Assembly (NCBI GenBank): GCA_964524645.1
Contig: CAZGEC010000002.1
Location: 93,076-157,075 of the forward strand
DNA length: 64,000 nt
Source of the DNA: an uncultured Fibrobacteraceae bacterium
Lineage (GTDB): Bacteria; Krumholzibacteriota; Krumholzibacteriia; LZORAL124-64-63
Direction of reading: 5' to 3'
Part shown: positions 1-64,000 of the stretch, piece by piece
How positions within the stretch are numbered: position 1 is the first letter of the stretch
How the letters are laid out: every line of letters starts with the position of its first letter
Translations under genes and position numbers: made by a program
The notes under the pieces: model-generated
Told to the model about the DNA's origin: nothing
The model's database searches: none
The model's input: the letters and a program-made list of their open reading frames with translations, nothing else

Positions 1-266
1 AGGCAGGTCCAGGCCAGGACAAAGAAGCTGGAGGGATCATTCCCGATCTCGATGCTGCATTCCCACCCGGAGATGCCGGACGGCTCGGAGATGTTCTCCA
101 GCACCAGGAAGGCCGCAACGATGACGAAGGGCTCGGACTGCCGGCAGTTGCCATCGGTCTCCTCGAACCAGATGCAGATCTGGTCCTGGTCGGGATTCGG
201 TTGGGCTGCGACCCCCGAGCAGAGCAGCAGGGTCGCGAGGCCCAAGAGGATTGAAATACGGCGCAT
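1..266 (-). CDS. N-terminal part of a secreted protein, cut by the window edge; paralog of the 26967..27596 and 34418..35050 family
   Basis: Minus-strand ATG at about 266 encodes MRRISILLGLATLLLCSGVAAQ (signal peptide), then QICIWFEETDGNC...AAFLVLENISEPSGISGWECSIEIGND. This aligns with the N-terminal modules of the proteins at 26967 and 34418. No stop before position 1. Confidence 0.6.
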   Translation of the reverse strand, partial: MRRISILLGLATLLLCSGVAAQPNPDQDQICIWFEETDGNCRQSEPFVIVAAFLVLENISEPSGISGWECSIEIGNDPSSFFVLAWTC

Positions 267-382
267 GGCATCTCCTTCCGGCATCTGGGATCACGGACGA
301 TCAGCGATATGCGGGCCGATGCATAGAAGTCGTTCTCGAGGGGGATTGGTTCCTTTGGAGGAGCCGGCAGCCCGCCGTTGCC

Positions 383-1216
383 TCAGGGTAGGCCCCGCCA
401 GCCTGCCTGCGGCGAAGGGCCGTCCCCTTGCAGGAACCAGTCGGCCATCAATGTAGGACTCACACCGTGGTGAACCGGATTGAAGCGGATGTAGTGGCTC
501 AAGTAGGCCCGGTCCTGCCGATTGACATACAGGTAGAGGATTCCAAAACCGAGGTCAGTCTCGGCAGCACCGATCATCGAGTGCAGTTCGAACCATCCCG
601 GTTGTCCATCGCCGCCGCAGTCGGAACAGTCCACCATCTCGAAAGGATACAGTTCATACGTCGAGTTCATGATGCTGATCGTGCCGACGTTTCCGCCATA
701 GTGGATATCCGTCCCGTCCATGACGACGTCGCGGACTAGCTGCTCACTGTCCGGCAGGGCCGCAATCGGCCGCAGGGTCGGGCGAACCATGGTGACATCG
801 CCTGCCGAGGTGACGGTGCCGCTGGCCCGATACCGCGTTAGCGGATCCGCGTAGCTCTCGTGCCACGCGTAGGTGAGAGTGTCCGCAGAGCACTACAGGA
901 ACAGAACGTGCAGGTTGTCGCGGGTTGGCGCCACAACATTGAGCACCGTGAGATCCCTGCCCGGCCAGGGAACGACCGCGTAGATGATTGCGGATATCGA
1001 TGCCGCCTGGATCTCACAAGATCCGACGCTCCGGACGAACTCGATGGCTCCGATTCCGGATGACCCCATTCCGTGGACGTCTAAGGACAGGACCTCGACC
1101 GTCGGCGATTCCGGTCCTGTGGAATCGTCGTGGTCGCACCCGACCAAAGCCAATACCAGGCTGGCGAGCAGGGAAAGCAGGCACGACGGCCGGCGGCATT
1201 TTCTGGGCATGCTCAT
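383..1216 (-). pseudogene. Lipoprotein-like gene interrupted by a single in-frame TAG (about 893-895). It is either an amber-disrupted pseudogene or a sequencing error; a less likely alternative is two separate genes, 893..1216 and 383..790
   Basis: ORF 893..1216 carries a lipobox (LALVGC). ORF 383..790 lies in the same frame, 102 nt downstream. The intervening 34 codons (CSADTLTYAWHESYADPLTRYRASGTVTSAGDVT) have a protein-like composition. Confidence 0.4.
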
Positions 1217-1285
1217 GTTCTTGAACCCCTCACAGGTCCATTCCCGCGATCTCGAGCGGGCATGCTCGGCGGCCGTGACGCCGGG

Positions 1286-2008
1286 TCAGGCGGCCTGCGT
1301 GTCCGGATCCACCCGCCGCTCTCGCCTGCGGACTCGCAAGACCCAGTAGAGGCCGACGAGCGAGCCAAGGGGGAAGAAGCCGAGGAAGGCCACGGAAAGG
1401 ACCTGGGTCGCCGAGCGAGCGTAGTGGGAAGCGGTCGATCTGAGACGAGCCACGACCAAGGCCGCGATTCCCAGGAACGTCTTGGTGAAGATCACGAAGG
1501 TGGTTGTGGAGGATCCGAATTCCGGGTCCAGCATGCGCTTACGAAAGGCAACGTCGACAGCCGCCCAGAGCAAGAAGAAAAATCCGATGAATATCAGCAC
1601 GTTGCTGTACCGGGAAACGACCCGGGCGAGCGGCTCTGCTCGGTAGCAGGCACGATGGGTCCAGCTCCAGCCGAGAACCGCCAGCATCGAAACGGGTGCG
1701 AGGATGCGCACGGGCATCGGATCTCCGGTTAAGTTCGTCATCGTCGCGCCGATCCCCGATGCCATCCCCGTGCCGATGAGGCCCATCAGCAGCCGCGCGG
1801 AGTCGGTGATGAGCCGCAACCGTCTGGCTACGAGAAGGGGCGCCAGGAGCGCAGCAGCTGCGGCACACCAGATGACGATCTCTGCCGGGAGAGGAAGCGT
1901 CGCACCGCCGAACATCCGCTGGGGATCGAGGATCGCCGCACCGCGCCAGTAGATGACCGGAGCCACGAGGAAGGCGGCGGAAGCTCCGAGCAAGAACGCA
2001 GGCTTCAT
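1286..2008 (-). CDS. Hypothetical polytopic membrane protein
   Basis: Start MKPAFLLGASAAF is preceded by AGGAGGTG. The protein has several hydrophobic helices. No family recognised. Confidence 0.6.
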   Translation of the reverse strand: MKPAFLLGASAAFLVAPVIYWRGAAILDPQRMFGGATLPLPAEIVIWCAAAAALLAPLLVARRLRLITDSARLLMGLIGTGMASGIGATMTNLTGDPMPVRILAPVSMLAVLGWSWTHRACYRAEPLARVVSRYSNVLIFIGFFFLLWAAVDVAFRKRMLDPEFGSSTTTFVIFTKTFLGIAALVVARLRSTASHYARSATQVLSVAFLGFFPLGSLVGLYWVLRVRRRERRVDPDTQAA

Positions 2009-2146
2009 TTCCCACCTCCTGTCGCCGCGGCGCTCCGCAGCTGACGGGGCCCGCGGACACTGGTGGGTGTTGTGCCGCGACCGCAATGCGCCGCGATCAT
2101 AGCAGGAAGCCGGGTTGTTGTCCTTTCTCATCTGCCCCACGCAGCG

Positions 2147-2761
2147 TCACAGCGCCAGGCCGTAGCCCGTCAGCTCCCGCTTCGTGGCCTCGTAGTCGGT
2201 ATGGACGATGCCGTTGATCCCCAGGCTCCGGGCTATCTCCACGAACATGGGACGGTCCTCGATGTAAATCACCTGCCCCGGTTTGACCTGGGCGATGTCC
2301 AGGGCGATGCGGAAGATGTCCGGATCCGGTTTGCGGAAGTGCACGAAGCACGAGGAGATGAAGAAGTCGAGGATCGTCCCGAGCTGGAATTCCCTGATCC
2401 TGTGCTCGTTGAGTTCGCGCCCTTCATTGCTGACGGCCGCGACCTTCAGATTGTGGCGCTCCTTCAGCCGGCGGACCAGCTCGATCATCTCCGCGAAGGG
2501 CCGGGACTGGGCGAACATGAACGCCCGGAAGTCCTCCGGTGAAAAGGAGCGCTCCTTGTAGAACACGACACGCTTGAGGTACTCGCTCAGCGTGAGCTTT
2601 CCCACTTCGTAGGTGTCGAAGGTCATGTGATGCCGCTCGTCCATCTCCTCGTGATCGAGAGCGAAGTTCTCGGCGGCGCGCCGGCGGGCCTTCCGGTCCC
2701 AGCCGTTGGTCAGCAGGACCCCGCCGATGTCGAGAAACAGGGTCGTGATCTGGGCCGTCAT
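2147..2761 (-). CDS. HAD-superfamily hydrolase (subfamily IA-like)
   Basis: N-terminal FLDIGGVL (DxG motif I), KVAAVSN and a C-terminal IEDR-like motif. Confidence 0.8.
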   Translation of the reverse strand: MTAQITTLFLDIGGVLLTNGWDRKARRRAAENFALDHEEMDERHHMTFDTYEVGKLTLSEYLKRVVFYKERSFSPEDFRAFMFAQSRPFAEMIELVRRLKERHNLKVAAVSNEGRELNEHRIREFQLGTILDFFISSCFVHFRKPDPDIFRIALDIAQVKPGQVIYIEDRPMFVEIARSLGINGIVHTDYEATKRELTGYGLAL

Positions 2762-2939
2762 CGTTGTGCCTCCTGAATTGCTTCTACCGGAAAGGACATG
2801 GTTCTACTTCAGCTTCCCCGCCCAGGCGATCAACGCCTGGACCAGGTCCGCGATGCTGTTCCCGGTCCTGGGGTCCGTCAGCCGGCCCTGATCGTCGATC
2901 TTCTCCCGCGCGAAGGGCACCATCACTTCCGGGCGGCTC

Positions 2940-3686
2940 TCACGCCTGGATCCTCTCGAAGAGGTAGCTCCCGATCGCCACCAGGATGAACGCGAGGCCC
3001 ACCATGACCACCAGATCCACGGCCAACCCGAAGGTCGAGACGTTGATCAGCGCGGCCCGCAGTCCGTCGATCCCGTAGGTGAGAGGATCCACCCTGACGA
3101 CGTAATGCATGATCTCGGGCAGGCCCTCGAGCGGGAAGAGCGCGCCCGACAGGAAGAAGATGGGCATCACCAGGAAGTTCATGATGAGCTGGAATCCCTG
3201 CATGTCCTCGATCCGCGAGGCAACGGCCACCCCCAGCGAGGTGAAGATGATCGCCACCAGGATCACGAACACGGCGGCCAGCGGGAGCAGCAGTGCGTGG
3301 TGGAACCGGAAGCCCACGATCAGCGTCAGGAGGAAGACGATCAGGCCTTGGAAGGACGCCACGGTTGCTCCGCCGAGCGTCTTGCCGAGCATGATCTGCC
3401 AGCGCGGCACCGGCGCGACCATCGTCTCCTTCAGGAAGCCGAACTGCCGGTCCCAGATGAGGTCGATTCCGGAGAAGATGGCCGTGAACAGCACGCTCAT
3501 CATGATGATGCCGGGAGCCAGGTACTGGATGTAGTTACCCTCGCCGGCCTCCCGGTATACCTGCCCGAAGCCGAAGCCGAGGGCGACCAGGAAGAGCAGC
3601 GGCTGGCCGAGCGCCCCGATGATCCTGGAGCGGGCCCGGAAGTACTTCTTCACCTGCCGGAGCCAGAGGATGTAGATCGCGCTCAT
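2940..3686 (-). CDS. ABC-2 family transporter permease
   Basis: Six predicted TM helices with ABC-2 permease layout. It overlaps the upstream ATPase gene (ATGA coupling). Confidence 0.8.
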   Translation of the reverse strand: MSAIYILWLRQVKKYFRARSRIIGALGQPLLFLVALGFGFGQVYREAGEGNYIQYLAPGIIMMSVLFTAIFSGIDLIWDRQFGFLKETMVAPVPRWQIMLGKTLGGATVASFQGLIVFLLTLIVGFRFHHALLLPLAAVFVILVAIIFTSLGVAVASRIEDMQGFQLIMNFLVMPIFFLSGALFPLEGLPEIMHYVVRVDPLTYGIDGLRAALINVSTFGLAVDLVVMVGLAFILVAIGSYLFERIQA

Positions 3687-4681
3687 CGGTTTCTCCTGAA
3701 CATCCTGCGCCGCGCCCTCATGCGGTCGACCGCGCTGACCTCTTCCTCGCGGATCGCGCTGCCCGTCAGCGCGATGAAGGCGTCTTCCAGTGATGACGCG
3801 CTGGTCCTGTTCATCAGCTCGCCGGCCGATCCCGTCGCGATGATCGCGCCGTGGTCGATGATGGCGATCCGGTCGGCGACGCGTTCGGCCTCGTCCATGT
3901 AGTGGGTGGTGAAGAAGACCGTCATGCCTTCCCGCCGGTTGACGTCCCTGATGTAGCTCCAGATATGGTTGCGGGTCTGCGGATCGAGGCCGAGCGTGGG
4001 CTCGTCGAGGAACAGGATCTTCGGATGGTGCAGCAGACCCCGGGCGATCTCCAGACGGCGCTTCATGCCCCCGGAATAGGTCTTGACCAGGGCGTTCCTG
4101 CGGTCCCAGAGCTCGACCAGCTTGAGCAGCTCCTCGATCTTGGCCTCCCGGGTGTTCTTCGGAACGTTGTAGAGGACCGCGTGGTAGCGGACGTTCTCCA
4201 GCGCCGTCAGGTCGTCGTCCAGGCTGGGGTCCTGGAACACGATGCCGAAGGACTTCCTGACCGCGTCCTTGTTGCAGGCCGGATCGTTGCCGTCCAGCAG
4301 GATGCGACCCTCGCTCGGCTCCAGCAGGGTCGTGAGCATCTTGATGGTGGTCGACTTGCCGGCCCCGTTGGGTCCCAGGAACGCGAAGATCTCGCCTGCG
4401 CGCACCTCGAACGAGATGCGGTTCACCGCCGTGAATCCGTCGAATCTCCTGACCAGACCCTCGACGACGATGATGCTGGCGGGGTTTGCCGGCGCGCCGG
4501 GTTGCCGCCCGTCCTCGCGCGGTGAGGGGATGGGGGCGTCGGTCTTCTGGGGTAGCTCCACCAAGGTCCCGATCTCCTCGTCGCTGAGGGCCTCGAACAC
4601 CCGGCCGCCATGGATCAGCCGGACCACGGAACCGAATCTCTCGACCAGCATCTGCTGCGACTCTCGTCTGAAATCACGCAT
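3683..4681 (-). CDS. ABC transporter ATP-binding protein with an N-terminal extension
   Basis: Walker A GPNGAGKST, signature YSGGMKRRL and Walker B ILFLDEPT. Start chosen at MRDFRRE; the long upstream extension in the ORF track overlaps other frames. Confidence 0.85.
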   Translation of the reverse strand: MRDFRRESQQMLVERFGSVVRLIHGGRVFEALSDEEIGTLVELPQKTDAPIPSPREDGRQPGAPANPASIIVVEGLVRRFDGFTAVNRISFEVRAGEIFAFLGPNGAGKSTTIKMLTTLLEPSEGRILLDGNDPACNKDAVRKSFGIVFQDPSLDDDLTALENVRYHAVLYNVPKNTREAKIEELLKLVELWDRRNALVKTYSGGMKRRLEIARGLLHHPKILFLDEPTLGLDPQTRNHIWSYIRDVNRREGMTVFFTTHYMDEAERVADRIAIIDHGAIIATGSAGELMNRTSASSLEDAFIALTGSAIREEEVSAVDRMRARRRMFRRNR

Positions 4682-4821
4682 GCCCGACCGCCTTCGGCGT
4701 GCCATTCTTGCTGGACAAGATAGGCGGCACCCCGGCAGCGCTGCCACCGCCCGACCGCGGATGCTCGAGAACGGGCAGCGCTTCGCGTCCCGCCCTTTCG
4801 CAAGAGCCGGATTGACTTACC

Positions 4822-5655
4822 ATGTCGGCTGTGTTCGGGAGCCGTTCCTTGCCCGGTCCGGTCCAGGAGAACGAAGAGATGAGCCAGGATGCGACGATCG
4901 CCGTCAAGGGCTCAGCCGTGGTGGACGACTACGGCATCGACTACACGCGGGCCGTCTGCTCCCAGCTGGACGCGCTGGGCGACCAGTACTGGGAGTGGGT
5001 CCACATCGACCTGCAGCCGGCGCAGCGCCGGCAGCTCGCGGCGGCACAGCCGCAGACAGCGTTTCCGGACTCCTTCCGGGTCTTCGAGAACGCCTGGCTC
5101 GAAGCCAACACGCACATCTCGTGGCGGCTGATCCTCGCCCTCTGGGTGCCCACGGTGATGCTGATGCTGGCGGCGGCGAGGTGGCTGGGGCTGGGCTGGG
5201 CCCGCTTGGTGGGTGCGGCTTTCGGCGGACTGCTGCTGTGGACCCTGGTCGAGTACGTCCTGCACCGCGTCGTCTTCCACCACGAGCCCCGCAACGGGTG
5301 GGAGCGCAGGTTCCACTTCCTGGCGCATGGGATTCATCACAAGGATCCCTGGGATCCGACCCGCCTGGTCTTCCCGCCGCTGGCGGGCTACGGAATCACA
5401 TTGCTCCTGTTCGTCGGGATCCGGCTGGTGCTGCCCCTGGCGCCGTCGCTGGCGACGCTCGCGGGCCTGCTGATCGGCTACCTCGGCTATGATCTCGGCC
5501 ACTACGCTTGGCACCACGCCAGATGCGCGCGGGGATGGCCGCACTTTCTCAAGCGCTACCACCTGGCGCACCATCACAAGAACATGGACTCGCACTTCGG
5601 CGTGAGCCAGCCGCTGTGGGACCTCGTCTTCCGGACCTACGGCCCGCGCCGCTGA
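4822..5655 (+). CDS. Fatty acid hydroxylase / sterol desaturase family membrane protein
   Basis: Histidine boxes HRVVFHH, HGIHHKD, HYAWHH and HLAHHH. The start may instead be M at 4879. Confidence 0.8.
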   Translation: MSAVFGSRSLPGPVQENEEMSQDATIAVKGSAVVDDYGIDYTRAVCSQLDALGDQYWEWVHIDLQPAQRRQLAAAQPQTAFPDSFRVFENAWLEANTHISWRLILALWVPTVMLMLAAARWLGLGWARLVGAAFGGLLLWTLVEYVLHRVVFHHEPRNGWERRFHFLAHGIHHKDPWDPTRLVFPPLAGYGITLLLFVGIRLVLPLAPSLATLAGLLIGYLGYDLGHYAWHHARCARGWPHFLKRYHLAHHHKNMDSHFGVSQPLWDLVFRTYGPRR

Positions 5656-5908
5656 GTACCCAGCAGCATCTTCGCTTGCTTCCTGAGGTGGTCGACGCTG
5701 GGGCGACGCGGCCGTGATCCGGACATTATGTGGCCTTCCTTTCGCTGATGCCCGTGACTTGCTCGCTCGGGCCGAAAAGAAGGTTGTATGCGCGGAATCA
5801 GCAGAGGTGGGTTTGACCCTTCCCGCAGGCCAGGTGGCGTCCTTCGCTCGCCAATGACCATTATCCCCGCGTGTCGCCGTCGTGTCAAGAATGGCCGGAT
5901 GGCGCGCG

Positions 5909-6370
5909 CTACACATCGCCGGGCAGCAAGTCCGGATGGTGTTCTTCGAGCCAGACCAGAACGTCATGTGCAAACTGCACGGCCTCATGGTAGATTTCGC
6001 GGGCCTCAGCCTCGGAGATTTCTCCAGACGCGTCATAGTCGACAATGTTGCGCTTGCGGCGACAGGCATCGAAGTAATCGCTTCTTGCGGATGGCAGGGA
6101 TTCCATCAGCTGAGAAAGCGCCTGGAAGGTAATCCAGTGATGAGATTCGCCGCCAGTACGGTAGCCAGAGGAGCGCAGGACCATCGTTGCGAGTTGCAGG
6201 ATGGCATTGTAAGCAGTCGAGTAGCGACGGTCCGGAGAGAGTTGCTCTATGGCTGCGTCCGCGAGATCGCGCTGAACGATGCCCCAGAGAGCCTTGATCT
6301 CCTCGGACGAGGATTGATGCTGGCGAAGCCGGCGCTCACGCAACCAACGTTGCAAGCTCATCATCGTCAC
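5909..6370 (-). CDS. HEPN-like toxin component of a HEPN/MNT pair
   Basis: Small alpha-helical protein immediately downstream of the nucleotidyltransferase gene and overlapping it. The domain assignment rests mainly on context. Confidence 0.5.
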   Translation of the reverse strand: MTMMSLQRWLRERRLRQHQSSSEEIKALWGIVQRDLADAAIEQLSPDRRYSTAYNAILQLATMVLRSSGYRTGGESHHWITFQALSQLMESLPSARSDYFDACRRKRNIVDYDASGEISEAEAREIYHEAVQFAHDVLVWLEEHHPDLLPGDV

Positions 6371-6950
6371 CTATGAGCCAGATCTTGGGGCCGGCCAGGA
6401 CTTTGTGGATGAACGGATTCCCGCTCCGTGCTTTGCTTCGTAGCTCCCTCTCGGGATAGATGGTGGGGTTGAACTCTCGCTCGAGACTGCGACCGAGGGG
6501 ACCGAGAAGCTGTGCGGCTTGCCGCGACGTGAGCTGGCCGACGATGAAGAGATCGACATCGCTGGTCAGAACATCCGTGCCCGCCGCCACTGAGCCGTAG
6601 ACGAACGCCAGGCGGACCTTGCCCTCGAGCGAGCCCAGAACATCCCGGAGCTGGTCGCCGAGGGCGACTGTCTTGAGCAGCATCCTCCGTAGATCGTCAT
6701 AGACGGGGTGCTGGCGACGAGCGCCGTAGTAGGTTCGATTACCGCGACGCCTCTTTTCCACCAGGCCGGCATCCTCGATCCGCTTCAAGGCGCGCTGGGT
6801 CTGCAGCACGGTGCTGCCGACCCTCTCGGCGATCTCCCGCTGGTAGTATTGCTCGTCCGGATGAAGGAGAAGCAGGCCGAGCACATCCAGCATCGCGGGA
6901 TAGGGGAAAAGCCTTGCCAGGGATTGACCTGCAGATTTCGGTCTGGCCAT
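6336..6950 (-). CDS. wHTH (ArsR-like) plus minimal nucleotidyltransferase (MNT-type antitoxin)
   Basis: N-terminal winged HTH. NTase motif GSVAAGTDVLTSDVDL. Start MARPKS. Confidence 0.75.
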   Translation of the reverse strand: MARPKSAGQSLARLFPYPAMLDVLGLLLLHPDEQYYQREIAERVGSTVLQTQRALKRIEDAGLVEKRRRGNRTYYGARRQHPVYDDLRRMLLKTVALGDQLRDVLGSLEGKVRLAFVYGSVAAGTDVLTSDVDLFIVGQLTSRQAAQLLGPLGRSLEREFNPTIYPERELRSKARSGNPFIHKVLAGPKIWLIGDDDELATLVA

Positions 6951-6968
6951 GTGGCCTCTCCGGGACAT

Positions 6969-7009
6969 TTGACTACGAATTGTAGTCAATTGACTACAAT
7001 TCGTAGTCG
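6969..7009. promoter_or_regulatory. Tandem palindromic operator-like sites upstream of the HTH-NTase gene
   Basis: TTGACTACGAATTGTAGTCAA (a perfect inverted repeat) is followed at once by GACTACAATTCGTAGTC, about 20 nt upstream of the 6950 start. Confidence 0.5.
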
Positions 7010-7278
7010 ATGTCAAGCGGCAAGATGCTCCAGGGGATAGGACGCCGGGTATGCCGAGCTCCGGGAACTGGCTCGCAGGGCGGAAAATTGACGCGGGGCG
7101 ATTGGCGGTGCTAGATTGAAGTTGTCGAGCGGGCGCGAGGAGGGCGAGGTACTCGAGGTCGATTGGCCTTCCTGTCATGTGCAGTCGGGTTTCCTGCTTC
7201 CTTTCCCTTGTCGCGATCCCAGAACTTGCAGTGCGGCGGCCACCGGACGGTGCGGGCCGATGACCCGGTTGCTTCACG

Positions 7279-8034
7279 ATGACCGCATCGCGGGAGGTGC
7301 CCATGTACTGGCAGAAATGGTCGAACAGGTTGAAGCAGGAGCTGGCGCTCGAGACGGAGCCCGTCGCGGTGACCTTCACCGGCGCCGTTCCCGAAGGGGG
7401 GGTGCAGCCGGAGGACAAGCTCTCCGTGTGCCAGGCGATCAAGCGGGCCTGCGAGGGTCGCGCCGTCACCATCACGGCCGACACCTGCGGTTGTCCGGGA
7501 GGTCTCGTGAGCCTCGGGCTCGGGCAGATGCCCGCCCAGGGCAAGGAGCGGCTGGTGGACTTCCTGGTCAACCGGGAGAAGGTCTACAGCTCGCGGGCGG
7601 CGCTGCACCGCGGGCAGCAGGTCGTGCAGGCCCCGGCCGGCATGGCGAGCCACGTCTGCTTCGCGCCGCTGGCCGAGGCGGTCGCTCCGCCGGACCTCCT
7701 GCTCTTCGTCGGCAAGCCCGGCTCCCTGCATCATCTCCTCGAGTTCGCCAACTACTGGGAGGGAGGGTCCATGACGGCCGAGCTGGCGGGTCCCACCTGC
7801 CGCACGGGCGTCGCCTATCCCCTGGTCTCGGGTCACGTCGGCGTGTCGCTCTTCGACTCCGGCGCGCGGAGGCTGGGCCGCTTCGCCGACGACCTGCTGC
7901 TCGTTGCCGTGCCCTTCGCCCGCATGCTCGGCATCATGCACGCCTTCGACCAGGGCGTGCACCGGTCGCGTGAGCGGGGAGCCGAGGCCATCGAGCGCCA
8001 GATCGACGAGCTGGGGCCGATCGAGCGGGTCTGA
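7279..8034 (+). CDS. DUF169 family protein
   Basis: Sequence pattern resembles DUF169. The start may instead be MYWQKW at 7303. Confidence 0.55.
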   Translation: MTASREVPMYWQKWSNRLKQELALETEPVAVTFTGAVPEGGVQPEDKLSVCQAIKRACEGRAVTITADTCGCPGGLVSLGLGQMPAQGKERLVDFLVNREKVYSSRAALHRGQQVVQAPAGMASHVCFAPLAEAVAPPDLLLFVGKPGSLHHLLEFANYWEGGSMTAELAGPTCRTGVAYPLVSGHVGVSLFDSGARRLGRFADDLLLVAVPFARMLGIMHAFDQGVHRSRERGAEAIERQIDELGPIERV

Positions 8035-8039
8035 CGGCG

Positions 8040-9335
8040 GTGGGAGACATCCGTGAGAATCAGGAGCGATCGTCGATGAGGGTCCTGATCGTCTCCGCCA
8101 ACACCGAGCGCATCAGCATGGTGACCCTGGCGCTCGGTGCGAGCCTGGTGGCCAGCGCCGCAGAGCGGGCGGGCCACGAGGTGAGCTTCCTGGATCTGCT
8201 GTTCGCCAAGGATCCCGCCGGTGCGGTCCGCGACGCCATCGCCTCGTTCCGGCCCGAGGTGATCGGCATCTCCGTCCGCAACATCGACGACCAGAACCGG
8301 GAGGAACCGCAGTTCCTGCTCGAGAAGGTCCGCGAGGTCACCGCCGAATGTCGCGCCGGCTCGGCCGCTCCCCTCGTCCTCGGCGGCGCCGGCTACGGCA
8401 TCTACCCGCATGCGATGCTCGATTATCTCGGGGCCGATTTCGGCATCCGCGGAGACGGAGAGGAAGCGTTTCCCGCCCTCCTGCAGCGGCTGCAAGAGGG
8501 CCGCTCCCCGCGCGACATTTCCGGCGTCACTGTGGCGGGCGACCCGACCGACGGCGGGCTGGCCGTCGTGGAGAAGCTGGACGAGCTGCCGCTCTGGAAC
8601 GATCTGCTCTCCGCTCGCACCCCCCCGGTGCCGGGCCTCTGCGTCCCCATCCAGACCCGCCGGGGCTGTCCGAACGACTGCGCCTACTGCTCCACGGCCC
8701 GCATCCAGGGCCGGCCCATCCGTTGCGCCTCGCCGGCCGCCGCAGCCGAAACCCTGGCGCATCTGGCGGAGCAGGGCTTCCGTCACTTCCACATCGTGGA
8801 CAACTGCTTCAACCTGCCCGAATCGCATGCCTTCGAGCTGTGCCGGCGCCTCCGCGAGCGGAACCTGGAGATCACCTGGCGCTGCATCCTCTACCCGCAC
8901 CTGGTGAAGGAGGAGCTGGTCGACGCCATGAGGGAGGCCGGCTGCACCGAGGTCAGCCTGGGCTTCGAGAGCGGCTGCGCCCGCATCCTGAAGGCCCTGA
9001 ACAAGCGCTTCCTGCCCCGCGACGTGCGGCTCGCCGCGGACCGGCTGGCCGCCCGCGGCATCGAGCGCATGGGCTTCCTCCTGCTCGGCGGCCCCGGCGA
9101 GACGCGGGAATCGGTCGAGGAGAGCCTGGCCTTCGTGCGATCGCTGGAACTGGAGGAGCTGAAGATCACCGTCGGCATCCGCATCTACCCGGACACCGCC
9201 CTGGCCCGCCTCGCCGTCCGCGAGGGCGTCATCGCCCCGGACGACGACCTCCTGCGTCCCCGCTTCTACCTGGCCCCCGGCCTGGAGCCCTGGATCCACG
9301 ACCGCGTCGCGGAGTTCACGGAATCGGCGACTTGA
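8040..9335 (+). CDS. B12-binding domain radical SAM protein
   Basis: N-terminal B12-binding-like Rossmann region, then CPNDCAYCS (CxxxCxxC). The start is probably MRVLIV at 8076. Confidence 0.85.
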   Translation: MGDIRENQERSSMRVLIVSANTERISMVTLALGASLVASAAERAGHEVSFLDLLFAKDPAGAVRDAIASFRPEVIGISVRNIDDQNREEPQFLLEKVREVTAECRAGSAAPLVLGGAGYGIYPHAMLDYLGADFGIRGDGEEAFPALLQRLQEGRSPRDISGVTVAGDPTDGGLAVVEKLDELPLWNDLLSARTPPVPGLCVPIQTRRGCPNDCAYCSTARIQGRPIRCASPAAAAETLAHLAEQGFRHFHIVDNCFNLPESHAFELCRRLRERNLEITWRCILYPHLVKEELVDAMREAGCTEVSLGFESGCARILKALNKRFLPRDVRLAADRLAARGIERMGFLLLGGPGETRESVEESLAFVRSLELEELKITVGIRIYPDTALARLAVREGVIAPDDDLLRPRFYLAPGLEPWIHDRVAEFTESAT

Positions 9336-9377
9336 ATCGAGGTGACGCAAGCTTGGCGGGCGAGCTGCCCGGCACCA

Positions 9378-9839
9378 TCATTTTCGGCATTGCGGGTCCA
9401 GGAATCTGATCGCGCGCCCGGAAATGGTATCCTCGGACATGGTTACCATGATCCCGTTTCCCGAAATACTCCTGGCCGAATCAGCCAGTACCTCGATTGC
9501 TCGCTCTTGCCAGCCAAAAAATTCACGCCCGCTGCCTTTACAAATGCTGCCAACATTTCCCGGGACCTCGTAGGGACAGCTCGGCTTCTCGCCTTGGTGA
9601 TCGGCTCCCTCGAAGAATGCGATGATCGGTCGGCAATCCGAGTCAATGGATCTGACGACCTTTGCCCCGATGCCGATGTTCTTGTAGTAGATCGTTTTCC
9701 CCTCTCCAAGTCCAAGGCTACCGGTAACTCGGAATAGGAGCACCGCATCCCCTCCAAGTTTGCGGGCCGTTCTCTTGAATTCAGCGACGGCCTCCTCCGG
9801 GACGTCCATGGGTCCTTTGGGTAAAGGGCCGGGCAGCAC
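9378..9839 (-). CDS. Hypothetical protein, possibly a duplicated YbjQ/DUF74-like domain, in a low-GC patch
   Basis: Weak resemblance to the UPF0145 family (LGGDAVLLFRVTGS...G...KVV). GC is about 55%, against about 70% in the flanks. Confidence 0.35.
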   Translation of the reverse strand: MLPGPLPKGPMDVPEEAVAEFKRTARKLGGDAVLLFRVTGSLGLGEGKTIYYKNIGIGAKVVRSIDSDCRPIIAFFEGADHQGEKPSCPYEVPGNVGSICKGSGREFFGWQERAIEVLADSARSISGNGIMVTMSEDTISGRAIRFLDPQCRK

Positions 9840-9911
9840 AACGTGCAGGTCCGCACGACGATCACGACGGTGTCAGCCCGCGCGGCAATTCCCGGGGAAG
9901 CTCCTGGCGCG

Positions 9912-9940
9912 AAAAAAAGGGCCCGGCGAATGCCGGGCCC
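9912..9940 (-). terminator. Rho-independent terminator downstream of gene 9971..10699
   Basis: Hairpin GGGCCCGGC-gaat-GCCGGGCCC, followed on the minus strand by a T7 run. Confidence 0.5.
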
Positions 9941-9970
9941 GAAGCCAGCCTTGAGCAAGGCCGGACCGAA

Positions 9971-10699
9971 CTAGCGGTACATGTCCTTCACGCCGCCCCA
10001 GGTGCTTTCCTGGTTGGCGACCGTGGAACAGGCGTTGGTGGCGCCCGGCGTGGCGTAGGAGACGTAGTAGCCGTCTTCCACCGTGCAGCCCGAGCCGGTG
10101 GACTCGGTGCCGTTCAGGCAGATGATGTACCACTCGCCGCCGACCGCATCGCAGTCGTCGCAGCGGGCTCCGCCGGCGGGATCGTAGCTCCCGTCGGGGC
10201 CGACGCCAGTGATTCCATAGTAGGTCATGCAGTCGCCCGAATCAGGAATCCCGTAGCCGACGCCGTCCACCACGGTGCCGATCGAGAAGTCGGCCACGCA
10301 GTCGCCGTCGGCGTCGATGTCCGTGCCGATCGGGTAGAGGCCCGCGTCGAAGTCGGCCAGCAGCAGGATGTTGTTGCCGCCGTTCTCGATCCAGCCATCA
10401 GCCAGCTCCAGGTCGGGGTTGACGGCGGCATCGCCGACCACGAAGTAGCCCGTTGCGCCCACGGAGTAGCCGTTCAGGCTGATGATGTTGTCGATGAGAC
10501 CGGAGGAGGCGCCCTCGCCCTCGACCAGGACAATGGTCAGGCCGTCCAGGCTCTCGCCGGGATTGCCGCACAGCTCGATGAACTCGTGATCATCGCCGCT
10601 GATGTCGTTGGAGACCCACTCGTTGATGACCACGGCGTTGGCTGCTCCGGCGATGGCCAGGCAGGCCGCCATCAGGACGGTAAGCATAATCTTGCGCAT
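9971..10699 (-). CDS. Secreted protein with a lamin-tail-domain-like N-terminus and the shared C-terminal WGGVKDMYR tail
   Basis: Signal peptide MRKIMLTVLMAACLAIAGAANA. LTD-like motif VVINEW..ND.SG.D.EFIELCGNPGESLDG. Ends STWGGVKDMYR-COOH. Confidence 0.75.
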   Translation of the reverse strand: MRKIMLTVLMAACLAIAGAANAVVINEWVSNDISGDDHEFIELCGNPGESLDGLTIVLVEGEGASSGLIDNIISLNGYSVGATGYFVVGDAAVNPDLELADGWIENGGNNILLLADFDAGLYPIGTDIDADGDCVADFSIGTVVDGVGYGIPDSGDCMTYYGITGVGPDGSYDPAGGARCDDCDAVGGEWYIICLNGTESTGSGCTVEDGYYVSYATPGATNACSTVANQESTWGGVKDMYR

Positions 10700-11062
10700 G
10701 TCGCGTGACCCCCTTCAGGGTTGGTTCCAGGTCCTTGGCCCTTGACGGTAGCAGAAGTGACGAGCATCACCTCCTTGCCGGTTAGGACGTGGCAAACCGT
10801 CGAGCCGCCGCATCGACGGCTGCTTACATTATTTTTCTAGTGTTGTCATGATATCACAAAATCATCTGGATGTAAAGGCACTTCGGGGCCGAAGGGTGGA
10901 CAGCAACGCAGTCCATGGAACTTTATTTCTGACATAACCTAAAAAAGCCACGCGGGCCGGATCCGCGCCCTGGCCCGTTCGGAACCGAGGCCGGAGCGGG
11001 CCGCGCCCGGCCTCATTGCTCCGCCCGCTCCCGTGCATTACACTGCCAACGGAGGTGGAACG

Positions 11063-12319
11063 ATGTTCCGGCACCCCATGAGCCGCCGGCAGTTCCTGCA
11101 GGCGGCCGCCCGCACTGGGCTGACGGCGGGCGGAGCCGGTCTGCTGGTGGCCAGTCCCGAGGCTCTCGTCCGGCTGCTGGGGGAGGGCAGCGCCGAGGCC
11201 CTCGCCGCCACCGATCTGCAGGCCCTCATCCGGCAGGCCCCCGTCGCGCGCTACTGGGTCTCGACCCTCACCCCCGGTGTCGACTGCGCCAGCTGCCACG
11301 CCCCGGGCGAGGTCGATCCGCACGCCCCCTTCGATCACGGGGGCCAGGGGATCGTCCGCTGCCTGCTCTGCGCCCAGCGCTGCCTGATCGAACCGGGCGA
11401 GCGCGGCCGCTGCCGGGCCCGCATCAACGTGAACGGGGAGCTGCGCACCCTGGTCTACGGGCGGCCCATCACCATCCACGTGGATCCCATCGAGAAGAAG
11501 CCCTTCTACCACTTCCTGCCCGGCCAGCAGGCCTTCTCCCTGGCGACCTCCGGCTGCCCGCTCCGCTGCAAGTTCTGCCAGAACTGGGAGATCTCGCAGG
11601 CCCGGCCCGAGGACTACGAGAGCCGCATCGTGCCGCCCGCCGATCTCGTCGGTGCGGTGCGCGACCGCCACGCGCCGATCGTCGCCTTCACCTACAACGA
11701 GCCGACGGTCTTCACGGAGTACCTGACGGACATCGCGCGCCTGGCCCGGGCGCAGGGCGTGCATCCCGTGCTGGTCAGCTGCGGCTTCATGAACGAGGAG
11801 CCGCTGACCGAGATGTGCGAGGTGCTGGACGCGATCAAGATCGACTTGAAGGGCTATACCGAGACGTTCTACCAGGAGGTCTGCGGGGCGGCGCTGCAGC
11901 CCGTGCTCCGCAGCATCGCCCAGGTCTCCCGCAGCGGGACCCACCTGGAGCTGGTGAACCTGGTGGTGCCCACGCTCAACGACGCGGATGCCATGCTGAC
12001 CGAGCTGACCAAGTGGGTGGCGGGCGAGCTGGGGCCGGACGTCCCGGTGCACTTCACCCGCTTTCATCCCGACTACCAGCTCCAGAACCTGCCGCCGACG
12101 CCGGTGGCCACGCTCGAGCGCGCGCGGGCCATCGCCCTCGCGCAGGGTCTGCACTACCCCTACGTGGGCAACGTGCCGGGCCATCCCGGCAACAACACCT
12201 ACTGCCCGGGCTGCGGCCAGGTCGTGATCGAGCGGCAGGGCTTCTTCATCCGGCGCAACGACATCGTGAACGGCCACTGCCGCTGGTGTGGGCAGGCCAT
12301 CGCGGGCGTGTGGAGCTGA
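11063..12319 (+). CDS. amrS: AmmeMemoRadiSam system radical SAM enzyme (AmrS-like) with a twin-arginine (Tat) signal
   Basis: RBS GGAGGTGG precedes MFRHPMSRRQFLQAAARTGLTAGGAGLLVASPEA (SRRxFLQ Tat motif). CPLRCKFCQNWEIS is a CxxxCxxC motif. Confidence 0.85.
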   Translation: MFRHPMSRRQFLQAAARTGLTAGGAGLLVASPEALVRLLGEGSAEALAATDLQALIRQAPVARYWVSTLTPGVDCASCHAPGEVDPHAPFDHGGQGIVRCLLCAQRCLIEPGERGRCRARINVNGELRTLVYGRPITIHVDPIEKKPFYHFLPGQQAFSLATSGCPLRCKFCQNWEISQARPEDYESRIVPPADLVGAVRDRHAPIVAFTYNEPTVFTEYLTDIARLARAQGVHPVLVSCGFMNEEPLTEMCEVLDAIKIDLKGYTETFYQEVCGAALQPVLRSIAQVSRSGTHLELVNLVVPTLNDADAMLTELTKWVAGELGPDVPVHFTRFHPDYQLQNLPPTPVATLERARAIALAQGLHYPYVGNVPGHPGNNTYCPGCGQVVIERQGFFIRRNDIVNGHCRWCGQAIAGVWS

Positions 12320-12359
12320 CGCTCCCCGAGCGGGGCCGGCGCGCGAAGAGGAGGATGTC

Positions 12360-13904
12360 ATGAGGTCCAGGGCGGCCGCGGGCCTGCTGGTCCTGTCGCT
12401 GCTGGCGGTGGCGGGCGGTCTGTACCTGATTTCCGCCACGCCCACAGCGGGCCCGGGTCCGCGACCCATGGCCGTCGCGGGACGCTTCTATCCCGCCGAC
12501 GGAGGCCGGTTGCAGGCCGCCGTGGAAGCCTTTCTGGAGGACGCGGTCCCGCCGCGCCAGGAACGGCCGGTCGCGCTGGTGGCGCCCCACGCCGGTTACG
12601 TCTTCTCCGGCCAGATCGCGGCCGATGCCTTCCGGCAGGCCAGCGGCCACGATTACGACCTGGTGGTGATCCTCGGCACCAACCACACGCAGCCGCCCTT
12701 CCGCGGCGTCTCGTTCTACCCGGGCGATGGCTACCTGACGCCCCTCGGCCTGGCTCCCATCGACCGCGAGGCGACCCGGGCCCTGGTGGCCGCCGATCCC
12801 GACTTCGGCTTCCGGCCGGAAGTGCACCGCGAGGAGCACTCGGTGGAGGTCCAGGTCCCCTTCGTGCAGGTCGCCCTGCCGGGGGTGAAGATCGTGGCGG
12901 CGGTGGTGGGGGACTCCGATCCCGACTTGTGCGGCCGTCTCGGGCGCGCGCTGGCCCGGGTGCTCGCCGGCCGCCGGCCGCTGATCGTGGCCAGCAGCGA
13001 CCTGAGCCACTACCCCGGGTACGAGGGATCCATGGCCGCGGATCGCGTGACGCTGACCGCCGTGGCCGCGGGCGATCCCGCCGAGCTGCCCGGGACGCTG
13101 GCGCGGGAGATGCGCAAGGGAATCTCCGGGCTGGCCACCTGCGCGTGCGGGGAGGGGCCGATCCTGGCCGCCATGACGGCGGCCCGCGAGCTGGGTGCAC
13201 GTTACGGCCGCATCGTCAGCCATGCCAACTCGGGCGATTCGGCCGTCGGGGACCCGGAGCGCGTGGTGGGCTACGGCGCCGTGGTCTTCGCGCCCGGTCC
13301 GACCTGGAGCGATACCATGGCGCTGCGTCTTCCTGTGCCGGCCGCGGCGGACGTGCCCCTGGGCGATGCGGACAAGCGCACGCTGCTGCGCCTGGCCCGC
13401 GAGACCATCCGGCGCTACCTCGCCACCGAGACCGTGCCCCTGGCCCGGGACCTCTCGCCGGTCCTCTGCCGGCGGCAGGGGGCCTTCGTGACGCTCGAGA
13501 AGCACGGCCAGCTCCGCGGCTGCATCGGCCACATGGCCGAGGACCGCCAGCTGGCCCAGGTGGTCGGCGCCATGGCCCTGCAGGCCGCCCTCAACGATCG
13601 GCGCTTTCCGGCCCTACAGCCGTCCGAGCTGTCCCAGTGCGAGATCGAGATCTCGGTCCTCACTCCGTTCCGGCCCGTCTCCGGTCCCGGGGCGATCACG
13701 ATCGGACGGGACGGCGTGCTGCTGCGCAAGGGGGGGCGCTCGGCGGTCTTCCTGCCCCAGGTGGCGCCCGAGCAGGGCTGGGACCGCGAGCAGATGCTGG
13801 ACCAGCTCTGCCGCAAGGCCGGCCTGCCGGCCGGGAGCTGGCGCGAGGGTGCCCAGCTCTTTACCTTCCAGGCGGAGGTCTTCGGCGAGTCGGACCTCCA
13901 CTGA
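12360..13904 (+). CDS. AmrB (Memo-like) - AmrA (AMMECR1) fusion protein with an N-terminal signal/anchor
   Basis: N-terminal half AGRFYPADG...APHAGY is Memo family. C-terminal half GAFVTLEKHGQLRGCIGHM is the AMMECR1 core. The N-terminus MRSRAAAGLLVLSLLAVAGGLYLI is hydrophobic. RBS GAGGAGGA. Confidence 0.85.
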   Translation: MRSRAAAGLLVLSLLAVAGGLYLISATPTAGPGPRPMAVAGRFYPADGGRLQAAVEAFLEDAVPPRQERPVALVAPHAGYVFSGQIAADAFRQASGHDYDLVVILGTNHTQPPFRGVSFYPGDGYLTPLGLAPIDREATRALVAADPDFGFRPEVHREEHSVEVQVPFVQVALPGVKIVAAVVGDSDPDLCGRLGRALARVLAGRRPLIVASSDLSHYPGYEGSMAADRVTLTAVAAGDPAELPGTLAREMRKGISGLATCACGEGPILAAMTAARELGARYGRIVSHANSGDSAVGDPERVVGYGAVVFAPGPTWSDTMALRLPVPAAADVPLGDADKRTLLRLARETIRRYLATETVPLARDLSPVLCRRQGAFVTLEKHGQLRGCIGHMAEDRQLAQVVGAMALQAALNDRRFPALQPSELSQCEIEISVLTPFRPVSGPGAITIGRDGVLLRKGGRSAVFLPQVAPEQGWDREQMLDQLCRKAGLPAGSWREGAQLFTFQAEVFGESDLH

Positions 13905-13922
13905 TCTCGATGGACCTCGTGC

Positions 13923-16115
13923 ATGACGTTCTGGCTGCTGGCCGTCGGTTTTCTCTCCCTGCTGGCGCAGGTCGTCCTGCTGCGCGAGCTGAACGTCGCC
14001 TTCTACGGTAGCGAGCTGATCTACATCCTGGCCCTGGGGGGCTGGCTGCTCGGAACAGCCACGGGAGCCCTGCTCGGCCGCAGGCCCCTGCGGCCCACGC
14101 CGGCCCGGGTGCGCCGTCTCCTGCTGGTCCTGGCCGTGGTCTTCCCGCTCACGCTGGCGGAGGTGCGCGGGGCCCGCCTGCTCTGGGGCGCCGTGCCGGG
14201 TGCCTACCTGCCCTTTCCCCGCCAGATCGCGGCGCTGCTGGTGGCCTTGCTGCCGGTGGGGGCGTTGCTGGGACAGCTCTTCCGGCTGGCCGCGGGTCTG
14301 GCCGCGCAGCGGGGCCGCACGCTGGCCTGGGCCTACGCCGTCGAGAGCGCCGGGGGCCTGGCCGGCGGTGTGCTCGCAACCTTGCTGCTGGAGTGGTCCG
14401 TCCCGAACCTGACCGCGGGTCTGCTGTGCGGCCTGTTGGCCGCCGGCGCGGTCTTCTGGCCCTGGCGCGGCCGTTCCCGCGGCCTGACCGGAGGGGCCGC
14501 CGCCGTCGCGCTGCTCCTGCTCGCCGCCCTCGCGGCCGGTCGCGGGCTGGATCGCCGGCTCACGACCTGGGATCATCCCCACCTGGCGGCGACGCGGGAC
14601 ACGCCCTACGGCCGCGTGACGGTCACCGACCGCGACGGGCAGCTCTCGGTCTTCGTGAACGACGCCCTCGCCTTCGAGAACGAGGGCACGGCCGCGGAGG
14701 AGTACGCCCAGCTGGCGGCCCTGCAGTGTGCCGAGCCGGAGTCGCTGCTGGTGCTCGGCGGCGGCGTGGAGGGCCTGGTGGGCGAGTTGCTCCAGCACCG
14801 GCCCGCGGCGCTGGATTACGTGGAGCTGAACCGCGACCTGCTGGACCTGGTGCGGTCCCGCCTGCCGCCCGCGGTGGAGGCCGATCTGGCGGCTCCGGCC
14901 GTGCGCGTGACCGTGGCCGAGCCGCGGCGCTTCCTGGCCCGGGCGGGCCGCTACGACCTGATCCTGATCGGCATGCCGGAGCCGGATTCGGGCCAGGCGA
15001 ACCGCTTCTACACGCGGGAGTTCTTCCAGATTTGCGCGGCGCATCTGCGGCCGGGCGGCGTGCTGGCCCTGCGCCTGCGGGCGGCCGAGAATCTGTGGTC
15101 GCCCCAGCTCGTGCGCCGGACGGCCAGCATCGCGCGCGCCCTGCGCGAGGTCTTCCCCGATCTGGTCGCCCTGCCCGGGACCACCGTGATCCTGCTGGCC
15201 TCGCCGGCTCCCCTGCCTCGCGATCCCGGGATCCTGGCGCGGCGCTGGGAGGATCGCGGGATCGTGACGCGTCTCGTCTCGCCCGCCTACATCCGCTACC
15301 TGTACACGAACGACCGCTTCGCCGAGGTGGCGGGATTGCTGCAGGAGTCCCGCGCTCCGGTCAACCTCGACCTGCGGCCCGTCTGCTACCAGTCCACGCT
15401 CCTGCTCTGGCTGGCCAGGTTCTTTCCCGCGCTCGCGCTCCTGGACTGGCCCGCCCGGATCTCCGCCTGGCCCTGGCGCGCCCCGGTCCTCTGGCTGGGG
15501 GCGCTGCTGCTCCTGGGCCTGCTGCTGCTGGCGCGGCGCGGCGAGGGATCCCGGCGCGCCGCCCGGGTGGGCATCGCGGGCGGGGTGGGCATGGTTCTCG
15601 AGACGGTGCTCATCCTGGCCTACCAGGTGCGCAGCGGCATTCTCTTCCAGGATCTGGGGCTGCTATTGACCGCCTTCATGGGCGGCCTGGCGCTGGGCGC
15701 GTTGCTGCTCGAGAGGTGGGGGCAGCGGCGACGGCAGGTCCTGGACATCACCGCCGGTCCGCCGGCCGGGGCGGTGCCGATCCCCGGCTGGCTGGGAGCC
15801 CTGTGCCTGGGCGGTCTGGCCCTGCTGGGCGCGGGCACGGCCGGGCTGGTGGCCGCCGGCCTCGCCGGCCGCCTGCTCGTCGCGGCCCTGCTGCTCCTGC
15901 TGGCCGGCACGGGAGTGGCCGCCGTCTTCGCGCAGGCCAGCCTGGCCAGCGGTCGCGACCAGGCGGCCGCCATCGCCCCCCTCTACGCCGCCGATCTGGC
16001 GGGAGGCTGTCTGGGCTCGCTCCTGGCCAGTCTCCTGCTCGTGCCGCTGGCGGGCCTGGGCGGCACGGCCCTGCTGGCCGTGCTGATCACCCTCCTGGGA
16101 CTGCTGCTGGTCTGA
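13923..16115 (+). CDS. Polytopic membrane protein with an embedded spermidine synthase-like (aminopropyltransferase-fold) domain
   Basis: Many TM helices flank LVLGGGVEGLVGEL...YDLILIGMPEPDS..FYTREFF, which is a SpeE-like Rossmann fold. Confidence 0.8.
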   Translation: MTFWLLAVGFLSLLAQVVLLRELNVAFYGSELIYILALGGWLLGTATGALLGRRPLRPTPARVRRLLLVLAVVFPLTLAEVRGARLLWGAVPGAYLPFPRQIAALLVALLPVGALLGQLFRLAAGLAAQRGRTLAWAYAVESAGGLAGGVLATLLLEWSVPNLTAGLLCGLLAAGAVFWPWRGRSRGLTGGAAAVALLLLAALAAGRGLDRRLTTWDHPHLAATRDTPYGRVTVTDRDGQLSVFVNDALAFENEGTAAEEYAQLAALQCAEPESLLVLGGGVEGLVGELLQHRPAALDYVELNRDLLDLVRSRLPPAVEADLAAPAVRVTVAEPRRFLARAGRYDLILIGMPEPDSGQANRFYTREFFQICAAHLRPGGVLALRLRAAENLWSPQLVRRTASIARALREVFPDLVALPGTTVILLASPAPLPRDPGILARRWEDRGIVTRLVSPAYIRYLYTNDRFAEVAGLLQESRAPVNLDLRPVCYQSTLLLWLARFFPALALLDWPARISAWPWRAPVLWLGALLLLGLLLLARRGEGSRRAARVGIAGGVGMVLETVLILAYQVRSGILFQDLGLLLTAFMGGLALGALLLERWGQRRRQVLDITAGPPAGAVPIPGWLGALCLGGLALLGAGTAGLVAAGLAGRLLVAALLLLLAGTGVAAVFAQASLASGRDQAAAIAPLYAADLAGGCLGSLLASLLLVPLAGLGGTALLAVLITLLGLLLV

Positions 16116-16118
16116 GCC

Positions 16119-16148
16119 AAAAAAGCGGGAGCCGCTCTCGCGGCTCCC
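16119..16148 (-). terminator. Rho-independent terminator for the PDZ gene, lying between convergent genes
   Basis: GGGAGCCG-ctctcg-CGGCTCCC, followed on the minus strand by TTTTTT. Confidence 0.5.
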
Positions 16149-16172
16149 GAGGCGCCGGATCGGGGGGTGTGA

Positions 16173-17222
16173 TCAGCGCCCTTTCTTCTCCTGCTGCAGC
16201 TGCTCCTTCAGCTGCTGCATTTCCTTCTGGAGCGCCTTCATCTCGGCCCGCAGCTCCTCCATGCTCTTGTCCGACTCCTCGCCGTACCAGCGATGGATCT
16301 GGGGCATGCGGCCCTCCATGCGCGGCAAGGCACGGTGCAGCCGCTGCATGTCGGGCATCATTCTCTCGAAGTTCTCCCCGCCGACCCAGCCCAGCGCGCC
16401 GCTGGTCTCGCCGAGTTTCACCTCAAAGGTCTTGTCCTTGCCCTTGCGCAGGACGGTGACGGCCACCTCGTCGCCCGGGTCCTTGTCGCGCAGGTAGGAG
16501 GTCACGTCGGCCACGTCGTCGATCTTCTCGTCGTCGATCTGCAGGATGACGTCACCCGCCTGCAGTCCGGCCTCGGCGGCCGGCGTATCCGCGTTGACCT
16601 CCTCGATCAGGGCGCCCTCGCCGTCCTCCACCCCGAAGTAGTCGCCGAGCTGGACCGTGAGATCGCGCAGGCTCACGCCCAGGTAGCCATGCTCGCGGCC
16701 CAGGTTGTGGTAGAAGTACCTTTGGCCTTCGTCGTCGCCCGGGCGGAGGATTTCGATGCGCTTGCCGCCGTCGTCGTTCCAGACCATGACGTCGGTCTTG
16801 CGCTCGCCGAGGGTGACCTCGAGGTCCTTGGACTTTCCGTCGCGGATGATGCCGATCTTCACCTCGTCGCCCGGTTCCTGCTTGCGCACCAGGCGAACCA
16901 GCTCGCCCGTGTCCTCGACCTTCTGGCCGGCGAAGGAGACGATCACGTCTCCCTCCTCGAGGCCGGCCTTCGCGGCCGGCGAGTCCTTGCTCACGCTGTT
17001 GACCAGCACGCCGCCGTTCTCGATGTCGAGAGCCTTGGCCATGCTGTCGTTCAGCTCCTGCATGCTGATGCCGAGCCAGCCCTGGCCGGTGGCCGACTCG
17101 GTGATCTTGGCGGGCTTGTCCGGCTTCTCGGTCCTGGCGAGGGCGCTGCCGGCGGTCAGCAGGCCGACCAGGAGGGCCAGCAGGGCCAGAGCCGTGATCT
17201 GGGGTATCAGGGGCCGTTTCAT
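16173..17222 (-). CDS. Periplasmic tandem-PDZ protein (DegP/DegQ-type PDZ pair with no protease domain) and a C-terminal coiled coil
   Basis: Signal peptide. Two PDZ domains (GWLGISMQELN...GVLV...PAAKAGL..GDVI.., then a second copy). No His/Asp/Ser trypsin-type domain. Confidence 0.8.
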   Translation of the reverse strand: MKRPLIPQITALALLALLVGLLTAGSALARTEKPDKPAKITESATGQGWLGISMQELNDSMAKALDIENGGVLVNSVSKDSPAAKAGLEEGDVIVSFAGQKVEDTGELVRLVRKQEPGDEVKIGIIRDGKSKDLEVTLGERKTDVMVWNDDGGKRIEILRPGDDEGQRYFYHNLGREHGYLGVSLRDLTVQLGDYFGVEDGEGALIEEVNADTPAAEAGLQAGDVILQIDDEKIDDVADVTSYLRDKDPGDEVAVTVLRKGKDKTFEVKLGETSGALGWVGGENFERMMPDMQRLHRALPRMEGRMPQIHRWYGEESDKSMEELRAEMKALQKEMQQLKEQLQQEKKGR

Positions 17223-17336
17223 GAGCGATCCTTTCCCGGGGGATGGAGCCTGGAGCCTGTCGGAGAATGCCGGGGAAACACGCGACCCGCCGGGCAGGTT
17301 CCCGCGGGCTGGCCGCAGCGGGGGGGCAGGGCGTCC

Positions 17337-18641
17337 TCAGGGCCGCCCGCGCCGGAACATGCCCCAGCCGCGCCAGGCCCCCGCGGCGAGCAGCAGGTAG
17401 AAGGGCAGGTATTGGGACCAGCGGGCCCAGACCGCCAGGTGCCAGACGCCGGTGGCGTGGTAGCCGATCATCATCTCCTCGGCCAGCGGGGCAAGGATGC
17501 CCAGGGCGAGGAGGGCCGGGTCCGGACGCAGAGCCAGCAGCGGGTACATCCCGATCAGGTACCAGGGGAAGAGGGTGGGGGTGAAGATGACGAAGGCAGC
17601 CTGGGCCAGCAGCATCCGCGACAGCAAGTCGCGTCCGCGCCAGGCCCCCAGGAGGATCGCGAGGGCGGCCGCGGCCGCGGCGACCAGGTGCGCCGCGTGG
17701 CGCGGCAGCAGGGTCTCGAACCAGGCGCCCAGGCTGCCGTCGAAGGACCACTCGGTGGCCATCAGCCAGGTGGAGCTGAACAGCTTCCAGCCCGCCCTCG
17801 CGAAGGGTAGGTAGCAGAGCAGTCCCACGCCCAGGCCGGCCAGGGCCAGGCGCAGGCCGCCGCGGCGGCCCAGCTCGCGCAGCGCTGCGGGCACGAAGAT
17901 CAGCGGCAGCGGCTTCACCAGGCAGGCCAGGGCGAGGGCCACACCCGCGCGCGCGCCCTGGCCGCGGGCCGTCGCGAGCAGGAACCAGGTCACCAGCGGC
18001 AGGCTCAGGACGTCCAGGTGGCCGGGCAGGTAGCCCTCGTAGACGATCAGCGGCGCCCAGGCGATCAGCAGGATCCGGGAGGTGGGAGCGGCCCGGCGGC
18101 GCAGCTCTCCCAGCAGCAGCAGCCAGGTGATCAGCTCGGCGGCCAGTCCCAGCAGCTGCAGGCCGGTCAGGCGGCCCGGGCTGAGCAGGTAGCCCACCGC
18201 GAACAGCAGCTCCGCCAGGGGCGGATAGCAGGTGCGGTTCCAGGGATGGTTGATGCGCGCATCGAGTACGTGGATGGGCAGATGGGCCACTGCCGGCTCG
18301 TCGGGCGCGTGCAGGTAGGGATTGCCGCCGTGGGCCAGGACCTTGCCGTCCCAGTGGTAGCGGGCGGCGTCGTCGCTCAGCTCGTGGTGGGCTGGCAGCA
18401 GGGCCAGGCGCACGGCCACGGCCAGCAGCAGCGCCAGGGCCAGCCAGCCCCGCCCCGGCCGCTCCCGGCGCCAGGCGAGCGCCGCCAGCACGACGAGTGG
18501 GCCGGCGGCGACCGCACCGGCGATCACCCCGACGACCCAGGGGCCGCACGGGCCCCGGCCCAGCCCGGCCCGGAGCGCGCCGGCGAGCAGGACGGCCGCC
18601 GCCGCCGCCAGCGCGGCCCAGCGTGCCCGCGGGCCGGTCAT
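17337..18641 (-). CDS. DUF2029 / GT87-like (GT-C fold) integral membrane glycosyltransferase-like protein
   Basis: About ten TM helices with the PMT/GT-C style pattern. Start MTGPRARW overlaps the upstream GT2 stop (ATGA). Confidence 0.7.
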   Translation of the reverse strand: MTGPRARWAALAAAAAVLLAGALRAGLGRGPCGPWVVGVIAGAVAAGPLVVLAALAWRRERPGRGWLALALLLAVAVRLALLPAHHELSDDAARYHWDGKVLAHGGNPYLHAPDEPAVAHLPIHVLDARINHPWNRTCYPPLAELLFAVGYLLSPGRLTGLQLLGLAAELITWLLLLGELRRRAAPTSRILLIAWAPLIVYEGYLPGHLDVLSLPLVTWFLLATARGQGARAGVALALACLVKPLPLIFVPAALRELGRRGGLRLALAGLGVGLLCYLPFARAGWKLFSSTWLMATEWSFDGSLGAWFETLLPRHAAHLVAAAAAALAILLGAWRGRDLLSRMLLAQAAFVIFTPTLFPWYLIGMYPLLALRPDPALLALGILAPLAEEMMIGYHATGVWHLAVWARWSQYLPFYLLLAAGAWRGWGMFRRGRP

Positions 18642-20179
18642 CACCCCGGTCTGGCGGCGTATCTGTGGTGCCGGACGGAGAGGATTCCCACGCAGGTGAA
18701 GCCCACCGCCTGCACCAGCAGCAGGGCTCCGGCCAGGGAGCCGATGGCGAACAGGTAGCCCAGGAAGGCGGCGAAGGCCCAGAAGCCCATGAGGAATTCC
18801 ACGAGGTAGAGCCGGCTGAGGGGCTGCCGGTAGACGACGAGCTGCCCCGGCCCGGTGGTCCCGCCCGCATCCGCGGGGGCCTCGGCCGCGGCCCCGAGCT
18901 TCGGGGTGCGCACGAACTCGCCGCCCGCCCGGTCCAGGACCGCCTCGAGCACGGCGCGGCTGTTGTTCACGGCCAGGCCGATCCCCAGGGCCACCAGGGC
19001 GGGCAGGGCCAGGAGGGAGCGGCGCCAGTCCCGGCCGGTCAGGATCTGCGAGGCGAGGTAGAGGCTGCTCGGGCCCAGCAGCGCCAGGAGCATGGTCGCC
19101 ACCAGCGGCACGGCGAAGGGCGTGGTGAAGCGGATCTGCAGGAGGGTGATCAGCGGCAGCACCAGGATCGTCATGAGCAGGATCAGCGGGTGGATCATGT
19201 AGTGGGTCAGGTGCAGCACGGCCTGCAGCTTCTGGAACCACCCGAAATCGGGGCGGTGCAGCACGGTGGGCAGCAGCTGGATGGCGGTCTGGATGCTCCC
19301 CTTGGCCCAGCGGCGTTGCTGGGACTTGAGCGCGTTGATGTCCGTGGGGATCTCGGCCGGCGTCACGACGTCCAGCAGGAAGCACGGCCGCCAGCCCCGT
19401 ATCATGCAGCGGTAGGAGAGGTCCAGATCCTCGGTCAGGGTGTCGGCCCGCCAGCCGCCGGCGTCGGCGATGGCGGCGGCCCGCCAGACCCCGGCCGTGC
19501 CGTTGAAGTTGCAGAACAGGCCGTTGCCGGCCCGCGCCGTCTGCTCGACGACGAAGTGGCCGTCGATGCCGATGCTCTGCAGGAGGGTCAGCAGGGAGAA
19601 GCCGCGGTTGCGATGTCCCCAGCGGGTCTGCACGAAGCCGCAGTGCTCGTCGGCCAGCAGGAAGGGCACGGTCTGCCGCAGGAAATCCGGCGGCGGGACG
19701 AAGTCGGCGTCGAAGACGGCCACGAACTCGCCGCGGGCCCGGCGCAGCCCCTCGGCCAGGGCTCCCGCTTTGAAGCCACGGCGGTCGGTGCGGCGGATGT
19801 GCCGGACGTCGTGACCGGCGGCTCGCAGCTTCATGGTCAGGCCGGCCACGATCTCGGTGGTCGAGTCCGTGGAGTCGTCCAGCACCTGGATCTCGTGCTT
19901 CTCGCGCGGGTAGTCGAAGGCGCAGACCGCCTGCAGCAGACGCTCGATCACGTTGCGCTCGTTGAAGATGGGCAGCTGGGTCGTCACGACGGGCAGCTCC
20001 GCGTCGGGCACCGAGGTGGTGAACCAGGCGTGCACCCTGCGCGCCTCCTGCCGGTACCGGCGCCGGCTGCGCCAGAACAGCCCGAGCATGACGTAGGCGT
20101 TCAGACCGTAGACCAGCAGGAGGACCGAGCAGAGGACGTACAGCCCCAGGGCGATCGTCAACGCGAGGTCGAGAGCCAT
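18641..20179 (-). CDS. Family 2 processive glycosyltransferase (cellulose/chitin-synthase-like)
   Basis: DXD FDADF. QQRRW (QxxRW). N- and C-terminal TM helices. Confidence 0.85.
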   Translation of the reverse strand: MALDLALTIALGLYVLCSVLLLVYGLNAYVMLGLFWRSRRRYRQEARRVHAWFTTSVPDAELPVVTTQLPIFNERNVIERLLQAVCAFDYPREKHEIQVLDDSTDSTTEIVAGLTMKLRAAGHDVRHIRRTDRRGFKAGALAEGLRRARGEFVAVFDADFVPPPDFLRQTVPFLLADEHCGFVQTRWGHRNRGFSLLTLLQSIGIDGHFVVEQTARAGNGLFCNFNGTAGVWRAAAIADAGGWRADTLTEDLDLSYRCMIRGWRPCFLLDVVTPAEIPTDINALKSQQRRWAKGSIQTAIQLLPTVLHRPDFGWFQKLQAVLHLTHYMIHPLILLMTILVLPLITLLQIRFTTPFAVPLVATMLLALLGPSSLYLASQILTGRDWRRSLLALPALVALGIGLAVNNSRAVLEAVLDRAGGEFVRTPKLGAAAEAPADAGGTTGPGQLVVYRQPLSRLYLVEFLMGFWAFAAFLGYLFAIGSLAGALLLVQAVGFTCVGILSVRHHRYAARPG

Positions 20180-20183
20180 GGAA

Positions 20184-21005
20184 TCATTCCCCCTCTGCCG
20201 GGGGGGCCTCGTTGAGGCTCCAGTCGAACGTGAAGTAGGAGACGGCGACCGGGTGCGTGCCCAGATACTGCGCCGGCTCCGGTGACATGTACTCCTCGGC
20301 GAAGCCGATCACCGCGCGGTGCGCCCGGGTCCGCGGGCTGCCCTCCGGAACCGGCGAGCCACCCCAGACGGCCACGAAGTCCTCAGGGTACCACTCGAAT
20401 ATCTTGGTGACCCAGAGCGTTTCCCCGGTCGTGTCCAGCTTCATCAGGCGTGGATCGAGAGCGTAGCTGCGCGCCGCATCCGCCAGCTGCTCCCTGAGCC
20501 CGTCGGCCGTGTAGGCGGAGGCACGCAGGGGCGGACAGCCCAGGGAAGCACAGACGAGAGCCAAGTGGACCAGCGGTTGCCGGAAATGCGCGCGGATCCA
20601 CTCGTGCTCGATCTGATTGAGGCTGACCCGATGCCCCGCCAGCTTCCAGATCGTTCTGTCCCAGGCCTGGGGAATGTCCTGGATCGAGGTCACGGGATAC
20701 TGGCGCAGGACCAGCTCGAGGGTGAAGGCGTTGTAGGCGTCGATGAGCAGGGCCAGCTGCTGCTCGGGCGTGAAGCCGCGGTACTCCGCATCGGTCAGGT
20801 CGCCCAGGCTCGCCAGGTAGGCCTCCAGGAGGAGGCGCTCGCCCTGCAGGCCCGGGTAATCCACGAGCCCGTCCCGCACGTGGCGCTCCAGCAGGCCGGT
20901 GAGGACGGCGTGGCTCTGATCGAAGGCCGCCGCGGATCCGGCGGTGGCCGCGAGCAACCAGAGGGCGCCGAGCAGCAGGCACGCCACAAGGGATCTACCG
21001 TGCAT
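20184..21005 (-). CDS. DUF547 family secreted protein
   Basis: Signal peptide MHGRSLVACLLLGALWLLAATAGSAAA. DUF547-like core. It sits 4 nt upstream of the GT2 gene. Confidence 0.7.
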   Translation of the reverse strand: MHGRSLVACLLLGALWLLAATAGSAAAFDQSHAVLTGLLERHVRDGLVDYPGLQGERLLLEAYLASLGDLTDAEYRGFTPEQQLALLIDAYNAFTLELVLRQYPVTSIQDIPQAWDRTIWKLAGHRVSLNQIEHEWIRAHFRQPLVHLALVCASLGCPPLRASAYTADGLREQLADAARSYALDPRLMKLDTTGETLWVTKIFEWYPEDFVAVWGGSPVPEGSPRTRAHRAVIGFAEEYMSPEPAQYLGTHPVAVSYFTFDWSLNEAPPAEGE

Positions 21006-21082
21006 CGGGAATCCTTTCCATGCCCGGGGACCCCACCGGGCGGCCCGGCCTCGCGGACGCGGGGCTCGCGCCGGGCTCGACC

Positions 21083-22417
21083 TCAGCCGTCGCCGTCCAG
21101 GAACGGACGGGCCAGCTCCAGGTCCTCCGGGCGGTCCACGTCGGCCAGCGGCCCCAGCATAGCGATCTTCAGGCCCAAAGGCGAGGCCCGATCCAGGGTT
21201 CGGGCGCAGACCTCGGCCGTGCCCCAGGGCACCTTCCGGAACAGCTCCGGCGCCGGGCGGCTCAGCCCGATCAGATAGTAGCCGCCGTCGAGGGCGGGGC
21301 CCAGCACGAGTTCGGACTCCGCCAGGGCCGCGAAGGCCTCGGCGAGGCGGTCCGCGTCGAGCTGCGGGCAGTCGGTGCCCACGATCACGACCGCCCGTGC
21401 CCCGGCGGCGAAGGCGCGGGCGAAGGCCGCGGCCATCCGCGCCCCCAGATCGCCGTCTCCCTGGCGCCGAAAGACCAGATCGTCCCCTAGCCAGGCGCCC
21501 ATGTCCCGCCGGTCGCCGCCGGCATGGTGGATCTCCAGGACGACCGGCCGCCGGGCCGCGAAGCTGCGGGCCCGGCTCAGGGCGTGCCGGCCCAGCCGCC
21601 GCTGCAGGGCGGCGGCACCGTCCGGGCCCAGGGCGGGGATGAGCCGGCTCATGCTGCGGCCGGGCTCCGGATAGCGGGTGAAGACGAGCAGATGGTCGCC
21701 CGGCGCCGTTCGCCGGCCGCGCAGCTCGTGCAGCCGGGCCGCCAGCACGTAGGCGAGGATCCGCCGCCCCGCCCGCACGCTGCCCAGCAGGGTGCCGCTC
21801 ACCTTGCTGCGGCCTCCCTGGCGCACCCGGCAGCTGACCGGGACCTCGGCCACTCGCAGGCGAAGCCGGGCGGCCTTGACCTGCATCTCGATGGTCCAGG
21901 CGTAGGCGGGCTCGGACATCGCCAGGCGCTCGTACGCGGTCCGGCGCACGGCGCGGAAGGGCCCCAGGTCGGTGTAGCGGGCGCCCCACAGCAGGCGGAC
22001 GAGGCTGCAGGTCAGGGCGTTACCGAGGCGCTGGACCAGCGTCAGAGCCCCCGGCTCCGCCCGGCCCAGGACCCGGGAGCCGATGACCAGGTCGGCGTCC
22101 TGCTCGTGCAGAGCTTGCAGGAGGCGCGGGATCTCGCGGGGATCGTCGCTGCCGTCCCCGTCCAGGAAGACCACGATGTCCCAGGGTGGCGCCTCCGCGA
22201 GCGCGCGCCGGCAGGCCCGGCCGTAGCCGCGCCGTGGCTCGCACACCACCCGGGCGCCAGCCGCCGCGGCGCGCGCGGCCGTTTCGTCGCGGGAGCCGTT
22301 GTCCGCGACGATCACCCAGTCCACGAGCGTACGGTCCACCGCGGCCACCACATCGCCGATGGTTGCGGCCTCGTCCAGGGCCGGGATCACCAGCCCCACG
22401 CGCGCTCCTCGATCCAT
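21083..22417 (-). CDS. GT2 glycosyltransferase fused to a DUF2064 (TIGR04282-like) domain
   Basis: N-terminal VIPALDEA...DNGSRD...DGDG (GT-A fold). C-terminal DUF2064-like sequence. Confidence 0.8.
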   Translation of the reverse strand: MDRGARVGLVIPALDEAATIGDVVAAVDRTLVDWVIVADNGSRDETAARAAAAGARVVCEPRRGYGRACRRALAEAPPWDIVVFLDGDGSDDPREIPRLLQALHEQDADLVIGSRVLGRAEPGALTLVQRLGNALTCSLVRLLWGARYTDLGPFRAVRRTAYERLAMSEPAYAWTIEMQVKAARLRLRVAEVPVSCRVRQGGRSKVSGTLLGSVRAGRRILAYVLAARLHELRGRRTAPGDHLLVFTRYPEPGRSMSRLIPALGPDGAAALQRRLGRHALSRARSFAARRPVVLEIHHAGGDRRDMGAWLGDDLVFRRQGDGDLGARMAAAFARAFAAGARAVVIVGTDCPQLDADRLAEAFAALAESELVLGPALDGGYYLIGLSRPAPELFRKVPWGTAEVCARTLDRASPLGLKIAMLGPLADVDRPEDLELARPFLDGDG

Positions 22418-22447
22418 GGTCCCCTTCCGGAGCGGCCCGGGTCTCGC

Positions 22448-23440
22448 TCAGTCGGCCAGGGCGCCGCCGCAGGAGCTGCCCGCGCCCGCGGTGCAGCCGA
22501 AGCAGTGCCGGGCCGTGCGGATGCGCCGCTGCTGGAAATGCACGGGATCGAAATCACGGACGTGCGGAACCTTCCCCGCGGGCGATTCGGCCGGGATGGC
22601 GAGCACCTGGTTGAAGTCGCAGTCGTGGATGCTCCCGTCCCAGCCGATGGAGATGGTGTTGCGGCACATCAGCCCGGCGATCGTGACGGGGTTGAAGGCG
22701 CCGAGCAGCCTCTCCAGGTAGCCCGACAGGTTGCCGCTCTCCTGGAGCCACGCCAGGAAGCGGCCGATGGGCATGTTGTTCAGGGCGATCAGGGCATCGA
22801 AGGTCACCCCGTGGTCCCTGGCCAGGGCCGCCTTCCACTCGGGCTCGAGCGCGCACTGCTTGCCGGCCAGGAAGGCGCCGGCGGGATTGCTCACCAGCGT
22901 GAGCCGGCGGCGGGGATCTCCCCGGCCGTAGCCCGCCGCGTTAAGCCGCCGCAAAGCCTCGATGGACCTTGCGTAGGCACCGTCGCCGCGCAGGGCGTCG
23001 GTGTTACGCCGGCGATGATGCGGCAGCGAGCCGACCACCTCGACCCCCCGCTCGGCCAGCCACTCCGGCAGATCGGCGAAGCGGGGCACCAGCAAGATGC
23101 TCAGGTTGCAGCGGTCGAGCACGTGTTTGCCGCGCGAGATCGCCTCGTCCACCAGGTCGCGGAAGTGCGGGTTCAGCTCCGGAGCGCCGCCGGTCAGGTC
23201 CACCGTGTGGGCCTCGGTCCGGTCGAGAGCCGTCAGGCAGTTGTCGATGGTCTCGCGGCTCATCATCTGGTCCGTGCGGTCCGGTCCGGCGTCGACGTGG
23301 CAGTGCCGGCAGGCCATGTTGCACAGCCGGCCCAGGTTCATCTGGAAGATCTCCAGGCGGGTGGCGTGCAGACCCGCCCAGCCGTGCTCCGCGAGCACGG
23401 CCTCGAAGCTGGCCGTCCCCGGCAGGGTTTCGCTCTTCAT
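22448..23440 (-). CDS. arsS: Radical SAM / Cys-rich domain protein of the ArsS (arsenosugar biosynthesis) family
   Basis: GRLCNMACRHCHV (CxxxCxxC) and the C-terminal Cys cluster CFGCTAGAGSSCGGAL. Confidence 0.8.
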   Translation of the reverse strand: MKSETLPGTASFEAVLAEHGWAGLHATRLEIFQMNLGRLCNMACRHCHVDAGPDRTDQMMSRETIDNCLTALDRTEAHTVDLTGGAPELNPHFRDLVDEAISRGKHVLDRCNLSILLVPRFADLPEWLAERGVEVVGSLPHHRRRNTDALRGDGAYARSIEALRRLNAAGYGRGDPRRRLTLVSNPAGAFLAGKQCALEPEWKAALARDHGVTFDALIALNNMPIGRFLAWLQESGNLSGYLERLLGAFNPVTIAGLMCRNTISIGWDGSIHDCDFNQVLAIPAESPAGKVPHVRDFDPVHFQQRRIRTARHCFGCTAGAGSSCGGALAD

Positions 23441-23477
23441 GGGCGCCTTCCGCTCTCGAAGGTCCGGGGACGGTGCC

Positions 23478-23810
23478 TCACATGCCGGTCTTCCGGACGT
23501 GCTCCAGCATCTGGACGCCGTGAACCAGCGAGGCCCCCCCGCGGATGGCGACGGCTACGTGCAGGGCCTCGGTCATCTGCTCCAGGTCCGCGCCGTGCTC
23601 CAGGCAGGCCTGGCTGTAGGCGTCGATGCAGTAGGGGCACTGCACGGCGTGGGCCACCGCCAGGGCGATGAGCGCCTTCTCGCGCCCGGTGAGCGCCCCC
23701 TCCGCGAAGACGCTCGCGTAGTAGGCGAAGAACTGCTCGGCCAGCTGCGGATGGCCCTCGGCGATCTCGGCGAACTTCCCCAGCTGCTCGGGATGGTAGT
23801 AACCGGCCAT
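23478..23810 (-). CDS. AhpD-like / carboxymuconolactone decarboxylase family protein (arsenosugar-associated peroxidase-like)
   Basis: AVAHAVQCPYCIDAY (CxxC in the AhpD fold). Start MAGYYHPEQ with an AAGGA RBS. Typical ArsS neighbour. Confidence 0.75.
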   Translation of the reverse strand: MAGYYHPEQLGKFAEIAEGHPQLAEQFFAYYASVFAEGALTGREKALIALAVAHAVQCPYCIDAYSQACLEHGADLEQMTEALHVAVAIRGGASLVHGVQMLEHVRKTGM

Positions 23811-23933
23811 GGCATCGTCCTTCGAGTCGGCTAGCGGACAGAGCGGAGCGGCCGGATGGCCGCGGCCGCACCGTGTCGCGGTGCGCATACGAAAGGGAGG
23901 GCCCACTGCGCTGTCAACAGCCGGCCGTTGGGC

Positions 23934-25076
23934 TCAATCCCTGCCGCGATTGACCACCTGCCCGGCCGTCCGGCTGTCGACGACCAGGTGGGTGACGTAG
24001 TGCTCCTGCTGGTGCAGGACCGTCTCCAGGATGCTGTCCTTGGGCTTCTGGCAGTCGGCGCAGGGACCCAGCAGCAGCAGGACCTGCCGGCCGCGCCGGA
24101 TGAACTCGGGCAGCTGCTCCAGCTCGACCAGGGTCATGGCGCGGATGCCCGCGGCCTCGCGGATCGGTCCGGAGGGGCCGAGCGGGCGCCAGAAGATGTC
24201 CCCGGCCCAGCCGCTGGCGACCAGCTCCCGCAGCGCGCCCGGCGACTGGTGCATGCGGCGGTAGAGCGCGCTGTGCCGCTCGCAATCGGCGCCGGTGGTG
24301 ACGAAGATGTCGATCGCGTTCACGGCGGCGTGGGCCTGGGCGATCTCCTCTTCCTGCATGAGGGCCGCCAGCTCCTCGCTCCGGACCATGCAGGGGGCGT
24401 TGAAGCCGATGAAGCGCGGCTTGATCTGCATGACCGGCTCGCGCAGGAAGTAGCTGAAGAACGCGCCGGGAATGGTGGTGGGATCGTCGTAATCGAAGCC
24501 GGAGACCAGGGCGTGGAAGACCAGCGTCTCGGGCAGGTGGGCGTGGGGCCGGCACAGCTCGTCGGCCAGGGCCTGGGCCAGCAGGCGCATGGTCAGGCCG
24601 CCGCCCAGGCCGATGTGCACCTCGCGCCGCGGCTGCGACCCGCCGCCGTAGCCCTGCAGCAGCTCGATCAGGACCGCGGCGGCGCGCCGGGCCACGTCGG
24701 CCACGACGGTGGTGTGGACCACGTCGACGCTGGCCAGCCAGGGATGACGGCCGCGCAGGGCCTGGGCGTACTCCAGGTGCGGCGGCGGCCGGAACTGCAG
24801 CCAGCCCTTGGCCGCCGCGTAGGACAGGATCCGGTAGGGCTCCTCGCGGGTCAGGCGGCCAGCCTCGCCGTAGCGCTCGCTCATCGCCGCCTGGATCTCG
24901 CGCACCCGCAAGCCATGGCAGAACAGCTCGCAGACGGCCGTTATCTTCTCCAGCCGGTCCAGCACGGGTTCCGGGCCGGGCCGGCGCGAGCGCCCGTTGG
25001 CGAGGGGCAGAGGATCCTGCTCCAGCTCGCGCCTAATCTCGGCGCCGCTGCGTGCGCGCTTGGGCATGACGGCCAC
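23934..25076 (-). CDS. Putative SorC/DeoR-like sugar-binding transcriptional regulator
   Basis: N-terminal HTH-like region and a C-terminal HIGLGGGLT sugar-binding-domain-like motif. Weak assignment. Confidence 0.45.
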   Translation of the reverse strand: MAVMPKRARSGAEIRRELEQDPLPLANGRSRRPGPEPVLDRLEKITAVCELFCHGLRVREIQAAMSERYGEAGRLTREEPYRILSYAAAKGWLQFRPPPHLEYAQALRGRHPWLASVDVVHTTVVADVARRAAAVLIELLQGYGGGSQPRREVHIGLGGGLTMRLLAQALADELCRPHAHLPETLVFHALVSGFDYDDPTTIPGAFFSYFLREPVMQIKPRFIGFNAPCMVRSEELAALMQEEEIAQAHAAVNAIDIFVTTGADCERHSALYRRMHQSPGALRELVASGWAGDIFWRPLGPSGPIREAAGIRAMTLVELEQLPEFIRRGRQVLLLLGPCADCQKPKDSILETVLHQQEHYVTHLVVDSRTAGQVVNRGRD

Positions 25077-25101
25077 CTCCGCGGGCCTGCAGGGTGCGCG
25101 G

Positions 25102-26721
25102 CTAGGGCTGCTCCGCAGGCAGCGGACTCCACTCGCCCACCGCCTCGGCGTGTACCTTGACCGGTCCGCGGCTGGTCCAGGTCTGTTCGTAGTTGTAGTT
25201 CCAGCCCAGGTACTCCGATGCGCCGCCGCCCTCGGTGGTGATCAGGACGCGGTTCGAGAGCACTCCGATGGAGTCGGCCACCTCGCCGGGCCGCTCGCGA
25301 TCGCCGCCCTGCGGATCCACGTGAACCCAGCCGTAGCCCGGCAGGTAGACCTGGCTCCAGCGGTGGAAGACGTCGTCGGTGGAGGCCTCGTCGCCGCGGA
25401 CCACCACCGAGCCCACGTAGCGCGCCGGGATCCCCGCCGCGCGGCACATGGCGATGAACAGGAAGGTGTACTCGCTGCAGGAGCCGCTGCCCCGCTCCAG
25501 CACGCGCGGGGCCACGTTCCAGCCCCCCGACAGCTCGTAGTGCAGGCGGTCGCGGATGTAGCGGTGGATCCGCCGCATCATCCAGTAGGGATTGGTCTCG
25601 TCGCCCACGGCCTCCTTCACGGCGTTGACGATGATGGGATCGGTGATGCGGTACTTGTCCTCGTCCACCAGGTAGGCCTGCCGGACGTCCTTGGGGATGT
25701 CCTTCAGCGCGCCTACCCGGTGGGGATAGACGTAGTGGCGGACGGCGGCCAGCTCCACGTCCGCCGTCATCTTGACCTGCCGGCGCTGGGCCAGCGCCAG
25801 GTCGGTGAAGGCGTAGTGGGCCACCGGCTGCTGCCAGCGGTCCTTCAGCACGTCCTTCGGCGGAGGGTCGAGGACCAGCGCGCCCAGCAGCTTCTGGTTG
25901 GGCAGATCCCGCGGCTGAGCGATGTAGACGTCCAGGGTCAGGAGCTGACCAGGACCGTAGTTGCGGAACTCGTGCGTGAGCAGCAGGTGCAGCCGGTGCT
26001 TGTCGGAGATACGGAAGGGCTGGTCGTCCTCCAGCACGAGCCGGTCGATGCGGTCGTTCTGGTAATCGGCGCACCAGAGGGTCTTCCCGTCGCTGGCCAG
26101 CCCGCGCGCGTAAGGCCCTGGCGCGTCGAGGCTCAGCACGACCTCGCCGTCGTGGGCGGGGTCCATCAGGTAGATCCGGTCCTCGCGGCGGTCGGCGCTC
26201 CACAGGTAGCCCTGCCAGAAGGTCAGGCCGGTGGGCGTGGTCATGGGCGCGGTGAAGCGCTTGATCGTGGTGCCGTCCTCGGTGGAGATCTGGCAGATCA
26301 CGTCCTCCAGCGGGTCGCTCAGCCAGAGGTAGCGGCCGTCCCAGGCCAGGCCCTCCGGTCCCGCGGTGGGGGCTTCCAGGCTGTGGACGGTGATGCCGCT
26401 GTCGACGTCCAGGGCCAGGATGCGGTTCTCCTCGCCGTCGATGCACCACAGGAGCTTGCCGTCCCAGGCCAGGCCGCGCGGCACGAAGCCGGGCGCGGGC
26501 AGGATCCGGCGCACCTCGCCGCTGGCCGGATCGATGGCGTACAGCTGGTCGGTGAGCTGATCGGCGAGCCAGAGCTGATGGCCGTCCCAGGTCAGGCCGG
26601 TGGGGGCCGTGGCAGGGGTGGACACGGAACCGAGCACGTCGCCGGGCGTGGCGCCGGCGGCCGGAGCCAGCAGCAGCGCGAGCGCCGCGGCGAACACGAG
26701 AACGAGGCTGGATCGAATCAT
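25102..26721 (-). CDS. Secreted beta-propeller protein with a C-terminal transglutaminase-like cysteine protease domain
   Basis: Signal peptide. Repeated GLAWDG.LW blades. GSCSEYTFLFIAMCRAAGIPARYVGS is the transglutaminase-like core. Confidence 0.75.
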   Translation of the reverse strand: MIRSSLVLVFAAALALLLAPAAGATPGDVLGSVSTPATAPTGLTWDGHQLWLADQLTDQLYAIDPASGEVRRILPAPGFVPRGLAWDGKLLWCIDGEENRILALDVDSGITVHSLEAPTAGPEGLAWDGRYLWLSDPLEDVICQISTEDGTTIKRFTAPMTTPTGLTFWQGYLWSADRREDRIYLMDPAHDGEVVLSLDAPGPYARGLASDGKTLWCADYQNDRIDRLVLEDDQPFRISDKHRLHLLLTHEFRNYGPGQLLTLDVYIAQPRDLPNQKLLGALVLDPPPKDVLKDRWQQPVAHYAFTDLALAQRRQVKMTADVELAAVRHYVYPHRVGALKDIPKDVRQAYLVDEDKYRITDPIIVNAVKEAVGDETNPYWMMRRIHRYIRDRLHYELSGGWNVAPRVLERGSGSCSEYTFLFIAMCRAAGIPARYVGSVVVRGDEASTDDVFHRWSQVYLPGYGWVHVDPQGGDRERPGEVADSIGVLSNRVLITTEGGGASEYLGWNYNYEQTWTSRGPVKVHAEAVGEWSPLPAEQP

Positions 26722-26857
26722 GACGGGCCTCCAGGCAGGATCGATGGGCGAGGGCAGGAACCTCAGGTCCCTAACCTAGTCCCCGGGCCCCACCCGAGAC
26801 AAGCCCGATCCAGCAACTTGACAGCCGGCGCCCAGATAAGGGGCATGCCACCCGCCT

Positions 26858-26875
26858 GCCCGTGCTACAATGACC
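26858..26875 (+). promoter_or_regulatory. Extended -10 promoter-like motif GCCCGTGCTACAATGACC
   Basis: TGnTACAAT, about 95 nt upstream of the 26967 start. A near-identical motif lies at 30946. Confidence 0.4.
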
Positions 26876-26966
26876 CCGATGCCGGCATCCTGCCCGACCA
26901 TGCCCGGCTGTCGGACATGCTTTTCGTTTCTTGCCAAGCCGCCATGCCCAGAACGAGGAGGTTGTG

Positions 26967-27596
26967 ATGAAGAAATGGATCACGCTGCTCGCCGCTACAA
27001 CCTTGCTGACCGCTGGACCGGCGCTGGCCCAGTGCAACAATGGGCCGGACGAGATCTGCGTCGTGTGGGACTATCTGGGCGCGGACTGCCAGAACTGCAC
27101 GCAGTTCTACGGCGGTATCCTCAGCGCCTACGTCGTCCTGCAGAATGCCAGCACGCCGGCAGGGATCCTGGGCTTCGAGTTCATGCTCCGCAACCAGGGC
27201 GGAGCCACGTTCATGCCCCCGCCCACGGACATCATCCTCGCGTACATCCTGCCCTACCCGGGGATCAACGTCCTGACGCCGCCCGAGTTCATCGTGGGAC
27301 TACCCTACCCGGTGCCCTGGAGCCCCGCCATCCCGCTGGTCGAGATCCAGATGCTGGTCCTCGACTTCACCTGCTGGTGCTTCGGTGTTGCGCCCGTGCC
27401 CACTCCCTCCATACCAGGGCACATGGCTTTCGCGGACGGGGGCGATCCCGGGAACATCCTCCCTATGTATCCTTGCACGGGTCCGAACTGGGACTCCACC
27501 TTCATGACCTGCCTCAACTGCGAGTTCTGTCCGCCCGGCCCGCCGATCGTCACCGACAACATGACCTTCGGCGGCGTGAAGGCCATCTATCGCTGA
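26967..27596 (+). CDS. Secreted Cys-rich protein of the C-terminal GVKxxYR-tail family, with the shared N-terminal module
   Basis: RBS GAGGAGG. Signal peptide MKKWITLLAATTLLTAGPALAQ. N-terminal module ...ICVVWDY...AYVVLQNASTPAGILGFE. Ends MTFGGVKAIYR-COOH. Confidence 0.75.
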   Translation: MKKWITLLAATTLLTAGPALAQCNNGPDEICVVWDYLGADCQNCTQFYGGILSAYVVLQNASTPAGILGFEFMLRNQGGATFMPPPTDIILAYILPYPGINVLTPPEFIVGLPYPVPWSPAIPLVEIQMLVLDFTCWCFGVAPVPTPSIPGHMAFADGGDPGNILPMYPCTGPNWDSTFMTCLNCEFCPPGPPIVTDNMTFGGVKAIYR

Positions 27597-27614
27597 CGGG
27601 GCCGGTACAAAGCA

Positions 27615-27642
27615 GGACGGCCACCTTCCTTGGTGGCCGTCC
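27615..27642. terminator. Hairpin between convergent genes (GGACGGCCACC-ttcctt-GGTGGCCGTCC)
   Basis: Perfect 11-bp stem. A weak T-tract (GTCTGT) follows. Confidence 0.4.
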
Positions 27643-27680
27643 GTCTGTACTGCCGACAGGCCCGCCGGTTGGCCTACGCC

Positions 27681-29366
<1,686 letters not shown>

Positions 29367-29400
29367 GCGATGGCTCCCCGGCCAGGACGCTCGCTTGCGG

Positions 29401-30774
29401 CTAGCCGTGCTTGTAGATGTTGATGCCCTTGACGTTGACGAACTCGCGCAGGCCGTACTTGGACAGCTCCCGCCCAATGCCGCTCTTCTTGACCCCGCCG
29501 AAGGGCATGCGCGGATCGGACTTGACAAAGCTGTTGACGAAGAGGGTGCCGGCCTCGATCCGGCGCGCCACGCGCTCGCCCCGCGCCAGGTCACGGGTCC
29601 AGATGCTGCCGCCCAGGCCGAACTCGCTGGCGTTGGCCACCCGGATCGCCTCCTCCTCGTCCTGGACCACGATGACCGGGGCGATGGGGCCGAAGACCTC
29701 CTCCTTGACCACTGGCATGTCCGGCGTCGTGTGGCTCAGGACGGTCGGCTGCAGGAAGTAGCCCTCGCGATCCACGCGCTTCCCGCCGGTCACCACCTCG
29801 GCGCCCATGGCCACCGAGCGCGCGAGCTGGTCGAGCAGCTCGTTCAGGCCTTCCTCGTTCACGATGGCCCCGACCTGGGTGGCCTCGTCCAGGGGATCGC
29901 CCACCTTCAGCTCGCCCATCAGCTCGCCGAAGCGCTTGGTGAACGCGGGAGCCAGGCTCTCGACGACGATGAAGCGCTTGGCGGCGATGCAGCTCTGGCC
30001 CGTGCCCACCATGCGGCCCCGCATGGCGTTGTGGGCCGTGAACTCCACGTCGGCGTCCTCCAGCACGATGAACGGGTCGCTGCCGCCCAGCTCCAGCACG
30101 ACCTTCTTCAGGTTGCGGCCGGCGGCCTCGCCGATGCGCATGCCGGCGCCGGTGCTACCGGTCAGCGAGACCCCGGCGACGTGGTCGCTGGCGATCAGCT
30201 CGGCGGCCGTGGCGTGATCGGCCAGGACGGTGCGGAAGACGTCCTCCGGGAAGCCGGCCTCGCGGAAGGCATGCTCGATGGCGAAGGCGCAGGAGGTCAC
30301 GTTGCTGGCGTGCTTGAGCAAGCTGGTGTTCCCGGCGATCAGCCCCGGCACGGCGAAGCGGATGGCCTGCCAGAAGGGGTAGTTCCAGGGCATGATGGAG
30401 AAGATCACCCCCAGCGGCTCGAAGGCCACCAGGTGCCGCTCCCCATCGGCCTGGACCTTCTCCTCCTGCAGCCAGCCCGCGGCGTTCTCCGCGTAGACCT
30501 CGCTCAGCCAGGCGCACTTCTCCACCTCGCCGCGGGACTCGGTGATGGTCTTGCCCATCTCCATGGTGATGAGTTCGGCGAACCGGTCGCGATGCGCGTG
30601 CAGGACGCGCGCGAACTCCCGGAAGTAGGGCGCGCGCTCCTCTATGCTCAGCTCGCGCCACTTGCGGAAGGCGGCCCGGGAGCGCCCCGCGATCTCCAGG
30701 ACCTGGTCGCGGGACATGGTCTCCCAGGATTGGATGACCCTCGCCGTGGCCGGGTTGATGGTCTGGTACTTCAT
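29401..30774 (-). CDS. NAD(P)-dependent aldehyde dehydrogenase (succinate-semialdehyde dehydrogenase-like)
   Basis: ELGGSDP, GQSCIAAKRF (catalytic Cys) and the FGGVKKSG-type C-terminal motif. Start MKYQTINP. Confidence 0.85.
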   Translation of the reverse strand: MKYQTINPATARVIQSWETMSRDQVLEIAGRSRAAFRKWRELSIEERAPYFREFARVLHAHRDRFAELITMEMGKTITESRGEVEKCAWLSEVYAENAAGWLQEEKVQADGERHLVAFEPLGVIFSIMPWNYPFWQAIRFAVPGLIAGNTSLLKHASNVTSCAFAIEHAFREAGFPEDVFRTVLADHATAAELIASDHVAGVSLTGSTGAGMRIGEAAGRNLKKVVLELGGSDPFIVLEDADVEFTAHNAMRGRMVGTGQSCIAAKRFIVVESLAPAFTKRFGELMGELKVGDPLDEATQVGAIVNEEGLNELLDQLARSVAMGAEVVTGGKRVDREGYFLQPTVLSHTTPDMPVVKEEVFGPIAPVIVVQDEEEAIRVANASEFGLGGSIWTRDLARGERVARRIEAGTLFVNSFVKSDPRMPFGGVKKSGIGRELSKYGLREFVNVKGINIYKHG

Positions 30775-30945
30775 GCTGGCTCCTCGGGATCGGGATCCGG
30801 ATCCGGGCCCTCGCACGGCCCGCACGGCTCCCTATCTACTGGCAACCGTCCCCAGGCGCAACGCCGAACCGCCTCGCAACGGCCTCAGAAAGCGCGTCTC
30901 GGCGCCGGCCTGCCGCCCGGAGATGATCTTGCCACATCCACGTCC

Positions 30946-30961
30946 GCCCGTGCTATGATCC
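30946..30961 (+). promoter_or_regulatory. Extended -10 promoter-like motif GCCCGTGCTATGATCC
   Basis: 16 of 18 positions identical to the motif at 26858. Lies about 133 nt upstream of 31092. Confidence 0.35.
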
Positions 30962-31091
30962 GGCGGTGCTCCGGCTCGCCCGCAGCCCTGGAGTCCCGGA
31001 TTTGAATCCCCACGTGAAACAGGTCCGTGCATTCTACCCCGATGCTGTTCGGCCATGGTCGCGAGGTCGCTACCCCGACAGGAGGTAACCC

Positions 31092-32072
31092 ATGGGTCGG
31101 CGCTGGATCTCCTGCTTCGGCTTGCTCGGCCTGCTGATCTGCGCCGCTGCGTCCGCCGGCACTGTTTTCGAGCCGCCGGCGGTTCGCCTGACGTTCGATG
31201 CCGACGAGCGGATCCACCGTCCTCTGGACATCGTCTGGGACGAGCACGGGACCGGCTACCTGCTGTGCGAGGGCTCGTGCAAGGTGCTGGTGCTCGACGA
31301 GGCGTTCCAGATCGTGGGGGAATTCGGAGGCTGCGGCGAAGGTCCGGGCGAGATCGGCCGGGGCGTGAGCCTGGAGATACTGGGCGACCACCTCTACGTC
31401 TTCCAGCAGTACAGACTGGACATCTTCGACACGGCGGGCGAACACCTGGGGCGGGTCAATCTGGGGCGCGATGTCCAGGACACGGAGGTCTCCGCGCGTG
31501 GGATTCTCGGCAGCTCCCGGGACGGCGACCAGATGCTGACCGTGTTCGACCGGGACGGCGCCGTCGTGGGCGAGGACGGCCCGCAATGCCGGGGCGAGAC
31601 CTGGGACGAGAAGTACCGCAACTGCGGGACGATCACCGTCTTCGCCGATGATGGGGAAATCCTGGTGCTGGATCGCGTCTCGGCCGTGCTGAACCGGTTC
31701 ATCGGAGGACAGTGGCGCGAGAAATCCCTGGGCATCAAGAGCGGTAGGGTGTGGGAGGAGGGCGGGGCCGTGTACAAGCGCGCGGCCATTTCGGCCGTCT
31801 GCGGACTTCCTGGAAAGGGCCTGGCTCTGCTCCTCTACAAGGAAACCGAGAATGCAAACAAGCAGATCCTGGGCCTTCTCTCTCCGGACCTTGCGATCGC
31901 GAAGATCGCCGAGGTGGACAAGGAGCCGTCCATCCGGCGCCTGAAATTCTCGCCGCGAGGCGAGCTCTGCGTGCTGGACTGGCAGGCCGAGGTCAGGGTA
32001 TTCCCTCCGGAGCTGCTCGTTCCGTACCTTATGGGCAGGGGTGAGCAGGAACCGCGGAGGACGACTCCCTGA
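31092..32072 (+). CDS. Secreted hypothetical protein, probably a beta-propeller
   Basis: Signal peptide MGRRWISCFGLLGLLICAAASAG. RBS GGAGG. Confidence 0.55.
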   Translation: MGRRWISCFGLLGLLICAAASAGTVFEPPAVRLTFDADERIHRPLDIVWDEHGTGYLLCEGSCKVLVLDEAFQIVGEFGGCGEGPGEIGRGVSLEILGDHLYVFQQYRLDIFDTAGEHLGRVNLGRDVQDTEVSARGILGSSRDGDQMLTVFDRDGAVVGEDGPQCRGETWDEKYRNCGTITVFADDGEILVLDRVSAVLNRFIGGQWREKSLGIKSGRVWEEGGAVYKRAAISAVCGLPGKGLALLLYKETENANKQILGLLSPDLAIAKIAEVDKEPSIRRLKFSPRGELCVLDWQAEVRVFPPELLVPYLMGRGEQEPRRTTP

Positions 32073-32120
32073 ACCGGGGAGACCTTCGCGGGGTCCACGA
32101 GCTTCAGGACATTATCACCA

Positions 32121-34391
32121 ATGACGCCGCCGGGATGGGGAGGGGATTCCATGCCAGGCAAGCGGGATATTCGATTCCTGAGCGGACGGGCCGTCCTTTC
32201 TCTTCTCGTGCTTCTTCTGGCGTCCCAGCTGATCTCTTGCGCGCGCACGAATAGACCCCCCTCGATCATCTACGACGATGCGCTTGGCTACGACGCGGAC
32301 CGGGACTCCGTGGGAATCACTGCTTTCCAGGCGCTGCCCCCGTCCGAGCGGAAGGCACGGATCAAGGCCGCGGGGCGGTACCTGGACAAGGCGCACGAGC
32401 TGGAGGAGAGGGAGGCCTGGTGGTGGGAGAGGATGACGAAGGTCGACCTCAACCCGAGCAGCATCGACGAGCTGTTTCACGTCTACGGTGAAAGCCGCCT
32501 GGTGAACTGGACCCTGCACAACCTGACGCGGGCGGTTGGTCTCGATCCCTCCAACGTGGAGGCCTGGCACCTGCGCGCCAGGATCCTCACGGTCCTGGGA
32601 GACTGGGACCGCGCCGGCTCCTGCTACGACCGGGCGTTCGACGCATTGCGGGCGAATCCCCGCGAAGACGAAACGCAGATCCGTCTGAGGCTCGCCCTGG
32701 ACTACGCCTGGCTGTGCCGGGACATGGGCCTTCAAGACAAGGCGCTGTCCCTCGTGGATGTCGCACGGCAGATCGACCCCGACGACCAGGAGGCGGAACT
32801 GCTGGGGGGCCTGCTCAAGGCCGATGCCGGCCTGTTCGACGAGGCCATCGAGATCGCGGCGAACCTCGCCACCATTCCCTACGAGCGATTCGGCTTCGCT
32901 CATGCGCGCTCCGATTACGGATCCCGCTGGATCATGGCCATGGCCTATCTCCGCCAGGGCGAGAGCCAGCTGGCCTGGTACATCATGGGCGAGCCGTCCA
33001 CGACGGGGCTCACCATGCCCTACTTCAACCATTACTGGAACGACATGGGGCTGGTCTCCGAGATGGCTCAGAAGATGGGAGAGGCCCGGAGATATTACTA
33101 CCTGGCGATGGCCTTCACCCCCTACTCGATCTACTTCCCCTGGATCAAGTACTACGGCCTGCAGAGCATCGACGGGGATCACGATGCCGAGATCCCCATG
33201 TACCTGTCCTACGACCGCTATTACGTCTGCGGATCACTCTACTTCTTCGGGACGTATCTCGTCGCCGGTATGGCCAATTCGCAACATGCCTGGTACAAGG
33301 GGCAGGCGGCCTCGCTGGCGAAAAGCGCCCTCGATGCCTGCATCAACCGAGGCATCATGGGGCCGCAGGCGCTCAGCGTCCGCGCGCAGTACTTCATGCA
33401 GTTGGGCGAGTACGACGCGGCGAAGGCCGATCTCGTCCACGCATACGAGCAGTTCGCGAAGGGGGGCGAGGGCGACGCCTGGACCTGCATGTATCTCGGT
33501 CAGGTCGAGATGAATGCCCGGAACTACCCGTCGGCTGAGACCTACCTGCGCAAGGCCGTGGCGATCGACTCGACCCTGACCCAGGCCTGGCGGGCCCTGG
33601 GCGTGGCGCAGATCAACAGCGGCGACCGGACCGGCGGCCGGCGCTCCTTCGACGTCGCGATCGAGCAGGATCCCACCTCCGTGACGGCCTGGTACAACCG
33701 CGGCTTGCTGAGTTGCAACGAGGGCCGGTGGGCCGACGCCTGTCAGGACCTGCTGGTGGCCACCCGGCTCGCCCCGGAGAACGAGGATGCCATCCACCTG
33801 CTGCAGGCCGCGGGCCGACAGCTGGCGAAGTCCGAGGGGCGGGGCGGGAGCGGCTCATCCAGCGTGAAGGTCGTCGACGTGGATGCGCTCGAAAAGACCG
33901 CCGGCGGCGCGCCGAGGAGTGTGCCGGGAATGACCGTCCCGGGCGTGGGATCGGTGAGAAGGGCTGAGGGGAAAGCGGTTCCCGAGGTCCAGATGGACAG
34001 CCGGGAGTGCCTGGAGAAGTACCGTGCCGAGCCTTCCGTGGAGAACCGGACGCGGCTGGCGAGGGCCTACCTGAGCGAGGACGTGCCGGACGAGGCCCTG
34101 AACCTGCTGCTGCCGCACTGGAACCGGGATCTGACGAGCGAGGAGATGCTCATCGTCCTGCAGATCGATCGGGGACGAGGCGACGCGAACCGGGCGCGGC
34201 AGCTGATCAGCGAGATGAAGAGCGGCACCCGGGACATCCAGGATCCCATGGTCTGGGCCCTCGCGGCCTTCATCTGCCTCGATACCGGCTTTCCGGCCGA
34301 TGGCCTCTCCGCCCTGGACCGCGCCATCGAACTCGACCCCACCAACGTCTCCCTCAAGAGCTACAGGATCATCCTCGAGAAGAACCTCTGA
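32121..34391 (+). CDS. TPR-repeat lipoprotein
   Basis: Lipobox LISC. Multiple TPR-like helical repeats. Confidence 0.75.
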   Translation: MTPPGWGGDSMPGKRDIRFLSGRAVLSLLVLLLASQLISCARTNRPPSIIYDDALGYDADRDSVGITAFQALPPSERKARIKAAGRYLDKAHELEEREAWWWERMTKVDLNPSSIDELFHVYGESRLVNWTLHNLTRAVGLDPSNVEAWHLRARILTVLGDWDRAGSCYDRAFDALRANPREDETQIRLRLALDYAWLCRDMGLQDKALSLVDVARQIDPDDQEAELLGGLLKADAGLFDEAIEIAANLATIPYERFGFAHARSDYGSRWIMAMAYLRQGESQLAWYIMGEPSTTGLTMPYFNHYWNDMGLVSEMAQKMGEARRYYYLAMAFTPYSIYFPWIKYYGLQSIDGDHDAEIPMYLSYDRYYVCGSLYFFGTYLVAGMANSQHAWYKGQAASLAKSALDACINRGIMGPQALSVRAQYFMQLGEYDAAKADLVHAYEQFAKGGEGDAWTCMYLGQVEMNARNYPSAETYLRKAVAIDSTLTQAWRALGVAQINSGDRTGGRRSFDVAIEQDPTSVTAWYNRGLLSCNEGRWADACQDLLVATRLAPENEDAIHLLQAAGRQLAKSEGRGGSGSSSVKVVDVDALEKTAGGAPRSVPGMTVPGVGSVRRAEGKAVPEVQMDSRECLEKYRAEPSVENRTRLARAYLSEDVPDEALNLLLPHWNRDLTSEEMLIVLQIDRGRGDANRARQLISEMKSGTRDIQDPMVWALAAFICLDTGFPADGLSALDRAIELDPTNVSLKSYRIILEKNL

Positions 34392-34417
34392 CGATCACCA
34401 GCTCTTTCAGCGCGGTT

Positions 34418-35050
34418 TCACTCCTCCTGGCTGCGGTACAGCGCCTTCACCGCGCCCCAGCTGCTGGCGATCACGGGGACGACATCGACGTTCACGCCCG
34501 CCACGGGCACGTCGTAGGAGGCCGAGGAGGGTTGGAGCGGGACAAGGGTTCCGGGCACGCCGTCGTTGGCTTGGTAGAATGCATGGATTCCATCGAAGGG
34601 ATCGATGGGGGGAGGGGGCTGGATGTACAAGCGGCCCCATTCGTCGAGGGAGTGCACGACGATGCCAATCTCGACGACGGGTATGGCGTAGGCCCACGGG
34701 ATCGGTGGTGCTGCCCCGAGAATCCAGTATGGATCACAGTTCGGAATCTGAATACCGCCCATGAGTGACCACGAGCACCAGTCATAAATCGTTCCCTCCA
34801 TGACGCCGTGGATGCCGATGCCCTGGACGCCGCTCTCGCCGCTGATGTTGATGAGCACGAGGTAGGCCATGACCGTTTGGTGTGGCTCCGTGGTGTGGAA
34901 GGTGGTGGTGAGCCCTTCCTGGTCGAAGTAGATGCCGACGATGTCCTGTTCCTCGGCCGTGGCATGGCCGGCGGGGAGTAAGACGAGGAGCGCCGTCAGG
35001 ACGACCGGCATGACGAGGACGCGCCCCTGCAGCGGGTATCTGGAGAGCAT
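34418..35050 (-). CDS. Secreted protein of the GVKxxYR-tail family, with the shared N-terminal module
   Basis: Start MLSRYPLQGRVLVMPVVLTALLVLLPAGHATA with a GGAGG RBS. N-terminal module DIVGIYFDQ...AYLVLINISGESGVQGIGIHGVMEG. The WGAVKALYR tail is followed by SQEE. Confidence 0.75.
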   Translation of the reverse strand: MLSRYPLQGRVLVMPVVLTALLVLLPAGHATAEEQDIVGIYFDQEGLTTTFHTTEPHQTVMAYLVLINISGESGVQGIGIHGVMEGTIYDWCSWSLMGGIQIPNCDPYWILGAAPPIPWAYAIPVVEIGIVVHSLDEWGRLYIQPPPPIDPFDGIHAFYQANDGVPGTLVPLQPSSASYDVPVAGVNVDVVPVIASSWGAVKALYRSQEE

Positions 35051-35281
35051 GGGAATACCTCCCCTTCGGCATGGACTGCATGATGGCCTGGATGAGAAGA
35101 GTGCGGCCGCTTTGTAGACTTGGATCTCGGCTAATAATCGTGAGCGCGCGTGTCGTTCTATTTCCAGTATGGAGAAGTTCCACTGATGTAATGCCGGAAC
35201 TGCGGGATGGTTGCGGCGAAAATGGGTCGAGTGGCGGTGGCTGAAGTGCAAGAAATGTAACAATGCGCGTGGTTGGGGCGG

Positions 35282-36103
35282 CTACAGGCCCAGAACCTTG
35301 CGCTCGTCCTCGAAGTTGCTGGGCAAGATGCGGATCAGCCAGCCCTCGCCGTAGGGGTCCTGCAGGGCGGTGGCGGGATCCTCGAGCAGCTTCTGGTTGA
35401 CCTCCAGGACCTCGCCCGAGAGGGGGGACCAGACGGTGTGGCTGCGCAGGTCGGCGGAGAAGATCTGCAGGCAGACGGCGCCCTGGGCGAGGACGTCGCC
35501 CACGTTCGGCAGGTCGATGTCGCGGACCACGCCGGCTCCCTTGACGAAGGAGGCCTCGACGCCGATCAGGACGCTGCCGTCCTTCTGCATCATCATCCAG
35601 CTGTTGTGGCCCAGGGTGCGCAGTCCGGGCCGCGCCGTGGCCTGCTGGGCGGCGCCGTCCCCGGCGGCCTGGCCGGCGGCCTCGCCGTAGGGGGTGCCCT
35701 GCTCGACCTCGGCCACGAGGTGCAGCGCCCGCTGCACGATGCCGCGCAGCTCGGCCCTGGTGAAGGGCTTGGCGATGTAGTCGAAGGCCCCGAGCTTCAT
35801 GGCCTGCATGGCGGTGCTGATGGTGGCGTAGCCGGTCACCATGACCACCGGGATGGCGGGCCAGCGCTCCTTGATGCGGCGGGTGAACTCCAGGCCGTCC
35901 ATGTCCGGCATCATCAGGTCGGTCAGCACCACCTGGATGCCGCCCTGCTCCAGGCGGGTCAGCCCCTCGCGGGCGTTCAGGGCCGTCTCGATCTGCAGCG
36001 GCTCCTTGCGCAGCAGCTTGCGCGCGCTGTCCAGGACGATCTGCTCGTCGTCCACGAAGAGGATCGACAGCGGCTCCACACCTCGGTCCTGCTTCTTGCT
36101 CAT
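35282..36103 (-). CDS. Response regulator: CheY-like receiver fused to a glycine-cleavage-H-like (lipoyl-fold) domain that lacks the lipoyl lysine
   Basis: REC domain DDE..D..K (FVDDEQ...TDLMMPDMDG...KP). The C-terminus aligns with GcvH (HNSW..GV...VG..LPNVG...G.....SPLSGEVLEVN..L...P..LQDPYGEGWL), with K replaced by D at the lipoylation position. Confidence 0.8.
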   Translation of the reverse strand: MSKKQDRGVEPLSILFVDDEQIVLDSARKLLRKEPLQIETALNAREGLTRLEQGGIQVVLTDLMMPDMDGLEFTRRIKERWPAIPVVMVTGYATISTAMQAMKLGAFDYIAKPFTRAELRGIVQRALHLVAEVEQGTPYGEAAGQAAGDGAAQQATARPGLRTLGHNSWMMMQKDGSVLIGVEASFVKGAGVVRDIDLPNVGDVLAQGAVCLQIFSADLRSHTVWSPLSGEVLEVNQKLLEDPATALQDPYGEGWLIRILPSNFEDERKVLGL

Positions 36104-36149
36104 CTCCGACCTCTCTGTCCTGGCACGCCCTGCGGCTGCCGCTCCTCCG

Positions 36150-37964
36150 TCAGTAGTGGGCCACCGGCAGCACGACGCGGAAGAGGGCGCCGCCCTGCGG
36201 GTTGCTCTCCACCTCGATATGACCTCCGTGCCGCTCGACGATGCCCCAGCTCACCGCCAGGCCGAGCCCGCTGGTGGCCTTGGTGGAGTAGAACGGTTCG
36301 AAGATGCGCTCGCGCAGCGGCTCCGGCACGCCCGGCCCGGTGTCCAGCACGCTCACCCAGCACTCCTCGGCGCTTTCCTGCCGCCCGCTGGCGATGGTGA
36401 TGGCTCCGTGCCCGTCCATGGCGTCGTTGGCGTTGATGATCAGGTTGAGCAGGACCTGCTGGAGCTGCCGCGCGTCGGCGGTCACAGTGAGCGCCTCCGC
36501 GGCCAGCTGCTTGGTCAGCGCGATGTCCCGGAAGCGGGGTAGCTTCTCCACCAGGGCGAGCGAGCGCGCCACCACCTCGTTCAGGTCCACGGTCTGGAAG
36601 ACCGGATCCTGCTGGCGGGAGAAGTCGAGCAGGTTGCGCACGATCGCGCGGCAGCGGAGGGTCTCGCGGACGATGACCTCGTAGTCCGCGCGGCGGGCGT
36701 CGTCGGGCGCGGCGTCGTCGCGCAGGTCCTCGGCGTAGGCCAGCACGCCGGTCAGCGGGTTGTTGATCTCGTGCGCGACGCCCGCGGCCAGCTTGCCCAC
36801 GGCGGCCAGCTTGGCCGACTGCAGGAGCTGCTTCTGCAGCTCGTGCTCCTGGGTGACGTCGCGGGCGATGGTGGCGACCCCCTCCACGTGGCCCTCGAAG
36901 TCGAAGAGGGGGAAGCGCACCGTCTGCAGCACGTACTCCTTGCCGCCGATGATGTAGCGCTCGCTGAAGGTGCGGTGCTCCCGCTGCTCCATCACCTCGC
37001 GGTCGTGGCCGGTGATCGTCCTGGCGATCTCGGGCTCGTAGATCTCCTCCGCCGTGCGGCCGATGAACTCCAGGGGATCGCGGCTGAACAGCGCCGCCGA
37101 GGCGGGATTGTAGACCAGGTAGCGCCCTTGCTTGTCCTTGATGGAGATGATGTCGTGGGCGGACTCGATGAACTGGCGGAAGCGGCGCTCCGACTGCTCC
37201 ACCTCGCGCTGCAGCAGGATGCGCTTGGTCACCGGATGGTGCGTCTCCACGACGTTCACCAGGTGGCCGGCGGCGTCGTACTGGGGGGAGGCGGTCACCT
37301 CCCAGTAGCCGTGCGTCGGTTGGTGGCGCTCCACGATGCTGGCGACGGGATGGCCCTGCGCCACCGCCTCCTCGAAGGGGCAGCCCTCGCGGCCGACCCG
37401 CTGCGGATCCAGGCTCGCGTTGCAGAAGACATCGCGGCAGCCGTGGCCGATGGCCTCGCTCAGGGGGACGCCGCAAGCGTCGCTGAAGCGGGCGTTGGCC
37501 TGCAGGATCTGCCGGTCCTGGTCGAGCACGATCACGATGTCGGGCAGGCTGTCGAGGATGTGCTGGGCGCGGGCGCGGTCGGATTCGAGCTTCTGCTCCA
37601 GCTCCGCCCGCGCGATCAGCTCCTCGCGCAGGGACTGCTCCATGGCCATGACGTCCCAGAAGACGCGGGCCGAGGCGTGGTCGATGACGCGCACCCCCAG
37701 CGGGAGCCGGTGGTAGATGTCCGCCAGGATGCCGTCGTCGCCCGTCAGCTCGACGACCAGCTCGATCCCGGGCAGCTCGATCGCCTCGATGTAGTCGGCG
37801 AGCGTCTGCAGGCCCGCCTCTCGCGCGTAGACGAGGCCCGGCGCCTCGGGATCGGGATCGGCGACGCTGACCACCTGCATCTGCAGCTCGCGCAGGTGAC
37901 CGGCCTGCAGGAGCTTCAGGATGGCCCGGCAACCCCGGCCGCCGCCGACGATCACGGTCCTCAT
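36150..37964 (-). CDS. Sensor histidine kinase: N-terminal Rossmann-like domain, PAS domains, HisKA and HATPase
   Basis: MRTVIVGGGRGCRAIL. PAS repeats. H-box HEINNPLTG. N/G boxes. RBS GGAGGA. The start overlaps the upstream gene's stop (ATGA). Confidence 0.85.
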   Translation of the reverse strand: MRTVIVGGGRGCRAILKLLQAGHLRELQMQVVSVADPDPEAPGLVYAREAGLQTLADYIEAIELPGIELVVELTGDDGILADIYHRLPLGVRVIDHASARVFWDVMAMEQSLREELIARAELEQKLESDRARAQHILDSLPDIVIVLDQDRQILQANARFSDACGVPLSEAIGHGCRDVFCNASLDPQRVGREGCPFEEAVAQGHPVASIVERHQPTHGYWEVTASPQYDAAGHLVNVVETHHPVTKRILLQREVEQSERRFRQFIESAHDIISIKDKQGRYLVYNPASAALFSRDPLEFIGRTAEEIYEPEIARTITGHDREVMEQREHRTFSERYIIGGKEYVLQTVRFPLFDFEGHVEGVATIARDVTQEHELQKQLLQSAKLAAVGKLAAGVAHEINNPLTGVLAYAEDLRDDAAPDDARRADYEVIVRETLRCRAIVRNLLDFSRQQDPVFQTVDLNEVVARSLALVEKLPRFRDIALTKQLAAEALTVTADARQLQQVLLNLIINANDAMDGHGAITIASGRQESAEECWVSVLDTGPGVPEPLRERIFEPFYSTKATSGLGLAVSWGIVERHGGHIEVESNPQGGALFRVVLPVAHY

Positions 37965-39007
37965 GGCGCGTCCTCCGGTGGATCCTGCGCGGTGTCCGCG
38001 GCGCCGGGCGGCCTCGCGGCCGCCCCCGCGGGGAAGCTGTCCAGCGCGCCGCCGAGATCCGCGGCCACCTGGCTCATGCGCTCGTAGTAGTCCGTCGTCG
38101 CGTGCGAGAAGCGCATCAGCACGTCGTTGAGCGCCCGGGGCAGATAGGGGAACAGCTTCCGCAGGTTGATGATGCGGTACTCGTAGAAGGCCGAGGCGTC
38201 GTCCGCGGTCAGGCTGTTCTTCACCGCGTCGGGGAAGGCGTCCGAGCGCAGGACCTGGTGGAAGGATTGTATGCCCTTGCCGACGATGTAGGCGAGGACA
38301 TTTCCGATGCTCCAGATGTCGAAATCGGAGAAGTCCTGCTTCAGGTCGAAGTCGATCCAGCGGAAGCGGTCCGTGCGCCGGTCGATGAGGAGGTGATCGT
38401 TGCGGATGTCGCCGTGGCAGAGCTTGTGGTCGTGCAGGATCTGGATGGCCTCGATGCTCTCGATGAGCCGGTGCAGGAGGTTCTGCATCTCGCCGAAGCA
38501 ATAGGCCTCGTGCGGCTCCTGCCAGTTTTGGATGTGCTGGAAGATGCTGGGGCCGGGGATGACGTCGAGCACGCGGACGTCGTTGCCGGCGCTGTCGAAG
38601 ACGGTCTCGCCCTGCATGAAGCGCATGTCGCCGTACACCAGGGCCAGGACCTCGCTCTCCTTGGCGGGGCTGCGGTAGCAGCGGATGCGCAGGGGCCCGA
38701 TGCGGACCACGAACTCCTCGTGGAAGACGGTCTTGACGATCGCGTCGGCTCCGCTGCCCAGGTCGACGGTGCGCAGGACCCAGTACTTGGGCTGATCGCT
38801 GATGCCGAAGCGCGACTCGTAGGCGTGCCCCATCACGGCGAGCAGCCGGCCCCCCAGGTCCAGGACATGCCCGCGGTGCATGTCCATGGACTCGGTGGTG
38901 TCGGTGAGAACCTGCACGCCCCGTCGCGGGGTCCACCCGGTCAGCTCCTCGATGCGCCGGGCCAGCCCCTCCAGGTCGTAGCGTGTCTCGCCGGGTGCGT
39001 CGGGCAT
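37961..39007 (-). CDS. Atypical protein kinase-like / phosphotransferase-fold protein
   Basis: HGDIRNDHLLID catalytic-loop-like motif and DFD. Translationally coupled to the HK gene. Confidence 0.6.
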   Translation of the reverse strand: MPDAPGETRYDLEGLARRIEELTGWTPRRGVQVLTDTTESMDMHRGHVLDLGGRLLAVMGHAYESRFGISDQPKYWVLRTVDLGSGADAIVKTVFHEEFVVRIGPLRIRCYRSPAKESEVLALVYGDMRFMQGETVFDSAGNDVRVLDVIPGPSIFQHIQNWQEPHEAYCFGEMQNLLHRLIESIEAIQILHDHKLCHGDIRNDHLLIDRRTDRFRWIDFDLKQDFSDFDIWSIGNVLAYIVGKGIQSFHQVLRSDAFPDAVKNSLTADDASAFYEYRIINLRKLFPYLPRALNDVLMRFSHATTDYYERMSQVAADLGGALDSFPAGAAARPPGAADTAQDPPEDAP

Positions 39008-39165
39008 GATTCTTCCCTCGCGGGGGCGATGGTCTCGCCGGCCGTGTTCGACGCGGTCGGTGGCCGGGCCGCGCGCAAGTCGAGCCGACGCGGGCCCTCT
39101 CTCATCGTACCATGGCCCGCCGGGGGCGACAAACCGCGGCTGGCAGGGGCTGGCGGCGGCCGTGG

Positions 39166-39771
39166 TCAGGTTCCGGAGCGCAGCCGCGGCCAGTAGCGGG
39201 GCAAGCCGGTTGCGTAGCGGTCCCAGGCCGCACCGTACTCGGTCCGCAGCCGGCGTTCCTCGAGCCGGGTGCCCACGTAGGTGTACACGAGGAAGACGCC
39301 CCGCCAGACGAGGTTCACGTCCGTCAGCGGGAGGCAGAAGACGAAGAACAGGTAGCTCCCGGCGTAGTAGGGATGGCGCATGTGGGCGAGGATGCCGCGC
39401 CGGGACAGCGGCGGGGGAGGCGTCGCCCTTCCTTGCCACCGGTCGCGGAGCTGGCGCAGCCCGAGGAAGTAGGCGTTGTCATAGACGCGGGCGCCCGCCA
39501 GGAACAGCAAGGCGGAGGCCCCTAGGCCCGCCCAGCGCACGATCTGCCAGGCGCCGTGCCAGGTGAACCAGCTCAGGGCGGGCAGGCTCCGCCACCAGAG
39601 GAGCAACCCGGCCAGGCTCAGGGTGCTGACCGCGACGTAGGCCAGCCGGGAGAAAGCCTGCGCGAGGCCGGAGGGACGCAGCAGCCGCCCCGGCCGCAGC
39701 AGGGTGATGAACCAGCTGTGCAGGAAGCACCAGGCGGCGGCCGCCAGGGCCACCCAGAGCAGGTCAAGCAT
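39166..39771 (-). CDS. Isoprenylcysteine carboxyl methyltransferase (ICMT/PEMT) family membrane methyltransferase
   Basis: RHPYYAG motif and four or five TM helices. Confidence 0.7.
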   Translation of the reverse strand: MLDLLWVALAAAAWCFLHSWFITLLRPGRLLRPSGLAQAFSRLAYVAVSTLSLAGLLLWWRSLPALSWFTWHGAWQIVRWAGLGASALLFLAGARVYDNAYFLGLRQLRDRWQGRATPPPPLSRRGILAHMRHPYYAGSYLFFVFCLPLTDVNLVWRGVFLVYTYVGTRLEERRLRTEYGAAWDRYATGLPRYWPRLRSGT

Positions 39772-40351
39772 CGTCCTCGCCGCTCGGATCGCACACCCCC
39801 GGGGGCAGGATGACCTCGCCGCGGACGCAGCGGGCGATCTCGAGCAGGGACACCGGGGCCTGGCGGTAGCAGAGATGGGAGCGGCAATGCGCCCGGCAGT
39901 CGCTGGCCCCGAAGCCCCGACAGGGATGGACGGCCCCCAGGGTGGCGACCACCAGCCGGTTGACAGCGCACTCCTCGGCCTGCTCGCGCGCCGGGACGCT
40001 CTGGGCGCCGACCGTCAGGGCCCCCGGCTCGATCTCGTCGTCCGGATCGGCGGCCGGGACGACCACGGCCCCGATGGTGTGACAGGCCGGATGGGTGGTC
40101 AGGTAGTCGATGTGCCAGCGGAGCTTCTTCTCGGGGCGGAAGTGCCGCTGCAGCCGCGCCTGCAGGTTGCGCAGGGCGCTGCCGGTGTAGACGTACCAGC
40201 CGGCCGGGAAGGTGAAGCTGCCGAGCGCGCCGATCTGCAGCTGCGCGGCGGCGGTCAGGCGCAGGAGCAGGGCGTACTGGCCGCTCTCCCACAGCCCGTC
40301 GGTCCGGGGCAGGGCTTTTCGCAGTGGCCGGTTGGATCTTTCGCTTCTCAT
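39764..40351 (-). CDS. DUF123 (GIY-YIG-like) domain protein
   Basis: YALLLRL....IGALG...F.AGWYVYTGSA....HWHIDYL-like motifs. Confidence 0.55.
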   Translation of the reverse strand: MRSERSNRPLRKALPRTDGLWESGQYALLLRLTAAAQLQIGALGSFTFPAGWYVYTGSALRNLQARLQRHFRPEKKLRWHIDYLTTHPACHTIGAVVVPAADPDDEIEPGALTVGAQSVPAREQAEECAVNRLVVATLGAVHPCRGFGASDCRAHCRSHLCYRQAPVSLLEIARCVRGEVILPPGVCDPSGEDDA

Positions 40352-40435
40352 GTTGCTCTGGCCTTCGCCGTCGTTCGCGACTGGCCCCTCCCTTCAAGAT
40401 AAGCACTTCGCGTGCCGGATCGCCGCTGCGGCGGC

Positions 40436-42373
40436 TCAGGGAGCGGTTTGCAGGCGGACCCGCACCTGGTTCTCCACGCCGCCGGCCGTCACCAGCTCCT
40501 GCACCGGCCGGCCCAGCGGAGCCGACGCGAAGCTGCGGCCGCGCCAGATCACCTGCGAGGCGGCCACGTCCACGGTCACGCCGCCCTCGTCGATCACGGT
40601 CTTGCGGCCGGCCGCGGCCTCGGCCGCATGGGCCTCGCGCAGGGCCGCGACGAGGCTCGGGCAGTCGAGGCAGATGAAGCCGTTGTTGAAGGCGTTGCGC
40701 AGGTAGGTCTGCGAGAAGCTGCCCGCGATCACCAGCTGGATTCCGGCCGCCTGCAGGGCCGTGGCGGCCTGCTCGCGGCTCGAGCCGGTGCCGAAGTTGA
40801 AGCCCCCGGCCAGCAGGTCGCCCGGTCGCAGCAGGCCTGCGAACCCGGGATCGTAGTTCTCCATGACGACCCGGGCCATCATCTCCGGCGTCATGTCGTC
40901 GCGGTAGGTGTAGTCCTTTCCGTAGATGCCGTCCGTGTTGAGGTTGTCCACCGGCAGCCAGAGCAGCCGGCCGGTGAAGTTCGCGGGGAAGCCGGGCAGG
41001 ATCTCCACCGCCGGGGCACCGCCGGAGGCCGCCGCGGTCTTCTGGAAGCTGCGGGCCGGCCGGGTCGCCGCGACCGGCTCCGGTCCGGTGATGTAGCCGG
41101 CCGCCGCCGAGGCGGCCACCACGGCGGGGCTGGCCAGGTAGCACCTGGCGTCGCGGCTGCCCATGCGTCCCTTGAAGTTGCGGTTGGTTGCCGAGATGCC
41201 CACCTCGCCGGCCTCCAGCAACCCGGTGCCCAGGCCGATGCAGGGCCCGCAGCCCGGGGGTAGGGGGTGCGCGCCGGCAGCCAGGAGCGTCTGCCAGGCG
41301 CCGGTCGCGCGCGCCGCCTCCTCCACCAGCCGGGACGCCGCGGCCACGTAGAGCTTCACCCCGGCCGCCACCTTCCGGCCCGCGAGCACCTGCGCGGCCG
41401 CCTGCAGATCCTCCAGCCGGCTGTTCACGCAGGAGACGAGGTAGGCCTTCTGGATGGGCAGGCGGCGCTTGCTCAGCTCGGCCAGCGGGGTCATGACCTG
41501 CACCGTGTCCGGGCCCGAGACGTGCGGGCTGACCTGGGCCAGGTCGAGCACGATCTCGGCGGCGTACGTGGCGCCATCGTCGGAGCGCGGCGGATCGGCC
41601 GCCCAGCGGTCGATCTGATCGGGGCTTGGACGCTCGGCCGCCTGCGCCCTCGCGCGCAGCCAGTCGCAGGTCGCCGCGTCCACCGGGAACCAGCCGACCA
41701 GCGCTCCCCACTCGGTGGTCATGTTGGCGATGCTGAGGCGTTCGTCCATACTCAGGGTGGCGATGCCGGGGCCGGCGAACTCGACGGCCGCGTTGAGCAC
41801 CTCGCCCTGGTTGTAGAGGCCGCAGAGGGTGATGATCACGTCCTTGCCGCTGGCTCCCCGGGGCAGCCGATCCTCGAGCACCACGCGCACCGTGGGCGGC
41901 ACTTGCCACCAGACGCGGCCGGTGGCCCAGAGCGCCGCGGCGTCGGTCCGCACCACGGGCGTGCCCAGGGCGCCCAGGGCGCCGTACATGTTGCTGTGGC
42001 TGTCGCTGGCCACCACGAAGCCGCCAGGACGCACGTGGCCCTCCTCGACCATGACCTGGTGGCCGATGCCGCGTCCGGCCGGGTAGAAGATCACGCCCTG
42101 CTCGCGGGCGAAATCCTCGATGGCCCGGTACTTGGCCAGGTTGATCTCGCCGGTGTCCTGGATGTTGTGGTCGAGGGTGAAGATCGGCTGCCGGGGGTCG
42201 TGCACGCGGCCGGCCCCCAGACCCCGGAACTTGCCCAGCACCGCCGAGGTGTTGTCGTGGGTCATCACGTGATCGGGGACCACGGTCACGAAATCGCCCG
42301 CGCGCACCTCGTGGCCCGCCGGCAGGTCCACGGCGTGGGCCTGGGTGATCTTCTCGATGACGGTCTGCGACAT
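40436..42373 (-). CDS. Aconitase-family dehydratase, fused large and small subunit (LeuC/LeuD or homoaconitase-like)
   Basis: Aconitase catalytic motifs SDSHSNMYG, GPCIGLG and SATNRNFKGR, plus a C-terminal swivel (LeuD-like) domain. Confidence 0.85.
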   Translation of the reverse strand: MSQTVIEKITQAHAVDLPAGHEVRAGDFVTVVPDHVMTHDNTSAVLGKFRGLGAGRVHDPRQPIFTLDHNIQDTGEINLAKYRAIEDFAREQGVIFYPAGRGIGHQVMVEEGHVRPGGFVVASDSHSNMYGALGALGTPVVRTDAAALWATGRVWWQVPPTVRVVLEDRLPRGASGKDVIITLCGLYNQGEVLNAAVEFAGPGIATLSMDERLSIANMTTEWGALVGWFPVDAATCDWLRARAQAAERPSPDQIDRWAADPPRSDDGATYAAEIVLDLAQVSPHVSGPDTVQVMTPLAELSKRRLPIQKAYLVSCVNSRLEDLQAAAQVLAGRKVAAGVKLYVAAASRLVEEAARATGAWQTLLAAGAHPLPPGCGPCIGLGTGLLEAGEVGISATNRNFKGRMGSRDARCYLASPAVVAASAAAGYITGPEPVAATRPARSFQKTAAASGGAPAVEILPGFPANFTGRLLWLPVDNLNTDGIYGKDYTYRDDMTPEMMARVVMENYDPGFAGLLRPGDLLAGGFNFGTGSSREQAATALQAAGIQLVIAGSFSQTYLRNAFNNGFICLDCPSLVAALREAHAAEAAAGRKTVIDEGGVTVDVAASQVIWRGRSFASAPLGRPVQELVTAGGVENQVRVRLQTAP

Positions 42374-42475
42374 CTCGCTTCCTCCGCGAAGGATCTCACT
42401 GGCCGGGTGCTCCGGCCGGCCTCAGAATTAAACGCCCCGGCAGGCCTCCGATCCAGCGGGAACTCTCTCCGGGCT

Positions 42476-43888
42476 TCAGGGCGCCGGCAACCGGTCGGCC
42501 ACGAGTCGCGCGGTCAGGTCGGCCGCGCGCGCCAGATCCGCCACCCCGGCCAGGGCCTGCTTCATCTCCGCCAGGCGGGCGGGGCTGCAGACCGGGCCGG
42601 CCAGCGCATCGAACTTGGTCTCCAGCTCCCCGTCGGTCAAAGGATTGCGGGGATCGCCCTTGGGATGGTCCAGCCGTTGGGTGAGCTCCCGGCCGTCGAT
42701 GGTGACGATGGTCACCACGGCCCGCTGGCGGTCGGGGAACACCCGCTCGATCTCCGGATCCGCCGTCACCTCGATCTTGGGGAGCTGCGCGCGGATGCGC
42801 GGATCGCGGATCCGCTCCAGCGTGAACTGCTCCGGCGTGACGCGGCGGTCCACCAGGGCCGCGGCGATGCAGTAGGGAAGGCTGTGATCGGCGGTCTCCT
42901 TGGTCCGCGGATCGTACTTGCTGGGATCGGCCAGGATGTCCGCGGCGCGGGCCAGGCTGCGGATGCGCACCTCGGCAACCTGCTCTGGCGCCAGGTCGTG
43001 CTGCCGCACCAGGTCCAGGGTCGCCGAGATGGGCGTGTGGGTCAGCGCCTCGGTGGGGAAGCTCTTCATGCTGCACTCGAGAATGCGCCAGCGGTCGCTG
43101 CCGCCCGGGCGCAGCCCCTGCGTGAGGATCTCGAAGCGCCACTCGGTCGGGAAGACGTGGGCGAAGCCCTCCTTGCCGTCCAGGACGTGCTCGGGACCGG
43201 TGTAGCCCTTCTCGGCCAGCAGGGCGGCCAGCACGCCGCTCTGCACGGCGAGGGGATCGACGGTGTTCTTCATCATGGTCAGCTTGCCGGCGGTGACCGC
43301 GCCGGTGGTGGCGTGGCGCGAGGCGCTGATGCCCATGGCGTGCTGGATCCGCCCGGCGTCCAGGCCCAGCAGGCGGCCGGCCACGAGGGGTGCGGCCACG
43401 GCGGTCAGGGTGGCGTGGTGCCAGCCGATCTCGCGGAGGCCCGGGAAGGAGACCTCGCAGAGCCGCTGCTCGATCTCGTGGCCCAGCACGATGCCGAGCA
43501 GCAGGTCGCCTCCCGATCCCCCCTGCCGCTCGACCACGGCCAGGGCGGCGGGGATCAGGTCGCTGGGATGGGACGGGTCCTGCTTCCAGTAGATGTCGTT
43601 GTAGTCCATGACCCGGATCAGGAGGCTGTTGGCCAGGGCCGCCGAGACCGGGTCGATGCGGCGGCCACTGCCCAGCACGGCGGCGGGGCCGGAGCCGGCG
43701 ATCTCCTCCAGGACCGCCAGCGCGATGCGGCCGTCGGGCTGGACCAGGCCGCCGAGGGCGCAACCCACCGAGTCGTAGAGGAAGCGCCGGGCGGCGGCCA
43801 CGACCTCCGGGGGCAGGTCCTCGTAGCGCAGGCCGGCGGCCCACTCGGCCAGCGCGCGGGTCACGAACGGGGAGCTGGGCGGCTCCAT
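42476..43888 (-). CDS. MmgE/PrpD family dehydratase
   Basis: Full-length MmgE/PrpD-like sequence. Confidence 0.8.
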   Translation of the reverse strand: MEPPSSPFVTRALAEWAAGLRYEDLPPEVVAAARRFLYDSVGCALGGLVQPDGRIALAVLEEIAGSGPAAVLGSGRRIDPVSAALANSLLIRVMDYNDIYWKQDPSHPSDLIPAALAVVERQGGSGGDLLLGIVLGHEIEQRLCEVSFPGLREIGWHHATLTAVAAPLVAGRLLGLDAGRIQHAMGISASRHATTGAVTAGKLTMMKNTVDPLAVQSGVLAALLAEKGYTGPEHVLDGKEGFAHVFPTEWRFEILTQGLRPGGSDRWRILECSMKSFPTEALTHTPISATLDLVRQHDLAPEQVAEVRIRSLARAADILADPSKYDPRTKETADHSLPYCIAAALVDRRVTPEQFTLERIRDPRIRAQLPKIEVTADPEIERVFPDRQRAVVTIVTIDGRELTQRLDHPKGDPRNPLTDGELETKFDALAGPVCSPARLAEMKQALAGVADLARAADLTARLVADRLPAP

Positions 43889-43928
43889 GGCGGATTCCTC
43901 CTGCTGCCTGCGGTCCCCGCTGGCCGGT

Positions 43929-44399
43929 TCAGATGGCCTCGCTGGTCGGGCCGGGATAATTGTCCGCGATGTATTCCTTGAGGTAACGGATCTCGACCTT
44001 CTGCTGCCTGATGATGGACTTGACGCAGTCGCCGATGGACACGACGCCCGCCAGGCGTTCCCCCTCCATGACCGGCAGGTGGCGGAAGCGCTGCTCGGTC
44101 ATGATGCTGAGGGCCTCCTCCACGGTGCTGTCCGGCTCGGCGTAGATCACCTTGCGGGTCATGATCTCCCGCACGGACGTGTTGCGCGAGGAGCGGCCCT
44201 TCAGGATGATCTGCCGCAGGTAGTCGCGCTCGCTGAGGATGCCGCAGACCTTCTGCTCACCTTCCTCCTGGCACGTCACGAGCAGCGCGCCGACATTGCG
44301 CGCGTCCATCAGACCAATGGCCTCGAACACGGTGGCCTCGCGGTCGATGGTGAAGACCGCCGATCCCTTCTTCTCGAGCAGCTCCTTGAGCGTCTTCAT
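43929..44399 (-). CDS. CBS-domain pair protein
   Basis: Two CBS motifs. Confidence 0.8.
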   Translation of the reverse strand: MKTLKELLEKKGSAVFTIDREATVFEAIGLMDARNVGALLVTCQEEGEQKVCGILSERDYLRQIILKGRSSRNTSVREIMTRKVIYAEPDSTVEEALSIMTEQRFRHLPVMEGERLAGVVSIGDCVKSIIRQQKVEIRYLKEYIADNYPGPTSEAI

Positions 44400-44459
44400 G
44401 TCGATCCTCCTCGACGGGTGTGCGGGGAGCTTCCGCGAGCGGCGCCTCTCCCGGCGTGT

Positions 44460-45842
44460 TCAGTCCCTGGCCAGGCTGACGGGCCGGGTGGTGGCCTGGG
44501 GCACCGTCACGGTCAGATGATGCAGCCAGGCCAGGAGCGAGACGGCGGAGGCCAACAGCAGGGCCCCGGTGGCCTGATGGGCCGTCGTCAGGATCAGGTC
44601 AGCGACCAGGGGAGCCTCGCCGGCGCGCTCGGCTCCCACGGCCACCATGGCGCCCAGGCCGAGCCCCACCTGCACGCCGGTCAGGACCAGCAGCAGGCGG
44701 CCGAAGCCGGGCAGCGGCGCGAGTTCGCGGTGCAGGAGCACGACCAGCACGCCCAGCGAGATCGCCAGGGCCACCACCACGGCGGCCATGGTGACGTGAA
44801 CGAGCAGGCCGCTGCTTTCGTGGCGCAGGACGGCCCCCAGCACCAGCTGCACCAGCAGGCCGGCCGCCAGCAGGCGCGCGAGGCTACGCTCCAGGCCGGC
44901 CGAGGTGGCGACCAGGGGCTCGGCGGTGAGCCGCCAGCGTCGCGAGGCGAAGACGGCCAGCAGGGTCATCACGGCGAAGAAGACCTGCCCGGTGATTCCG
45001 TGGATCACCGCCAGCAGGAGGTTGGGTGCGGTCTCGGCCGGCGAGGCGCTCATGGTGAAGCGGCCGGTGACCCGGAGCCCGCCCAGGATGCCCTGCAGCA
45101 CCACCAGCACGAGCGCCGCCACGGCCGTGCGCTTCAGCCAGCGGCGCGGGTCCGTCCGCAGCAGGTGGATCACCAGAGCGAGGGTGGTCAGGCCCACCAG
45201 CGAGCCCAGGAGGCGGTGGGCGTGCTCGTAGTAGATGCCGCCGGTCATGCGCGCCAGCGGGTAGAGGAACATGTTGTAGCCGTAAGAGTTGGGCCAGTCC
45301 ACCACGGCCAGGCCCGCCTCGTGGCTGGTGACGATGCCACCGGCGACCAGGAGCAGGAAGGTGGCGGCCGCCGCCACGCCCGCGAACGCCGCGGTCCAGT
45401 CCGGCGGCGAATCGTCCCTCCCCAGCACGCCCTCCGGCGCCCGCCCGCGCCGCAGTGTCTTGCCCACCAGCGCGCCGGCGGCTCCGAGCAGAGTGCTCGC
45501 CAGCAAGGCGCCGGGCAGCCACAAGAGCGTCGAGGGCACGAGGTGGTTGGGGCGATCGCCCGACAGCAGGCTGCCGAGAACGAGCAGGTTGACGAGGCCG
45601 GCCAGAAGGCCCACCGCCATCCCGCCACGGATGCCGCGCGTGGTCCAGGAACCCGCCAGCAGGCCGCCGCCGAACAGGCTGGCGAGCAGCAGGACGAGGA
45701 CCGACCAGGCCGGAGCGTTCAGCCCGGGGTAACGACAGACATAGCCGATGGCCCACATCGTCACCGTGGTTCCGAATCCTAGGGCGAGGATGTCCGCTCC
45801 GTGGACGCGAGGAGATTGCGGGGATACCGACTCTGGAGGCAT
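44460..45842 (-). CDS. ctaA: Heme A synthase (CtaA/COX15 family) with a roughly 130-residue N-terminal membrane extension
   Basis: VTSHEAGLAVVDWPNSYG. Conserved His in TM helices. RBS AAGGAG. Confidence 0.7.
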   Translation of the reverse strand: MPPESVSPQSPRVHGADILALGFGTTVTMWAIGYVCRYPGLNAPAWSVLVLLLASLFGGGLLAGSWTTRGIRGGMAVGLLAGLVNLLVLGSLLSGDRPNHLVPSTLLWLPGALLASTLLGAAGALVGKTLRRGRAPEGVLGRDDSPPDWTAAFAGVAAAATFLLLVAGGIVTSHEAGLAVVDWPNSYGYNMFLYPLARMTGGIYYEHAHRLLGSLVGLTTLALVIHLLRTDPRRWLKRTAVAALVLVVLQGILGGLRVTGRFTMSASPAETAPNLLLAVIHGITGQVFFAVMTLLAVFASRRWRLTAEPLVATSAGLERSLARLLAAGLLVQLVLGAVLRHESSGLLVHVTMAAVVVALAISLGVLVVLLHRELAPLPGFGRLLLVLTGVQVGLGLGAMVAVGAERAGEAPLVADLILTTAHQATGALLLASAVSLLAWLHHLTVTVPQATTRPVSLARD

Positions 45843-46071
45843 GCAGGGACTCCTTGCGAGGTGGCCTGCGCCGGGATGAGGCGGCGGACCGTCGTGGACT
45901 TGGTTATCTTGCCGGACCGTGCGGCGAGCCTCACGTTGCGGCCACGGAGGCAGGGGGCGGAACCGCGGACCCGGAGCACGGGCCCCATCCCGACGGTGGA
46001 TCGGGACCGGACTTCCCGATATGATAGAAGCGAAGGCGGCCTGACCGCTAACGACAAGATCGCGAGGGCTC

Positions 46072-47061
46072 ATGGACGTCCGCGCCCGCATCGACAGCTA
46101 CCTCGAGCTGGCCAAGGCTCGCCTGACCTCCCTGGTGCTCTTGACGACCCTCGTCGGCTACCTGCTGCCCGGTCGCGGCGACCACGGATCGGCCCACCTC
46201 CTGTGGACCCTGCTGGGCACCGCCCTGGCGGCCGGCGGGGCCAACGCGCTCAACCAGTGGCTGGAGGTGGAGCAGGACGCCCTCATGGAGCGGACCCGGG
46301 GACGCCCCCTGCCCTCCGGGCGGCTGACGCGCCGGCATGCCCTGCTCTGGGGTCTCGGTACCGCGACGGCCGGCGTGGCGCTGCTGCTGATCCTGGTGGG
46401 TCGGGTGCCGGCGGCCCTGGCCGCCAGCGTGGTCCTGCTCTACACGCTGGCCTACACGCCGCTGAAGCGACGGAGCACCCTCTGCACCCTGGTCGGGGCG
46501 ATCTGCGGCGCCATCCCGCCGATGATCGGCTGGTCCGCCGCCACAGGCGGTCTGGAGCTGGGGGCCTGGCTGCTGGCCGCCACCCTCTTCGTCTGGCAGA
46601 TGCCCCACTTCTTCGCCCTGGCCTGGATCTACCGCCGCGACTACGCCCGCGCCGGGTATCGCATGCTGCCGGTCGTGGATCCCGCGGGGCGCGCCACCTT
46701 CCCGTCGCTCCTGCTGTTCAGCCTGGCGCTGCTGCCGCTGGGCCTGACCGTCTTCCTGATGGGGCTGGCGGGGCCGATCTATGCCGCCGGATCGCTGCTG
46801 GCGGGCCTCTTCTGGTCGTGGTTCGGCCTCCAGCTCTACCGCGAGCACAGCGATCGGCGCGCCCGCAAGGTCTTCCTGGGCAGCCTGCTCTACCTGCCCC
46901 TGGTGCTGGGTCTGATGGTGGCCGACCGCGGGCCCCTGGTGGGGATGTCGTCAGGCTACGATCTGGCCCAAGGCCCGATCTCTCCGGTGTCGGCGGGGCC
47001 TGCGGCGGCAACGCCGCTTCCCGCGCGGTCCACGGCGGATCCGGCGGGCCTGGCGCCATGA
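46072..47061 (+). CDS. ctaB: Protoheme IX farnesyltransferase (heme O synthase)
   Basis: UbiA-fold motifs NQWLEVEQDALMERTRGRPLPSG. Nine TM helices. Confidence 0.9.
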   Translation: MDVRARIDSYLELAKARLTSLVLLTTLVGYLLPGRGDHGSAHLLWTLLGTALAAGGANALNQWLEVEQDALMERTRGRPLPSGRLTRRHALLWGLGTATAGVALLLILVGRVPAALAASVVLLYTLAYTPLKRRSTLCTLVGAICGAIPPMIGWSAATGGLELGAWLLAATLFVWQMPHFFALAWIYRRDYARAGYRMLPVVDPAGRATFPSLLLFSLALLPLGLTVFLMGLAGPIYAAGSLLAGLFWSWFGLQLYREHSDRRARKVFLGSLLYLPLVLGLMVADRGPLVGMSSGYDLAQGPISPVSAGPAAATPLPARSTADPAGLAP

Positions 47062-48155
47062 AGCTGCCGCCCGCAGGAGCTGCGCCCGGGACTCCGGCCG
47101 GCCGCCTGCGCAGCGTGGCCTGGATCCTGGGCCTGGCCCTGCTGATCAGCGCGGCCATGTTCGCGGTCCAGATCCTGCGGGCCCTGCGGGGTCCGCACGC
47201 GGTGCTGGTGGGCAACGGCCGGGACGTCGCCAGCTACGGTTTCGACCTGGACACCTGCCTCGTGCCGCGCGAGGTCCTCGTGGCGGCCGGCCTGCCCAAG
47301 GATGGTCTGGCCTCTCTCGATCGTCCCCCGCTGATGAGTGCGGCGGCCGTGGATTCACTCAACGCCGCCGAGCGCGGCAAGTACCTCGTCGCCGAAGACC
47401 GGGTGATCGGGCTGGAGCTGGGCGGGCTCGCCCGGGCCTACCCGCTGCGCGTTATGAACTGGCACGAGATCGCCAACGACACCCTCGGCGGGCGGCCCAT
47501 CGCGGTGACCTACAGCCCCTTGGCCGACGCCTGTGTCGCCTTCGACCGGCGGGTCGACGGCCGGGAGCTGGAGTTCGGGGTGAGCGGTCTGCTCCTGGAC
47601 TCGAACCTGCTGATGTACGATCGCCGCCCCGGCGGCGAGGGGGAGAGCCTCTGGAGCCAGCTCCAGGCCCGGGCGGTGACCGGGCCGGCCGCGGCGGCGG
47701 CACGCACCCTGGCCGTCCTGCCCGTCGCGGTGATCACCTGGCGGGAGTGGCGCGCTCTGCATCCCGGGACGACGGTGCCCTTTCCGGCGCCCGAGCGGCG
47801 GGACAGCTACAAGCGCGATCCCTACGGCAGCTACGGCGGCTCGGACCTGCTGCGCTTTCCCGTGCAGCCGGCCATCCCGTCGGGGGATCTGCGCAACAAG
47901 GATCACGTCGTCGCCGTGCCGCGGCCGGGCGGCTGGCTCACCATCGCCCTGAAGGACCTCGTGGTGAGGGCCGGCCCGGACGGCGAGCTGCTGCTGCCGC
48001 TGCCGGAACGGGGCCTGCGTATCCGCGTGAGCGAGTCGCCGCCCACCGTGCTTGTCCGGGATGCGGAGGACGGGCGCCCGCAGCCCTGCATCCTCAGCTT
48101 CTGGTTCGCCTGGCACGCCCTGCATCCGGACGACCGCCTGCTGGATCTGCTCTGA
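47058..48155 (+). CDS. DUF3179 family protein
   Basis: N-terminal TM helix. DUF3179-like core. Start overlaps the ctaB stop (ATGA). Confidence 0.7.
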   Translation: MKLPPAGAAPGTPAGRLRSVAWILGLALLISAAMFAVQILRALRGPHAVLVGNGRDVASYGFDLDTCLVPREVLVAAGLPKDGLASLDRPPLMSAAAVDSLNAAERGKYLVAEDRVIGLELGGLARAYPLRVMNWHEIANDTLGGRPIAVTYSPLADACVAFDRRVDGRELEFGVSGLLLDSNLLMYDRRPGGEGESLWSQLQARAVTGPAAAAARTLAVLPVAVITWREWRALHPGTTVPFPAPERRDSYKRDPYGSYGGSDLLRFPVQPAIPSGDLRNKDHVVAVPRPGGWLTIALKDLVVRAGPDGELLLPLPERGLRIRVSESPPTVLVRDAEDGRPQPCILSFWFAWHALHPDDRLLDLL

Positions 48156-48263
48156 GGGCCGGCGGTGCCTTTCCACACCGCTATTAGCAGATAATATTTA
48201 TCTTGGTTTTGGCTCCGGCAACGGCTAAGCTGCTCGCCTGGCGATCGACGCAAGGGGAATCTC

Positions 48264-49445
48264 ATGTCAGCTCCCGGTCGTTTTCTCCTGGTGGGCTTGC
48301 TCCTGGCAGCCGGGGCGCTGCTGGCCGGATGCAGCAGCCACGAATCGGACGATCAGGTGGTCGAGGGATCGCAGGTCAACGCCCGCGCCCTCAAGACCTT
48401 GCCCTACCTGGACTGGAATCCCATCGACCCGGCCTCGGCGAATGCCGACGGCGTGGTAAAATACGACGTGGAGAAGGCCAGTCCGGGGTACAACCTCTAC
48501 AACTCGCGGCCGCGGAGCCGCGCCGTGCTCATGGACATGGCCGGCCAGGAGGTCCACGCCTGGGAGCAGGACGTGCCGGGAGGCTGGCACCACATCGAGA
48601 TGGCAAGGGACGGCGCTCTCTACACCATCCTCGAGGACCGCTCGCTGTCCAAGCTGGACTGGGATTCGCATCTCCTCTGGTCGCTGTCCCTGCGCGCCCA
48701 CCACGACGTGGCCCTGGCGGACAACGGGGAAATCTACGTGCTCGTGCACAGCGACGAGGAGCTCGAGCTGGCCGGTCGCGAGCTGCCCATCATCGACGAT
48801 GACGTCCAGGTGCTGTCGTCCGACGGTCATCTGCTGCGGCACTACTCCATGGCCCGGCTCTTCGCGAACCGGCTCGGCGAGGGGACCGCGGCGGTGATCG
48901 AGAAGGCCCTGCACGAAGATGAGAGGGCGGCCAAGGTGCCGGGCGGCGCCTGCGATGTCTTCCGCGTCGACAGCATCGAGCTCGTACCCGGCGGTCTGCT
49001 CATCTCGGTCCGCGAGCTGGACATGATCGCCCTGGTCGATTTGGAGCAGGGGAAGCTGCTCTGGACCTGGGGCCCCGGACAGCTCGAGCAGCAACACCAG
49101 CCGACCATGACGGCCAGTGGGACCGTGCTCGTCTTCGATAACGGCACGCGCCGCGAGTACTCGCGGATCGTCGAGTATGCGCCCGATCGCGACGAAATCG
49201 TCTGGGAGTACACGCAGGGACCCGGCGGGAACTTCTACTCTTCCTCGCGGGGCGGCGTCGAAGGGCTGCCCAACGGCGACGTGCTGGTGACCGAGTCCAG
49301 CAAGGGGCACGTCTTCGAGGTCACGCGGGAGAGCGAGATCGTCTGGGAGTTCTACAATCCCGACCGCAGGAACGACGAGCGGGCGGCGATCTGCCGCCTG
49401 GCGCGCCTCGACGCCAAGATCGTCGAGCCGCTGCTGCAGCGCTGA
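48264..49445 (+). CDS. Arylsulfotransferase (ASST)-like beta-propeller lipoprotein
   Basis: Lipobox LLAGCSS. ASST-like repeats. Confidence 0.65.
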   Translation: MSAPGRFLLVGLLLAAGALLAGCSSHESDDQVVEGSQVNARALKTLPYLDWNPIDPASANADGVVKYDVEKASPGYNLYNSRPRSRAVLMDMAGQEVHAWEQDVPGGWHHIEMARDGALYTILEDRSLSKLDWDSHLLWSLSLRAHHDVALADNGEIYVLVHSDEELELAGRELPIIDDDVQVLSSDGHLLRHYSMARLFANRLGEGTAAVIEKALHEDERAAKVPGGACDVFRVDSIELVPGGLLISVRELDMIALVDLEQGKLLWTWGPGQLEQQHQPTMTASGTVLVFDNGTRREYSRIVEYAPDRDEIVWEYTQGPGGNFYSSSRGGVEGLPNGDVLVTESSKGHVFEVTRESEIVWEFYNPDRRNDERAAICRLARLDAKIVEPLLQR

Positions 49446-49474
49446 CCGGGAACGATCGGCGCGGGAGGCGAGAA

Positions 49475-49500
49475 GGCGGGTCACCGGCCGGCGACCCGCC
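49475..49500 (+). terminator. Hairpin GGCGGGTC-accggccggc-GACCCGCC between convergent genes
   Basis: 8-bp GC stem, then TTCGCTCTCG. Confidence 0.4.
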
Positions 49501-49555
49501 TTCGCTCTCGATGCCTCACGATCATTCGCGACCGATCAGCGCCCCGCGGCACGAT

Positions 49556-50383
49556 CTAGCGATAGAGCCCCTTGATGTGGCCGAAGCTCTGCTGCTCGCT
49601 GGGCACCGCACAGCCGGTCAGCGGGAAGCCGTCCGCGAAGGGTTCCAGCTTCCAGTCGTCGAAGCTGTAGGTCCACATGCCCAGGCCCCAGTTGGCGCAG
49701 TCGCCCACGTTCAGGACCGTCTCGTCGTACCAGTAGTCGTCGAACCAGATGACTGTCGTGCCGTCCTCGCTGCTGATGGCCTTCCACTCGCCGTAGGTGA
49801 GCAGCTCGGTGACGATGAATCCGTCGCTGATCCAGACGATGCTGCTCTCGTAGGGCTCGGGATCGGCCATGATCGCGGCAGCCGTCACGACGAGCGGCGG
49901 GGGCACATCGGCGGTGCCGATGACCAGGAAGTAGGCGGCGGGATCCGAGGCCGTGTAATCCGCCACGTCGAGCTCGGTCAGATCGTAGTACTCGTCGTAC
50001 ACCCCGTAGACGTCGACCAGGTCGCCGATCTGGGCCGTGTGGCCCGCGCCCAGGTAGACCCAGACGCTGTTGCCGGGGCCGTAGGGAGCCTCGGAGATGA
50101 CGCAGCCGTAGGTGGCCACGGCCGTCACGACCGCACCGGGCACCAGCACGTACTCGCCTTCGACGTAGGCGCCGCCGATCTGCAGATCGTAGATGGGGCC
50201 GGCCTGGACGGCGCCGGCGCAGAGCAGGAGGATCGAGACGATAACCAGCTTCTTCATGAGAAAAACCTCCCCCGGGGTTGGGCCCCATGGTCCTGGGGCG
50301 TCATGGTGTCGCTGGGCGATGAACGGGACGAGCCGAGACCGACGCGGGTGCGGACGCCGGGTGACCAGTCCCCCCCAATACAT
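49556..50383 (-). CDS. Secreted protein of the GxKxxYR-tail family
   Basis: Signal peptide MKKLVIVSILLLCAGAVQA. Ends QSFGHIKGLYR-COOH. Confidence 0.75.
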   Translation of the reverse strand: MYWGGLVTRRPHPRRSRLVPFIAQRHHDAPGPWGPTPGEVFLMKKLVIVSILLLCAGAVQAGPIYDLQIGGAYVEGEYVLVPGAVVTAVATYGCVISEAPYGPGNSVWVYLGAGHTAQIGDLVDVYGVYDEYYDLTELDVADYTASDPAAYFLVIGTADVPPPLVVTAAAIMADPEPYESSIVWISDGFIVTELLTYGEWKAISSEDGTTVIWFDDYWYDETVLNVGDCANWGLGMWTYSFDDWKLEPFADGFPLTGCAVPSEQQSFGHIKGLYR

Positions 50384-50495
50384 TTGGCATTATATCAGAT
50401 CATACGGGCTTTCGAACCGATTTTCGCGATGATCATGCGCTTCGTGACGCCGAAGAACCCGGGTCGAGGAGGGTGAGGGGGCGGCACCGAACCCG

Positions 50496-50864
50496 CTACT
50501 GCTGAATTCCCGGGGCGAAGCCCTGGATGATGTCCGGTCGGTAGGCCTGCGTGTCCATCAGGGCGAAACCGATGAACAGGATCACGAAGAGGATGGCGCC
50601 CAGGAAGATGAAGCCGTGGAAGACCCAGTCGTAGCGCAGGTGCATGAAGAAGAGGGCCACGAGGGTGGCCTTCAGACCGGCGATCACGATCGCCACCCAG
50701 AGGGCGCTGCCGCCCAGGTCGAGGTAGGTGACGCCGACGGTCAGGACGGTCAGGCCGATCAGGGTGACGAACACCGCGAATAAGATGCGCAGGGGCACGA
50801 TGTGCGCGCGGGGTGCGGCCTGCTCGGCCGGGGCCGCCGGTACGGTCGGATCGTGGTCGCTCAC
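50496..50864 (-). CDS. Cytochrome c oxidase subunit IV (caa3-type small subunit)
   Basis: Two or three TM helices. Positioned downstream of coxC. Confidence 0.6.
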   Translation of the reverse strand: MSDHDPTVPAAPAEQAAPRAHIVPLRILFAVFVTLIGLTVLTVGVTYLDLGGSALWVAIVIAGLKATLVALFFMHLRYDWVFHGFIFLGAILFVILFIGFALMDTQAYRPDIIQGFAPGIQQ

Positions 50865-50926
50865 GGTCGTCGCTCCCTGTTCTGGCGGCCGCCGGGCCTG
50901 CTCGCGGCCGCGCCGGCCACGTCCCG

Positions 50927-51780
50927 CTAGTGGATCAGGTAGAGCAGCGGGAAGAGAAAGATCCAGATCACGTCCACCAGATGCCAGTACAGGCCTCCGA
51001 AGTCCACCGGCGCGAAGTAGTTGCGTCCGAAGTCACCGCGGCGCGCCCGGACCAGGAGCCAGACAATCACGACCATGCCGGCGATCACGTGCAGCCCGTG
51101 CAGGCCGGTCATGGCGAAGTAGATGCCGAAGAAGATGTGCACGTTGCGGGGCACGGGGCCCGCACGGGCCGCGTCCGCGTGGGCGGGCGGAGCGGGCGCG
51201 GGCGCGGCCAGACCGCCGGGGCCGACCGCCGAGGGCGGCACGTTCGAGGCGTCCACCGATGGTGCCTGCTCCGCCGGCCCGGTCGCCGCGGCGCCGGCCG
51301 CGGTCGTCCCGTGCGCCTCCGCGGCGTGCCGCTCGACGCTCTCGTAGTCGAAACGCTTGCCCCACAGCAGGCCGTGCTTCCACTTCTGGTTGTACTCGAC
51401 GGCCTTGATGCCCAGGAAGCCGCAGGCGCAGAGCAGGGTCACGGCCAGCAGGGCCATTAGCAGGCGGCGCTGGCCGAGCTGGGCGGCCCGCACGGCCCAG
51501 GCCATGGTCAGGCTGCTGAACAGGAGCACCACCGTGTTGATCCCGCCGAGGGTCTTGTCCAGGAAGGTGTGGGCGTAGAGGAAGATCTCCGGGTGGTTGG
51601 CCCGGTAGACCGCGTAGGCGCAGAACAGGCCGCCGAACAGGAGGATCTCGGTCACCAGGAAGAGCCAGATCCCCAGCTTGCCGGAGGTGTACTGCTGCTC
51701 GAGGTCGGCGAAGTGATGCGCCAGGCGCGGCCGGCCCGCGTAGCCGACGTTCCCACCGGTTCCGCCGTGCTCGGTGGACA

Positions 51781-51784
<4 letters not shown>
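50927..51784 (-). CDS. coxC: Cytochrome c oxidase subunit III
   Basis: CoxIII helices with conserved His and Glu. Start overlaps the coxA stop. Confidence 0.85.
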
Positions 51785-53445
<1,661 letters not shown>

Positions 53446-54465
53446 CTAGGGGACCTCCTGCGCTCCGCTGGCGAGCTGCTTCAGATAGGCGATGATGGCG
53501 GTGATCTCGCGGTCGGAGAGCTTGCCCTGGTAGGTGGGCATGACCGGCTCGAAGCCGGCCACCACCTTGGCCTGGGGATCGAGGATCGACTCGCGGACGT
53601 AGTTCTCCTCGACGGTGACCTCGGCGCCGCCCCGCAGGGCCTGCCGGTGTCCGTACAGATCCCGGAAGGAGGGTCCGATGCCGCCCGCACCGTCCACCGA
53701 ATGGCACTGGGCGCAGCCCTTGGTCTTGTAGAGCCGCTCGCCCGCCTCGGCGGGCGACAGGGTGTCGAGGAAGTTCGAGGCCTTGGCCAGCCAGGTCTCG
53801 AAGCCGCCGGGCTCGTGGACCACCGTCCAGGTCTGCATGTCCGAGTGGCCGGTGCCGCAGTACTCGGCGCAGAGCAGCAGATACTGGCCCGGTTCGATGG
53901 CACGGAACCAGGCGGTGCTGTAGCGCCCGGGGACGGCGTCCTTCTTGATGCGGAAGGCCGGGATGTAGAGGCTGTGGATGACGTCCTCGGAGGTCAGGAC
54001 CAGCTTCACGGGCTCGTCCACCGGGACGTGCAGCTCGTCCGAGACGAAGCCGCTGGGATAGGTGAAGAACCACTTCCACTTCTGGCCCGTGACCTGGATC
54101 TCGTAGCTGTTGGCGGGCGGCGTGGCCATGTCGAGGAAGCGCTGGAAGCCGAGGGCGAAGATCACGATGACGATGATGATGGGGATGATGCTCCAGGTCA
54201 GTTCCAGCTTCAGGTTGTGGCTGGGCGACGGTTCGACCTCGCGGCCCGGCCGGCGCCGGTAGCGCAGGACGAAGAGCAGCGCCAGCACGACGATGAGCAG
54301 GAAGAAGAAGGCCGAGACCCCGAAGATGAAGTAGAAGAGGTGGTCCACCGCGCCGGCCTCGCTGGAGGCCCGCTGCGGCAGCCAGAAATCCCCTCTTTGC
54401 TGGGCCAGCAGCACCGGCCCCAGCAGCGCCGAAAAGCCAGCCGTCAAGCTCCACCCGTTGCTCAA
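53446..54465 (-). CDS. coxB: Cytochrome c oxidase subunit II with a fused C-terminal cytochrome c domain (caa3-type)
   Basis: CuA site CAEYCGTGHSDM. C-terminal CAQCH. Confidence 0.9.
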   Translation of the reverse strand: MSNGWSLTAGFSALLGPVLLAQQRGDFWLPQRASSEAGAVDHLFYFIFGVSAFFFLLIVVLALLFVLRYRRRPGREVEPSPSHNLKLELTWSIIPIIIVIVIFALGFQRFLDMATPPANSYEIQVTGQKWKWFFTYPSGFVSDELHVPVDEPVKLVLTSEDVIHSLYIPAFRIKKDAVPGRYSTAWFRAIEPGQYLLLCAEYCGTGHSDMQTWTVVHEPGGFETWLAKASNFLDTLSPAEAGERLYKTKGCAQCHSVDGAGGIGPSFRDLYGHRQALRGGAEVTVEENYVRESILDPQAKVVAGFEPVMPTYQGKLSDREITAIIAYLKQLASGAQEVP

Positions 54466-55388
54466 GACCCTTCCGTTCCTCCCCGGCTACCCGCCGCACC
54501 GTCGCCGCGGGCGGACCGCCGCCGTTCGCGTCGCCAGAAGCCCGTCAGGATCCCGCCCAGCAGGAGGACGGTCACCAGGCCGCCGGCCTTCATCAGGTTG
54601 CGCGCCTCCGGCCCGTAGCGGCCCTCCTCGGCGTCGTAGTGGAAGCAAAACAGCAGCAGCCGGTCGAAGGAGGAGCCGGCCTTGCCGTCGGCCGCTTCCA
54701 CCAGCGAGAGGCGCAGCGTCTGGGGATCGAACTGGATGCCGTAGAGATAACGCGAGACGCGCCCGTCCGGCGTGCAGACGACGAGCACGGCCGCATGGGC
54801 GTACTGCTGGCGCTTCTCGTTCCAGCGAAACATGAAGCCGGCCGCGTCGCTGACCGCGTGGATGGGTTCCTCGCGTCCGGTCAGGAAGCACCAGCCCGCC
54901 GCCGCCTCCGGCCGGCCCAGCTCGCGCACGGCGTTGGCCTTCTTCAGGCTGGCCAGGGTGTGGGTCTCGGTGGGGTCGATGCTGAGGGTGACCACCCGGT
55001 AATCCTCGCCGCAGGTCCAGGACAGCTCCTGCATGGCGTCCACCAGGCCGTTCAGGACCAGCCCGCAGAGCATGGGGCAGCTGTAGTAGCCCAGGTTCAG
55101 CACGACGGGCCGCTCGCCGTCGAAGTACTGCCGCAGGGTCACCTCGCGGCCCAGCTCGTCCGTGAACACGGTGTCCAAGGGCAGGGGGGCGTCCAGGTGC
55201 TCCTCGATGCCCACACCCTCCAGGTCCTCCGGCAGCGCCTCGGCGCGGCCCTGACCCGGGGTCTCCTGGGCTGCCGCGGAGCCGACATACAGCAGGGCGA
55301 CAAGCAGGAGTAGGCCGAGTTCCATACTCGGAATTCTGGCGGTCAGGAACCGACCGCCCGGCGCCGCGCGCCTCTCGTGCTCGATCAT
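54462..55388 (-). CDS. SCO1/SenC copper chaperone with a C-terminal TM anchor
   Basis: CPMLC (CxxxC) thioredoxin-fold motif and a conserved His. Confidence 0.85.
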   Translation of the reverse strand: MIEHERRAAPGGRFLTARIPSMELGLLLLVALLYVGSAAAQETPGQGRAEALPEDLEGVGIEEHLDAPLPLDTVFTDELGREVTLRQYFDGERPVVLNLGYYSCPMLCGLVLNGLVDAMQELSWTCGEDYRVVTLSIDPTETHTLASLKKANAVRELGRPEAAAGWCFLTGREEPIHAVSDAAGFMFRWNEKRQQYAHAAVLVVCTPDGRVSRYLYGIQFDPQTLRLSLVEAADGKAGSSFDRLLLFCFHYDAEEGRYGPEARNLMKAGGLVTVLLLGGILTGFWRRERRRSARGDGAAGSRGGTEGS

Positions 55389-55396
55389 AGTTCCAC

Positions 55397-55705
55397 CTAC
55401 CGGGTAGCGTTCGCGGCCGCGTCGCGGACCTGGAGTTCCATGGCCCTCTCGATGGGGATGCCCACGATGCCCTTCTCGCGATCCAGCCAGCGGTAGCGGT
55501 GCAGATCCGCTTCCTGATCCGCGAGGGCCCGCGTCAGGTCGTCCGATCGGGGCGCCACGTTCTTCGTGTAGTACTCGTCGTGCTGGGCCTTGAAGAACCA
55601 GGCTTGCAGCAAGACGATAACGACAAACGTCAGAATGGCAAACAGAATGCCCACGACGACGATGAGGGGGGTGTCGAGGTCTTCCCTGCCGGTGGCCATG
55701 TTCAT
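55397..55705 (-). CDS. Small single-TM protein, possibly ActG-like
   Basis: Position after actF. One TM helix. Confidence 0.4.
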   Translation of the reverse strand: MNMATGREDLDTPLIVVVGILFAILTFVVIVLLQAWFFKAQHDEYYTKNVAPRSDDLTRALADQEADLHRYRWLDREKGIVGIPIERAMELQVRDAAANATR

Positions 55706-55711
55706 GCCCCC

Positions 55712-56935
55712 TTAGGCGTTCTCGAAGCGCAGGGCGTCTGCCAGGCGCGGATCGCCGCTGGGCACGAGCGAGCGGGATCCGGCCAGCCGCGCCAGGCCGG
55801 CCAGGTAGAGGCCGCCGATGCCCAGGAAGCAGCACAGGTCCAGCCAGGCGAACGGCAGCCCGCCGGGACTGTACTCCGGCATGACCACCCAGTAGAGATC
55901 GCACCAGTGCATCGCGAAGATCCAGACGGCCCACAGACCGAGCAGCCCGCGGTGGCGCTTGGCGTAGCGGGACATCAGTCCCAGGAACGGCACGAGGAAG
56001 TGCCCGAAGAGCAGGACGAGCGCCACGGCGGCCCAGCCGTGTTCCTGCCGCTGCCGCAACCAGACGGTCTCCTCGGGAATGTTCGAGTACCAGATGAGCA
56101 GGTATTGCGAGAAGGCGATGTAGGCCCAGAAGAAGACGAAGGCGAACATCAGCTTCCCGTAGTCGTGGTAGTGCTCGATGGTCACGACCCGCGCCAGGCG
56201 CCCGCCGCGCTGCAGGGCGAGGGTCAGGATGGTCAGCAGGGCGAAGAAGCCCACGAAGCCGCCCGCGAAGAAGTAGACGCCGAAGATGGTGCTGTACCAG
56301 GCCAGGTCCAGCGACATCAGCAGATCGAAGGAGGCCAGGGTCACGGTAACGGCGAAGATCACCAGCGTGGGACCGCTGAAGTTCTCCATGCGGATCGTCG
56401 CCTGCGGATCGTGACTGCTGTCCTGGCCCAGCGACCGCCGCCAGAGCCAGAGGGCCATCCCGCTCCAGATCACGAAGTAGGCTAGCCAGCGCAGGCCGAA
56501 GAAGGTGGGGTTCAGGTACGCGAGCTTGAATTCCAGGTGAGGTTCGAGGGCGGTCCGCGGCCCGGCCCAGGCGTAGACGCGCGCGAGATTCAGGAACACG
56601 GGCAAGAACAGCAATCCCAGCAGCGGCAGGTTGGCCGCCAGCAGCTCGGCCAGCCGCCGCACGACGACGCTCCAGCTCGCGCGCGTCAGGTGCTGGATGG
56701 CCACGAAGCAGAGCGCACCCAGCGAGAGGCTCAACCAGAAGGCGAAGCTCACCAGGTAGGAGAAGCTGAAGTGCCGCAGGCCGTCCCGGGCCTGCAGGCC
56801 GAGCACGAGAGCCAGACCGAGGCCGAGCCCGCCCAGGACGAGCCCGCCTGCGAAGACCCGCGGGCCCAGCGCCTCCAGGGTCGTGCGATCCTCGGCCAGG
56901 CGCGGTGGATGATGGTGGGGCAACGTCTCCTGCAT
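55712..56935 (-). CDS. actF: Alternative complex III subunit ActF (NrfD-like membrane subunit)
   Basis: Ten TM helices in NrfD/PsrC-like topology. Operon position. Confidence 0.75.
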   Translation of the reverse strand: MQETLPHHHPPRLAEDRTTLEALGPRVFAGGLVLGGLGLGLALVLGLQARDGLRHFSFSYLVSFAFWLSLSLGALCFVAIQHLTRASWSVVVRRLAELLAANLPLLGLLFLPVFLNLARVYAWAGPRTALEPHLEFKLAYLNPTFFGLRWLAYFVIWSGMALWLWRRSLGQDSSHDPQATIRMENFSGPTLVIFAVTVTLASFDLLMSLDLAWYSTIFGVYFFAGGFVGFFALLTILTLALQRGGRLARVVTIEHYHDYGKLMFAFVFFWAYIAFSQYLLIWYSNIPEETVWLRQRQEHGWAAVALVLLFGHFLVPFLGLMSRYAKRHRGLLGLWAVWIFAMHWCDLYWVVMPEYSPGGLPFAWLDLCCFLGIGGLYLAGLARLAGSRSLVPSGDPRLADALRFENA

Positions 56936-56942
56936 GTTCAGC

Positions 56943-57590
56943 TCACTTCAGCGTGGGCCGCACTTCGGGCGGCACGTCGTCCAGGGTCGCGTGGCGGGCG
57001 CGCTGCAGGGCGCGCACGTAGGCCACGATGGCCCAGCGGTCCTCGGGCGGGATCTGGGGACCGTAGGCCGGCATGTTGCGCAGACCGTGGGTGATCGTGT
57101 TGAACAGGTGCCCGTCCGGCCGCTCGCGCACGGTCTCGCTGGCCAGATCGCTGGGCGGCGTCCAGGTTCCCTCGGCCAGGCGGTCGGCCCGGCGGCTGGC
57201 AGTCCCGTCTCCGGCCCCGCCTAGGCCATGGCAGGGCGTGCAGTAGATCTGGAAGCGCTGCTGGCCCCGCTGCAGGAGCGCCGCGGTGGTCGGCAGCGGC
57301 GAGCGTGGCGTCCATTCGCCCTGCGGGGTCCGGCCCGCGAGGAACAGGGGATCGCTCCGGCCCCCGGTGCGGCCCACCGTTCCCGGCACCGGCGGCCGCA
57401 GCTCGCGTCCGTCGGCGAACAGGGGATCGGCCTGCTGGGACTTGAAGCGCGGCTGGTTGTCCATGTCCGGGATGATCTGCAGCCGGGGCGCGGTCGAGCC
57501 GGTCACCCGCGCCTTGACCAGGAAGGCCATGGGCACGAAGCTGAGCGCGATCAGCAGCAGCAGCACGTAGATGACGGGGCGCGGGGGCAT
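56943..57590 (-). CDS. actE: Alternative complex III monoheme cytochrome c subunit ActE
   Basis: Single CTPCHG heme motif. N-terminal anchor. Confidence 0.8.
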   Translation of the reverse strand: MPPRPVIYVLLLLIALSFVPMAFLVKARVTGSTAPRLQIIPDMDNQPRFKSQQADPLFADGRELRPPVPGTVGRTGGRSDPLFLAGRTPQGEWTPRSPLPTTAALLQRGQQRFQIYCTPCHGLGGAGDGTASRRADRLAEGTWTPPSDLASETVRERPDGHLFNTITHGLRNMPAYGPQIPPEDRWAIVAYVRALQRARHATLDDVPPEVRPTLK

Positions 57591-57593
57591 CGG

Positions 57594-58160
57594 CTACTCC
57601 TCGACGGCTTCCACAGCCGTTCCGCCCAGGCCCTCCAGGAAGCGGCGGGTCTGCTCCGCATCGAACTGCGGATCGGCGGCCTCGACGACGATGAAGAAGC
57701 GATCGCTGGTCGCCCGCCGGAAGCGGCGGCTGCGGAACAGCGGGTGATGGAGCCGGGGCAGGCCGTTCAGGGTCCACATCGCGAAGAAGGTGGTCAGGGC
57801 GCTCACCAGGATGGTCAGCTCGAAGGTCACCGGGATGTTGGCGGGCAGCCCGAACAGCGGTTTCCCGCTGATGAGATACGGATAGCTCACCGCGTTCATC
57901 CACCACTGCATGAGCAGGGCCAGCCCGCAGCCGATCACGCCCCCCGCCAGCACCAGGAAGGGCAGCCGGGTGCCGCGGATCCCCATGGCGTCGTCCATGC
58001 CGTGGATGGGGAAGGGGCTGTGGGCGTCCCAGCGGCGGAAGCCGGCGTCGCGCACCTCCCGGCAGGCCTCCACGAGGGCGACGGGATCGTCGAACTCGAC
58101 CAGCAGGCCGTAGAGCCCGCCCTGCCCGGCGCCGGTCGCGCGCACGTCGGTCGCGCTCAT
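57594..58160 (-). CDS. actD: Alternative complex III subunit ActD (DUF3341)
   Basis: DUF3341-like sequence with two TM helices. Overlaps the actC stop. Confidence 0.75.
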
Positions 58161-59647
58161 AGGTGATCCCCCCTGTGCTCCGGATGGTCGTGCATGACCG
58201 GATGCAGGTCGTGGGTCTGCGGGATGTCGCCGTGGTAGTCGCCGACCGGCCGGTGCTCGCCCTCGATCACGGCGGCCGGCATCACGGTCTTCACCTCGGC
58301 CATGGCCACCATGGGCAGGTAGCGGATGAACAGCAGGAAGAGCGTGAAGAAGAGCCCGAAGCTGCCGGCGAAGGTCAATCCGTCCACGAGGGTCGGCTTG
58401 TAGTAGTCCCAGCTGGAGGGCAGGAAGTCGCGGCTCAGGCTGGTCACCGTGATCACGAAGCGCTCGAACCACATGCCCACGTTCACCAGCACGTAGATGA
58501 TCATCATGACGGCCGTGTTCGTGCGCAGCTTCTTCGACCAGAAGAACTGCGGCACCACCACGTTGCAGGTGACCATGATCCAGTAGGCCCAGGCGTAGGG
58601 GCCGAGCGCGCGGTTGTAGAAGGTGAAGGCCTCGTCGGGATTGCCGCTGTACCAGGCCATGAAGAACTCGGTGACGTAGGCGTAGCCCACCATCGAGCCG
58701 GTCGCCAGGATGATCTTGTTCATATTCTCGAGGTGGTAGAGCGTCACGATGTCCTTCAGCCCGAACCAGCGCCGCGCCGGCACCAGCAGCGTGCCCACCA
58801 TGGCGAAGCCGCTGAAGATGGCTCCCGCCACGAAGTAGGGCGGGAAGATGGTGGTGTGCCAGCCCGGCAGCTGGCTGGTGGCGAAGTCGAAGCTCACCAC
58901 CGAGTGGACGCTCAGCACCAGGGGCGTCGCCAGGCCCGCCAGCAGCAGGTAGGCCTTCTCGTAGCGGTGCCAGTGCCGGTGCGAGGCGCGCCAGCCGAGG
59001 GCGAAGAAGCCGTAGATGATGGCCCGCAGCCGGCTGGTGGCCCGGTCGCGCAGGGTCGCCAGGTCGGGGATCATGCCGGTGTACCAGAACATGAGCGAGA
59101 CCAGCATGTAGGTCCCCACGGCGAAGACGTCCCAGAGCAGCGGGCTGCGGAAGTTGGGCCAGACGGTCTGGTAGTTGGGCAGCGGAAAGAGCCAGTGGAC
59201 CACCCAGATCCGTCCCACGTGCACGGCGGGGAAGATCCCGGCGCAGATGACGGCGAAGATGGTCATGGCCTCGGCGAAGCGGTTGATGCTGGTCCGCCAT
59301 TTCTGGCGCAGGAGGAAGAGGATGGCCGAGATCAGCGTCCCCGCGTGTCCGATGCCGACCCAGAAGACGAAGTTGACGATGGCCCAGCCCCAGCCCACCG
59401 GGATGTTCACGCCCCAGACCCCCACCCCGGTGAGGATCAGATAGGCCAGCATGGCGAAGAGCACGGCGGTCAGGAAGCTGGCGACGCCGAAGGCCACGTA
59501 CCAGGCCCGCGGCGGCCGCGGCTTCTCCGCGATGCCGCTGATCTTCTCGGTCACGCTGGTGAAGTCGTTGCCCCCCAGCACCAGCGGCGTCGGGCGGGTG
59601 GGATCGTCGATCGTGTTGTCGATCTCGACCACGGCCACGCTGCTCAT
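58157..59647 (-). CDS. actC: Alternative complex III subunit ActC (NrfD/PsrC-like quinol-binding membrane subunit)
   Basis: Ten TM helices. NrfD-family motifs. Confidence 0.85.
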
Positions 59648-59663
59648 GGGCCCTCCGTCGGGA

Positions 59664-62600
59664 TCAGTGATGGTCGGCGTCGCCGCCGGCGTCCTCGCCT
59701 GCGGCCGTCGCCAGCTCCGGATTCGGGTTGCGGACGCGCGCCAGGTACGCGGTGCGCGGCTTGACGTTGAGCTCCGCCAGCATGCGGTAAGCCCGCTGCT
59801 CGGCCTGGAGCCCGGCCACCCGGCTCGCGGGATCGTTCAGGTCGCCGAAGACGATGGCCTGCGTCGGACAGGTCTGGGCACAGGCGGGCACGATCTCGCC
59901 GTCGCCGAGGATCCGCCGCTCGTTCTTGGCCCGGATCTTGGCCTTCTGGATCCGCTGCACGCAGTAGGTGCACTTCTCCATGACGCCGCGGGAGCGGACC
60001 GTGACCTCGGGATTGTAGGCCATCTTCTGCGTCTCCGTCAGGTGCTTCTGGTAGTTGAAGAAGTTGAAGCGCCGCACCTTGTAGGGGCAGTTGTTCGAGC
60101 AGTAGCGCGTCCCCACGCAGCGATTGTAGACCATCACGTTGAGGCCTTCCTCGCTGTGCACGGTGGCCGCCACGGGACAGACCTGCTCGCAGGGGGCGTT
60201 CTCGCACTGGACGCAGGCCACCGGCTGATGCGCCACCCGGGGGTTCTCCGGCTCCCCGCGGAAGTAGCGGTCCAGGCGCAGCCACTGCATCTCGCGCCCC
60301 TTGCCGACCTGCTTCTTGCCCACCACCGGGATGTTGTTCTCGGCCTGGCAGGCCACCACGCAGGCGTTGCAGCCGATGCAGGAGTTCAGGTCGATCGCCA
60401 TGCCCCAGCGGTGACCCTCGCTCCGGCGCTCCTGCCAGAGCGAGACCAGCGGCGGGTGGTGCGGTCCGAGATGGACGGCGAAATCGGGATGCTCGCGGTA
60501 CTCGGCCAGGTCGGCCTCACGCACCAGGGGCCCGATGCGCTGCCGGCGCTCGTCGGCGCCGAGGGTGTCGATGGCGTGATGATCCTGCGTGCAAGCCAGG
60601 TTGTGCCTGCGCCCGCTGCGGGTCAGCCGCAGGCCGGGTCCGCCCCAGAACTTGAGCCCGTGCCGCAGCCCGTTCACGTCCACGCCCACGCCGTCGCCCA
60701 CGCGCCCGGCGGCCGTTCGCCCATAGCCGAGCAGGACCGTCACCGACCAGGCCGCCTGCCCGGGCAGGACGTAGACCGGCAGCTCCGCCTGGCGGCCCTC
60801 CCACTGCAGCCGCACCACGTCACCCTGCCCGACGCCCAGGGCCGCGGCCGTGGCGGGGCCCAGCAGGGCTGCGTTGTCCCAGGTCAGCTTGGTCAAGAAA
60901 TCGGGCAGCTCCTGGAGCCAGGCGTTGTTGGCGAAGCGCCCGTCGAAGAGCTTGCCGTCCGGGGCGAACACCAGCTCCAGGTTGTTGCGATCCAGCCGCA
61001 CCCGGCCCAGCTCCTGCGCTTCCTGCAGCCCCTTGGTCAGGTTGGGGCCCACCAGGGGGGAGCGGAAGCGCGCCGGCACCTCGGGGGCCGCTGAGCCGGC
61101 GAGCCAGCCCGCCCGCAGGAAGGCTTGCCAACGCGCCTCGAAGTCCGGATCGTCCGCCGGCACCTCACCGCGGCCGCCCGTCTCCTGGTGGAAGGCGCGG
61201 CGCACCAGGTCGTGGGCGGTCCGGGCCGGCTGCTCCAGCAGCAGCGAGAGCAGCTCCGCGGGCGTGCGGCCCCCGTAGAGCGGTTCGATCAGCGGCTGCG
61301 CGGCCGCCAGGCTGCCGTCCGGATTGCGCAGGTCGCTCCAGGCCTCCAGGGCGTGAGCGCGCGGCAGGTGCCAGGTGCAGGCCCGCGAGGTCTCGTTGCG
61401 GTAAAGGCTCAGATGGATGCTGGTGCCGACCTTGCCCAGCGCCTCGGCGAAGCTCACGCCGCCCGGCAGATTGCCGGGAGCGTCGTAGGCCGGATTGCCG
61501 CCGAGGATCAGCAGGGTCGTCACCTGGCCGCGGCTCATGCGGTAGACGAGGTTGCCCATGGCGCGGTGGTGGTAGGGCCGCAGCTCGGGGTCGGCCCGCA
61601 GGTGGACCGTGCGCCCGACGTTCTCCAGGGCCGCGTTCATCAGGAAGCAGAGAGCGTGGGCGAAGGGCGGCTGGGTCGGGCCGGCGGCCAGCAAGCTCGC
61701 GCCCCGGCTCGCCAGGAGGTCGCGGGCCACGGCCGCGGTCGCCGCCGGGCGCAGCGGATGGTCCAGGAAAGGCCGCAGCAGGTGGGCGACGTACCCGGTG
61801 TTGGGGGGTAGCGCCAGGTCCTGGTTCAGGAACAGCTCGGCGGCCAGGCAGGCGGCCACGATCGGCACCTGGCAGGTCGGCGTCGGGAAGCGGTGATCCG
61901 CCATGACGCCGGTCAGGCTGTAGCCGCTCTCGAAGGCGTAGAGCCGGCTCATCTGCTCGGCGTCGGGATGCCGGCTCCGGGCGAGCTGGCGGGCATTGTG
62001 CAGGGCGGTCGGGTGGCCCCGCAGCAGGTCCACGTCGAAGGCCACGATCGCGCGGGCCCCGCTCAGGTCCAGCCGCACGCGATGCGGCTCGCTGAAGGCC
62101 ATGACCGTGCCCTCGCGCTCGCTGTCGGTCGAGACGGCCTCGTACTCGTACCAGCGCGTCTGGGGCATCCGCGCCAGCAACTCCTCCCGCAGGCGCGCCA
62201 CGCTGGGGGAGGTGGTGGCCTCGACGAGGACGGCCAGTCCCTGCCCCTTCTGCGGTTCCAGCTCGGCGAAGTGCTGCTTGGCGAAGACCGCGAAGGCCTC
62301 CCAGTCCTGGTTCAGGACCTGGTGCCCGGATCGCTGGACCACGGTCTGGCTGCGGTCGGGGTCGTAGAGCTCGAGGATGCTGGCCTGGGCGAACACGTCG
62401 GCGGCGCCCAGGCTGCAGGGATGCTCCGGATTGCCCTCGACCTTGATGGGGCGCCCGTCGTAGCTGGTGACCAGCAGCCCGGCCGCGACGCCGGCGATCT
62501 CCAGGCTGGTGGCGAATTGCCGGGTTTCCCCCGGCACGTACCCCTCGGGCCGGTGGGCGAAGGGAACGATCTTCTCCTCCGGCCAGCGGCAGCCAGCCAG

Positions 62601-62789
62601 TCCGGCCAGGGCGAGCGAGGCCGACATCAGCTGCAGGAAGCGACGCCGGGAGAGGCCGTCCTGCCGCACGTCGGCGGCGTCGGGAAACTCGGCCGCCAGG
62701 TGCCGGGAGAACTCGGGACGGCCGGCCAGCTCCTCCAGGCTGCGCCAGTAGCCGCCCCGCGGATCGGTGGATGCTTCGCGCGCTGCCAT
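59664..62789 (-). CDS. actB: Alternative complex III subunit ActB (molybdopterin-oxidoreductase-like plus 4Fe-4S ferredoxin-domain fusion) with a Tat signal
   Basis: Tat motif [21 protein letters not shown]. MopB-like N-terminus. C-terminal [20 protein letters not shown] clusters. Confidence 0.85.
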
Positions 62790-62812
62790 GATCTCCAGTC
62801 TCTCGCCCGACG

Positions 62813-63547
62813 TCAGCGGTGGCAGGTCGAGCAGTCGGTCGAGGGGTTGATGTCGTGCAGCCGGCGCAGGCGCCGGCCCAGCTCCACGGGATCCTCGTCG
62901 GGCAGCCAGTCCATGGCCGTGAGCTGCTCCTGAGGTCGCAGGTACTTCTCGGGAGCCCGGTGGCAGTCCAGACACCAGCTCATGGACAGGGGCTGGGCCT
63001 GCTGCACGACCGTCATCTTGTCCACGCGGCCGTGGCAGGAGACGCAGCCGACGCCCGCCCGCAGGTGGGCGCTGTGATCGAAGTACACGAAATCCGGCAG
63101 GTCGTGCACCCGTACCCAGGGCACCGGCAGGCCGTTCGCGTGGCTCTCGCGGATCGGCAGCAGCTTGGGGCTGTCGGTCCTGATGTGCGCGTGGCAGTTC
63201 ATGCAGGTCTGCGTGGGCGGGATGGCAGCGTGGGCCGCGACCTCCACCGTGTTGTGGCAGTAGCGGCAGTCCATGCCCAGCTCGCCCACGTGGAGCGCGT
63301 GGCTGTAGGGTACTGGCTGCTCGGGAGCGTAACCCACGGCCGTGGTGCGCGGATCGATGAGAACGTACAGGAAAACGACGAGGTAGAGCAAGCCGCCGAC
63401 CGCCAGGACGGCCGAGGCGTTGCGCAGGAGGTTGGTCCACCTGGGAAAGACGAAGAGATCGTGATCGTCGCCCTGTCTGGTGCCCCGACCGCGTCCCCGC
63501 TGACTTTCAGCGGAATCGCGCCGACTGTCCCGTTGATCCTGACCCAA
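62813..63547 (-). CDS. actA: Alternative complex III pentaheme cytochrome c subunit ActA
   Basis: Five CxxCH motifs (CRYCH, CMNCH, CVSCH, CLDCH, CSTCH) and an N-terminal TM helix. Confidence 0.85.
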   Translation of the reverse strand: MGQDQRDSRRDSAESQRGRGRGTRQGDDHDLFVFPRWTNLLRNASAVLAVGGLLYLVVFLYVLIDPRTTAVGYAPEQPVPYSHALHVGELGMDCRYCHNTVEVAAHAAIPPTQTCMNCHAHIRTDSPKLLPIRESHANGLPVPWVRVHDLPDFVYFDHSAHLRAGVGCVSCHGRVDKMTVVQQAQPLSMSWCLDCHRAPEKYLRPQEQLTAMDWLPDEDPVELGRRLRRLHDINPSTDCSTCHR

Positions 63548-63715
63548 GGGCTGCTCCCTCTGACGGGTGGGCGGTCCCGAGCGCCGCCCGCGCGGTGCGT
63601 TGAACCGTGAAGCAGTTGCGCATGATAGCGACAGCCACGTGCTCTGACAACGACTTTCGCCCCGCCGGCCGGCCGGCGCCCCCTGGAAGGGGTGCCGGCA
63701 CGGGCCGGCCGGAGC

Positions 63716-63994
63716 CTAGAGGCGGAACGAGGTGCCGCAGCCACAGGAGCGCGTGGCGTTGGGATTGTGGAACTTGAAGCCGCCACCCATGAGCTTGGCG
63801 GAGAAGTCGACCTCCAGGCCCTCCAGGTAGCGCCGCGATTCGGCGCTGCAGACCACCTTCAGGCCCTTCTGCTCGAAAACCTCGTCGCCCTCGGCGGCGT
63901 CCAGGTCGAAGTCCATGCTGTACTGAAGACCCGAGCAACCACCCTCTTCCACGCCGAAGCGCACCACGGAAGCGGCGTGGTTCCGCTCGGCCAT
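63716..63994 (-). CDS. HesB/IscA-family iron-sulfur cluster insertion protein. The N-terminus may extend past the window end
   Basis: C-terminal SCGCG motif typical of the A-type carrier. Confidence 0.65.
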   Translation of the reverse strand: MAERNHAASVVRFGVEEGGCSGLQYSMDFDLDAAEGDEVFEQKGLKVVCSAESRRYLEGLEVDFSAKLMGGGFKFHNPNATRSCGCGTSFRL

Positions 63995-64000
63995 CAGGCG

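Follow-up and report, generated by a model that had tools for sequence, protein, structure and literature searches.

Why should exported proteins of different families stop at the same few residues? The question was raised by a sequence-only reading of a 64,000-nucleotide stretch of DNA (the window), which had noticed a near-invariant tail in four signal-peptide proteins. All four tails were present where that reading had placed them. A six-frame search with the loose regular expression [FWY]G.[VILM][KR]..[YF] returned exactly four matches in the window, all of which also fitted the strict motif [ST][FW]G.[VI]K.[LIM]YR, lay at most five residues from a stop codon and fell in open reading frames with coding-type GC3; in 200 dinucleotide-preserving shuffles of the window, the means were 0.195 loose, 0.02 near-stop and 0 strict matches. 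Gene A (9971..10699, minus strand) encodes an exported, LTD-like protein of 242 residues whose N-terminus, MRKIMLTVLMAACLAIAGAANA, is signal-peptide-like as judged by eye and whose C-terminal end is STWGGVKDMYR; its tag (9974..10030) reads CSTVANQESTWGGVKDMYR-COOH. Gene B (26967..27596, plus strand) encodes an exported, Cys-rich protein of 209 residues that starts with MKKWITLLAATTLLTAGPALAQ and ends MTFGGVKAIYR, with the tag GPPIVTDNMTFGGVKAIYR-COOH at 27537..27593. Next to B lies the gene for a secreted transglutaminase-core protein, and elsewhere in the window that for a protein with two PDZ domains. The exported 210-residue product of gene C (34418..35050, minus strand) ends in SSWGAVKALYRSQEE; its tag (34433..34489), VDVVPVIASSWGAVKALYR, is followed by the four-residue extension SQEE (34421-34432), and five close orthologues likewise retain the tag, each with an extension of one to five residues. 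Gene D (minus strand) has its stop at 49556 and encodes an exported protein ending in QQSFGHIKGLYR, with the tag GCAVPSEQQSFGHIKGLYR-COOH at 49559..49615. It had been drawn as 49556..50383, which takes in an upstream in-frame ATG, but the start is more likely MKKLVIV at 50257, because the signal peptide MKKLVIVSILLLCAGAVQA begins there; the gene would thus span 49556..50257 and encode 233 residues. Protein D weakly resembles ExeM/NucH nucleases in their N-terminal region (E=2.9e-6).

The regions upstream of the tail had been described as mutually unlike. This holds for A, D and the B/C pair compared with one another, but B and C are paralogues (31% identity over 108 residues, E=4e-9), so that the description of four dissimilar proteins was overstated. 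The paralogue noted as cut at the window start proved real: the open reading frame (1..266, coding from 3 to 266, minus strand) encodes 88 N-terminal residues comprising a signal peptide and the N-terminus of a third B/C paralogue, with 37% identity to B over 51 residues (E=2e-8), and it groups with B and C in clustering with the tails masked. Its C-terminus lies outside the window, and a tag is therefore expected there rather than seen. Where six loci had been counted, we found four complete genes and this fragment, which by their paralogy amount to three families, namely A (LTD-like), B/C/fragment, and D. In their DNA, the tails of A-D resemble one another only as far as the conserved residues force them to, with differences at synonymous sites; they are not recent copies of one another.

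We then followed the tail beyond the window. A 16-column profile of the tag, run against 1.84 billion proteins, gave 87 significant matches. Among the 81 that fit the core regular expression, 62 stop exactly at the motif and a further 13 within four residues of the end; the matches of at least 100 residues comprise about 22 singleton families and one large family. A DNA-pattern scan of reference genomes found at least 119 loci; the scan coded Arg as CGN, and low-GC lineages may be under-sampled in this number. The named records among the matches listed belong mostly to Eisenbacteria, Krumholzibacteriota and Latescibacterota, with one evident chance match (Nocardia, L111) and one further out-of-pattern label (Limnocylindria, L108) among the 119. 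Extra copies within these loci, which are independent of ascertainment, were terminal in 26 cases and internal in one among the matches listed. Together these searches establish that the tag exists, that its position is overwhelmingly terminal in counts free of positional bias, and how it is spread among labelled records.

The carriers themselves are diverse. Among the matches listed, 111 of the 123 complete open reading frames (90%) begin with a signal-peptide-like N-terminus, 12 of them with a lipobox, in line with the claim that the tail belongs to secreted proteins, and these 111 proteins fall into at least 67 BLAST clusters. Most carriers are small (median 239 residues), and a genome may hold dozens of them, an estimate extrapolated from loci picked because they hold a copy, in which there are about 32 extra copies per Mb. 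Among their passengers are LTD, beta-helix, NHL and PD40 propellers, choice-of-anchor J, DNRLRE, TED/TQXA, M36 peptidase, CHRD, cleaved adhesin, PPC, CBMs and pectate lyase. Such domains are typical of surface proteins and elsewhere bear PEP-CTERM, rhombosortase, myxosortase or T9SS signals. Export signals and carrier diversity are thereby established, and the tag is a family-independent element, found on secreted proteins of many unrelated kinds in Eisenbacteria and in allied, uncultured phyla of the FCB (Fibrobacteres-Chlorobi-Bacteroidetes) group.

Two carriers show how the tail relates to the domain that precedes it. Of the homologues of protein A, 61 in number, the nearest with a name belongs to Candidatus Eisenbacteria. 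In 57 of the 61 the motif is found at the extreme C-terminus, down to about 30% identity, with the Lys invariant and the Trp and Tyr at least 90% conserved, which points to selection on the tail. AlphaFold2 modelled protein A as a beta-sandwich core (pLDDT 88.5) and its tag, residues 231-241, as a helix detached from the domain (pLDDT 42-49). The best PDB fold matches in Foldseek are lamin tail domains, and they are weak (E ~0.02, probability 0.91-0.95); the Pfam search of protein A, PF00932 included, gave no match, and one orthologue carries the UniRef label 'LTD domain-containing'. In an unrelated NTF2-like lipoprotein, the tag was again modelled as a low-pLDDT helix that does not pack on the domain, and none of its cis copies docked onto the NTF2-like fold. 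This lipoprotein family holds two to four tag copies per protein: they may follow one another at the C-terminus, separate duplicated domains or flank a single domain on both sides, and those inside the protein coincide exactly with domain boundaries. Strictly terminal placement thus does not extend to every carrier.

Could the tail instead be the last element of one folded domain, a set of recent duplicates, or chance? The paralogy of B, C and the cut open reading frame is what speaks for this, and we give it next to no credence. The tag is borne by at least 67 unrelated clusters, its helix is detached in models of both an LTD-like and an NTF2-like fold, synonymous positions differ among the tails, four strict matches stand against none in the shuffles, and the DNA-pattern scan listed a single evident chance match beside one out-of-pattern label among 119. 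These findings refute it and establish the autonomy of the tag. The core of the sequence-only reading, a short tag that is added on, not a folded domain common to the carriers, and distinct from the known CTERM, T9SS and OMP signals, is accordingly supported: the tail did not turn out to be the last strand of a known C-terminal domain (CTD), enrichment at C-termini was extreme, and recent duplication was not its source.

The tag extends over about 20 residues with the consensus C-x-P-[VT]-[PA]-[VT]-E-x-[ST]-[ST]-W-G-x-[IV]-K-[AS]-L-Y-R-COOH. Three parts make it up: an extended linker close to the Cys (C-x-P-[VT]-[PA]-[VT]-E-x-[ST]-[ST]), a helix of ten residues that is predicted to be amphipathic (W-G-x-[IV]-K-[AS]-[LM]-Y-R) and, in most cases, a carboxyl end left free right behind the Arg. 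Most tails close with Arg, a minority with Lys or His; the Lys five residues from the end is invariant in all sequence sets, and W, G and Y reach about 90% or more in the sets free of search-pattern constraint. Positions -18 to -20 are rich in Cys (49% summed), and the span between the conserved Glu and the terminal Arg is 11 residues, the internal Lys included. Mean hydrophobicity is 0.3-0.5, net charge +1 to +3, and the hydrophobic moment is 0.4-0.5 for helical versus 0.15-0.2 for strand periodicity; a HeliQuest-type discriminant of 0.8-1.5 lies in the possible lipid-binding range. Both faces of the helix are constrained, with W/I/L/Y on one and small residues on the other, where G (98%) and A/S/G/T (85%) are found four residues apart (G-x-x-x-[ASG]). 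Such constraint points to a tight groove in a protein in preference to the surface of a lipid layer.

No described signal accounted for this element. The tag was unmatched by Pfam and NCBIfam, CTERM models included, both in the window proteins and in 111 further carriers; TIGR04183, Por_Secre_tail and FlgD_ig had no match in A-D at E<10, and no T9SS CTD family is among the top families of the 111. Searches of PDB sequences and full-text literature gave nothing matching the tag, and the source records name its carriers only 'hypothetical protein'. The view that the tail is unlike PEP-CTERM and other CTERM anchors (no model match, no transmembrane helix, no basic cluster) and unlike the T9SS CTD (about 20 helical residues, no profile match) was therefore borne out, as was the remark that no sorting enzyme is evident: the 64-kb window holds no sortase-type gene (exosortase, rhombosortase and the like), and neither such genes nor any candidate receptor, enzyme or translocon recur beside carriers among the 119 loci listed. 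An OMP beta-signal, in which an aromatic residue closes an amphipathic strand of a beta-barrel protein, was ruled out for the tag, which ends in Arg (Lys or His in a minority) and has weak strand periodicity, and for protein A, which is modelled as a soluble beta-sandwich.

The best reading is that the tag is a candidate new C-terminal targeting or anchoring signal. We infer that it sorts its carriers or is recognised by a dedicated partner, and we consider it probable, with considerable room for doubt, that the tail is an autonomous address or anchor tag of about 20 residues read by one conserved envelope component. The tag would label Sec-exported, mostly small proteins; after export, the flexible tail would be bound by this component, which would keep its passenger at the envelope or surface of the cell or route it there. 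The tag could thereby serve as an alternative to the CTD of about 80 residues on other, mostly larger proteins in related tag-bearing genomes. We lean towards a retained helix that docks non-covalently into a protein receptor over a cleaved sortase-type signal, because copies may be in tandem or flank a domain on both sides, an arrangement suited to binding by avidity. Several points temper a protein receptor: AlphaFold2 docked no cis copy onto the NTF2-like domain, no candidate recurs beside carriers in the listed loci, a helix of this amphipathic, cationic and aromatic kind could bind lipid by itself, and internal copies followed by another domain also fit a processing site.

Lipid binding would make the terminal helix a peripheral tether that lies flat in one membrane leaflet (on the inner membrane its outer face, or else a leaflet of the outer membrane) without any receptor. 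PBP5/6 with their C-terminal helices, and MinD and FtsA with their membrane-targeting sequences, have such in-plane anchors, and the tag resembles these in its predicted short amphipathic, cationic, aromatic-bearing helix at the extreme C-terminus behind a flexible linker. The detached modelled helix, its moment, charge and discriminant, and the interfacial W and Y beside K and R all suit a lipid surface, and tandem copies would raise avidity. Nevertheless, we regard such an anchor as unlikely. Amphipathicity requires far less conservation than an invariant Lys, W, G and Y at about 90% or more and a conserved linker, and the polar face would not need to be limited to small residues. The known anchors are conserved in character and in one protein family each, whereas the tag keeps near-invariant residues, a conserved linker and exact termination across at least 67 families. 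Moreover, ten residues are short for a stable in-plane anchor, the exact stop at -YR-COOH would go unexplained, and pectate lyase, CBM and adhesin-type passengers are expected to work outside the cell. The tail might also be a minimal T9SS-related signal that routes small proteins through or onto the T9SS machinery, read by a T9SS component, for instance by mimicking the basic-terminated last CTD strand (...K-x-V-L-L-[RK]-COOH). The T9SS, which secretes and processes CTD proteins with PorV as shuttle and PorU as sortase, is largely confined to the FCB group, to which most named records belong, and CTD and tag alike are C-terminal, family-independent signals on Sec-exported FCB-group proteins, with dozens to hundreds of dispersed carriers per genome (for the tag an estimate), similar passengers (LTD, beta-helix, propellers, CBMs, peptidases) and an ending of hydrophobic-L-hydrophobic-[RK]-COOH with a Lys a few residues upstream. 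They are found together in related genomes and loci: FlgD_ig/T9SS-type CTD proteins are also encoded in 38 of the 119 loci listed, and in L073, where the FlgD_ig search does detect true CTDs, a protein with three LTDs and FlgD_ig directly adjoins an LTD-related tagged protein. Since the motif is present in none of 37 CTD proteins among the matches listed, tag and CTD are mutually exclusive endings, and shared passenger domains bear one, never both. However, the whole CTD fold, an Ig-like sandwich of 70-100 residues, is required for T9SS secretion, while the tag is short, has the periodicity of a helix and not a strand, and is unlike the TIGR04183, Por_Secre_tail and FlgD_ig models by HMM comparison. 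Copies in tandem, inside a protein or at its N-terminus are at odds with a CTD, the CTD proteins of these loci mostly have several hundred to about 2,000 residues against the median of 239, and the window encodes neither a T9SS gene nor CTD cargo. We hold this reading to be distinctly unlikely.

Two further explanations involve an enzyme. An unnamed transpeptidase or protease might recognise the P-V-(P)-V-E/Cys region and remove the helix and attach the protein covalently, possibly through the nearby Cys, by analogy with PEP-CTERM/exosortase and MYXO-CTERM/myxosortase; we consider this improbable. It draws on a loosely tripartite layout (C..PVPVE motif, semi-hydrophobic stretch, terminal Arg) and on the Cys enrichment, which recalls the conserved Cys of MYXO-CTERM. 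Like the tripartite sortase-type signals (PEP-CTERM/exosortase, GlyGly-CTERM/rhombosortase, MYXO-CTERM, LPXTG, PGF-CTERM), the tag is a short, lineage-restricted C-terminal motif on many unrelated, dispersed exported proteins, and homologous passengers elsewhere (choice-of-anchor J, ScyF-like NHL, M36 peptidase homologues) are exosortase, rhombosortase or myxosortase substrates. Unlike these signals, it has neither the transmembrane helix of about 20 residues nor the basic cluster that come after their signature motif, stops about 11 residues past the conserved Glu at modest mean hydrophobicity, matches no CTERM model and has no cognate sortase-type gene in the window or recurring in the listed loci, and tandem, internal or N-terminal copies are not known for sortase-type signals. 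Very improbable, in our judgement, is a covalent handle or processing site, in which the Lys would be cross-linked to peptidoglycan by an L,D-transpeptidase (compare ...KYRK of Lpp) or to protein by a transglutaminase-type enzyme, or in which YR| would be an Arg-specific cleavage or degradation site for a C-terminus-binding protease. The Lys is indeed invariant, the -Y-R-COOH end resembles the -Y-R-K-COOH of Lpp, a cut after the Arg of copies at exact domain boundaries would leave each domain ending in -YR, and the transglutaminase-core and PDZ proteins of the window could be called upon. Yet such genes do not recur beside carriers in other genomes, and it is difficult to see why so many conserved secreted proteins should bear a degradation signal. 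Attachment of the Lpp type, through a C-terminal Lys, was rejected on finding the Lys internal to the tag, with Arg terminal in most tails and Lys in a minority.

Docking of the tag into a protein receptor has counterparts among known peptide-docking systems. PDZ ligands, carboxylate-clamp TPR ligands and the PDV1/PDV2 tails, which bind in the NTF2-like pocket of PARC6/ARC6, are recognised as peptides and, like the tag, end freely in a conserved terminal motif. Among PDZ ligands, Arg is unusual as the last residue, and, different from PARC6/ARC6-type docking, AlphaFold2 gave no docking of the tag in cis; the tag-richest family is itself NTF2-like, and its fold matches include the PARC6/ARC6 domains.

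The GC content of the window is 63-75%, and its coding ORFs were cleanly separated by a GC3 filter. We searched all six frames with a deliberately loose regular expression, [FWY]G.[VILM][KR]..[YF], which gave exactly four matches, each located 1-5 residues before a stop codon at the end of a coding-type ORF. These matches are the C-terminal tails of four proteins, A to D, for which a sequence-only reading had already claimed them: A (9971-10699, minus strand) ends in STWGGVKDMYR, B (26967-27596, plus strand) in MTFGGVKAIYR, C (34418-35050, minus strand) in SSWGAVKALYRSQEE and D (minus strand, stop at 49556) in QQSFGHIKGLYR. Every translation has a signal-peptide-like segment at its N-terminus; that of D begins at 50257, and the start assigned to it earlier, 50383, probably lies 42 codons too far upstream. 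In 200 dinucleotide-preserving shuffles of the window, the mean counts were 0.195 for the loose expression, 0.02 for matches near a stop codon and 0 for the strict motif, compared with four observed in each case.

The carriers of the tail had been described as six loci encoding, among others, four otherwise dissimilar proteins and one paralog cut at the window start. The truncated paralog is present as a minus-strand ORF (3-266) encoding a signal peptide followed by sequence that shares 37% identity with B (E=2e-8). Dissimilarity holds between A, the B/C pair and D, which are unrelated, but not within the B/C group: B and C share 31% identity over 108 aa (E=4e-9) and are paralogs of each other and of the fragment. 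We found five loci rather than six, and by sequence comparison these make up three families. At the DNA level, the four tails have common bases only where conserved residues force them and differ synonymously elsewhere (e.g., TAC/TAT and CTG/CTC/ATG/ATC), which means that selection maintains them and that they did not arise by the recent duplication that the earlier reading had considered.

The LTD-like protein A has 61 homologs, the most distant at about 30% identity, in addition to a weak fragment match; one database sequence (P0006) is identical to it, and the only taxon-named homolog is from Candidatus Eisenbacteria, which is the basis for a tentative placing of the window's organism there. 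The motif is kept C-terminally in 57 of the 61, 55 of which end exactly there, with an invariant Lys and with Trp and Tyr at least 90% conserved. AlphaFold2 modeled the homolog alignment as a confident beta-sandwich (mean pLDDT 88.5), whose best, though weak, fold matches in the PDB are lamin tail domains, while residues 231-241 were modeled as a helix (pLDDT 42-49) unpacked against the domain. An exhaustive HMMER search of 1.84 billion representative proteins with a 16-column tail profile, which carries no positional preference, returned 87 matches at E<=0.001. In 62 of the 81 containing the core expression, the protein stops directly after the motif; another 13 continue for 1-4 residues and six for longer. 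When the tails were masked, BLAST left about 22 singletons among the profile matches of at least 100 aa, the others belonging to one large family or to the B/C family. A word-index search using an X-padded, tail-only profile gave only two candidates.

To place the tail taxonomically, we scanned one genome per GTDB species for DNA encoding [ST]-W-G-x-[VIM]-K-x-x-Y-R-stop, with Arg forced to CGN codons, and obtained at least 119 loci. Among the loci listed, a Nocardia match (L111) lies away from an ORF end and is evidently due to chance; the remaining ones, leaving aside L108 (below), have the pattern at the ends of long ORFs. As labeled in the records, they belong to Eisenbacteria (29), Krumholzibacteriota/-ia (6), Latescibacteria/-ota (6), "Fibrobacteraceae/Fibrobacter" (7), Gemmatimonadota (3), Zixibacteria (1) and Effluviviaceae (1), with 64 unclassified. 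The labeled carriers mostly represent candidate phyla in which cultured members are few or lacking. The "Fibrobacter(aceae)" label is treated with caution because these MAG contigs (L010, L012, L024, L050, L073, L092 and L103) have a GC content of 58-70%, which is unusual for Fibrobacter. Both this label and the placing of a 2.6-kb contig with a tagged gene (L108) in a Limnocylindria (Chloroflexota) bin probably reflect labeling or binning problems. Copies that had not been used to select the listed loci were terminal in 26 cases and internal in one, corresponding to about 32 per Mb. Together with the five loci in the 64-kb window, this suggests dozens or more carriers per genome, an extrapolation from loci biased towards holding a copy.

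The listed loci contain at least 150 terminal tags, and in 150 of these we observed conservation outside the scanned pattern: Cys at -18 to -20 (49% summed over the three positions), P at -17, V/T at -16, P/A/S at -15, V/T/A at -14, E at -13 (46%; R 16%) and S/T at -11. Judged by this conservation, the tag is about 20 residues long and reads C-x-P-[VT]-[PA]-[VT]-E-x-[ST]-[ST]-W-G-x-[IV]-K-[AS]-[LM]-Y-R-COOH. The Cys, 9-11 residues upstream of the Trp (10028-10030 in A, 49610-49612 in D), is strongly enriched across unrelated families and may either staple the passenger domain shut through a disulfide or be a component of the signal. Of 123 complete ORFs in the listed loci, 111 have a signal-peptide-like N-terminus, 12 of them with a lipobox; the median carrier length is 239 aa. 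These 111 carriers fall into 67 BLAST clusters, which, with the detached modeled helix of A, bears out the view that the tail is a short appended tag and not a folded domain. According to Pfam and NCBIfam, carrier domains include beta-helix, LTD, NHL and PD40 propellers, choice-of-anchor J, DNRLRE, ScyF-like NHL, TED/TQXA, M36 peptidase, CHRD, cleaved adhesin, PPC, CBMs and pectate lyase. In other lineages, the same passenger domains occur with PEP-CTERM, rhombosortase, myxosortase or T9SS signals.

The tag probably belongs among C-terminal sorting or anchoring signals, and we compared it with those described. Proteins A to D had no Pfam match at E<10, and their NCBIfam matches were limited to an insignificant lipoprotein match (B) and a weak ExeM/NucH N-terminal match (D). 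No C-terminal sorting model was among the families most frequently matched by the 111 carriers, whereas genuine T9SS-type C-terminal domains (CTDs) in the listed loci are detected as they should be, e.g., FlgD_ig in L073. The tail is absent from all PDB chains by sequence search, and a full-text literature search with tail peptide strings or for sorting signals in these phyla gave nothing relevant. Sortase-type signals have a transmembrane helix and a basic cluster; the tag has neither, with 11 residues separating the conserved Glu from a single terminal Arg, in agreement with the earlier statement that it is unlike PEP-CTERM, LPXTG, GlyGly-CTERM and Myxo-CTERM anchors. It likewise lacks the 70-100 residue Ig-like domain of the T9SS CTD, as that reading had held, and the terminal aromatic residue and strand periodicity of the OMP beta-signal. 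Its hydrophobic moment is 0.4-0.5 for a helix versus 0.15-0.2 for a strand; on this periodicity and the AlphaFold2 helix we rejected a terminal beta-strand or donor strand. Made up of a linker and an amphipathic helix, about 20 residues in all, but no transmembrane segment or folded domain, the tag's architecture is unlike that of any signal we could find in the sources searched.

Proteins with a T9SS-type CTD (...GVYFVRL...RKxVLLR at the end) are also encoded in 38 of the 119 listed loci (e.g., L073:3-6290 and L024:3-6053); in L073, an LTDx3+FlgD_ig protein lies directly beside an LTD-related tagged protein. The 64-kb window has no CTD-like endings or T9SS genes. None of 37 CTD proteins contains the motif, so that the two endings, on sequence evidence, are mutually exclusive on overlapping passenger families, which fits a choice-of-anchor pattern. 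On the same count we rejected the idea that the motif immediately precedes FlgD-like T9SS domains. CTD proteins in the listed loci are mostly several hundred to about 2,000 aa long, in contrast to the small carriers, which suggests a partition of passengers between the two endings according to size.

In one lipoprotein family, which has an NTF2-like core, the tag is present in 2-4 copies (P0075-P0105, P0124, P0130, P0135 and P0160; L069:1718-7877), and about nine paralogs lie in a row in one MAG (L069). The copies follow one another at the C-terminal end with a spacing of about 20 residues, separate duplicated domains, or flank a single domain, one copy coming right behind the signal peptide and the other at the end. 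The AlphaFold2 model (pLDDT 66.6) matched NTF2-like proteins in Foldseek, including the peptide-binding domains of PARC6/ARC6, whose NTF2-like pocket binds the C-terminal peptide of a partner. Because of this match, we speculate that these predicted outer-membrane lipoproteins are candidate tag receptors. Binding of their own tags in cis was rejected, as AlphaFold2 did not confidently dock the copies onto the core.

We consider it reasonably probable that the tag is a targeting or anchoring label that would be read by a conserved envelope partner, probably through non-covalent docking of the retained helix. One helix face presents W/[IV]/L/Y flanked by K and R, and the other small residues four apart (G 98%, A/S/G/T 85%). 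With both faces constrained, a protein groove seems a better match for the tag than a lipid surface, and a plain lipid anchor is unlikely. The usual exact -YR-COOH end, along with tolerated short extensions such as the SQEE of C, which is conserved in its orthologs, suggests that the free carboxylate matters, though it would not be absolutely required. Repeated copies in the NTF2-like family are easier to reconcile with a retained module bound through avidity than with a cleaved sortase-type signal, which we regard as quite improbable; a Lys cross-link or processing site is very improbable, even though internal copies at domain boundaries are also compatible with cleavage after Arg. A T9SS-related mini-signal appears rather improbable. 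Some of these alternatives overlap with the docked label as to the machinery involved.

The listed loci revealed no candidate enzyme or receptor gene recurring beside carriers, consistent with the earlier remark that no sorting enzyme is evident nearby; apart from T9SS-CTD cargo, the neighbors that recurred were kinases, sensors and housekeeping genes. Such neighborhoods would be expected for scattered substrates whose machinery is encoded at another site. The proposal of an undescribed appended sorting or recognition tag is supported, with the corrections to paralogy, locus number and the start of D. The chance that a new pathway stands behind the tag is substantial. More tentatively, the tag could be the address label of a previously unrecognized targeting or attachment pathway of Eisenbacteria, Krumholzibacteriota, Latescibacterota and related FCB candidate phyla, distinct from T9SS and all sortase-type systems, in which dozens of small secreted proteins would be displayed on the envelope through capture of their free ...WGxIKALYR-COOH helix by a dedicated receptor.

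Predictions of the surface proteome of uncultured bacteria rely chiefly on C-terminal sorting signals, and LPXTG, PEP-CTERM, GlyGly-CTERM and the T9SS CTD have each brought a dedicated machinery to light. The tag marks a large protein set, estimated at dozens per genome, that the searched sources know only as hypothetical proteins. Its profile would provide an immediate annotation handle and a bait for phylogenetic profiling to find the reader, and the tag is potentially a compact display or anchoring tag. It also raises the question of why related genomes have both the T9SS CTD and the tag, with passengers apparently sorted by size.

Several other window genes deserve mention. An AmmeMemoRadiSam system (radical SAM enzyme and AMMECR1-Memo fusion) and a spermine-synthase-like protein (10943-16115, plus strand) directly adjoin gene A. 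In two listed loci (L037:185-3992 and L117:3183-7054), the same radical SAM gene is followed on its own strand, after about 120 bp, by the gene for a different tagged protein (beta-helix); two coincidences in 119 listed loci compare with about 0.24 expected, the two being probably mutual orthologs, and the adjacency could reflect lineage synteny or a functional link. A 387-aa protein (16176-17336, minus strand) has two PDZ domains and no detected protease domain; since PDZ domains bind free C-termini, it is a possible tag reader. An untagged secreted protein that combines beta-propeller-like repeats with a transglutaminase-core domain (25102-26721, minus strand) is encoded 245 bp from B in divergent orientation, and is relevant only in view of the invariant tag Lys. 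Neither these PDZ and transglutaminase-like neighbors nor the TPR and ASST-like ones recur near carriers in the other listed genomes. At 383-1285 (minus strand), two same-frame coding-type ORFs, the upstream one with a lipoprotein signal peptide, are split by a single TAG codon (893-895) and may represent a pseudogene, a sequencing error or two separate genes. A respiratory cluster (50496-63506, minus strand) encodes cytochrome c oxidase subunits, c-type cytochromes, an NrfD-like membrane protein and a 1258-aa 4Fe-4S protein; together with the haem A/O synthesis genes at 44460-47061, it makes the organism appear aerobic or microaerobic.

What the first reader, a model, noticed from the sequence alone, without database searches (positions are those of the whole stretch)
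11063..13904. AmmeMemoRadiSam module in which every component carries an export signal: Tat-motif radical SAM plus signal/anchor-bearing Memo-AMMECR1 fusion
The AmrS-like radical SAM begins MFRHPMSRRQFLQAAARTGLTAGGAGLLVASPEA. That is a textbook twin-arginine signal: S-R-R-x-F-L, an h-region and AxA-like SPEA. The fused AmrB-AmrA protein begins with a hydrophobic signal or anchor, MRSRAAAGLLVLSLLAVAGGLYLI.

Radical SAM chemistry needs SAM and a low-potential reductant, and both are normally cytoplasmic. A Tat-exported radical SAM enzyme with exported partner proteins would be highly unusual.

One alternative is that the signals are N-terminal membrane tethers facing the cytoplasm. Another is that this is a genuine extracytoplasmic variant of the still functionally uncharacterised AmmeMemoRadiSam system.

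The Memo-AMMECR1 fusion in a single polypeptide is also notable. The gene directly downstream is a membrane-embedded SAM-fold, spermidine-synthase-like protein.
Basis: partly seen in the sequence, partly recalled or inferred. Interest (0 to 1): 0.68.

Follow-up and report, generated by a model that had tools for sequence, protein, structure and literature searches.

The report
Exported radical SAM–Memo–AMMECR1 operon
A three-gene operon encodes a variant of the uncharacterised AmmeMemoRadiSam system whose iron-sulfur radical SAM enzyme, Memo-AMMECR1 partner and membrane-embedded partner all appear, by conserved sequence signals, to work outside the cytoplasm; that is unexpected for radical SAM chemistry, and the variant is widespread in uncultured bacteria.

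Summary
The gene at 11063-12319 encodes an AmrS-type radical SAM enzyme (TIGR04337, 355 bits against a cutoff of 220). Its N-terminus is a twin-arginine (Tat) signal. The gene at 12360-13904 encodes a Memo-AMMECR1 fusion behind a Sec-type signal or anchor.

Neither signal is a start-codon artefact. Both starts have strong Shine-Dalgarno sites, and the extensions are conserved:
- The RRxF core is invariant in a 27-sequence alignment, and an RR motif is present in at least 112 of the 120 closest homologues.
- 107 of 120 fusion homologues keep a hydrophobic N-terminus, and 13-27 of them have a lipobox.

This is not a one-off. About a quarter of AmrS sequence clusters carry Tat-like signals. A signal-less bacterial system has neither signal, so the two signals covary.

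- An almost invariant CxxCH-x12-H insertion, which could be a haem c or metal site.
- The downstream 730-aa spermidine-synthase-fold protein is a conserved third partner. It lacks the catalytic Asp, and its soluble domain is predicted to face the periplasm.

Actual export, and the sources of SAM and electrons, remain untested. Some lineages break the pattern. I found no description in the searchable literature. I rate it a new variant of a known kind, interest about 0.68.

The parts
11051..11057 (+). Shine-Dalgarno GGAGGTG, 5 nt upstream of the AmrS ATG
   Evidence: read directly from the sequence
11063..12319 (+). AmrS-type radical SAM enzyme, 418 aa, long exported form
   Evidence: TIGR04337 355 bits against cutoff 220. 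PF04055. AF2 pLDDT 93.7. Nearest solved fold is PFL-AE, TM 0.82 normalised to the target.
11063..11164 (+). Twin-arginine signal peptide, about aa 1-34: n-region with S7-R8-R9-Q10-F11-L12, a G/A-rich h-region, then SPEA
   Evidence: TIGR01409 17.3 bits against cutoff 16.7. R8/R9/F11 invariant in 27 homologues. RR motif in at least 112/120 homologues.
11261..11353 (+). Insertion of about 25-30 aa specific to this subfamily. It carries C75-x2-C78-H79 and H92 (CxxCH-x12-H), a candidate haem c or metal site.
   Evidence: C75/C78/H79 invariant and H92 at least 90% conserved. The pattern ARYW-x9-CxxCH-x17-(V/I)(K/R)C is present in 118/120 homologues. The insertion is absent from P0252 and from short forms.
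11360..11413 (+). N-terminal Cys cluster C100-x2-C103-x3-C107...C117, presumed to bind an auxiliary Fe-S cluster. It is common to the whole AmrS family.
   Evidence: Invariant in 132 sequences that include short forms. The Fe-S assignment is inferred.
11555..11578 (+). Radical SAM cluster motif C165-x3-C169-x2-C172
12203..12289 (+). C-terminal Cys4 pair of CxxC motifs: C381, C384, C406, C409
   Evidence: Invariant and nearly invariant. The bound metal is unknown.
12350..12356 (+). Shine-Dalgarno GGAGGAT (core AGGAGGA) upstream of the fusion ATG at 12360
12360..13904 (+). AmrB(Memo)-AmrA(AMMECR1) fusion protein, 514 aa
   Evidence: TIGR04336 233 bits and TIGR04335 180 bits, both above cutoff. 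PF01875 and PF01871. 100% identical to public protein P0121.
12360..12440 (+). Sec-type signal peptide or signal anchor: MRSR followed by a 20-aa hydrophobic stretch, then ISA/TP
   Evidence: Direct reading. 107/120 homologues keep a hydrophobic N-terminus, and 27 have a loose lipobox, 13 a strict one.
12468..13283 (+). Memo (LigB-superfamily) domain
   Evidence: PF01875, E=3.4e-51. MEMO1 structures are matched.
13386..13883 (+). AMMECR1 domain containing the LRGCIGH motif
   Evidence: PF01871, E=1e-54. Matches PH0010 (1VAJ) at E=6.6e-30.
13923..16115 (+). Conserved third partner: a 730-aa polytopic membrane protein with 7 TM helices, an aminopropyltransferase-fold domain of about 300 aa, then 6-7 more TM helices
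   Evidence: PF01564 43 bits; NCBIfam spermidine synthase equivalogs are far below cutoff. Syntenic in 28/40 long-form loci. AF2 pLDDT 91. The domain matches SpeE structures at TM 0.73-0.78 normalised to the target.
14565..15467 (+). Aminopropyltransferase-fold domain lacking the catalytic Asp (GMPEP where Thermus SpeE has DLTDP). It is predicted to lie on the periplasmic side.
   Evidence: HMMER alignment to 3ANX/1UIR. K+R per sequence is 14.7 in even loops against 2.0 in odd loops, in all 64 homologues. Seven helices precede the domain in the AF2 model.
16126..16149 (.). GC-rich hairpin (10 bp stem) between the convergent SpeE-like and PDZ genes; the likely end of the operon

Best explanation
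The genes at 11063-16115 form one operon. It encodes an extracytoplasmic, membrane-associated variant of the AmmeMemoRadiSam system.

Proposed sequence of events:
1. AmrS folds in the cytoplasm and receives its Fe-S clusters there. These are the radical SAM cluster on C165/C169/C172, an auxiliary site on C100/C103/C107/C117, and a C-terminal Cys4 site.
2. AmrS is exported folded through the Tat pathway by its S-R-R-Q-F-L signal.
3. The Memo-AMMECR1 fusion is exported unfolded by Sec. It stays at the outer face of the inner membrane, as an anchored protein here and as a lipoprotein in some orthologues.
4. The 730-aa polytopic protein presents an adenosyl-binding aminopropyltransferase-fold domain on the same side.
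5. Together they modify a substrate exposed outside the cytoplasm. This is most plausibly a membrane lipid or a lipid-linked envelope molecule, not RNA.

The subfamily-specific CxxCH-x12-H insertion is proposed as an electron entry point, either bis-His haem c or a metal site. SAM is proposed either to travel bound to the enzyme or to be supplied through the polytopic partner.

Shown here: family memberships, conservation and covariation of the signals, synteny of the three genes, loss of the catalytic Asp, and the charge bias of the membrane loops.

Inferred: export itself, the periplasmic orientation, haem attachment, the SAM and electron sources, and the substrate class.
For: Family membership: all three AmmeMemoRadiSam models score above their curated cutoffs.

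Start codons: strong SD sites precede both genes.

Tat motif:
- It is invariant in 27 homologues.
- It is present in at least 112 of the 120 closest homologues.
- It is present in 33 of 150 representatives of 50%-identity clusters.
- It occurs across low- and high-GC phyla, so it is not a composition artefact.
- The region after RR has Tat-like properties: median longest uncharged stretch 18 aa, mean hydropathy 1.23, and a basic residue following in 97/115.

Partner fusion: 107/120 homologues have an N-terminal hydrophobic segment, and 13-27 have a lipobox. Anaerolineae orthologues have a lipobox followed by a long Pro/Ser/Thr linker.

Covariation:
- A CxxCH-less Tat-type AmrS (L082) also has a signal-bearing fusion and the polytopic gene.
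- A signal-less bacterial AmrS (L085) has a signal-less fusion and no such neighbour.
- Archaeal AMMECR1 and human MEMO1 structures start at the domain itself.

Synteny: AmrS, then the fusion, then the polytopic protein is the only conserved neighbourhood in 40 long-form loci.

Topology of the polytopic partner: K+R averages 14.7 in even loops against 2.0 in odd loops, and even exceeds odd in all 64 homologues. Seven helices precede the domain.

Haem c capacity: the organism makes c-type cytochromes, as shown by a caa3 oxidase and a cytochrome c in the same window.
Against: - No experiment or dedicated signal predictor could be run. The TIGR01409 score passes its cutoff only marginally (17.3 against 16.7).
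- No conserved AxA cleavage site exists.
- No source of SAM or of a low-potential electron is known in the periplasm.
- The region carrying CxxCH gave no Pfam match at E<=0.01 in the scan of the whole protein. Haem c on a Tat substrate would itself be unusual.
- In four Nitrospirota/Thermodesulfovibrionales loci AmrS has no signal while the fusion keeps a lipobox. Co-localisation is therefore not obligatory.
- In Omnitrophota-type loci the AmrS N-terminus looks Sec-like or like a TM segment without a clear RR. That does not fit export of a pre-folded Fe-S enzyme.
- This organism respires O2, which is hostile to an exposed radical SAM cluster.
- The topology call rests on the positive-inside rule and on counting weak TM segments. 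A first per-sequence attempt gave mixed answers.
Confidence: 0.6

Rival explanations
1. Split-compartment model. The Memo-AMMECR1 fusion is outside, but AmrS stays on the cytoplasmic side and does its SAM chemistry there. Its Tat-like N-terminus would serve as a chaperone or quality-control handle (as in the vestigial Tat motif of NarG) or as a peripheral membrane tether. The product, or a modified partner, then crosses the membrane, perhaps through the polytopic protein.
For: - Thermodesulfovibrionales-type loci have exactly this layout: AmrS has no signal, the fusion has a lipobox, and the polytopic gene is adjacent.
- SAM and reductant are cytoplasmic (established biochemistry).
- The TIGR01409 score is marginal.
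- No conserved AxA site is present.
Against: - The RR-x-F motif is invariant, and it is followed by a proper uncharged h-region and a basic residue. This is kept across many phyla. A mere tether would not need that.
- A positive n-region followed by a hydrophobic segment places the following domain outside, not inside.
- The Tat signal covaries with the partner's export signal.
Confidence: 0.22
2. Use-then-export or single-turnover model. AmrS carries out its radical SAM reaction in the cytoplasm or during assembly, for example on itself, on a bound cofactor or on a small molecule. It is then exported by Tat as a loaded carrier or structural subunit. No SAM turnover would occur outside.
For: - Tat exports folded, cofactor-loaded proteins (established knowledge).
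- The nearest fold is the activase PFL-AE, and activases act a limited number of times on a protein partner.
- Radical SAM maturases such as anSME act on exported proteins before export (own knowledge).
Against: - The only conserved protein partners have their own Sec signal or are membrane-embedded, so they are not folded next to AmrS in the cytoplasm.
- The conserved CxxCH-x12-H insertion suggests a redox function after export.
- No conserved small substrate gene is present in the neighbourhood.
Confidence: 0.13
3. Annotation artefact. The N-terminal extensions arise from miscalled start codons, and the real proteins are ordinary cytoplasmic AmrS and AmrB-AmrA.
For: High-GC genomes produce long spurious upstream reading frames (one search shows many).
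Against: - SD sites sit directly before both ATGs.
- The extensions are conserved in sequence motif and length in more than 100 homologues, including low-GC ones.
- The region between the signal and the catalytic core (AP-ARYW, CxxCH) is highly conserved and is modelled with high confidence.
Confidence: 0.02

Closest known systems
AmmeMemoRadiSam system (AmrS/AmrB/AmrA; NCBIfam TIGR04337/TIGR04336/TIGR04335), function uncharacterised
   Same: All three domain families are present above their curated cutoffs. They lie in one operon, with the family-typical N-terminal Cys cluster, CX3CX2C motif and C-terminal Cys4. The Memo-AMMECR1 fusion is a known architecture (PMC2034487).
   Different: - A Tat signal and a CxxCH-x12-H insertion on AmrS.
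- A Sec or lipoprotein signal on the fusion.
- A conserved fourth domain carrier, the polytopic aminopropyltransferase-fold protein.
- Canonical archaeal and eukaryotic members, and a bacterial short form (L085), lack all of these.
- The published prediction of an RNA base modification role cannot apply to an exported variant.
Pyruvate formate-lyase activating enzyme and other glycyl-radical enzyme activases
   Same: PFL-AE is the closest solved fold (TM 0.82 normalised to the target, 19-20% identity). Many databases still name these proteins 'pyruvate formate lyase activating enzyme'.
   Different: NCBIfam activase models are far below cutoff (60.5 against 231.75). No glycyl-radical enzyme is nearby. 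AmrS has extra N- and C-terminal Cys clusters. Activases are cytoplasmic.
Tat-exported iron-sulfur proteins (Rieske protein, small subunits of periplasmic hydrogenases, DMSO-reductase-family partners)
   Same: The logic is the same: the Fe-S cofactor is inserted in the cytoplasm, then the folded protein is exported through an S/T-R-R-x-F-L signal (established knowledge). An ACIII-like Fe-S protein is encoded in the same window.
   Different: To my knowledge none of these is a radical SAM enzyme. Full-text searches for periplasmic, secreted, exported or extracytoplasmic radical SAM returned nothing.
Radical SAM maturases of exported proteins (anSME/AtsB for sulfatases; HxsB-type maturase of the periplasmic HXS effector, PMC13128918)
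   Same: These link radical SAM chemistry to a protein that ends up in the periplasm. This is the model behind the split-compartment rival.
   Different: In those systems the radical SAM enzyme has no signal and stays in the cytoplasm; only the substrate is exported (own knowledge for anSME). Here the enzyme itself carries the Tat signal.
Membrane-anchored polyamine aminopropyltransferases (NCBIfam PRK03612-type SpeE with an N-terminal membrane domain)
   Same: An N-terminal multi-helix membrane domain is followed by a complete aminopropyltransferase fold.
   Different: - The score is 83 bits against a cutoff of 472.
- The catalytic Asp is replaced: GMPEP aligns with DLTDP of Thermus SpeE.
- A second bundle of 6-7 TM helices follows the domain.
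- The loop charge bias puts the domain outside.
- It is always next to AmrS and AmrB-AmrA.
c-type cytochromes (CxxCH haem attachment; minimal bis-His units of multihaem cytochromes)
   Same: An invariant CxxCH is followed by a conserved His 12 residues later. It sits in a short insertion of a protein predicted to be exported.
   Different: That region matched no cytochrome c Pfam family at E<=0.01. Haem c is normally attached to Sec-exported, unfolded apoproteins. Attachment was not tested.

Membership tests
AmmeMemoRadiSam system | Radical SAM component matching TIGR04337 above its curated cutoff, with a CX3CX2C motif | tested here: met
   355.4 bits against cutoff 220. C165/C169/C172 are conserved.
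AmmeMemoRadiSam system | Protein B (Memo homologue, TIGR04336) and protein A (AMMECR1 homologue, TIGR04335) above cutoff | tested here: met
   233.4 bits against cutoff 26, and 179.8 bits against cutoff 99, fused in one polypeptide.
AmmeMemoRadiSam system | The three components are encoded together | tested here: met
   The genes are adjacent on the same strand with a 40-nt gap. The fusion is adjacent in 37 of 40 related long-form loci.
Tat (twin-arginine) substrates | S/T-R-R-x-F-L-type motif in the n-region near the N-terminus | tested here: met
   S7-R8-R9-Q10-F11-L12. R8/R9/F11 are invariant in 27 homologues. SRRxFL or TRRxFL occurs in 82 of 115 RR-bearing sequences.
Tat (twin-arginine) substrates | Match to the curated Tat signal model TIGR01409 | tested here: met
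   17.3 bits against cutoff 16.7, E=0.0045. The pass is marginal.
Tat (twin-arginine) substrates | Moderately hydrophobic, uncharged h-region followed by a basic 'Sec-avoidance' residue | tested here: met
   The longest uncharged stretch has a median of 18 aa and mean hydropathy 1.23. A basic residue follows within 10 aa in 97/115 sequences.
Tat (twin-arginine) substrates | Signal peptidase AxA cleavage site | tested here: inconclusive
   The window protein has SPEA-L. The family consensus is LSSPxWL, which is not AxA. The protein may stay anchored or be cut elsewhere.
Tat (twin-arginine) substrates | Export that depends on TatABC and on the RR pair | not testable with these tools
   This needs reporter fusions in tat+ and tat- hosts.
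Sec/lipoprotein-exported proteins (for the Memo-AMMECR1 fusion) | Positive n-region, hydrophobic h-region, and the mature domain starting right after | tested here: met
   MRSR is followed by a 20-aa hydrophobic stretch, and the Memo domain starts at about aa 37. 107/120 homologues show the same arrangement.
Sec/lipoprotein-exported proteins (for the Memo-AMMECR1 fusion) | Lipobox or AxA cleavage site | tested here: inconclusive
   The window protein has ISA-T only and no Cys. Among homologues, 13 have a strict lipobox and 27 a loose one, out of 120.
c-type cytochrome | CxxCH haem-attachment motif in an extracytoplasmic protein | tested here: met
   C75-A-S-C78-H79 is invariant. The motif is present in 118/120 homologues with fixed spacing to a second His. 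The extracytoplasmic location itself is inferred.
c-type cytochrome | Recognisable cytochrome c family or fold | tested here: not met
   That region matched no cytochrome c Pfam family at E<=0.01. I do not file it as a cytochrome; it is a candidate site only.
c-type cytochrome | Covalently bound haem | not testable with these tools
   This needs haem staining or mass spectrometry of expressed protein.
Polyamine aminopropyltransferase (spermidine synthase) | Aminopropyltransferase fold (PF01564) | tested here: met
   43 bits against cutoff 22.9. Foldseek gives TM 0.73-0.78 to SpeE structures.
Polyamine aminopropyltransferase (spermidine synthase) | NCBIfam equivalog score (PRK03612, PRK00811, TIGR00417) | tested here: not met
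   83 against 472; 57 against 260; 52 against 250.
Polyamine aminopropyltransferase (spermidine synthase) | Catalytic Asp in the D-x-x-D-P motif after the fourth strand | tested here: not met
   GMPEP aligns with DLTDP of Thermus SpeE (3ANX/1UIR). The 64-homologue consensus is VGMPEP. It is not a bona fide spermidine synthase.
Glycyl-radical enzyme activase | Family model above cutoff and a glycyl-radical enzyme partner | tested here: not met
   TIGR02493 scores 60.5 against 231.75, and TIGR02494 scores 50.5 against 174.35. No such partner is found in 40 loci.

The most novel reading that the evidence does not exclude
Radical SAM chemistry takes place outside the cytoplasm in a self-contained three-protein machine.
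- The Tat-exported AmrS receives electrons from the periplasmic respiratory pool through a covalently attached bis-His haem c on its CxxCH-x12-H insertion.
- The polytopic partner has lost the aminopropyltransferase catalytic Asp but keeps an adenosyl-binding fold on the periplasmic face. It delivers SAM, or removes 5'-deoxyadenosine or MTA, across the membrane.
- The Memo-AMMECR1 fusion completes the modification of a lipid or envelope substrate.

If true, the ancestral biochemical role of Memo and AMMECR1 would be small-molecule or lipid chemistry rather than RNA modification.
Probability: 0.3. Interest if true: 0.9.

Novelty: new variant of a known kind. Interest (0 to 1): 0.68.

Why it matters
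Radical SAM enzymes form one of the largest enzyme superfamilies. They are treated as strictly cytoplasmic because they need SAM, a low-potential reductant and protection of an oxygen-labile cluster. A large, conserved, multi-phylum clade with a functional-looking Tat signal challenges that assumption. It implies either an unknown route for SAM and electrons into the periplasm or a SAM-sparing mechanism.

The finding also bears on a long-standing open question. Memo (human MEMO1, linked to cell motility and cancer) and AMMECR1 (linked to an X-linked contiguous gene syndrome) have no established biochemical function. The standing computational prediction is RNA base modification (PMC2034487). 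An exported variant whose Memo and AMMECR1 domains retain their family signatures argues that the shared chemistry acts on something that also exists outside the cell membrane.

It also supplies tractable experiments: signal-reporter fusions, haem staining, knockouts followed by lipidomics in cultured carriers, and a defined three-gene operon for heterologous expression.

Tried and rejected
- I tried to fetch the source contig through the 100%-identical fusion protein P0121, but no gene record was available. The source organism stays unidentified beyond the facts that it is high-GC (about 70%) and has a caa3 oxidase and an ACIII-like complex.
- The key comparative paper on Memo families (Burroughs et al. 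2019, JBC, PMC6664185) is not held. I cannot exclude that it mentions secreted versions.
- Other literature searches found only passing mentions of AmmeMemoRadiSam. They found nothing on periplasmic or exported radical SAM enzymes.
- The HXS paper concerns a cytoplasmic maturase and is only an analogy.
- A first, per-sequence hydropathy topology prediction of the polytopic protein gave inconsistent answers. I replaced it with alignment-defined TM segments and checked those against AF2 helices.
- Scanning the 27-member alignment with NCBIfam did not give a usable count for TIGR01409, because that family fell outside the 25 listed. I counted motifs directly instead.
- I looked for further conserved neighbours such as a cytochrome, a ferredoxin or a Tat chaperone in 40 loci. 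None was found beyond the three genes; the other clusters were antisense shadows.
- Two short-form look-ups landed in loci without adjacent A or B genes and were uninformative as controls: L081, whose neighbours look archaeal, and L084.
- I considered glycyl-radical activase and true spermidine synthase assignments and rejected both. Their scores are below cutoff, and for the synthase the catalytic Asp is missing.
- The AF2 tool returns no coordinates, so I could not measure whether C75, C78, H79 and H92 form a metal site or a haem pocket.

Full report
**What is in the window**

Three closely spaced genes lie on the + strand.

- Gene 1 (11063-12319, 418 aa) begins MFRHPMSRRQFLQAAARTGLTAGGAGLLVASPEA. 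GGAGGTG lies 5 nt before its ATG.
- Gene 2 begins at ATG 12360, with AGGAGGA 4 nt upstream. It ends at 13904 (514 aa) and starts MRSRAAAGLLVLSLLAVAGGLYLI.
- Gene 3 (13923-16115, 730 aa) follows after 18 nt.
- No terminator-like site separates the genes. A 10-bp GC hairpin at 16126-16149 lies between gene 3 and a convergent PDZ gene.

Family assignments:

- Gene 1 scores 355.4 bits on the AmmeMemoRadiSam radical SAM model TIGR04337 (cutoff 220). Its N-terminus scores 17.3 bits on the Tat-signal model TIGR01409 (cutoff 16.7).
- Gene 2 matches protein B (Memo; 233 bits, cutoff 26) and protein A (AMMECR1; 180 bits, cutoff 99) in one chain.
- Gene 3 has a spermine/spermidine synthase domain (PF01564, 43 bits). 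It is far below every NCBIfam spermidine synthase cutoff.

**The extensions are real and conserved**

- The 120 closest AmrS homologues (62-96% identity) nearly all have the same length and cover the whole query.
- 112 of those 120 carry an RR-x-hydrophobic motif in the first 40 residues.
- In a 27-sequence alignment R8, R9 and F11 are invariant, while the following h-region varies in sequence.
- With a looser pattern, 115 sequences (114 homologues plus the window protein) have the RR motif, and 82 of them read S/T-R-R-x-F-L.
- In those 115, the longest uncharged stretch after RR has a median of 18 residues with modest hydropathy (1.23). A basic residue follows in 97.

These are the textbook properties of Tat signals (established knowledge). 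They hold in low-GC lineages such as Ignavibacteria as well as high-GC ones, so Arg-rich composition does not explain them. The proposed SPEA cleavage site is not conserved; the consensus is LSSPxWL. Whether the signal is cut or remains as an anchor is open.

**The exported form is widespread, not a curiosity of this genome**

An exhaustive search of 50%-identity cluster representatives found 1497 relatives at E<=1e-30. Of the best 150:

| N-terminus | Count |
|---|---|
| Short, signal-less | 83 |
| Tat-like | 33 |
| Hydrophobic, without RR | 6 |
| Other N-terminal extension | 9 |
| Long N-terminal fusion | 12 |
| Fragment | 7 |

In species-representative genomes the long form occurs in Calditrichota, Latescibacterota, Fibrobacteraceae, KSB1, Syntrophales/Desulfobacteraceae, Acidobacteriota (including Aminicenantes and Thermoanaerobaculum), Ignavibacteria/Melioribacteraceae, Eisenbacteria, Anaeromyxobacter and Anaerolineae.

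**The partner's signal**

- Of the 120 closest Memo-AMMECR1 fusions (55-70% identity, plus one identical public protein), 107 have a hydrophobic segment immediately before the Memo domain.
- Many of these end in AxA-like sites. 27 have a loose lipobox and 13 a strict one.
- Anaerolineae orthologues have a lipobox followed by a long Pro/Ser/Thr linker, a typical extracytoplasmic lipoprotein design.
- A positive n-region followed by a hydrophobic segment puts the following domain outside.

**Covariation of the two signals**

- A divergent Tat-type AmrS without the CxxCH insertion (L082) sits with a fusion that starts MNTIFVLLGAVGLCVLCSLNASA and with the same polytopic gene.
- A bacterial short-form AmrS (L085, starting MGREARYWRARNGGVQCLLC) sits next to a 452-aa LigB/Memo-AMMECR1 fusion. 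That fusion starts directly with its catalytic domain, and there is no polytopic neighbour.
- Archaeal AMMECR1 and human MEMO1 structures likewise begin at the domain.

**A conserved third partner**

- tblastn of all window ORFs against 80 related loci, and all-against-all clustering of ORFs in the 40 long-form loci, show that only three genes are conserved. They occur in the order AmrS, fusion, polytopic protein.
- The fusion is present in 37/40 loci and the polytopic protein in 28/40. Most absences are at contig ends.
- The last database search found over 1000 relatives of the polytopic protein. Those listed are about 720 aa, and several come from contigs of the same length as AmrS and fusion homologues.
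- AF2 models it confidently (pLDDT 91, pTM 0.90): seven helices, a roughly 300-aa alpha/beta domain, then six or seven more helices.
- The domain superposes on polyamine aminopropyltransferases at TM 0.73-0.78 normalised to the target.
- In the HMMER alignment to Thermus SpeE, the motif DLTDP aligns with GMPEP. The family consensus is VGMPEP. In my reading of the SpeE literature, the first Asp of that motif is the catalytic base. This protein is therefore not a true spermidine synthase, although it keeps part of the Gly-rich nucleotide-binding loop (G279 and G280 invariant).

Topology of the polytopic partner:

- With alignment-defined TM segments, Lys+Arg per sequence averages 14.7 in even-numbered loops and 2.0 in odd-numbered loops.
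- Even exceeds odd in all 64 homologues, and the parity agrees on both sides of the domain.
- By the positive-inside rule the N-terminus is cytoplasmic and the aminopropyltransferase-fold domain is periplasmic.
- This is an inference. An earlier crude per-sequence attempt was inconsistent.

- Between the signal and the family-wide Cys cluster (C100/C103/C107/C117) lies an insertion of about 25 residues carrying C75-x2-C78-H79 and H92.
- The pattern ARYW-x9-CxxCH-x17-(V/I)(K/R)C occurs in 118 of 120 homologues, and 104 of those 118 have a His five residues before the end of the x17 segment.
- The insertion is a discrete indel. The Tat-bearing relative P0252 reads ARYWEAAPGGKVRCLLC.
- CxxCH followed by a distal His is the signature of bis-His haem c. 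The window encodes a caa3 oxidase subunit II with a cytochrome c domain and a separate cytochrome c, so the organism can make haem c.
- Against this, the region matched no cytochrome c Pfam family at E<=0.01, and haem c on a Tat substrate would be unusual.
- I treat it as a candidate electron-entry site, either haem c or a Cys2His2 metal site. It is unproven.

The catalytic core is a PFL-AE-like partial barrel: AF2 pLDDT 93.7, and TM 0.82 to 3CB8 normalised to the target. No AmrS structure is in the PDB.

**Complications**

1. In four Nitrospirota/Thermodesulfovibrionales loci (L065, L071, L072, L074) AmrS starts at M..VQCELCPN with a stop codon just upstream. The fusion there still has a lipobox, and the polytopic gene is adjacent. 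In those lineages the radical SAM enzyme and its partners would sit on opposite sides of the membrane.
2. In Omnitrophota-type loci the AmrS N-terminus looks like a Sec signal or TM anchor without a clear RR. That does not fit export of a pre-folded Fe-S enzyme.
3. This organism respires oxygen.
4. Nothing is known that supplies SAM or a low-potential electron to the periplasm.

These points keep the split-compartment rival alive. One reconciling idea is a membrane-embedded substrate reachable from either leaflet.

**Most likely mechanism (confidence about 0.6)**

AmrS acquires its clusters in the cytoplasm and is exported folded by Tat. The Memo-AMMECR1 fusion goes out by Sec and stays at the membrane. 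The polytopic protein presents its adenosyl-binding domain on the same face. The three act on an extracytoplasmic substrate, probably a lipid or lipid-linked molecule.

- Shown: family memberships, signal conservation and covariation, synteny, loss of the catalytic Asp, and the loop charge bias.
- Inferred: export, orientation, haem attachment, the SAM and electron supply, and the substrate.

Rivals are a cytoplasm-retained AmrS (0.22), a use-then-export or single-turnover AmrS (0.13), and annotation artefact (0.02).

**Comparison with what is known**

- The system is a member of the AmmeMemoRadiSam family by all curated criteria.
- The fusion and the radical SAM neighbourhood were described in 2007, with a predicted RNA base modification role (PMC2034487).
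- Later work linked Memo to nucleotide-base and isoprenoid modification (Burroughs et al. 2019). I recall only the abstract, and the paper is not held.
- Only six held papers mention AmmeMemoRadiSam, all in passing.
- Searches combining radical SAM with Tat or periplasm found no description of an exported radical SAM enzyme.
- Public annotation calls these proteins 'AmmeMemoRadiSam system radical SAM enzyme', 'pyruvate formate lyase activating enzyme', 'spermidine synthase' or 'hypothetical protein'.

**Verdict**

The finding is real and the export-signal reading is well supported by comparative evidence, though it is not proven. The fusion itself is ordinary. It is also far more widespread. 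I class it as a new variant of a known kind, with interest 0.68.

Noticed in passing
window 7279-9335 (+): A DUF169 protein (7279-8034) is followed directly by a B12-binding radical SAM protein (8040-9335). The latter resembles the 'lipid biosynthesis B12-binding/radical SAM' model TIGR04072 (285 bits) but is below its cutoff of 360. It was hit in only 1 of the 80 related AmrS loci, so it is not a conserved neighbour.
   Followed up: partly
window 9971-10699 (-): A divergently transcribed 242-aa protein has a clear signal peptide (MRKIMLTVLMAACLAIAGAANA) and no Pfam match. A sigma-70-like promoter match on its strand lies at 10876-10848.
   Followed up: partly
window 16173-23906 (-): A run of envelope and sugar-related genes lies on the opposite strand: a double-PDZ periplasmic protein, a GT87-like polytopic glycosyltransferase, a GT2+DUF2064 protein, a DUF3641 radical SAM protein and a CMD-family protein. 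They are not conserved next to the module in other genomes.
   Followed up: partly
window 51781-63440 (-): An aerobic respiratory cluster: cytochrome oxidase subunit I, subunit II fused to a cytochrome c domain (caa3 type), a monohaem cytochrome c, an NrfD-like membrane subunit and a 1258-aa Fe-S protein resembling Alternative Complex III. It shows that the organism makes c-type cytochromes and respires oxygen.
   Followed up: partly
L065, L071 (5789-10762), L072, L074: In Nitrospirota/Thermodesulfovibrionales loci the order is polytopic SpeE-like gene, AmrS, fusion. AmrS has no signal at all there, and is even shorter than canonical short forms. The fusion keeps a lipoprotein signal.
   Followed up: partly
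L048, L051, L053, L059, L063, L067, L075: AmrS relatives in Omnitrophota and allied lineages carry very hydrophobic Sec-like or TM-like N-termini. Some have KR or RR and others have neither. This is hard to reconcile with export of a folded Fe-S enzyme.
   Followed up: no
L082 1738-2661; L083 567-1505: A DUF362 gene without a signal lies directly upstream of, and overlaps the start of, a Tat-type AmrS that lacks the CxxCH insertion. It could be a lineage-specific accessory component. I saw it in one contig family only.
   Followed up: no
representatives P0243-P0262, P0291, P0313, P0322, P0345 and others: Many AmrS-family representatives are 600-1150 aa long, with N- or C-terminal fusions. Several begin with TM-like segments, and at least one (P0291) looks like a Memo domain fused in front of the radical SAM domain. 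The architectures were not analysed.
   Followed up: no
window 2940-5655: An ABC-2 type exporter pair (permease 2940-3686, ATPase 3683-4747) lies next to a fatty acid hydroxylase family protein (4822-5655). The ATPase ORF had weak hits (median 30% identity) in 7 of the 80 related loci.
   Followed up: no

What the first reader, a model, noticed from the sequence alone, without database searches (positions are those of the whole stretch)
35282..36103. Response regulator whose output domain is a GcvH-like lipoyl-fold domain lacking the lipoylatable lysine
The C-terminal 110 residues align convincingly with the glycine-cleavage H-protein, including the PVSGEV.EVN and PYGEGWL motifs. The lipoyl-lysine position reads D instead of K (FSADLRS against ESVKAAS).

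A REC-GcvH-like architecture suggests a phospho-controlled protein-protein interaction module instead of a DNA-binding output. I do not know of a described signalling role for GcvH-like domains.

The partner kinase has an unusual N-terminal Rossmann-like domain (VIVGGGRGCRAIL) ahead of its PAS domains. It is translationally coupled to a protein-kinase-like gene.
Basis: seen in the sequence. Interest (0 to 1): 0.6.

Follow-up and report, generated by a model that had tools for sequence, protein, structure and literature searches.

The report
Response regulator with lipoate-free H-protein domain
This gene encodes a bacterial signalling switch whose output end is a copy of the glycine-cleavage H-protein that has lost its cofactor-carrying lysine; it belongs to a widespread, unstudied three-gene module (odd protein kinase, sensor kinase, this regulator) found so far only in uncultured bacteria.

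Summary
Window 35282-36103 (-) encodes a 273-aa protein with an intact receiver domain (Pfam E=8e-31) and a C-terminal GcvH domain (Pfam E=2.8e-17, above threshold). The AlphaFold model of that domain matches E. coli H-protein at 1.5 Å. The lipoyl-lysine column is Asp in 118 of 121 family members.

All 120 listed homologues have this architecture. About 34 species-level genomes carry it, every one a MAG (Zixibacteria, Ignavibacteria, Planctomycetota, KSB1 and others). None has a name beyond "response regulator", and nine literature searches found no paper on it.

The regulator sits in a conserved cassette: atypical protein-kinase-like gene, then histidine kinase, then regulator. The kinase-like stop overlaps the histidine kinase start (ATGA). 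The histidine kinase N-terminus is a confident Rossmann-like fold. It is closest to the NAD domain of acetaldehyde dehydrogenase, not to Rex or TrkA. This domain has no Pfam model, yet 771 protein clusters carry it.

The function is inferred, not shown. My reading is a non-transcriptional, phospho-switched protein-docking output, most plausibly partnered with the co-encoded kinase-like protein. I class it as a new variant of a known kind and score interest at about 0.6.

The parts
35282..36103 (-). Response regulator gene (273 aa): REC, flexible linker, GcvH-like domain
   Evidence: ORF. Pfam. AF2 model.
35735..36064 (-). Receiver (REC) domain, residues 14-123. It is NtrC/AtoC-like, and D18, D19, D62, T90 and K112 are all present.
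   Evidence: Pfam E=8e-31. Nearest NCBIfam and PDB receivers are NtrC1, AtoC and ZraR. The five residues are conserved in 119 to 121 of 121 members.
35918..35920 (-). Codon of D62, the predicted phospho-acceptor aspartate (LTDLMMP)
   Evidence: Read from the sequence. D in 120 of 121 members.
35624..35698 (-). Ala/Gly/Gln-rich linker of variable length, residues 136-160
   Evidence: pLDDT below 50 for residues 136-161. Length and sequence vary in the family alignment.
35285..35623 (-). GcvH-like (single hybrid motif) domain, residues 161-273. It ends in a conserved LGL at the C-terminus.
   Evidence: Pfam GCV_H E=2.8e-17. PDB profile hits are H-proteins only. Foldseek match to 3a8j_E has rmsd 1.5 Å. 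The C-terminus is LG[LF] in 107 of 121 members.
35438..35467 (-). Hairpin that carries lipoyl-lysine in true H-proteins. Here it reads QIFSADLRSH (residues 213-222), with D218 in the lysine column and H222 conserved.
   Evidence: Alignments. D218 in 118 of 121, H222 in 121 of 121, Q207 in 121 of 121. H222 is Q or E in some more distant loci.
36150..37964 (-). Cognate cytoplasmic histidine kinase (604 aa): Rossmann-like N-domain, long helix, PAS, PAS, HisKA, HATPase
   Evidence: Pfam. AtoS/ZraS-like by NCBIfam. Conserved directly upstream of the RR in all loci examined.
37680..37964 (-). HK N-terminal Rossmann-like domain (residues 1-95; GGGRGC loop, D36, ELTG, DH motifs), followed by helix 96-129
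   Evidence: AF2 pLDDT 93.3 with five beta-alpha units. Foldseek best matches are DmpF, PYCR1 and Gfo/Idh/MocA NAD domains. PDB profile hit 1nvm_B E=0.0034. 771 cluster representatives carry the domain. No Pfam model matches it.
36840..37565 (-). Two PAS domains of the HK (residues about 134-375)
   Evidence: Pfam PAS_4, PAS and PAS_8. PAS2 is much better conserved than PAS1, and the PAS1 cysteines are not conserved.
36159..36797 (-). HisKA and HATPase_c catalytic core (residues 390-602), with H-box His398
   Evidence: Pfam. The H-box, G1 and G2 boxes are invariant in 23 orthologues.
37961..39007 (-). Atypical protein-kinase-like gene (348 aa), the first gene of the cassette
   Evidence: Pfam Pkinase E=4e-5, below the gathering cut-off. 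Family profile against PDB eukaryotic-type kinases gives E about 6e-7. 850 homologues, named 'hypothetical' or 'serine/threonine protein kinase'. About 50% identical across phyla.
38393..38416 (-). Catalytic-loop equivalent HGDIRNDH (residues 198-205) of the kinase-like protein. DFD (residues 219-221, coordinates 38345-38353) replaces DFG.
   Evidence: HMMER alignment to HRDLKPEN and DFG of solved kinases. These residues are at least 97% conserved in 121 members.
37961..37964 (-). ATGA overlap: the stop of the kinase-like gene lies inside the start of the HK gene
   Evidence: Sequence read. The same abutting or overlapping arrangement occurs in L014, L016, L017, L019 and L027.

Best explanation
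**What it is.** This is the response regulator of a cytoplasmic two-component pair derived from NtrB/NtrC (AtoS/AtoC-like) ancestors. The sigma-54 ATPase and DNA-binding output has been replaced by a lipoate-free H-protein-fold domain on a flexible tether of about 25 residues.

**How I think it works.**
1. The histidine kinase senses an intracellular cue through its Rossmann-like (possibly NAD(P)(H)-binding) domain and two PAS domains.
2. It autophosphorylates on H398 and transfers the phosphate to D62 of the regulator.
3. Phosphorylation of the receiver changes the availability of the GcvH-like domain, which acts as a protein-docking module rather than a cofactor carrier or a DNA binder.
4. 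Its functional face is the former lipoyl hairpin, rebuilt around Q207, D218 and H222. The conserved C-terminal LGL may contribute.
5. The most likely partner is the atypical Ser/Thr-kinase-like protein encoded first in the same operon. That would give a partner-switch-like link between His-Asp and Ser/Thr-type signalling.

**Shown here:** domain identities, loss of the lysine, intact catalytic and phospho-acceptor residues, and cassette conservation.

**Inferred:** the signal, phosphotransfer, docking, and the identity of the partner.
For: **Domains and fold.** establish REC plus a GcvH fold.

**No lipoylation site.** The lysine column is D in 118 of 121 members, and 120 of 121 have no K in the hairpin.

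**A functional site at the old hairpin.** It is among the most conserved stretches of the domain. It carries family-specific invariants absent from true GcvH: Q207, D218, H222, plus F186 and P261. That argues for a functional site there, not decay.

**A competent phospho-switch.** The REC has all five phospho-switch residues, and the HK has invariant H-box, G1 and G2 boxes.

**No other output.** No DNA-binding or enzymatic domain is present.

**Cassette conservation.**
- The HK-RR pair is conserved in every locus examined.
- The kinase-like gene lies directly upstream in 14 of 21 GTDB loci that have the Rossmann-type HK. It is also there in the window and its close clade L086, L088 and L089.
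- It often overlaps the HK start.
- It is the best conserved of the three proteins, at about 50% identity across phyla.
- No other neighbour is conserved.

**The kinase-like protein looks active.** It keeps the catalytic Lys, Glu and Asp and the DFG-Asp equivalents.

**Parallel from a relative.** In locus L024, REC-GcvH-like genes sit beside a REC-STAS gene, and STAS is a classical partner-switching domain.
Against: - No binding, phosphotransfer or ligand data exist.
- The structure tools could not model complexes.
- The kinase-like gene is absent from 5 of 21 loci (L007, L015, L029, L037, L038). It is 4.4 kb away in L001 and reduced to a remnant in L002/L003, yet the HK and RR stay intact. 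The RR therefore cannot depend on it absolutely.
- The D218/H222 hairpin signature tracks the Rossmann-type HK rather than the kinase-like gene. Loci L023, L028 and L032 keep the kinase-like gene at 51-55% identity but have a TM-HAMP HK and a different hairpin, GAITNSNMRVF.
- H222 is Q or E in Ignavibacteria and Kapabacteria loci.
- The Rossmann-like domain's similarity to NAD-binding domains is weak, with E about 1e-3.
Confidence: 0.5

Rival explanations
1. **H-protein mimic or decoy.** The lysine-less GcvH-like domain occupies the H-protein or lipoyl-domain docking site of an enzyme. Candidates are a T-, P- or L-protein, a lipoate ligase or transferase, or another flavoprotein disulfide reductase or Hdr-like complex. 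Under phospho-control it throttles that enzyme, analogous to sigma-factor mimicry by PhyR.
For: - The fold and most structural motifs of H-protein are retained.
- In more distant REC-GcvH-like loci, the neighbours are exactly such enzymes. L022 has REC fused to a dihydrolipoamide-dehydrogenase-like flavoprotein. L024 has a REC-GcvH-like-HdrC-like fusion next to an HdrB-like CCG protein. L025, L026, L033 and L032 have NrfC/NrfD modules.
- In the window's own clade, an SSADH-like gene and a TPP-enzyme gene lie downstream.
Against: - In the core family (21 or more loci) no gcvT, gcvP, lpd, lplA or hdr gene is conserved nearby. Only the HK and the kinase-like gene are.
- The hairpin is chemically remodelled (E-S-V-K becomes F-S-x-D), not just K-less.
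- The downstream metabolic genes are clade-level synteny only.
Confidence: 0.17
2. **Intramolecular or HK-directed regulator.** The GcvH-like domain does not address an external target. It docks back on its own REC domain or on the Rossmann-like domain of the histidine kinase. It would set kinase/phosphatase balance as feedback, or mediate RR oligomerisation. The real output would then be the kinase-like protein or phosphate flux.
For: - The family-specific hairpin signature (D218, H222) co-occurs with the Rossmann-type HK. It is replaced when the HK is a TM-HAMP type.
- A tethered domain on a flexible linker is typical of autoinhibitory outputs.
Against: - The co-occurrence is confounded by phylogeny, since there are few independent lineages.
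- The Rossmann-like domain occurs in hundreds of other signalling proteins without a GcvH-like partner.
- No interface could be computed.
Confidence: 0.15
3. **Carrier of a different modification or ligand.** The rebuilt hairpin (S216, D218, S221, H222, with Q207) is a site for a metal or small ligand. Alternatively it takes a covalent mark, for example Ser/Thr phosphorylation by the co-encoded kinase-like protein. The swinging-arm position would then be reused as a regulated switch.
For: - In this fold the hairpin tip is the canonical site of post-translational modification.
- Near-invariant polar residues cluster there.
- A kinase-like enzyme with intact catalytic residues is co-encoded.
- By the abstract listed, the GcvH paralogue GcvH-L is itself a substrate of regulatory ADP-ribosylation (PMC4518038).
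Against: - H222 is replaced by Q or E in some lineages, and S221 and S216 vary. No single modifiable residue other than D218 is universal.
- The kinase-like gene is missing in some loci.
- There is no chemical evidence.
Confidence: 0.12
4. **Vestigial domain.** The C-terminal domain is an evolutionary remnant with no specific function. The protein works as a single-domain receiver, acting as a phosphate sink or a CheY-like connector.
For: The defining lysine is lost and no output activity can be assigned.
Against: - The domain is conserved at 48-84% identity across phyla, with 18 invariant columns that include family-specific ones.
- Its length is constant and its C-terminus is conserved.
- It is predicted with high confidence.
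- All of this points to purifying selection on a folded, functional domain.
Confidence: 0.04

Closest known systems
Glycine cleavage system H-protein (GcvH; Pfam PF01597; e.g. E. coli 3a7l/3a8j, T. maritima 2ka7)
   Same: Same barrel-sandwich 'single hybrid motif' fold (rmsd 1.5 Å, 28% identity). It shares the HEW, LP.vG, P.SGe..evN and DPYgeGW motifs.
   Different: - No lipoyl-lysine; Asp takes its place.
- The hairpin is rebuilt and has a one-residue insertion.
- The C-terminal helix is truncated to LGL.
- The domain is fused behind a receiver domain.
- It scores below NCBIfam's GcvH cut-off (63 against 117 bits).
- It is not next to gcvT or gcvP.
Other GcvH paralogues with non-canonical roles: LbpA of the sulfur-oxidising sHdr system (PMC6067878) and GcvH-L of the SirTM/macrodomain operon (PMC4518038; PDB 5a35)
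   Same: These are H-protein-fold proteins recruited outside glycine cleavage. They are associated with Hdr-like complexes or with regulatory modification. Distant REC-GcvH-like loci also sit beside HdrB/C-like genes.
   Different: By the abstracts listed, LbpA and GcvH-L are still lipoylated stand-alone proteins. The present domain cannot be lipoylated and is an RR output. 5a35 matches the family profile only weakly (E=0.004).
Response regulators whose output is a degenerate or mimic protein-binding domain: RssB (REC plus inactive PP2C-like adaptor), PhyR (sigma-like domain plus REC), stand-alone CheY (from general knowledge, not tested here)
   Same: A phospho-switch controls a non-catalytic, non-DNA-binding domain that works by docking to a partner. 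The output domain descends from an enzyme or cofactor protein that lost its chemistry.
   Different: The output fold is different, the partner is unknown, and there is no experimental evidence.
AtoS/AtoC, ZraS/ZraR and NtrB/NtrC-type two-component pairs
   Same: The REC domain's best matches are NtrC1, AtoC and ZraR receivers. The HK core's best matches are AtoS and ZraS (E=3e-82).
   Different: There is no sigma-54 AAA+ domain and no Fis-type HTH. The HK is soluble and carries an extra Rossmann-like N-domain. All scores fall far below the equivalog cut-offs.
NAD(H)-sensing Rossmann modules (Rex, TrkA/KTN) and NAD-binding domains of DmpF-type acetaldehyde dehydrogenase, PYCR1 and Gfo/Idh/MocA (for the HK N-domain)
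   Same: A five-stranded beta-alpha Rossmann-like fold. It has a Gly-rich first loop (GGGxGC) and an acidic residue (D36) at the end of strand 2.
   Different: It is only about 95 residues long, with no catalytic or dimerisation domain. The best matches are DmpF, PYCR1 and GART at E about 1e-3, and Rex and TrkA are not among the top 50. Nucleotide binding is untested.
Hanks-type (eukaryotic-like) Ser/Thr kinases, and STAS/anti-sigma-kinase partner switching (for the co-encoded kinase-like protein)
   Same: The kinase fold is detectable (E about 6e-7). It has equivalents of the beta3 Lys, the alphaC Glu, the catalytic Asp and the DFG Asp. It is encoded with a small docking-domain protein, as in partner-switching modules.
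   Different: - The catalytic loop is HGDIRNDH, with His where the metal-binding Asn sits.
- DFD replaces DFG.
- There is no canonical Gly-rich loop.
- The Pfam score is below the cut-off for the window protein.
- There is no NCBIfam family.
- Anti-sigma kinases have the GHKL fold, not the protein-kinase fold.

Membership tests
Response regulator (CheY-like receiver superfamily) | Receiver domain recognised above the curated threshold, with the (beta/alpha)5 fold | tested here: met
   Pfam Response_reg 106.9 bits against 30.2. In the AF2 model the REC domain (residues 12-135) has block-mean pLDDT mostly 91-98, with a dip to 75-84 around residues 91-110. Foldseek matches to many REC structures have rmsd 1.0-1.6 Å.
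Response regulator (CheY-like receiver superfamily) | Acidic pocket, phospho-acceptor Asp, and switch Thr/Ser and Lys | tested here: met
   D18, D19, D62, T90 and K112 are present in 119 to 121 of 121 family members.
Response regulator (CheY-like receiver superfamily) | Adjacent cognate histidine kinase with an intact H-box and ATP-binding boxes | tested here: met
   The HK stop is 46 nt upstream of the RR start. The HK-RR pair is conserved in all loci. The H-box and G boxes are invariant.
Response regulator (CheY-like receiver superfamily) | Phosphotransfer from the kinase to the aspartate | not testable with these tools
   This needs a biochemical assay.
Glycine cleavage H-protein (functional GcvH) | GcvH fold and Pfam GCV_H match | tested here: met
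   Pfam 63.2 bits against 22.2. PDB profile E=1.7e-17. Foldseek TM 0.77, rmsd 1.5 Å.
Glycine cleavage H-protein (functional GcvH) | Lipoylatable lysine at the hairpin tip (E-S-V-K motif) | tested here: not met
   The column is D218 in the window protein and D in 118 of 121 members. There is no K in the hairpin in 120 of 121.
Glycine cleavage H-protein (functional GcvH) | Score above the NCBIfam GcvH model cut-off | tested here: not met
   NF002270 GcvH scores 63.1 bits against a cut-off of 117.
Glycine cleavage H-protein (functional GcvH) | Genomic association with gcvT, gcvP or lipoylation genes | tested here: not met
   No such domains appear among the 31 window ORFs scanned. Only the HK and the kinase-like gene are conserved neighbours in 23 loci.
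NtrC-family sigma-54-dependent response regulators | Central AAA+ sigma-54 interaction domain and C-terminal Fis-type HTH | tested here: not met
   Only the receiver part aligns, to model positions 1-125 of about 450. There is no Sigma54_activat or HTH_8 hit.
Rex/TrkA-type NAD(H)-sensing Rossmann domains (HK N-terminal domain) | Rossmann beta-alpha-beta fold with a Gly-rich loop and an acidic residue after strand 2 | tested here: met
   AF2 pLDDT 93.3 with strands 2-6, 30-35, 53-55, 69-72 and 92-94. G7, G9 and G11 are conserved in both alignments, and D36 is invariant among the orthologous kinases.
Rex/TrkA-type NAD(H)-sensing Rossmann domains (HK N-terminal domain) | Closest sequence or structure relatives are Rex or TrkA/KTN domains | tested here: not met
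   The top Foldseek and HMM matches are DmpF-type acetaldehyde dehydrogenase, PYCR1, Gfo/Idh/MocA and GAR transformylase, all at E about 1e-3. No Rex or TrkA is in the top 50.
Rex/TrkA-type NAD(H)-sensing Rossmann domains (HK N-terminal domain) | Binds NAD(H) | not testable with these tools
   This needs ITC, fluorescence or co-crystallisation.
Hanks-type Ser/Thr protein kinases (co-encoded kinase-like protein) | Pfam Pkinase above the gathering score | tested here: inconclusive
   The window protein scores 23.5 bits against 31.7. Most homologues carry a precomputed PF00069 hit. The family profile against PDB kinases gives E=6e-7.
Hanks-type Ser/Thr protein kinases (co-encoded kinase-like protein) | Catalytic Lys, Glu, HRD-Asp, catalytic-loop Asn and DFG-Asp | tested here: inconclusive
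   K92, E117, D200 and D219 are invariant. The Asn position is His205 (HGDIRNDH), DFG is DFD, and the Gly-rich loop is replaced by YExRFG.

The most novel reading that the evidence does not exclude
The three genes form a previously unrecognised signalling module, widespread in uncultured FCB, PVC and related phyla. In it, a cofactor-carrier fold (H-protein) has been exapted as a phospho-regulated partner-switching domain. That domain would couple a nucleotide- or redox-sensing histidine kinase to an atypical Ser/Thr-type kinase. This would be a new class of response-regulator output and a new hard-wired junction between His-Asp and Ser/Thr phosphorylation. More broadly, lysine-less GcvH-like domains fused to REC may be general docking adaptors for redox enzymes, given the Lpd-like, HdrBC-like and NrfCD-like neighbours in related loci.
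Probability: 0.3. Interest if true: 0.75.

Novelty: new variant of a known kind. Interest (0 to 1): 0.6.

Why it matters
Response-regulator outputs are mostly DNA-binding or a short list of enzymatic domains. Protein-docking outputs such as CheY, RssB and PhyR have each revealed a new regulatory logic. This family adds an H-protein fold stripped of its cofactor site.

- It is conserved with its kinase across at least six candidate phyla that have no cultured representatives, so it is likely a core regulatory circuit there.
- It defines two further unannotated pieces. One is a Rossmann-like N-terminal sensor domain found in 771 protein clusters, in histidine kinases and sigma-54 activators. The other is an atypical protein-kinase family of about 850 members.
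- All three can be expressed in vitro. Binding, phosphotransfer and NAD(H) sensing are therefore directly testable without culturing the organisms.

Tried and rejected
**Hypotheses dropped**
- **PAS1 iron-sulfur or metal sensor (CRDVFC...GCP).** Rejected. Those cysteines are conserved in only 17-74% of 23 orthologues.
- **H222 as a phospho-histidine relay site.** Weakened. It is Q or E in the Ignavibacteria, Kapabacteria and related loci L013, L014, L015, L018, L020 and L037.
- **Anti-phage defence system.** Rejected. PADLOC gives only weak generic REC and kinase-fold hits.
- **Conserved metabolic target gene next to the cassette.** Rejected. All-against-all clustering of neighbours in 23 loci finds only the HK/RR and the kinase-like gene.
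- **LGL C-terminus tracks presence of the kinase-like gene.** Only suggestive: 12 of 15 loci with the gene against 1 of 4 without. The comparison is confounded by phylogeny, so I did not use it.

**Searches that found nothing**
- Rfam scan of the window: no RNA families.
- Sigma-70 promoter and intrinsic terminator scans: no sites, which is uninformative in this high-GC genome.
- Literature: nine searches or look-ups found no paper on REC-GcvH.

- The word-indexed homologue search with the HK N-domain returned only 2 hits. The exhaustive representative search was needed instead.
- Galperin's 2006 and 2010 censuses are not in the library.
- The organism could not be named. The closest homologues are unnamed metagenome contigs.
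Full report

The ORF at 35282-36103 on the minus strand encodes 273 residues. Pfam finds a receiver domain at residues 14-123 (E=8e-31). It also finds a GCV_H domain at 166-269 (E=2.8e-17, 63.2 bits against a gathering score of 22.2).

I built a profile from the C-terminal 115 residues of 23 family members. In the PDB it hits only glycine-cleavage H-proteins at strong E-values (2ka7 at 1.7e-17, then 1zko, 3tzu, 1onl, 3a8i, 1dxm, 3klr). Everything else scores at E of 0.002 or weaker.

An AlphaFold2 model built on a 31-sequence alignment has mean pLDDT 82.5. Both domains are confident and the linker (residues 136-161) is disordered. Foldseek against the PDB returns receiver domains for the N-terminal half. 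For the C-terminal half it returns E. coli, Thermus, bovine and Thermotoga H-proteins. The match to 3a8j_E has TM 0.77 normalised to the target, rmsd 1.5 Å, 107 columns and 28% identity.

**2. The missing lysine**

MAFFT with E. coli and Thermus GcvH and HMMER against T. maritima GcvH agree. Both put the lipoyl-lysine of E-S-V-K opposite D218 in F-S-A-D-L-R-S-H, with a one-residue insertion just after it.

In the query plus 120 homologues, the counts are:
- The lysine column is Asp in 118 of 121.
- There is no Lys anywhere in residues 212-226 in 120 of 121.
- H222 and Q207 are present in 121 of 121.
- The protein ends in LG[LF] in 107 of 121.

Most other invariant residues are the structural motifs shared with true GcvH (W169, G181, G191, P199, G202, G208, P227, G230, N236, D249-P-Y, G254-W255). 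The family-specific invariants are F186, Q207, D218, H222 and P261. The former business end of the H-protein is thus one of the best-conserved parts of the domain, but its chemistry has changed. That pattern suggests a re-purposed functional site, not a decaying one.

**3. How common is it?**

All 120 best hits in a 5.8-billion-protein collection carry both Pfam domains and are 248-299 residues long. The one exception is a 186-aa fragment. Source names are only "response regulator" or IMG's composite [quoted passage not shown].

It still returned about 34 full-length loci, all of them MAGs: Zixibacteria, Ignavibacteriales, Kapabacteria, Phycisphaerales and other Planctomycetota, KSB1, Abyssobacteria, Opitutae and delta-proteobacterial bins. 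The window's own clade (69-96% identity) is known only from unnamed metagenome contigs. NCBIfam has no model for the architecture, and the GcvH model scores 63 bits against a 117-bit cut-off.

**4. The cassette**

Directly upstream lies a 604-aa soluble histidine kinase at 36150-37964 (-). Its stop is 46 nt from the RR start. It consists of:
- an unassigned N-terminal region of about 130 residues;
- two PAS domains;
- HisKA and HATPase_c.

Its core is most similar to AtoS and ZraS, and the RR receiver is most similar to NtrC1, AtoC and ZraR receivers. The H-box and the G1 and G2 boxes are invariant in 23 orthologues.

Upstream of the kinase is a 348-aa gene at 37961-39007 (-). Its TGA stop lies inside the kinase's ATG, giving ATGA.

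BLAST of the window proteins against all ORFs of the fetched loci gives the following:
- The kinase with this N-terminal domain is present in 22 loci.
- The 348-aa gene abuts it in 14 of 21 GTDB loci, often overlapping the HK start.
- It is 4.4 kb away in L001.
- It is reduced to a 53-residue remnant in L002/L003.
- It is absent in L007, L015, L029, L037 and L038.

The triad is also intact in the window's close relatives L086, L088 and L089. Clustering all neighbouring ORFs of 23 loci finds no other conserved gene. The upstream intergenic gap of 158 nt, with a GAGGGAAG motif before the first ATG, fits a self-contained three-gene operon.

**5. The kinase-like protein**

The window protein matches Pfam Pkinase only weakly (E=4e-5, below threshold), and no NCBIfam family matches. 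A 15-sequence family profile matches solved eukaryotic-type kinases at E of about 6e-7. In that alignment HGDIRNDH lies on HRDLKPEN and WIDFDL lies on DFG.

K92, E117, D200 and D219 are invariant. The catalytic-loop Asn position is His205, DFG is DFD, and the glycine-rich loop reads YExRFG. About 850 homologues exist, all 312-389 residues long and from the same uncultured phyla. They are named "hypothetical protein" or "serine/threonine protein kinase". At about 50% identity across phyla it is the most conserved of the three proteins. I read it as a probably active, atypical kinase. A pseudokinase role is not excluded.

**6. The histidine kinase N-terminal domain**

A profile of 18 orthologues weakly matches the NAD-binding domain of acylating acetaldehyde dehydrogenase DmpF (1nvm_B, E=0.0034, covering residues 1-101). 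It also weakly matches Pfam NAD_binding_3 and GFO_IDH_MocA.

An exhaustive HMMER search of 1.84 billion cluster representatives finds 771 proteins at E of 1e-3 or better, and 263 at 1e-10 or better. The domain is nearly always N-terminal, and it sometimes occurs in two or three tandem copies. Sampled members are PAS histidine kinases, hybrid kinases and a sigma-54 activator, and none has a Pfam assignment for this region.

The AF2 model has pLDDT 93.3. It shows five beta-alpha units followed by a 34-residue helix leading into PAS1. Foldseek's best PDB matches are DmpF-type dehydrogenases (TM 0.56-0.60 normalised to the query, rmsd 2.5-2.7 Å), PYCR1, Gfo/Idh/MocA enzymes and GAR transformylase. 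All score at E of about 1e-3, and neither Rex nor TrkA is in the top 50.

Conserved residues are a Gly-rich first loop (G7, G9, G11, C12), D36 after strand 2, E72-L-T-G75 and D95-H96. So "Rossmann-like, plausibly nucleotide-binding" is supported. "Rex/TrkA-type" is not.

**7. The wider superfamily**

More distant REC-GcvH-like proteins (33-45% identity in the C-domain) also lack the lysine but have other hairpins. Their neighbours are informative:
- **L022:** the next gene is REC fused to a dihydrolipoamide-dehydrogenase-like flavoprotein.
- **L024:** REC-sigma54, two REC-GcvH-like genes, a REC-STAS gene, a REC-GcvH-like-HdrC-like fusion and an HdrB-like CCG protein.
- **L025, L026, L033:** a membrane-anchored REC-GcvH-like protein, followed by NrfC-like and NrfD(-cytochrome c7) genes.
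- **L023, L028, L032:** NrfC-like, NrfD, the same kinase-like gene (51-55% identity), a TM-HAMP kinase without the Rossmann-like domain, and a REC-GcvH-like protein with hairpin GAITNSNMRVF.

Two points follow. Lysine-less GcvH-like domains behind receivers are a recurrent theme next to redox modules. And the D218/H222 signature tracks the Rossmann-type kinase rather than the kinase-like gene.

**8. Mechanism**

Shown:
- An intact phospho-switch: D18, D19, D62, T90 and K112.
- A competent cognate kinase.
- A folded, conserved, lysine-less H-protein domain on a flexible tether.
- No DNA-binding or catalytic output.
- A conserved operon partner of kinase fold.

Inferred: phosphorylation of D62 changes the exposure or oligomeric presentation of the GcvH-like domain, which docks to a protein partner through the rebuilt hairpin. 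My preferred partner is the co-encoded kinase-like protein, in a partner-switch-like arrangement. I put about 0.5 on the docking-output model overall and about 0.3-0.35 on that specific partner.

The main rivals are:
- an H-protein decoy acting on lipoyl- or H-protein-binding enzymes. The L022 and L024 neighbours support it, but the core family has no conserved neighbour of that kind;
- feedback onto the kinase's Rossmann-like domain or onto the REC. The hairpin/HK co-variation supports it, but that co-variation is confounded by phylogeny;
- a new modification or ligand site at the hairpin;
- a vestigial domain, which the strong conservation contradicts.

**9. Relation to known systems**

The protein is a member of the response-regulator superfamily by every sequence criterion tested. 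It is a structural member of the GcvH fold and Pfam family. It fails the defining functional feature of H-proteins, the lipoyl-lysine. It also fails NCBI's family cut-off and the gcv gene context, so it should not be annotated as GcvH. It is not an NtrC-family activator, because it has no AAA+ domain and no HTH.

Functionally it most resembles regulators with degenerate protein-binding outputs (RssB, PhyR). That is an analogy from general knowledge, not a tested relationship.

**10. Novelty and limits**

Nine full-text searches or look-ups found no description of REC-GcvH proteins, of this kinase-like family, or of the Rossmann-like sensor domain. The library lacks most subscription-journal papers, including the 2006 and 2010 response-regulator censuses. 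The architecture may therefore be listed somewhere without functional study. It is certainly visible in domain databases, as the IMG names show.

Noticed in passing
window 37680-37964 (-); proteins P0245-P0394: The HK N-terminal Rossmann-like domain is a widespread sensor-type module that matched no Pfam-A model here. 771 cluster representatives carry it. It sits at the N-terminus of PAS histidine kinases, hybrid kinases and a sigma-54 activator (P0297). P0245 and P0246 have up to three tandem copies.
   Followed up: yes
L022 7001-11253 (Planctomycetota MAG CAZXNM010000004.1): A REC-GcvH-like gene is followed directly by REC fused to a dihydrolipoamide-dehydrogenase-like flavoprotein (Pyr_redox_2 plus Pyr_redox_dim), then by a third REC protein. 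This is an 'H-like plus L-like' pair, both placed behind receiver domains.
   Followed up: partly
L024 3576-12379 (delta-proteobacterial MAG CP070770.1): An array of REC fusions lies downstream of one HK: REC-sigma54, REC-GcvH-like (twice), REC-STAS and REC-GcvH-like-HdrC-like (4Fe-4S). An HdrB-like CCG protein follows. All the GcvH-like domains lack the lysine.
   Followed up: partly
L025 7803-10699; L026 3149-6896; L032 2197-4207; L023, L028: In KSB1, Opitutae and Abyssobacteria bins, REC-GcvH-like genes sit beside NrfC-like 4Fe-4S and NrfD (one fused to cytochrome c7) membrane redox modules. In L023, L028 and L032 the same kinase-like gene lies between NrfD and a TM-HAMP kinase.
   Followed up: partly
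L002/L003 5880-6161: Between DUF123 and the HK there is only a 53-residue remnant of the kinase-like gene (62% identical to residues 203-255). This looks like recent decay of the first cassette gene while the HK and RR stay intact.
   Followed up: partly
window 27681-30825 (-): An acetolactate-synthase-like TPP enzyme (NCBIfam PRK08322, above cut-off) overlaps a succinate-semialdehyde-dehydrogenase-like Aldedh. The same pair lies downstream of the RR in relative L089, and the Aldedh alone is seen in L086. From memory, this pairing resembles the lipoate-independent 2-oxoglutarate decarboxylase/SSADH bypass of cyanobacteria. I did not test that.
   Followed up: partly
window 44460-63506: A respiratory cluster: COX15/CtaA-like, UbiA-type heme O synthase, cytochrome oxidase subunit I, and subunit II fused to cytochrome c. 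It also holds an NrfD-family membrane protein and a 1280-aa 4Fe-4S protein, resembling alternative complex III. UbiA and COX15 also lie upstream of the cassette in L086.
   Followed up: no
window 34418-35263 (-): The gene just downstream of the RR encodes a 281-aa protein with a signal-peptide-like N-terminus and no Pfam match. It ends in ...SWGAVKALYRSQEE, which looks like a C-terminal sorting-type motif. It is not conserved next to the cassette in other loci.
   Followed up: no
window 39764-40351 (-) and L002 5133-5876: A DUF123 (GIY-YIG-like) gene lies just upstream of the cassette, both in the window and in L002/L003 (42% identity). The 201-aa protein between it and the kinase-like gene (39166-39771) has no Pfam match.
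   Followed up: no
window 10943-13904 (+): A radical SAM gene is followed by a Memo-AMMECR1 fusion, the gene set known as the AmmeMemoRadiSam system. Further radical SAM genes lie at 7974-9335 (B12-binding) and 22448-23554 (DUF3641).
   Followed up: no
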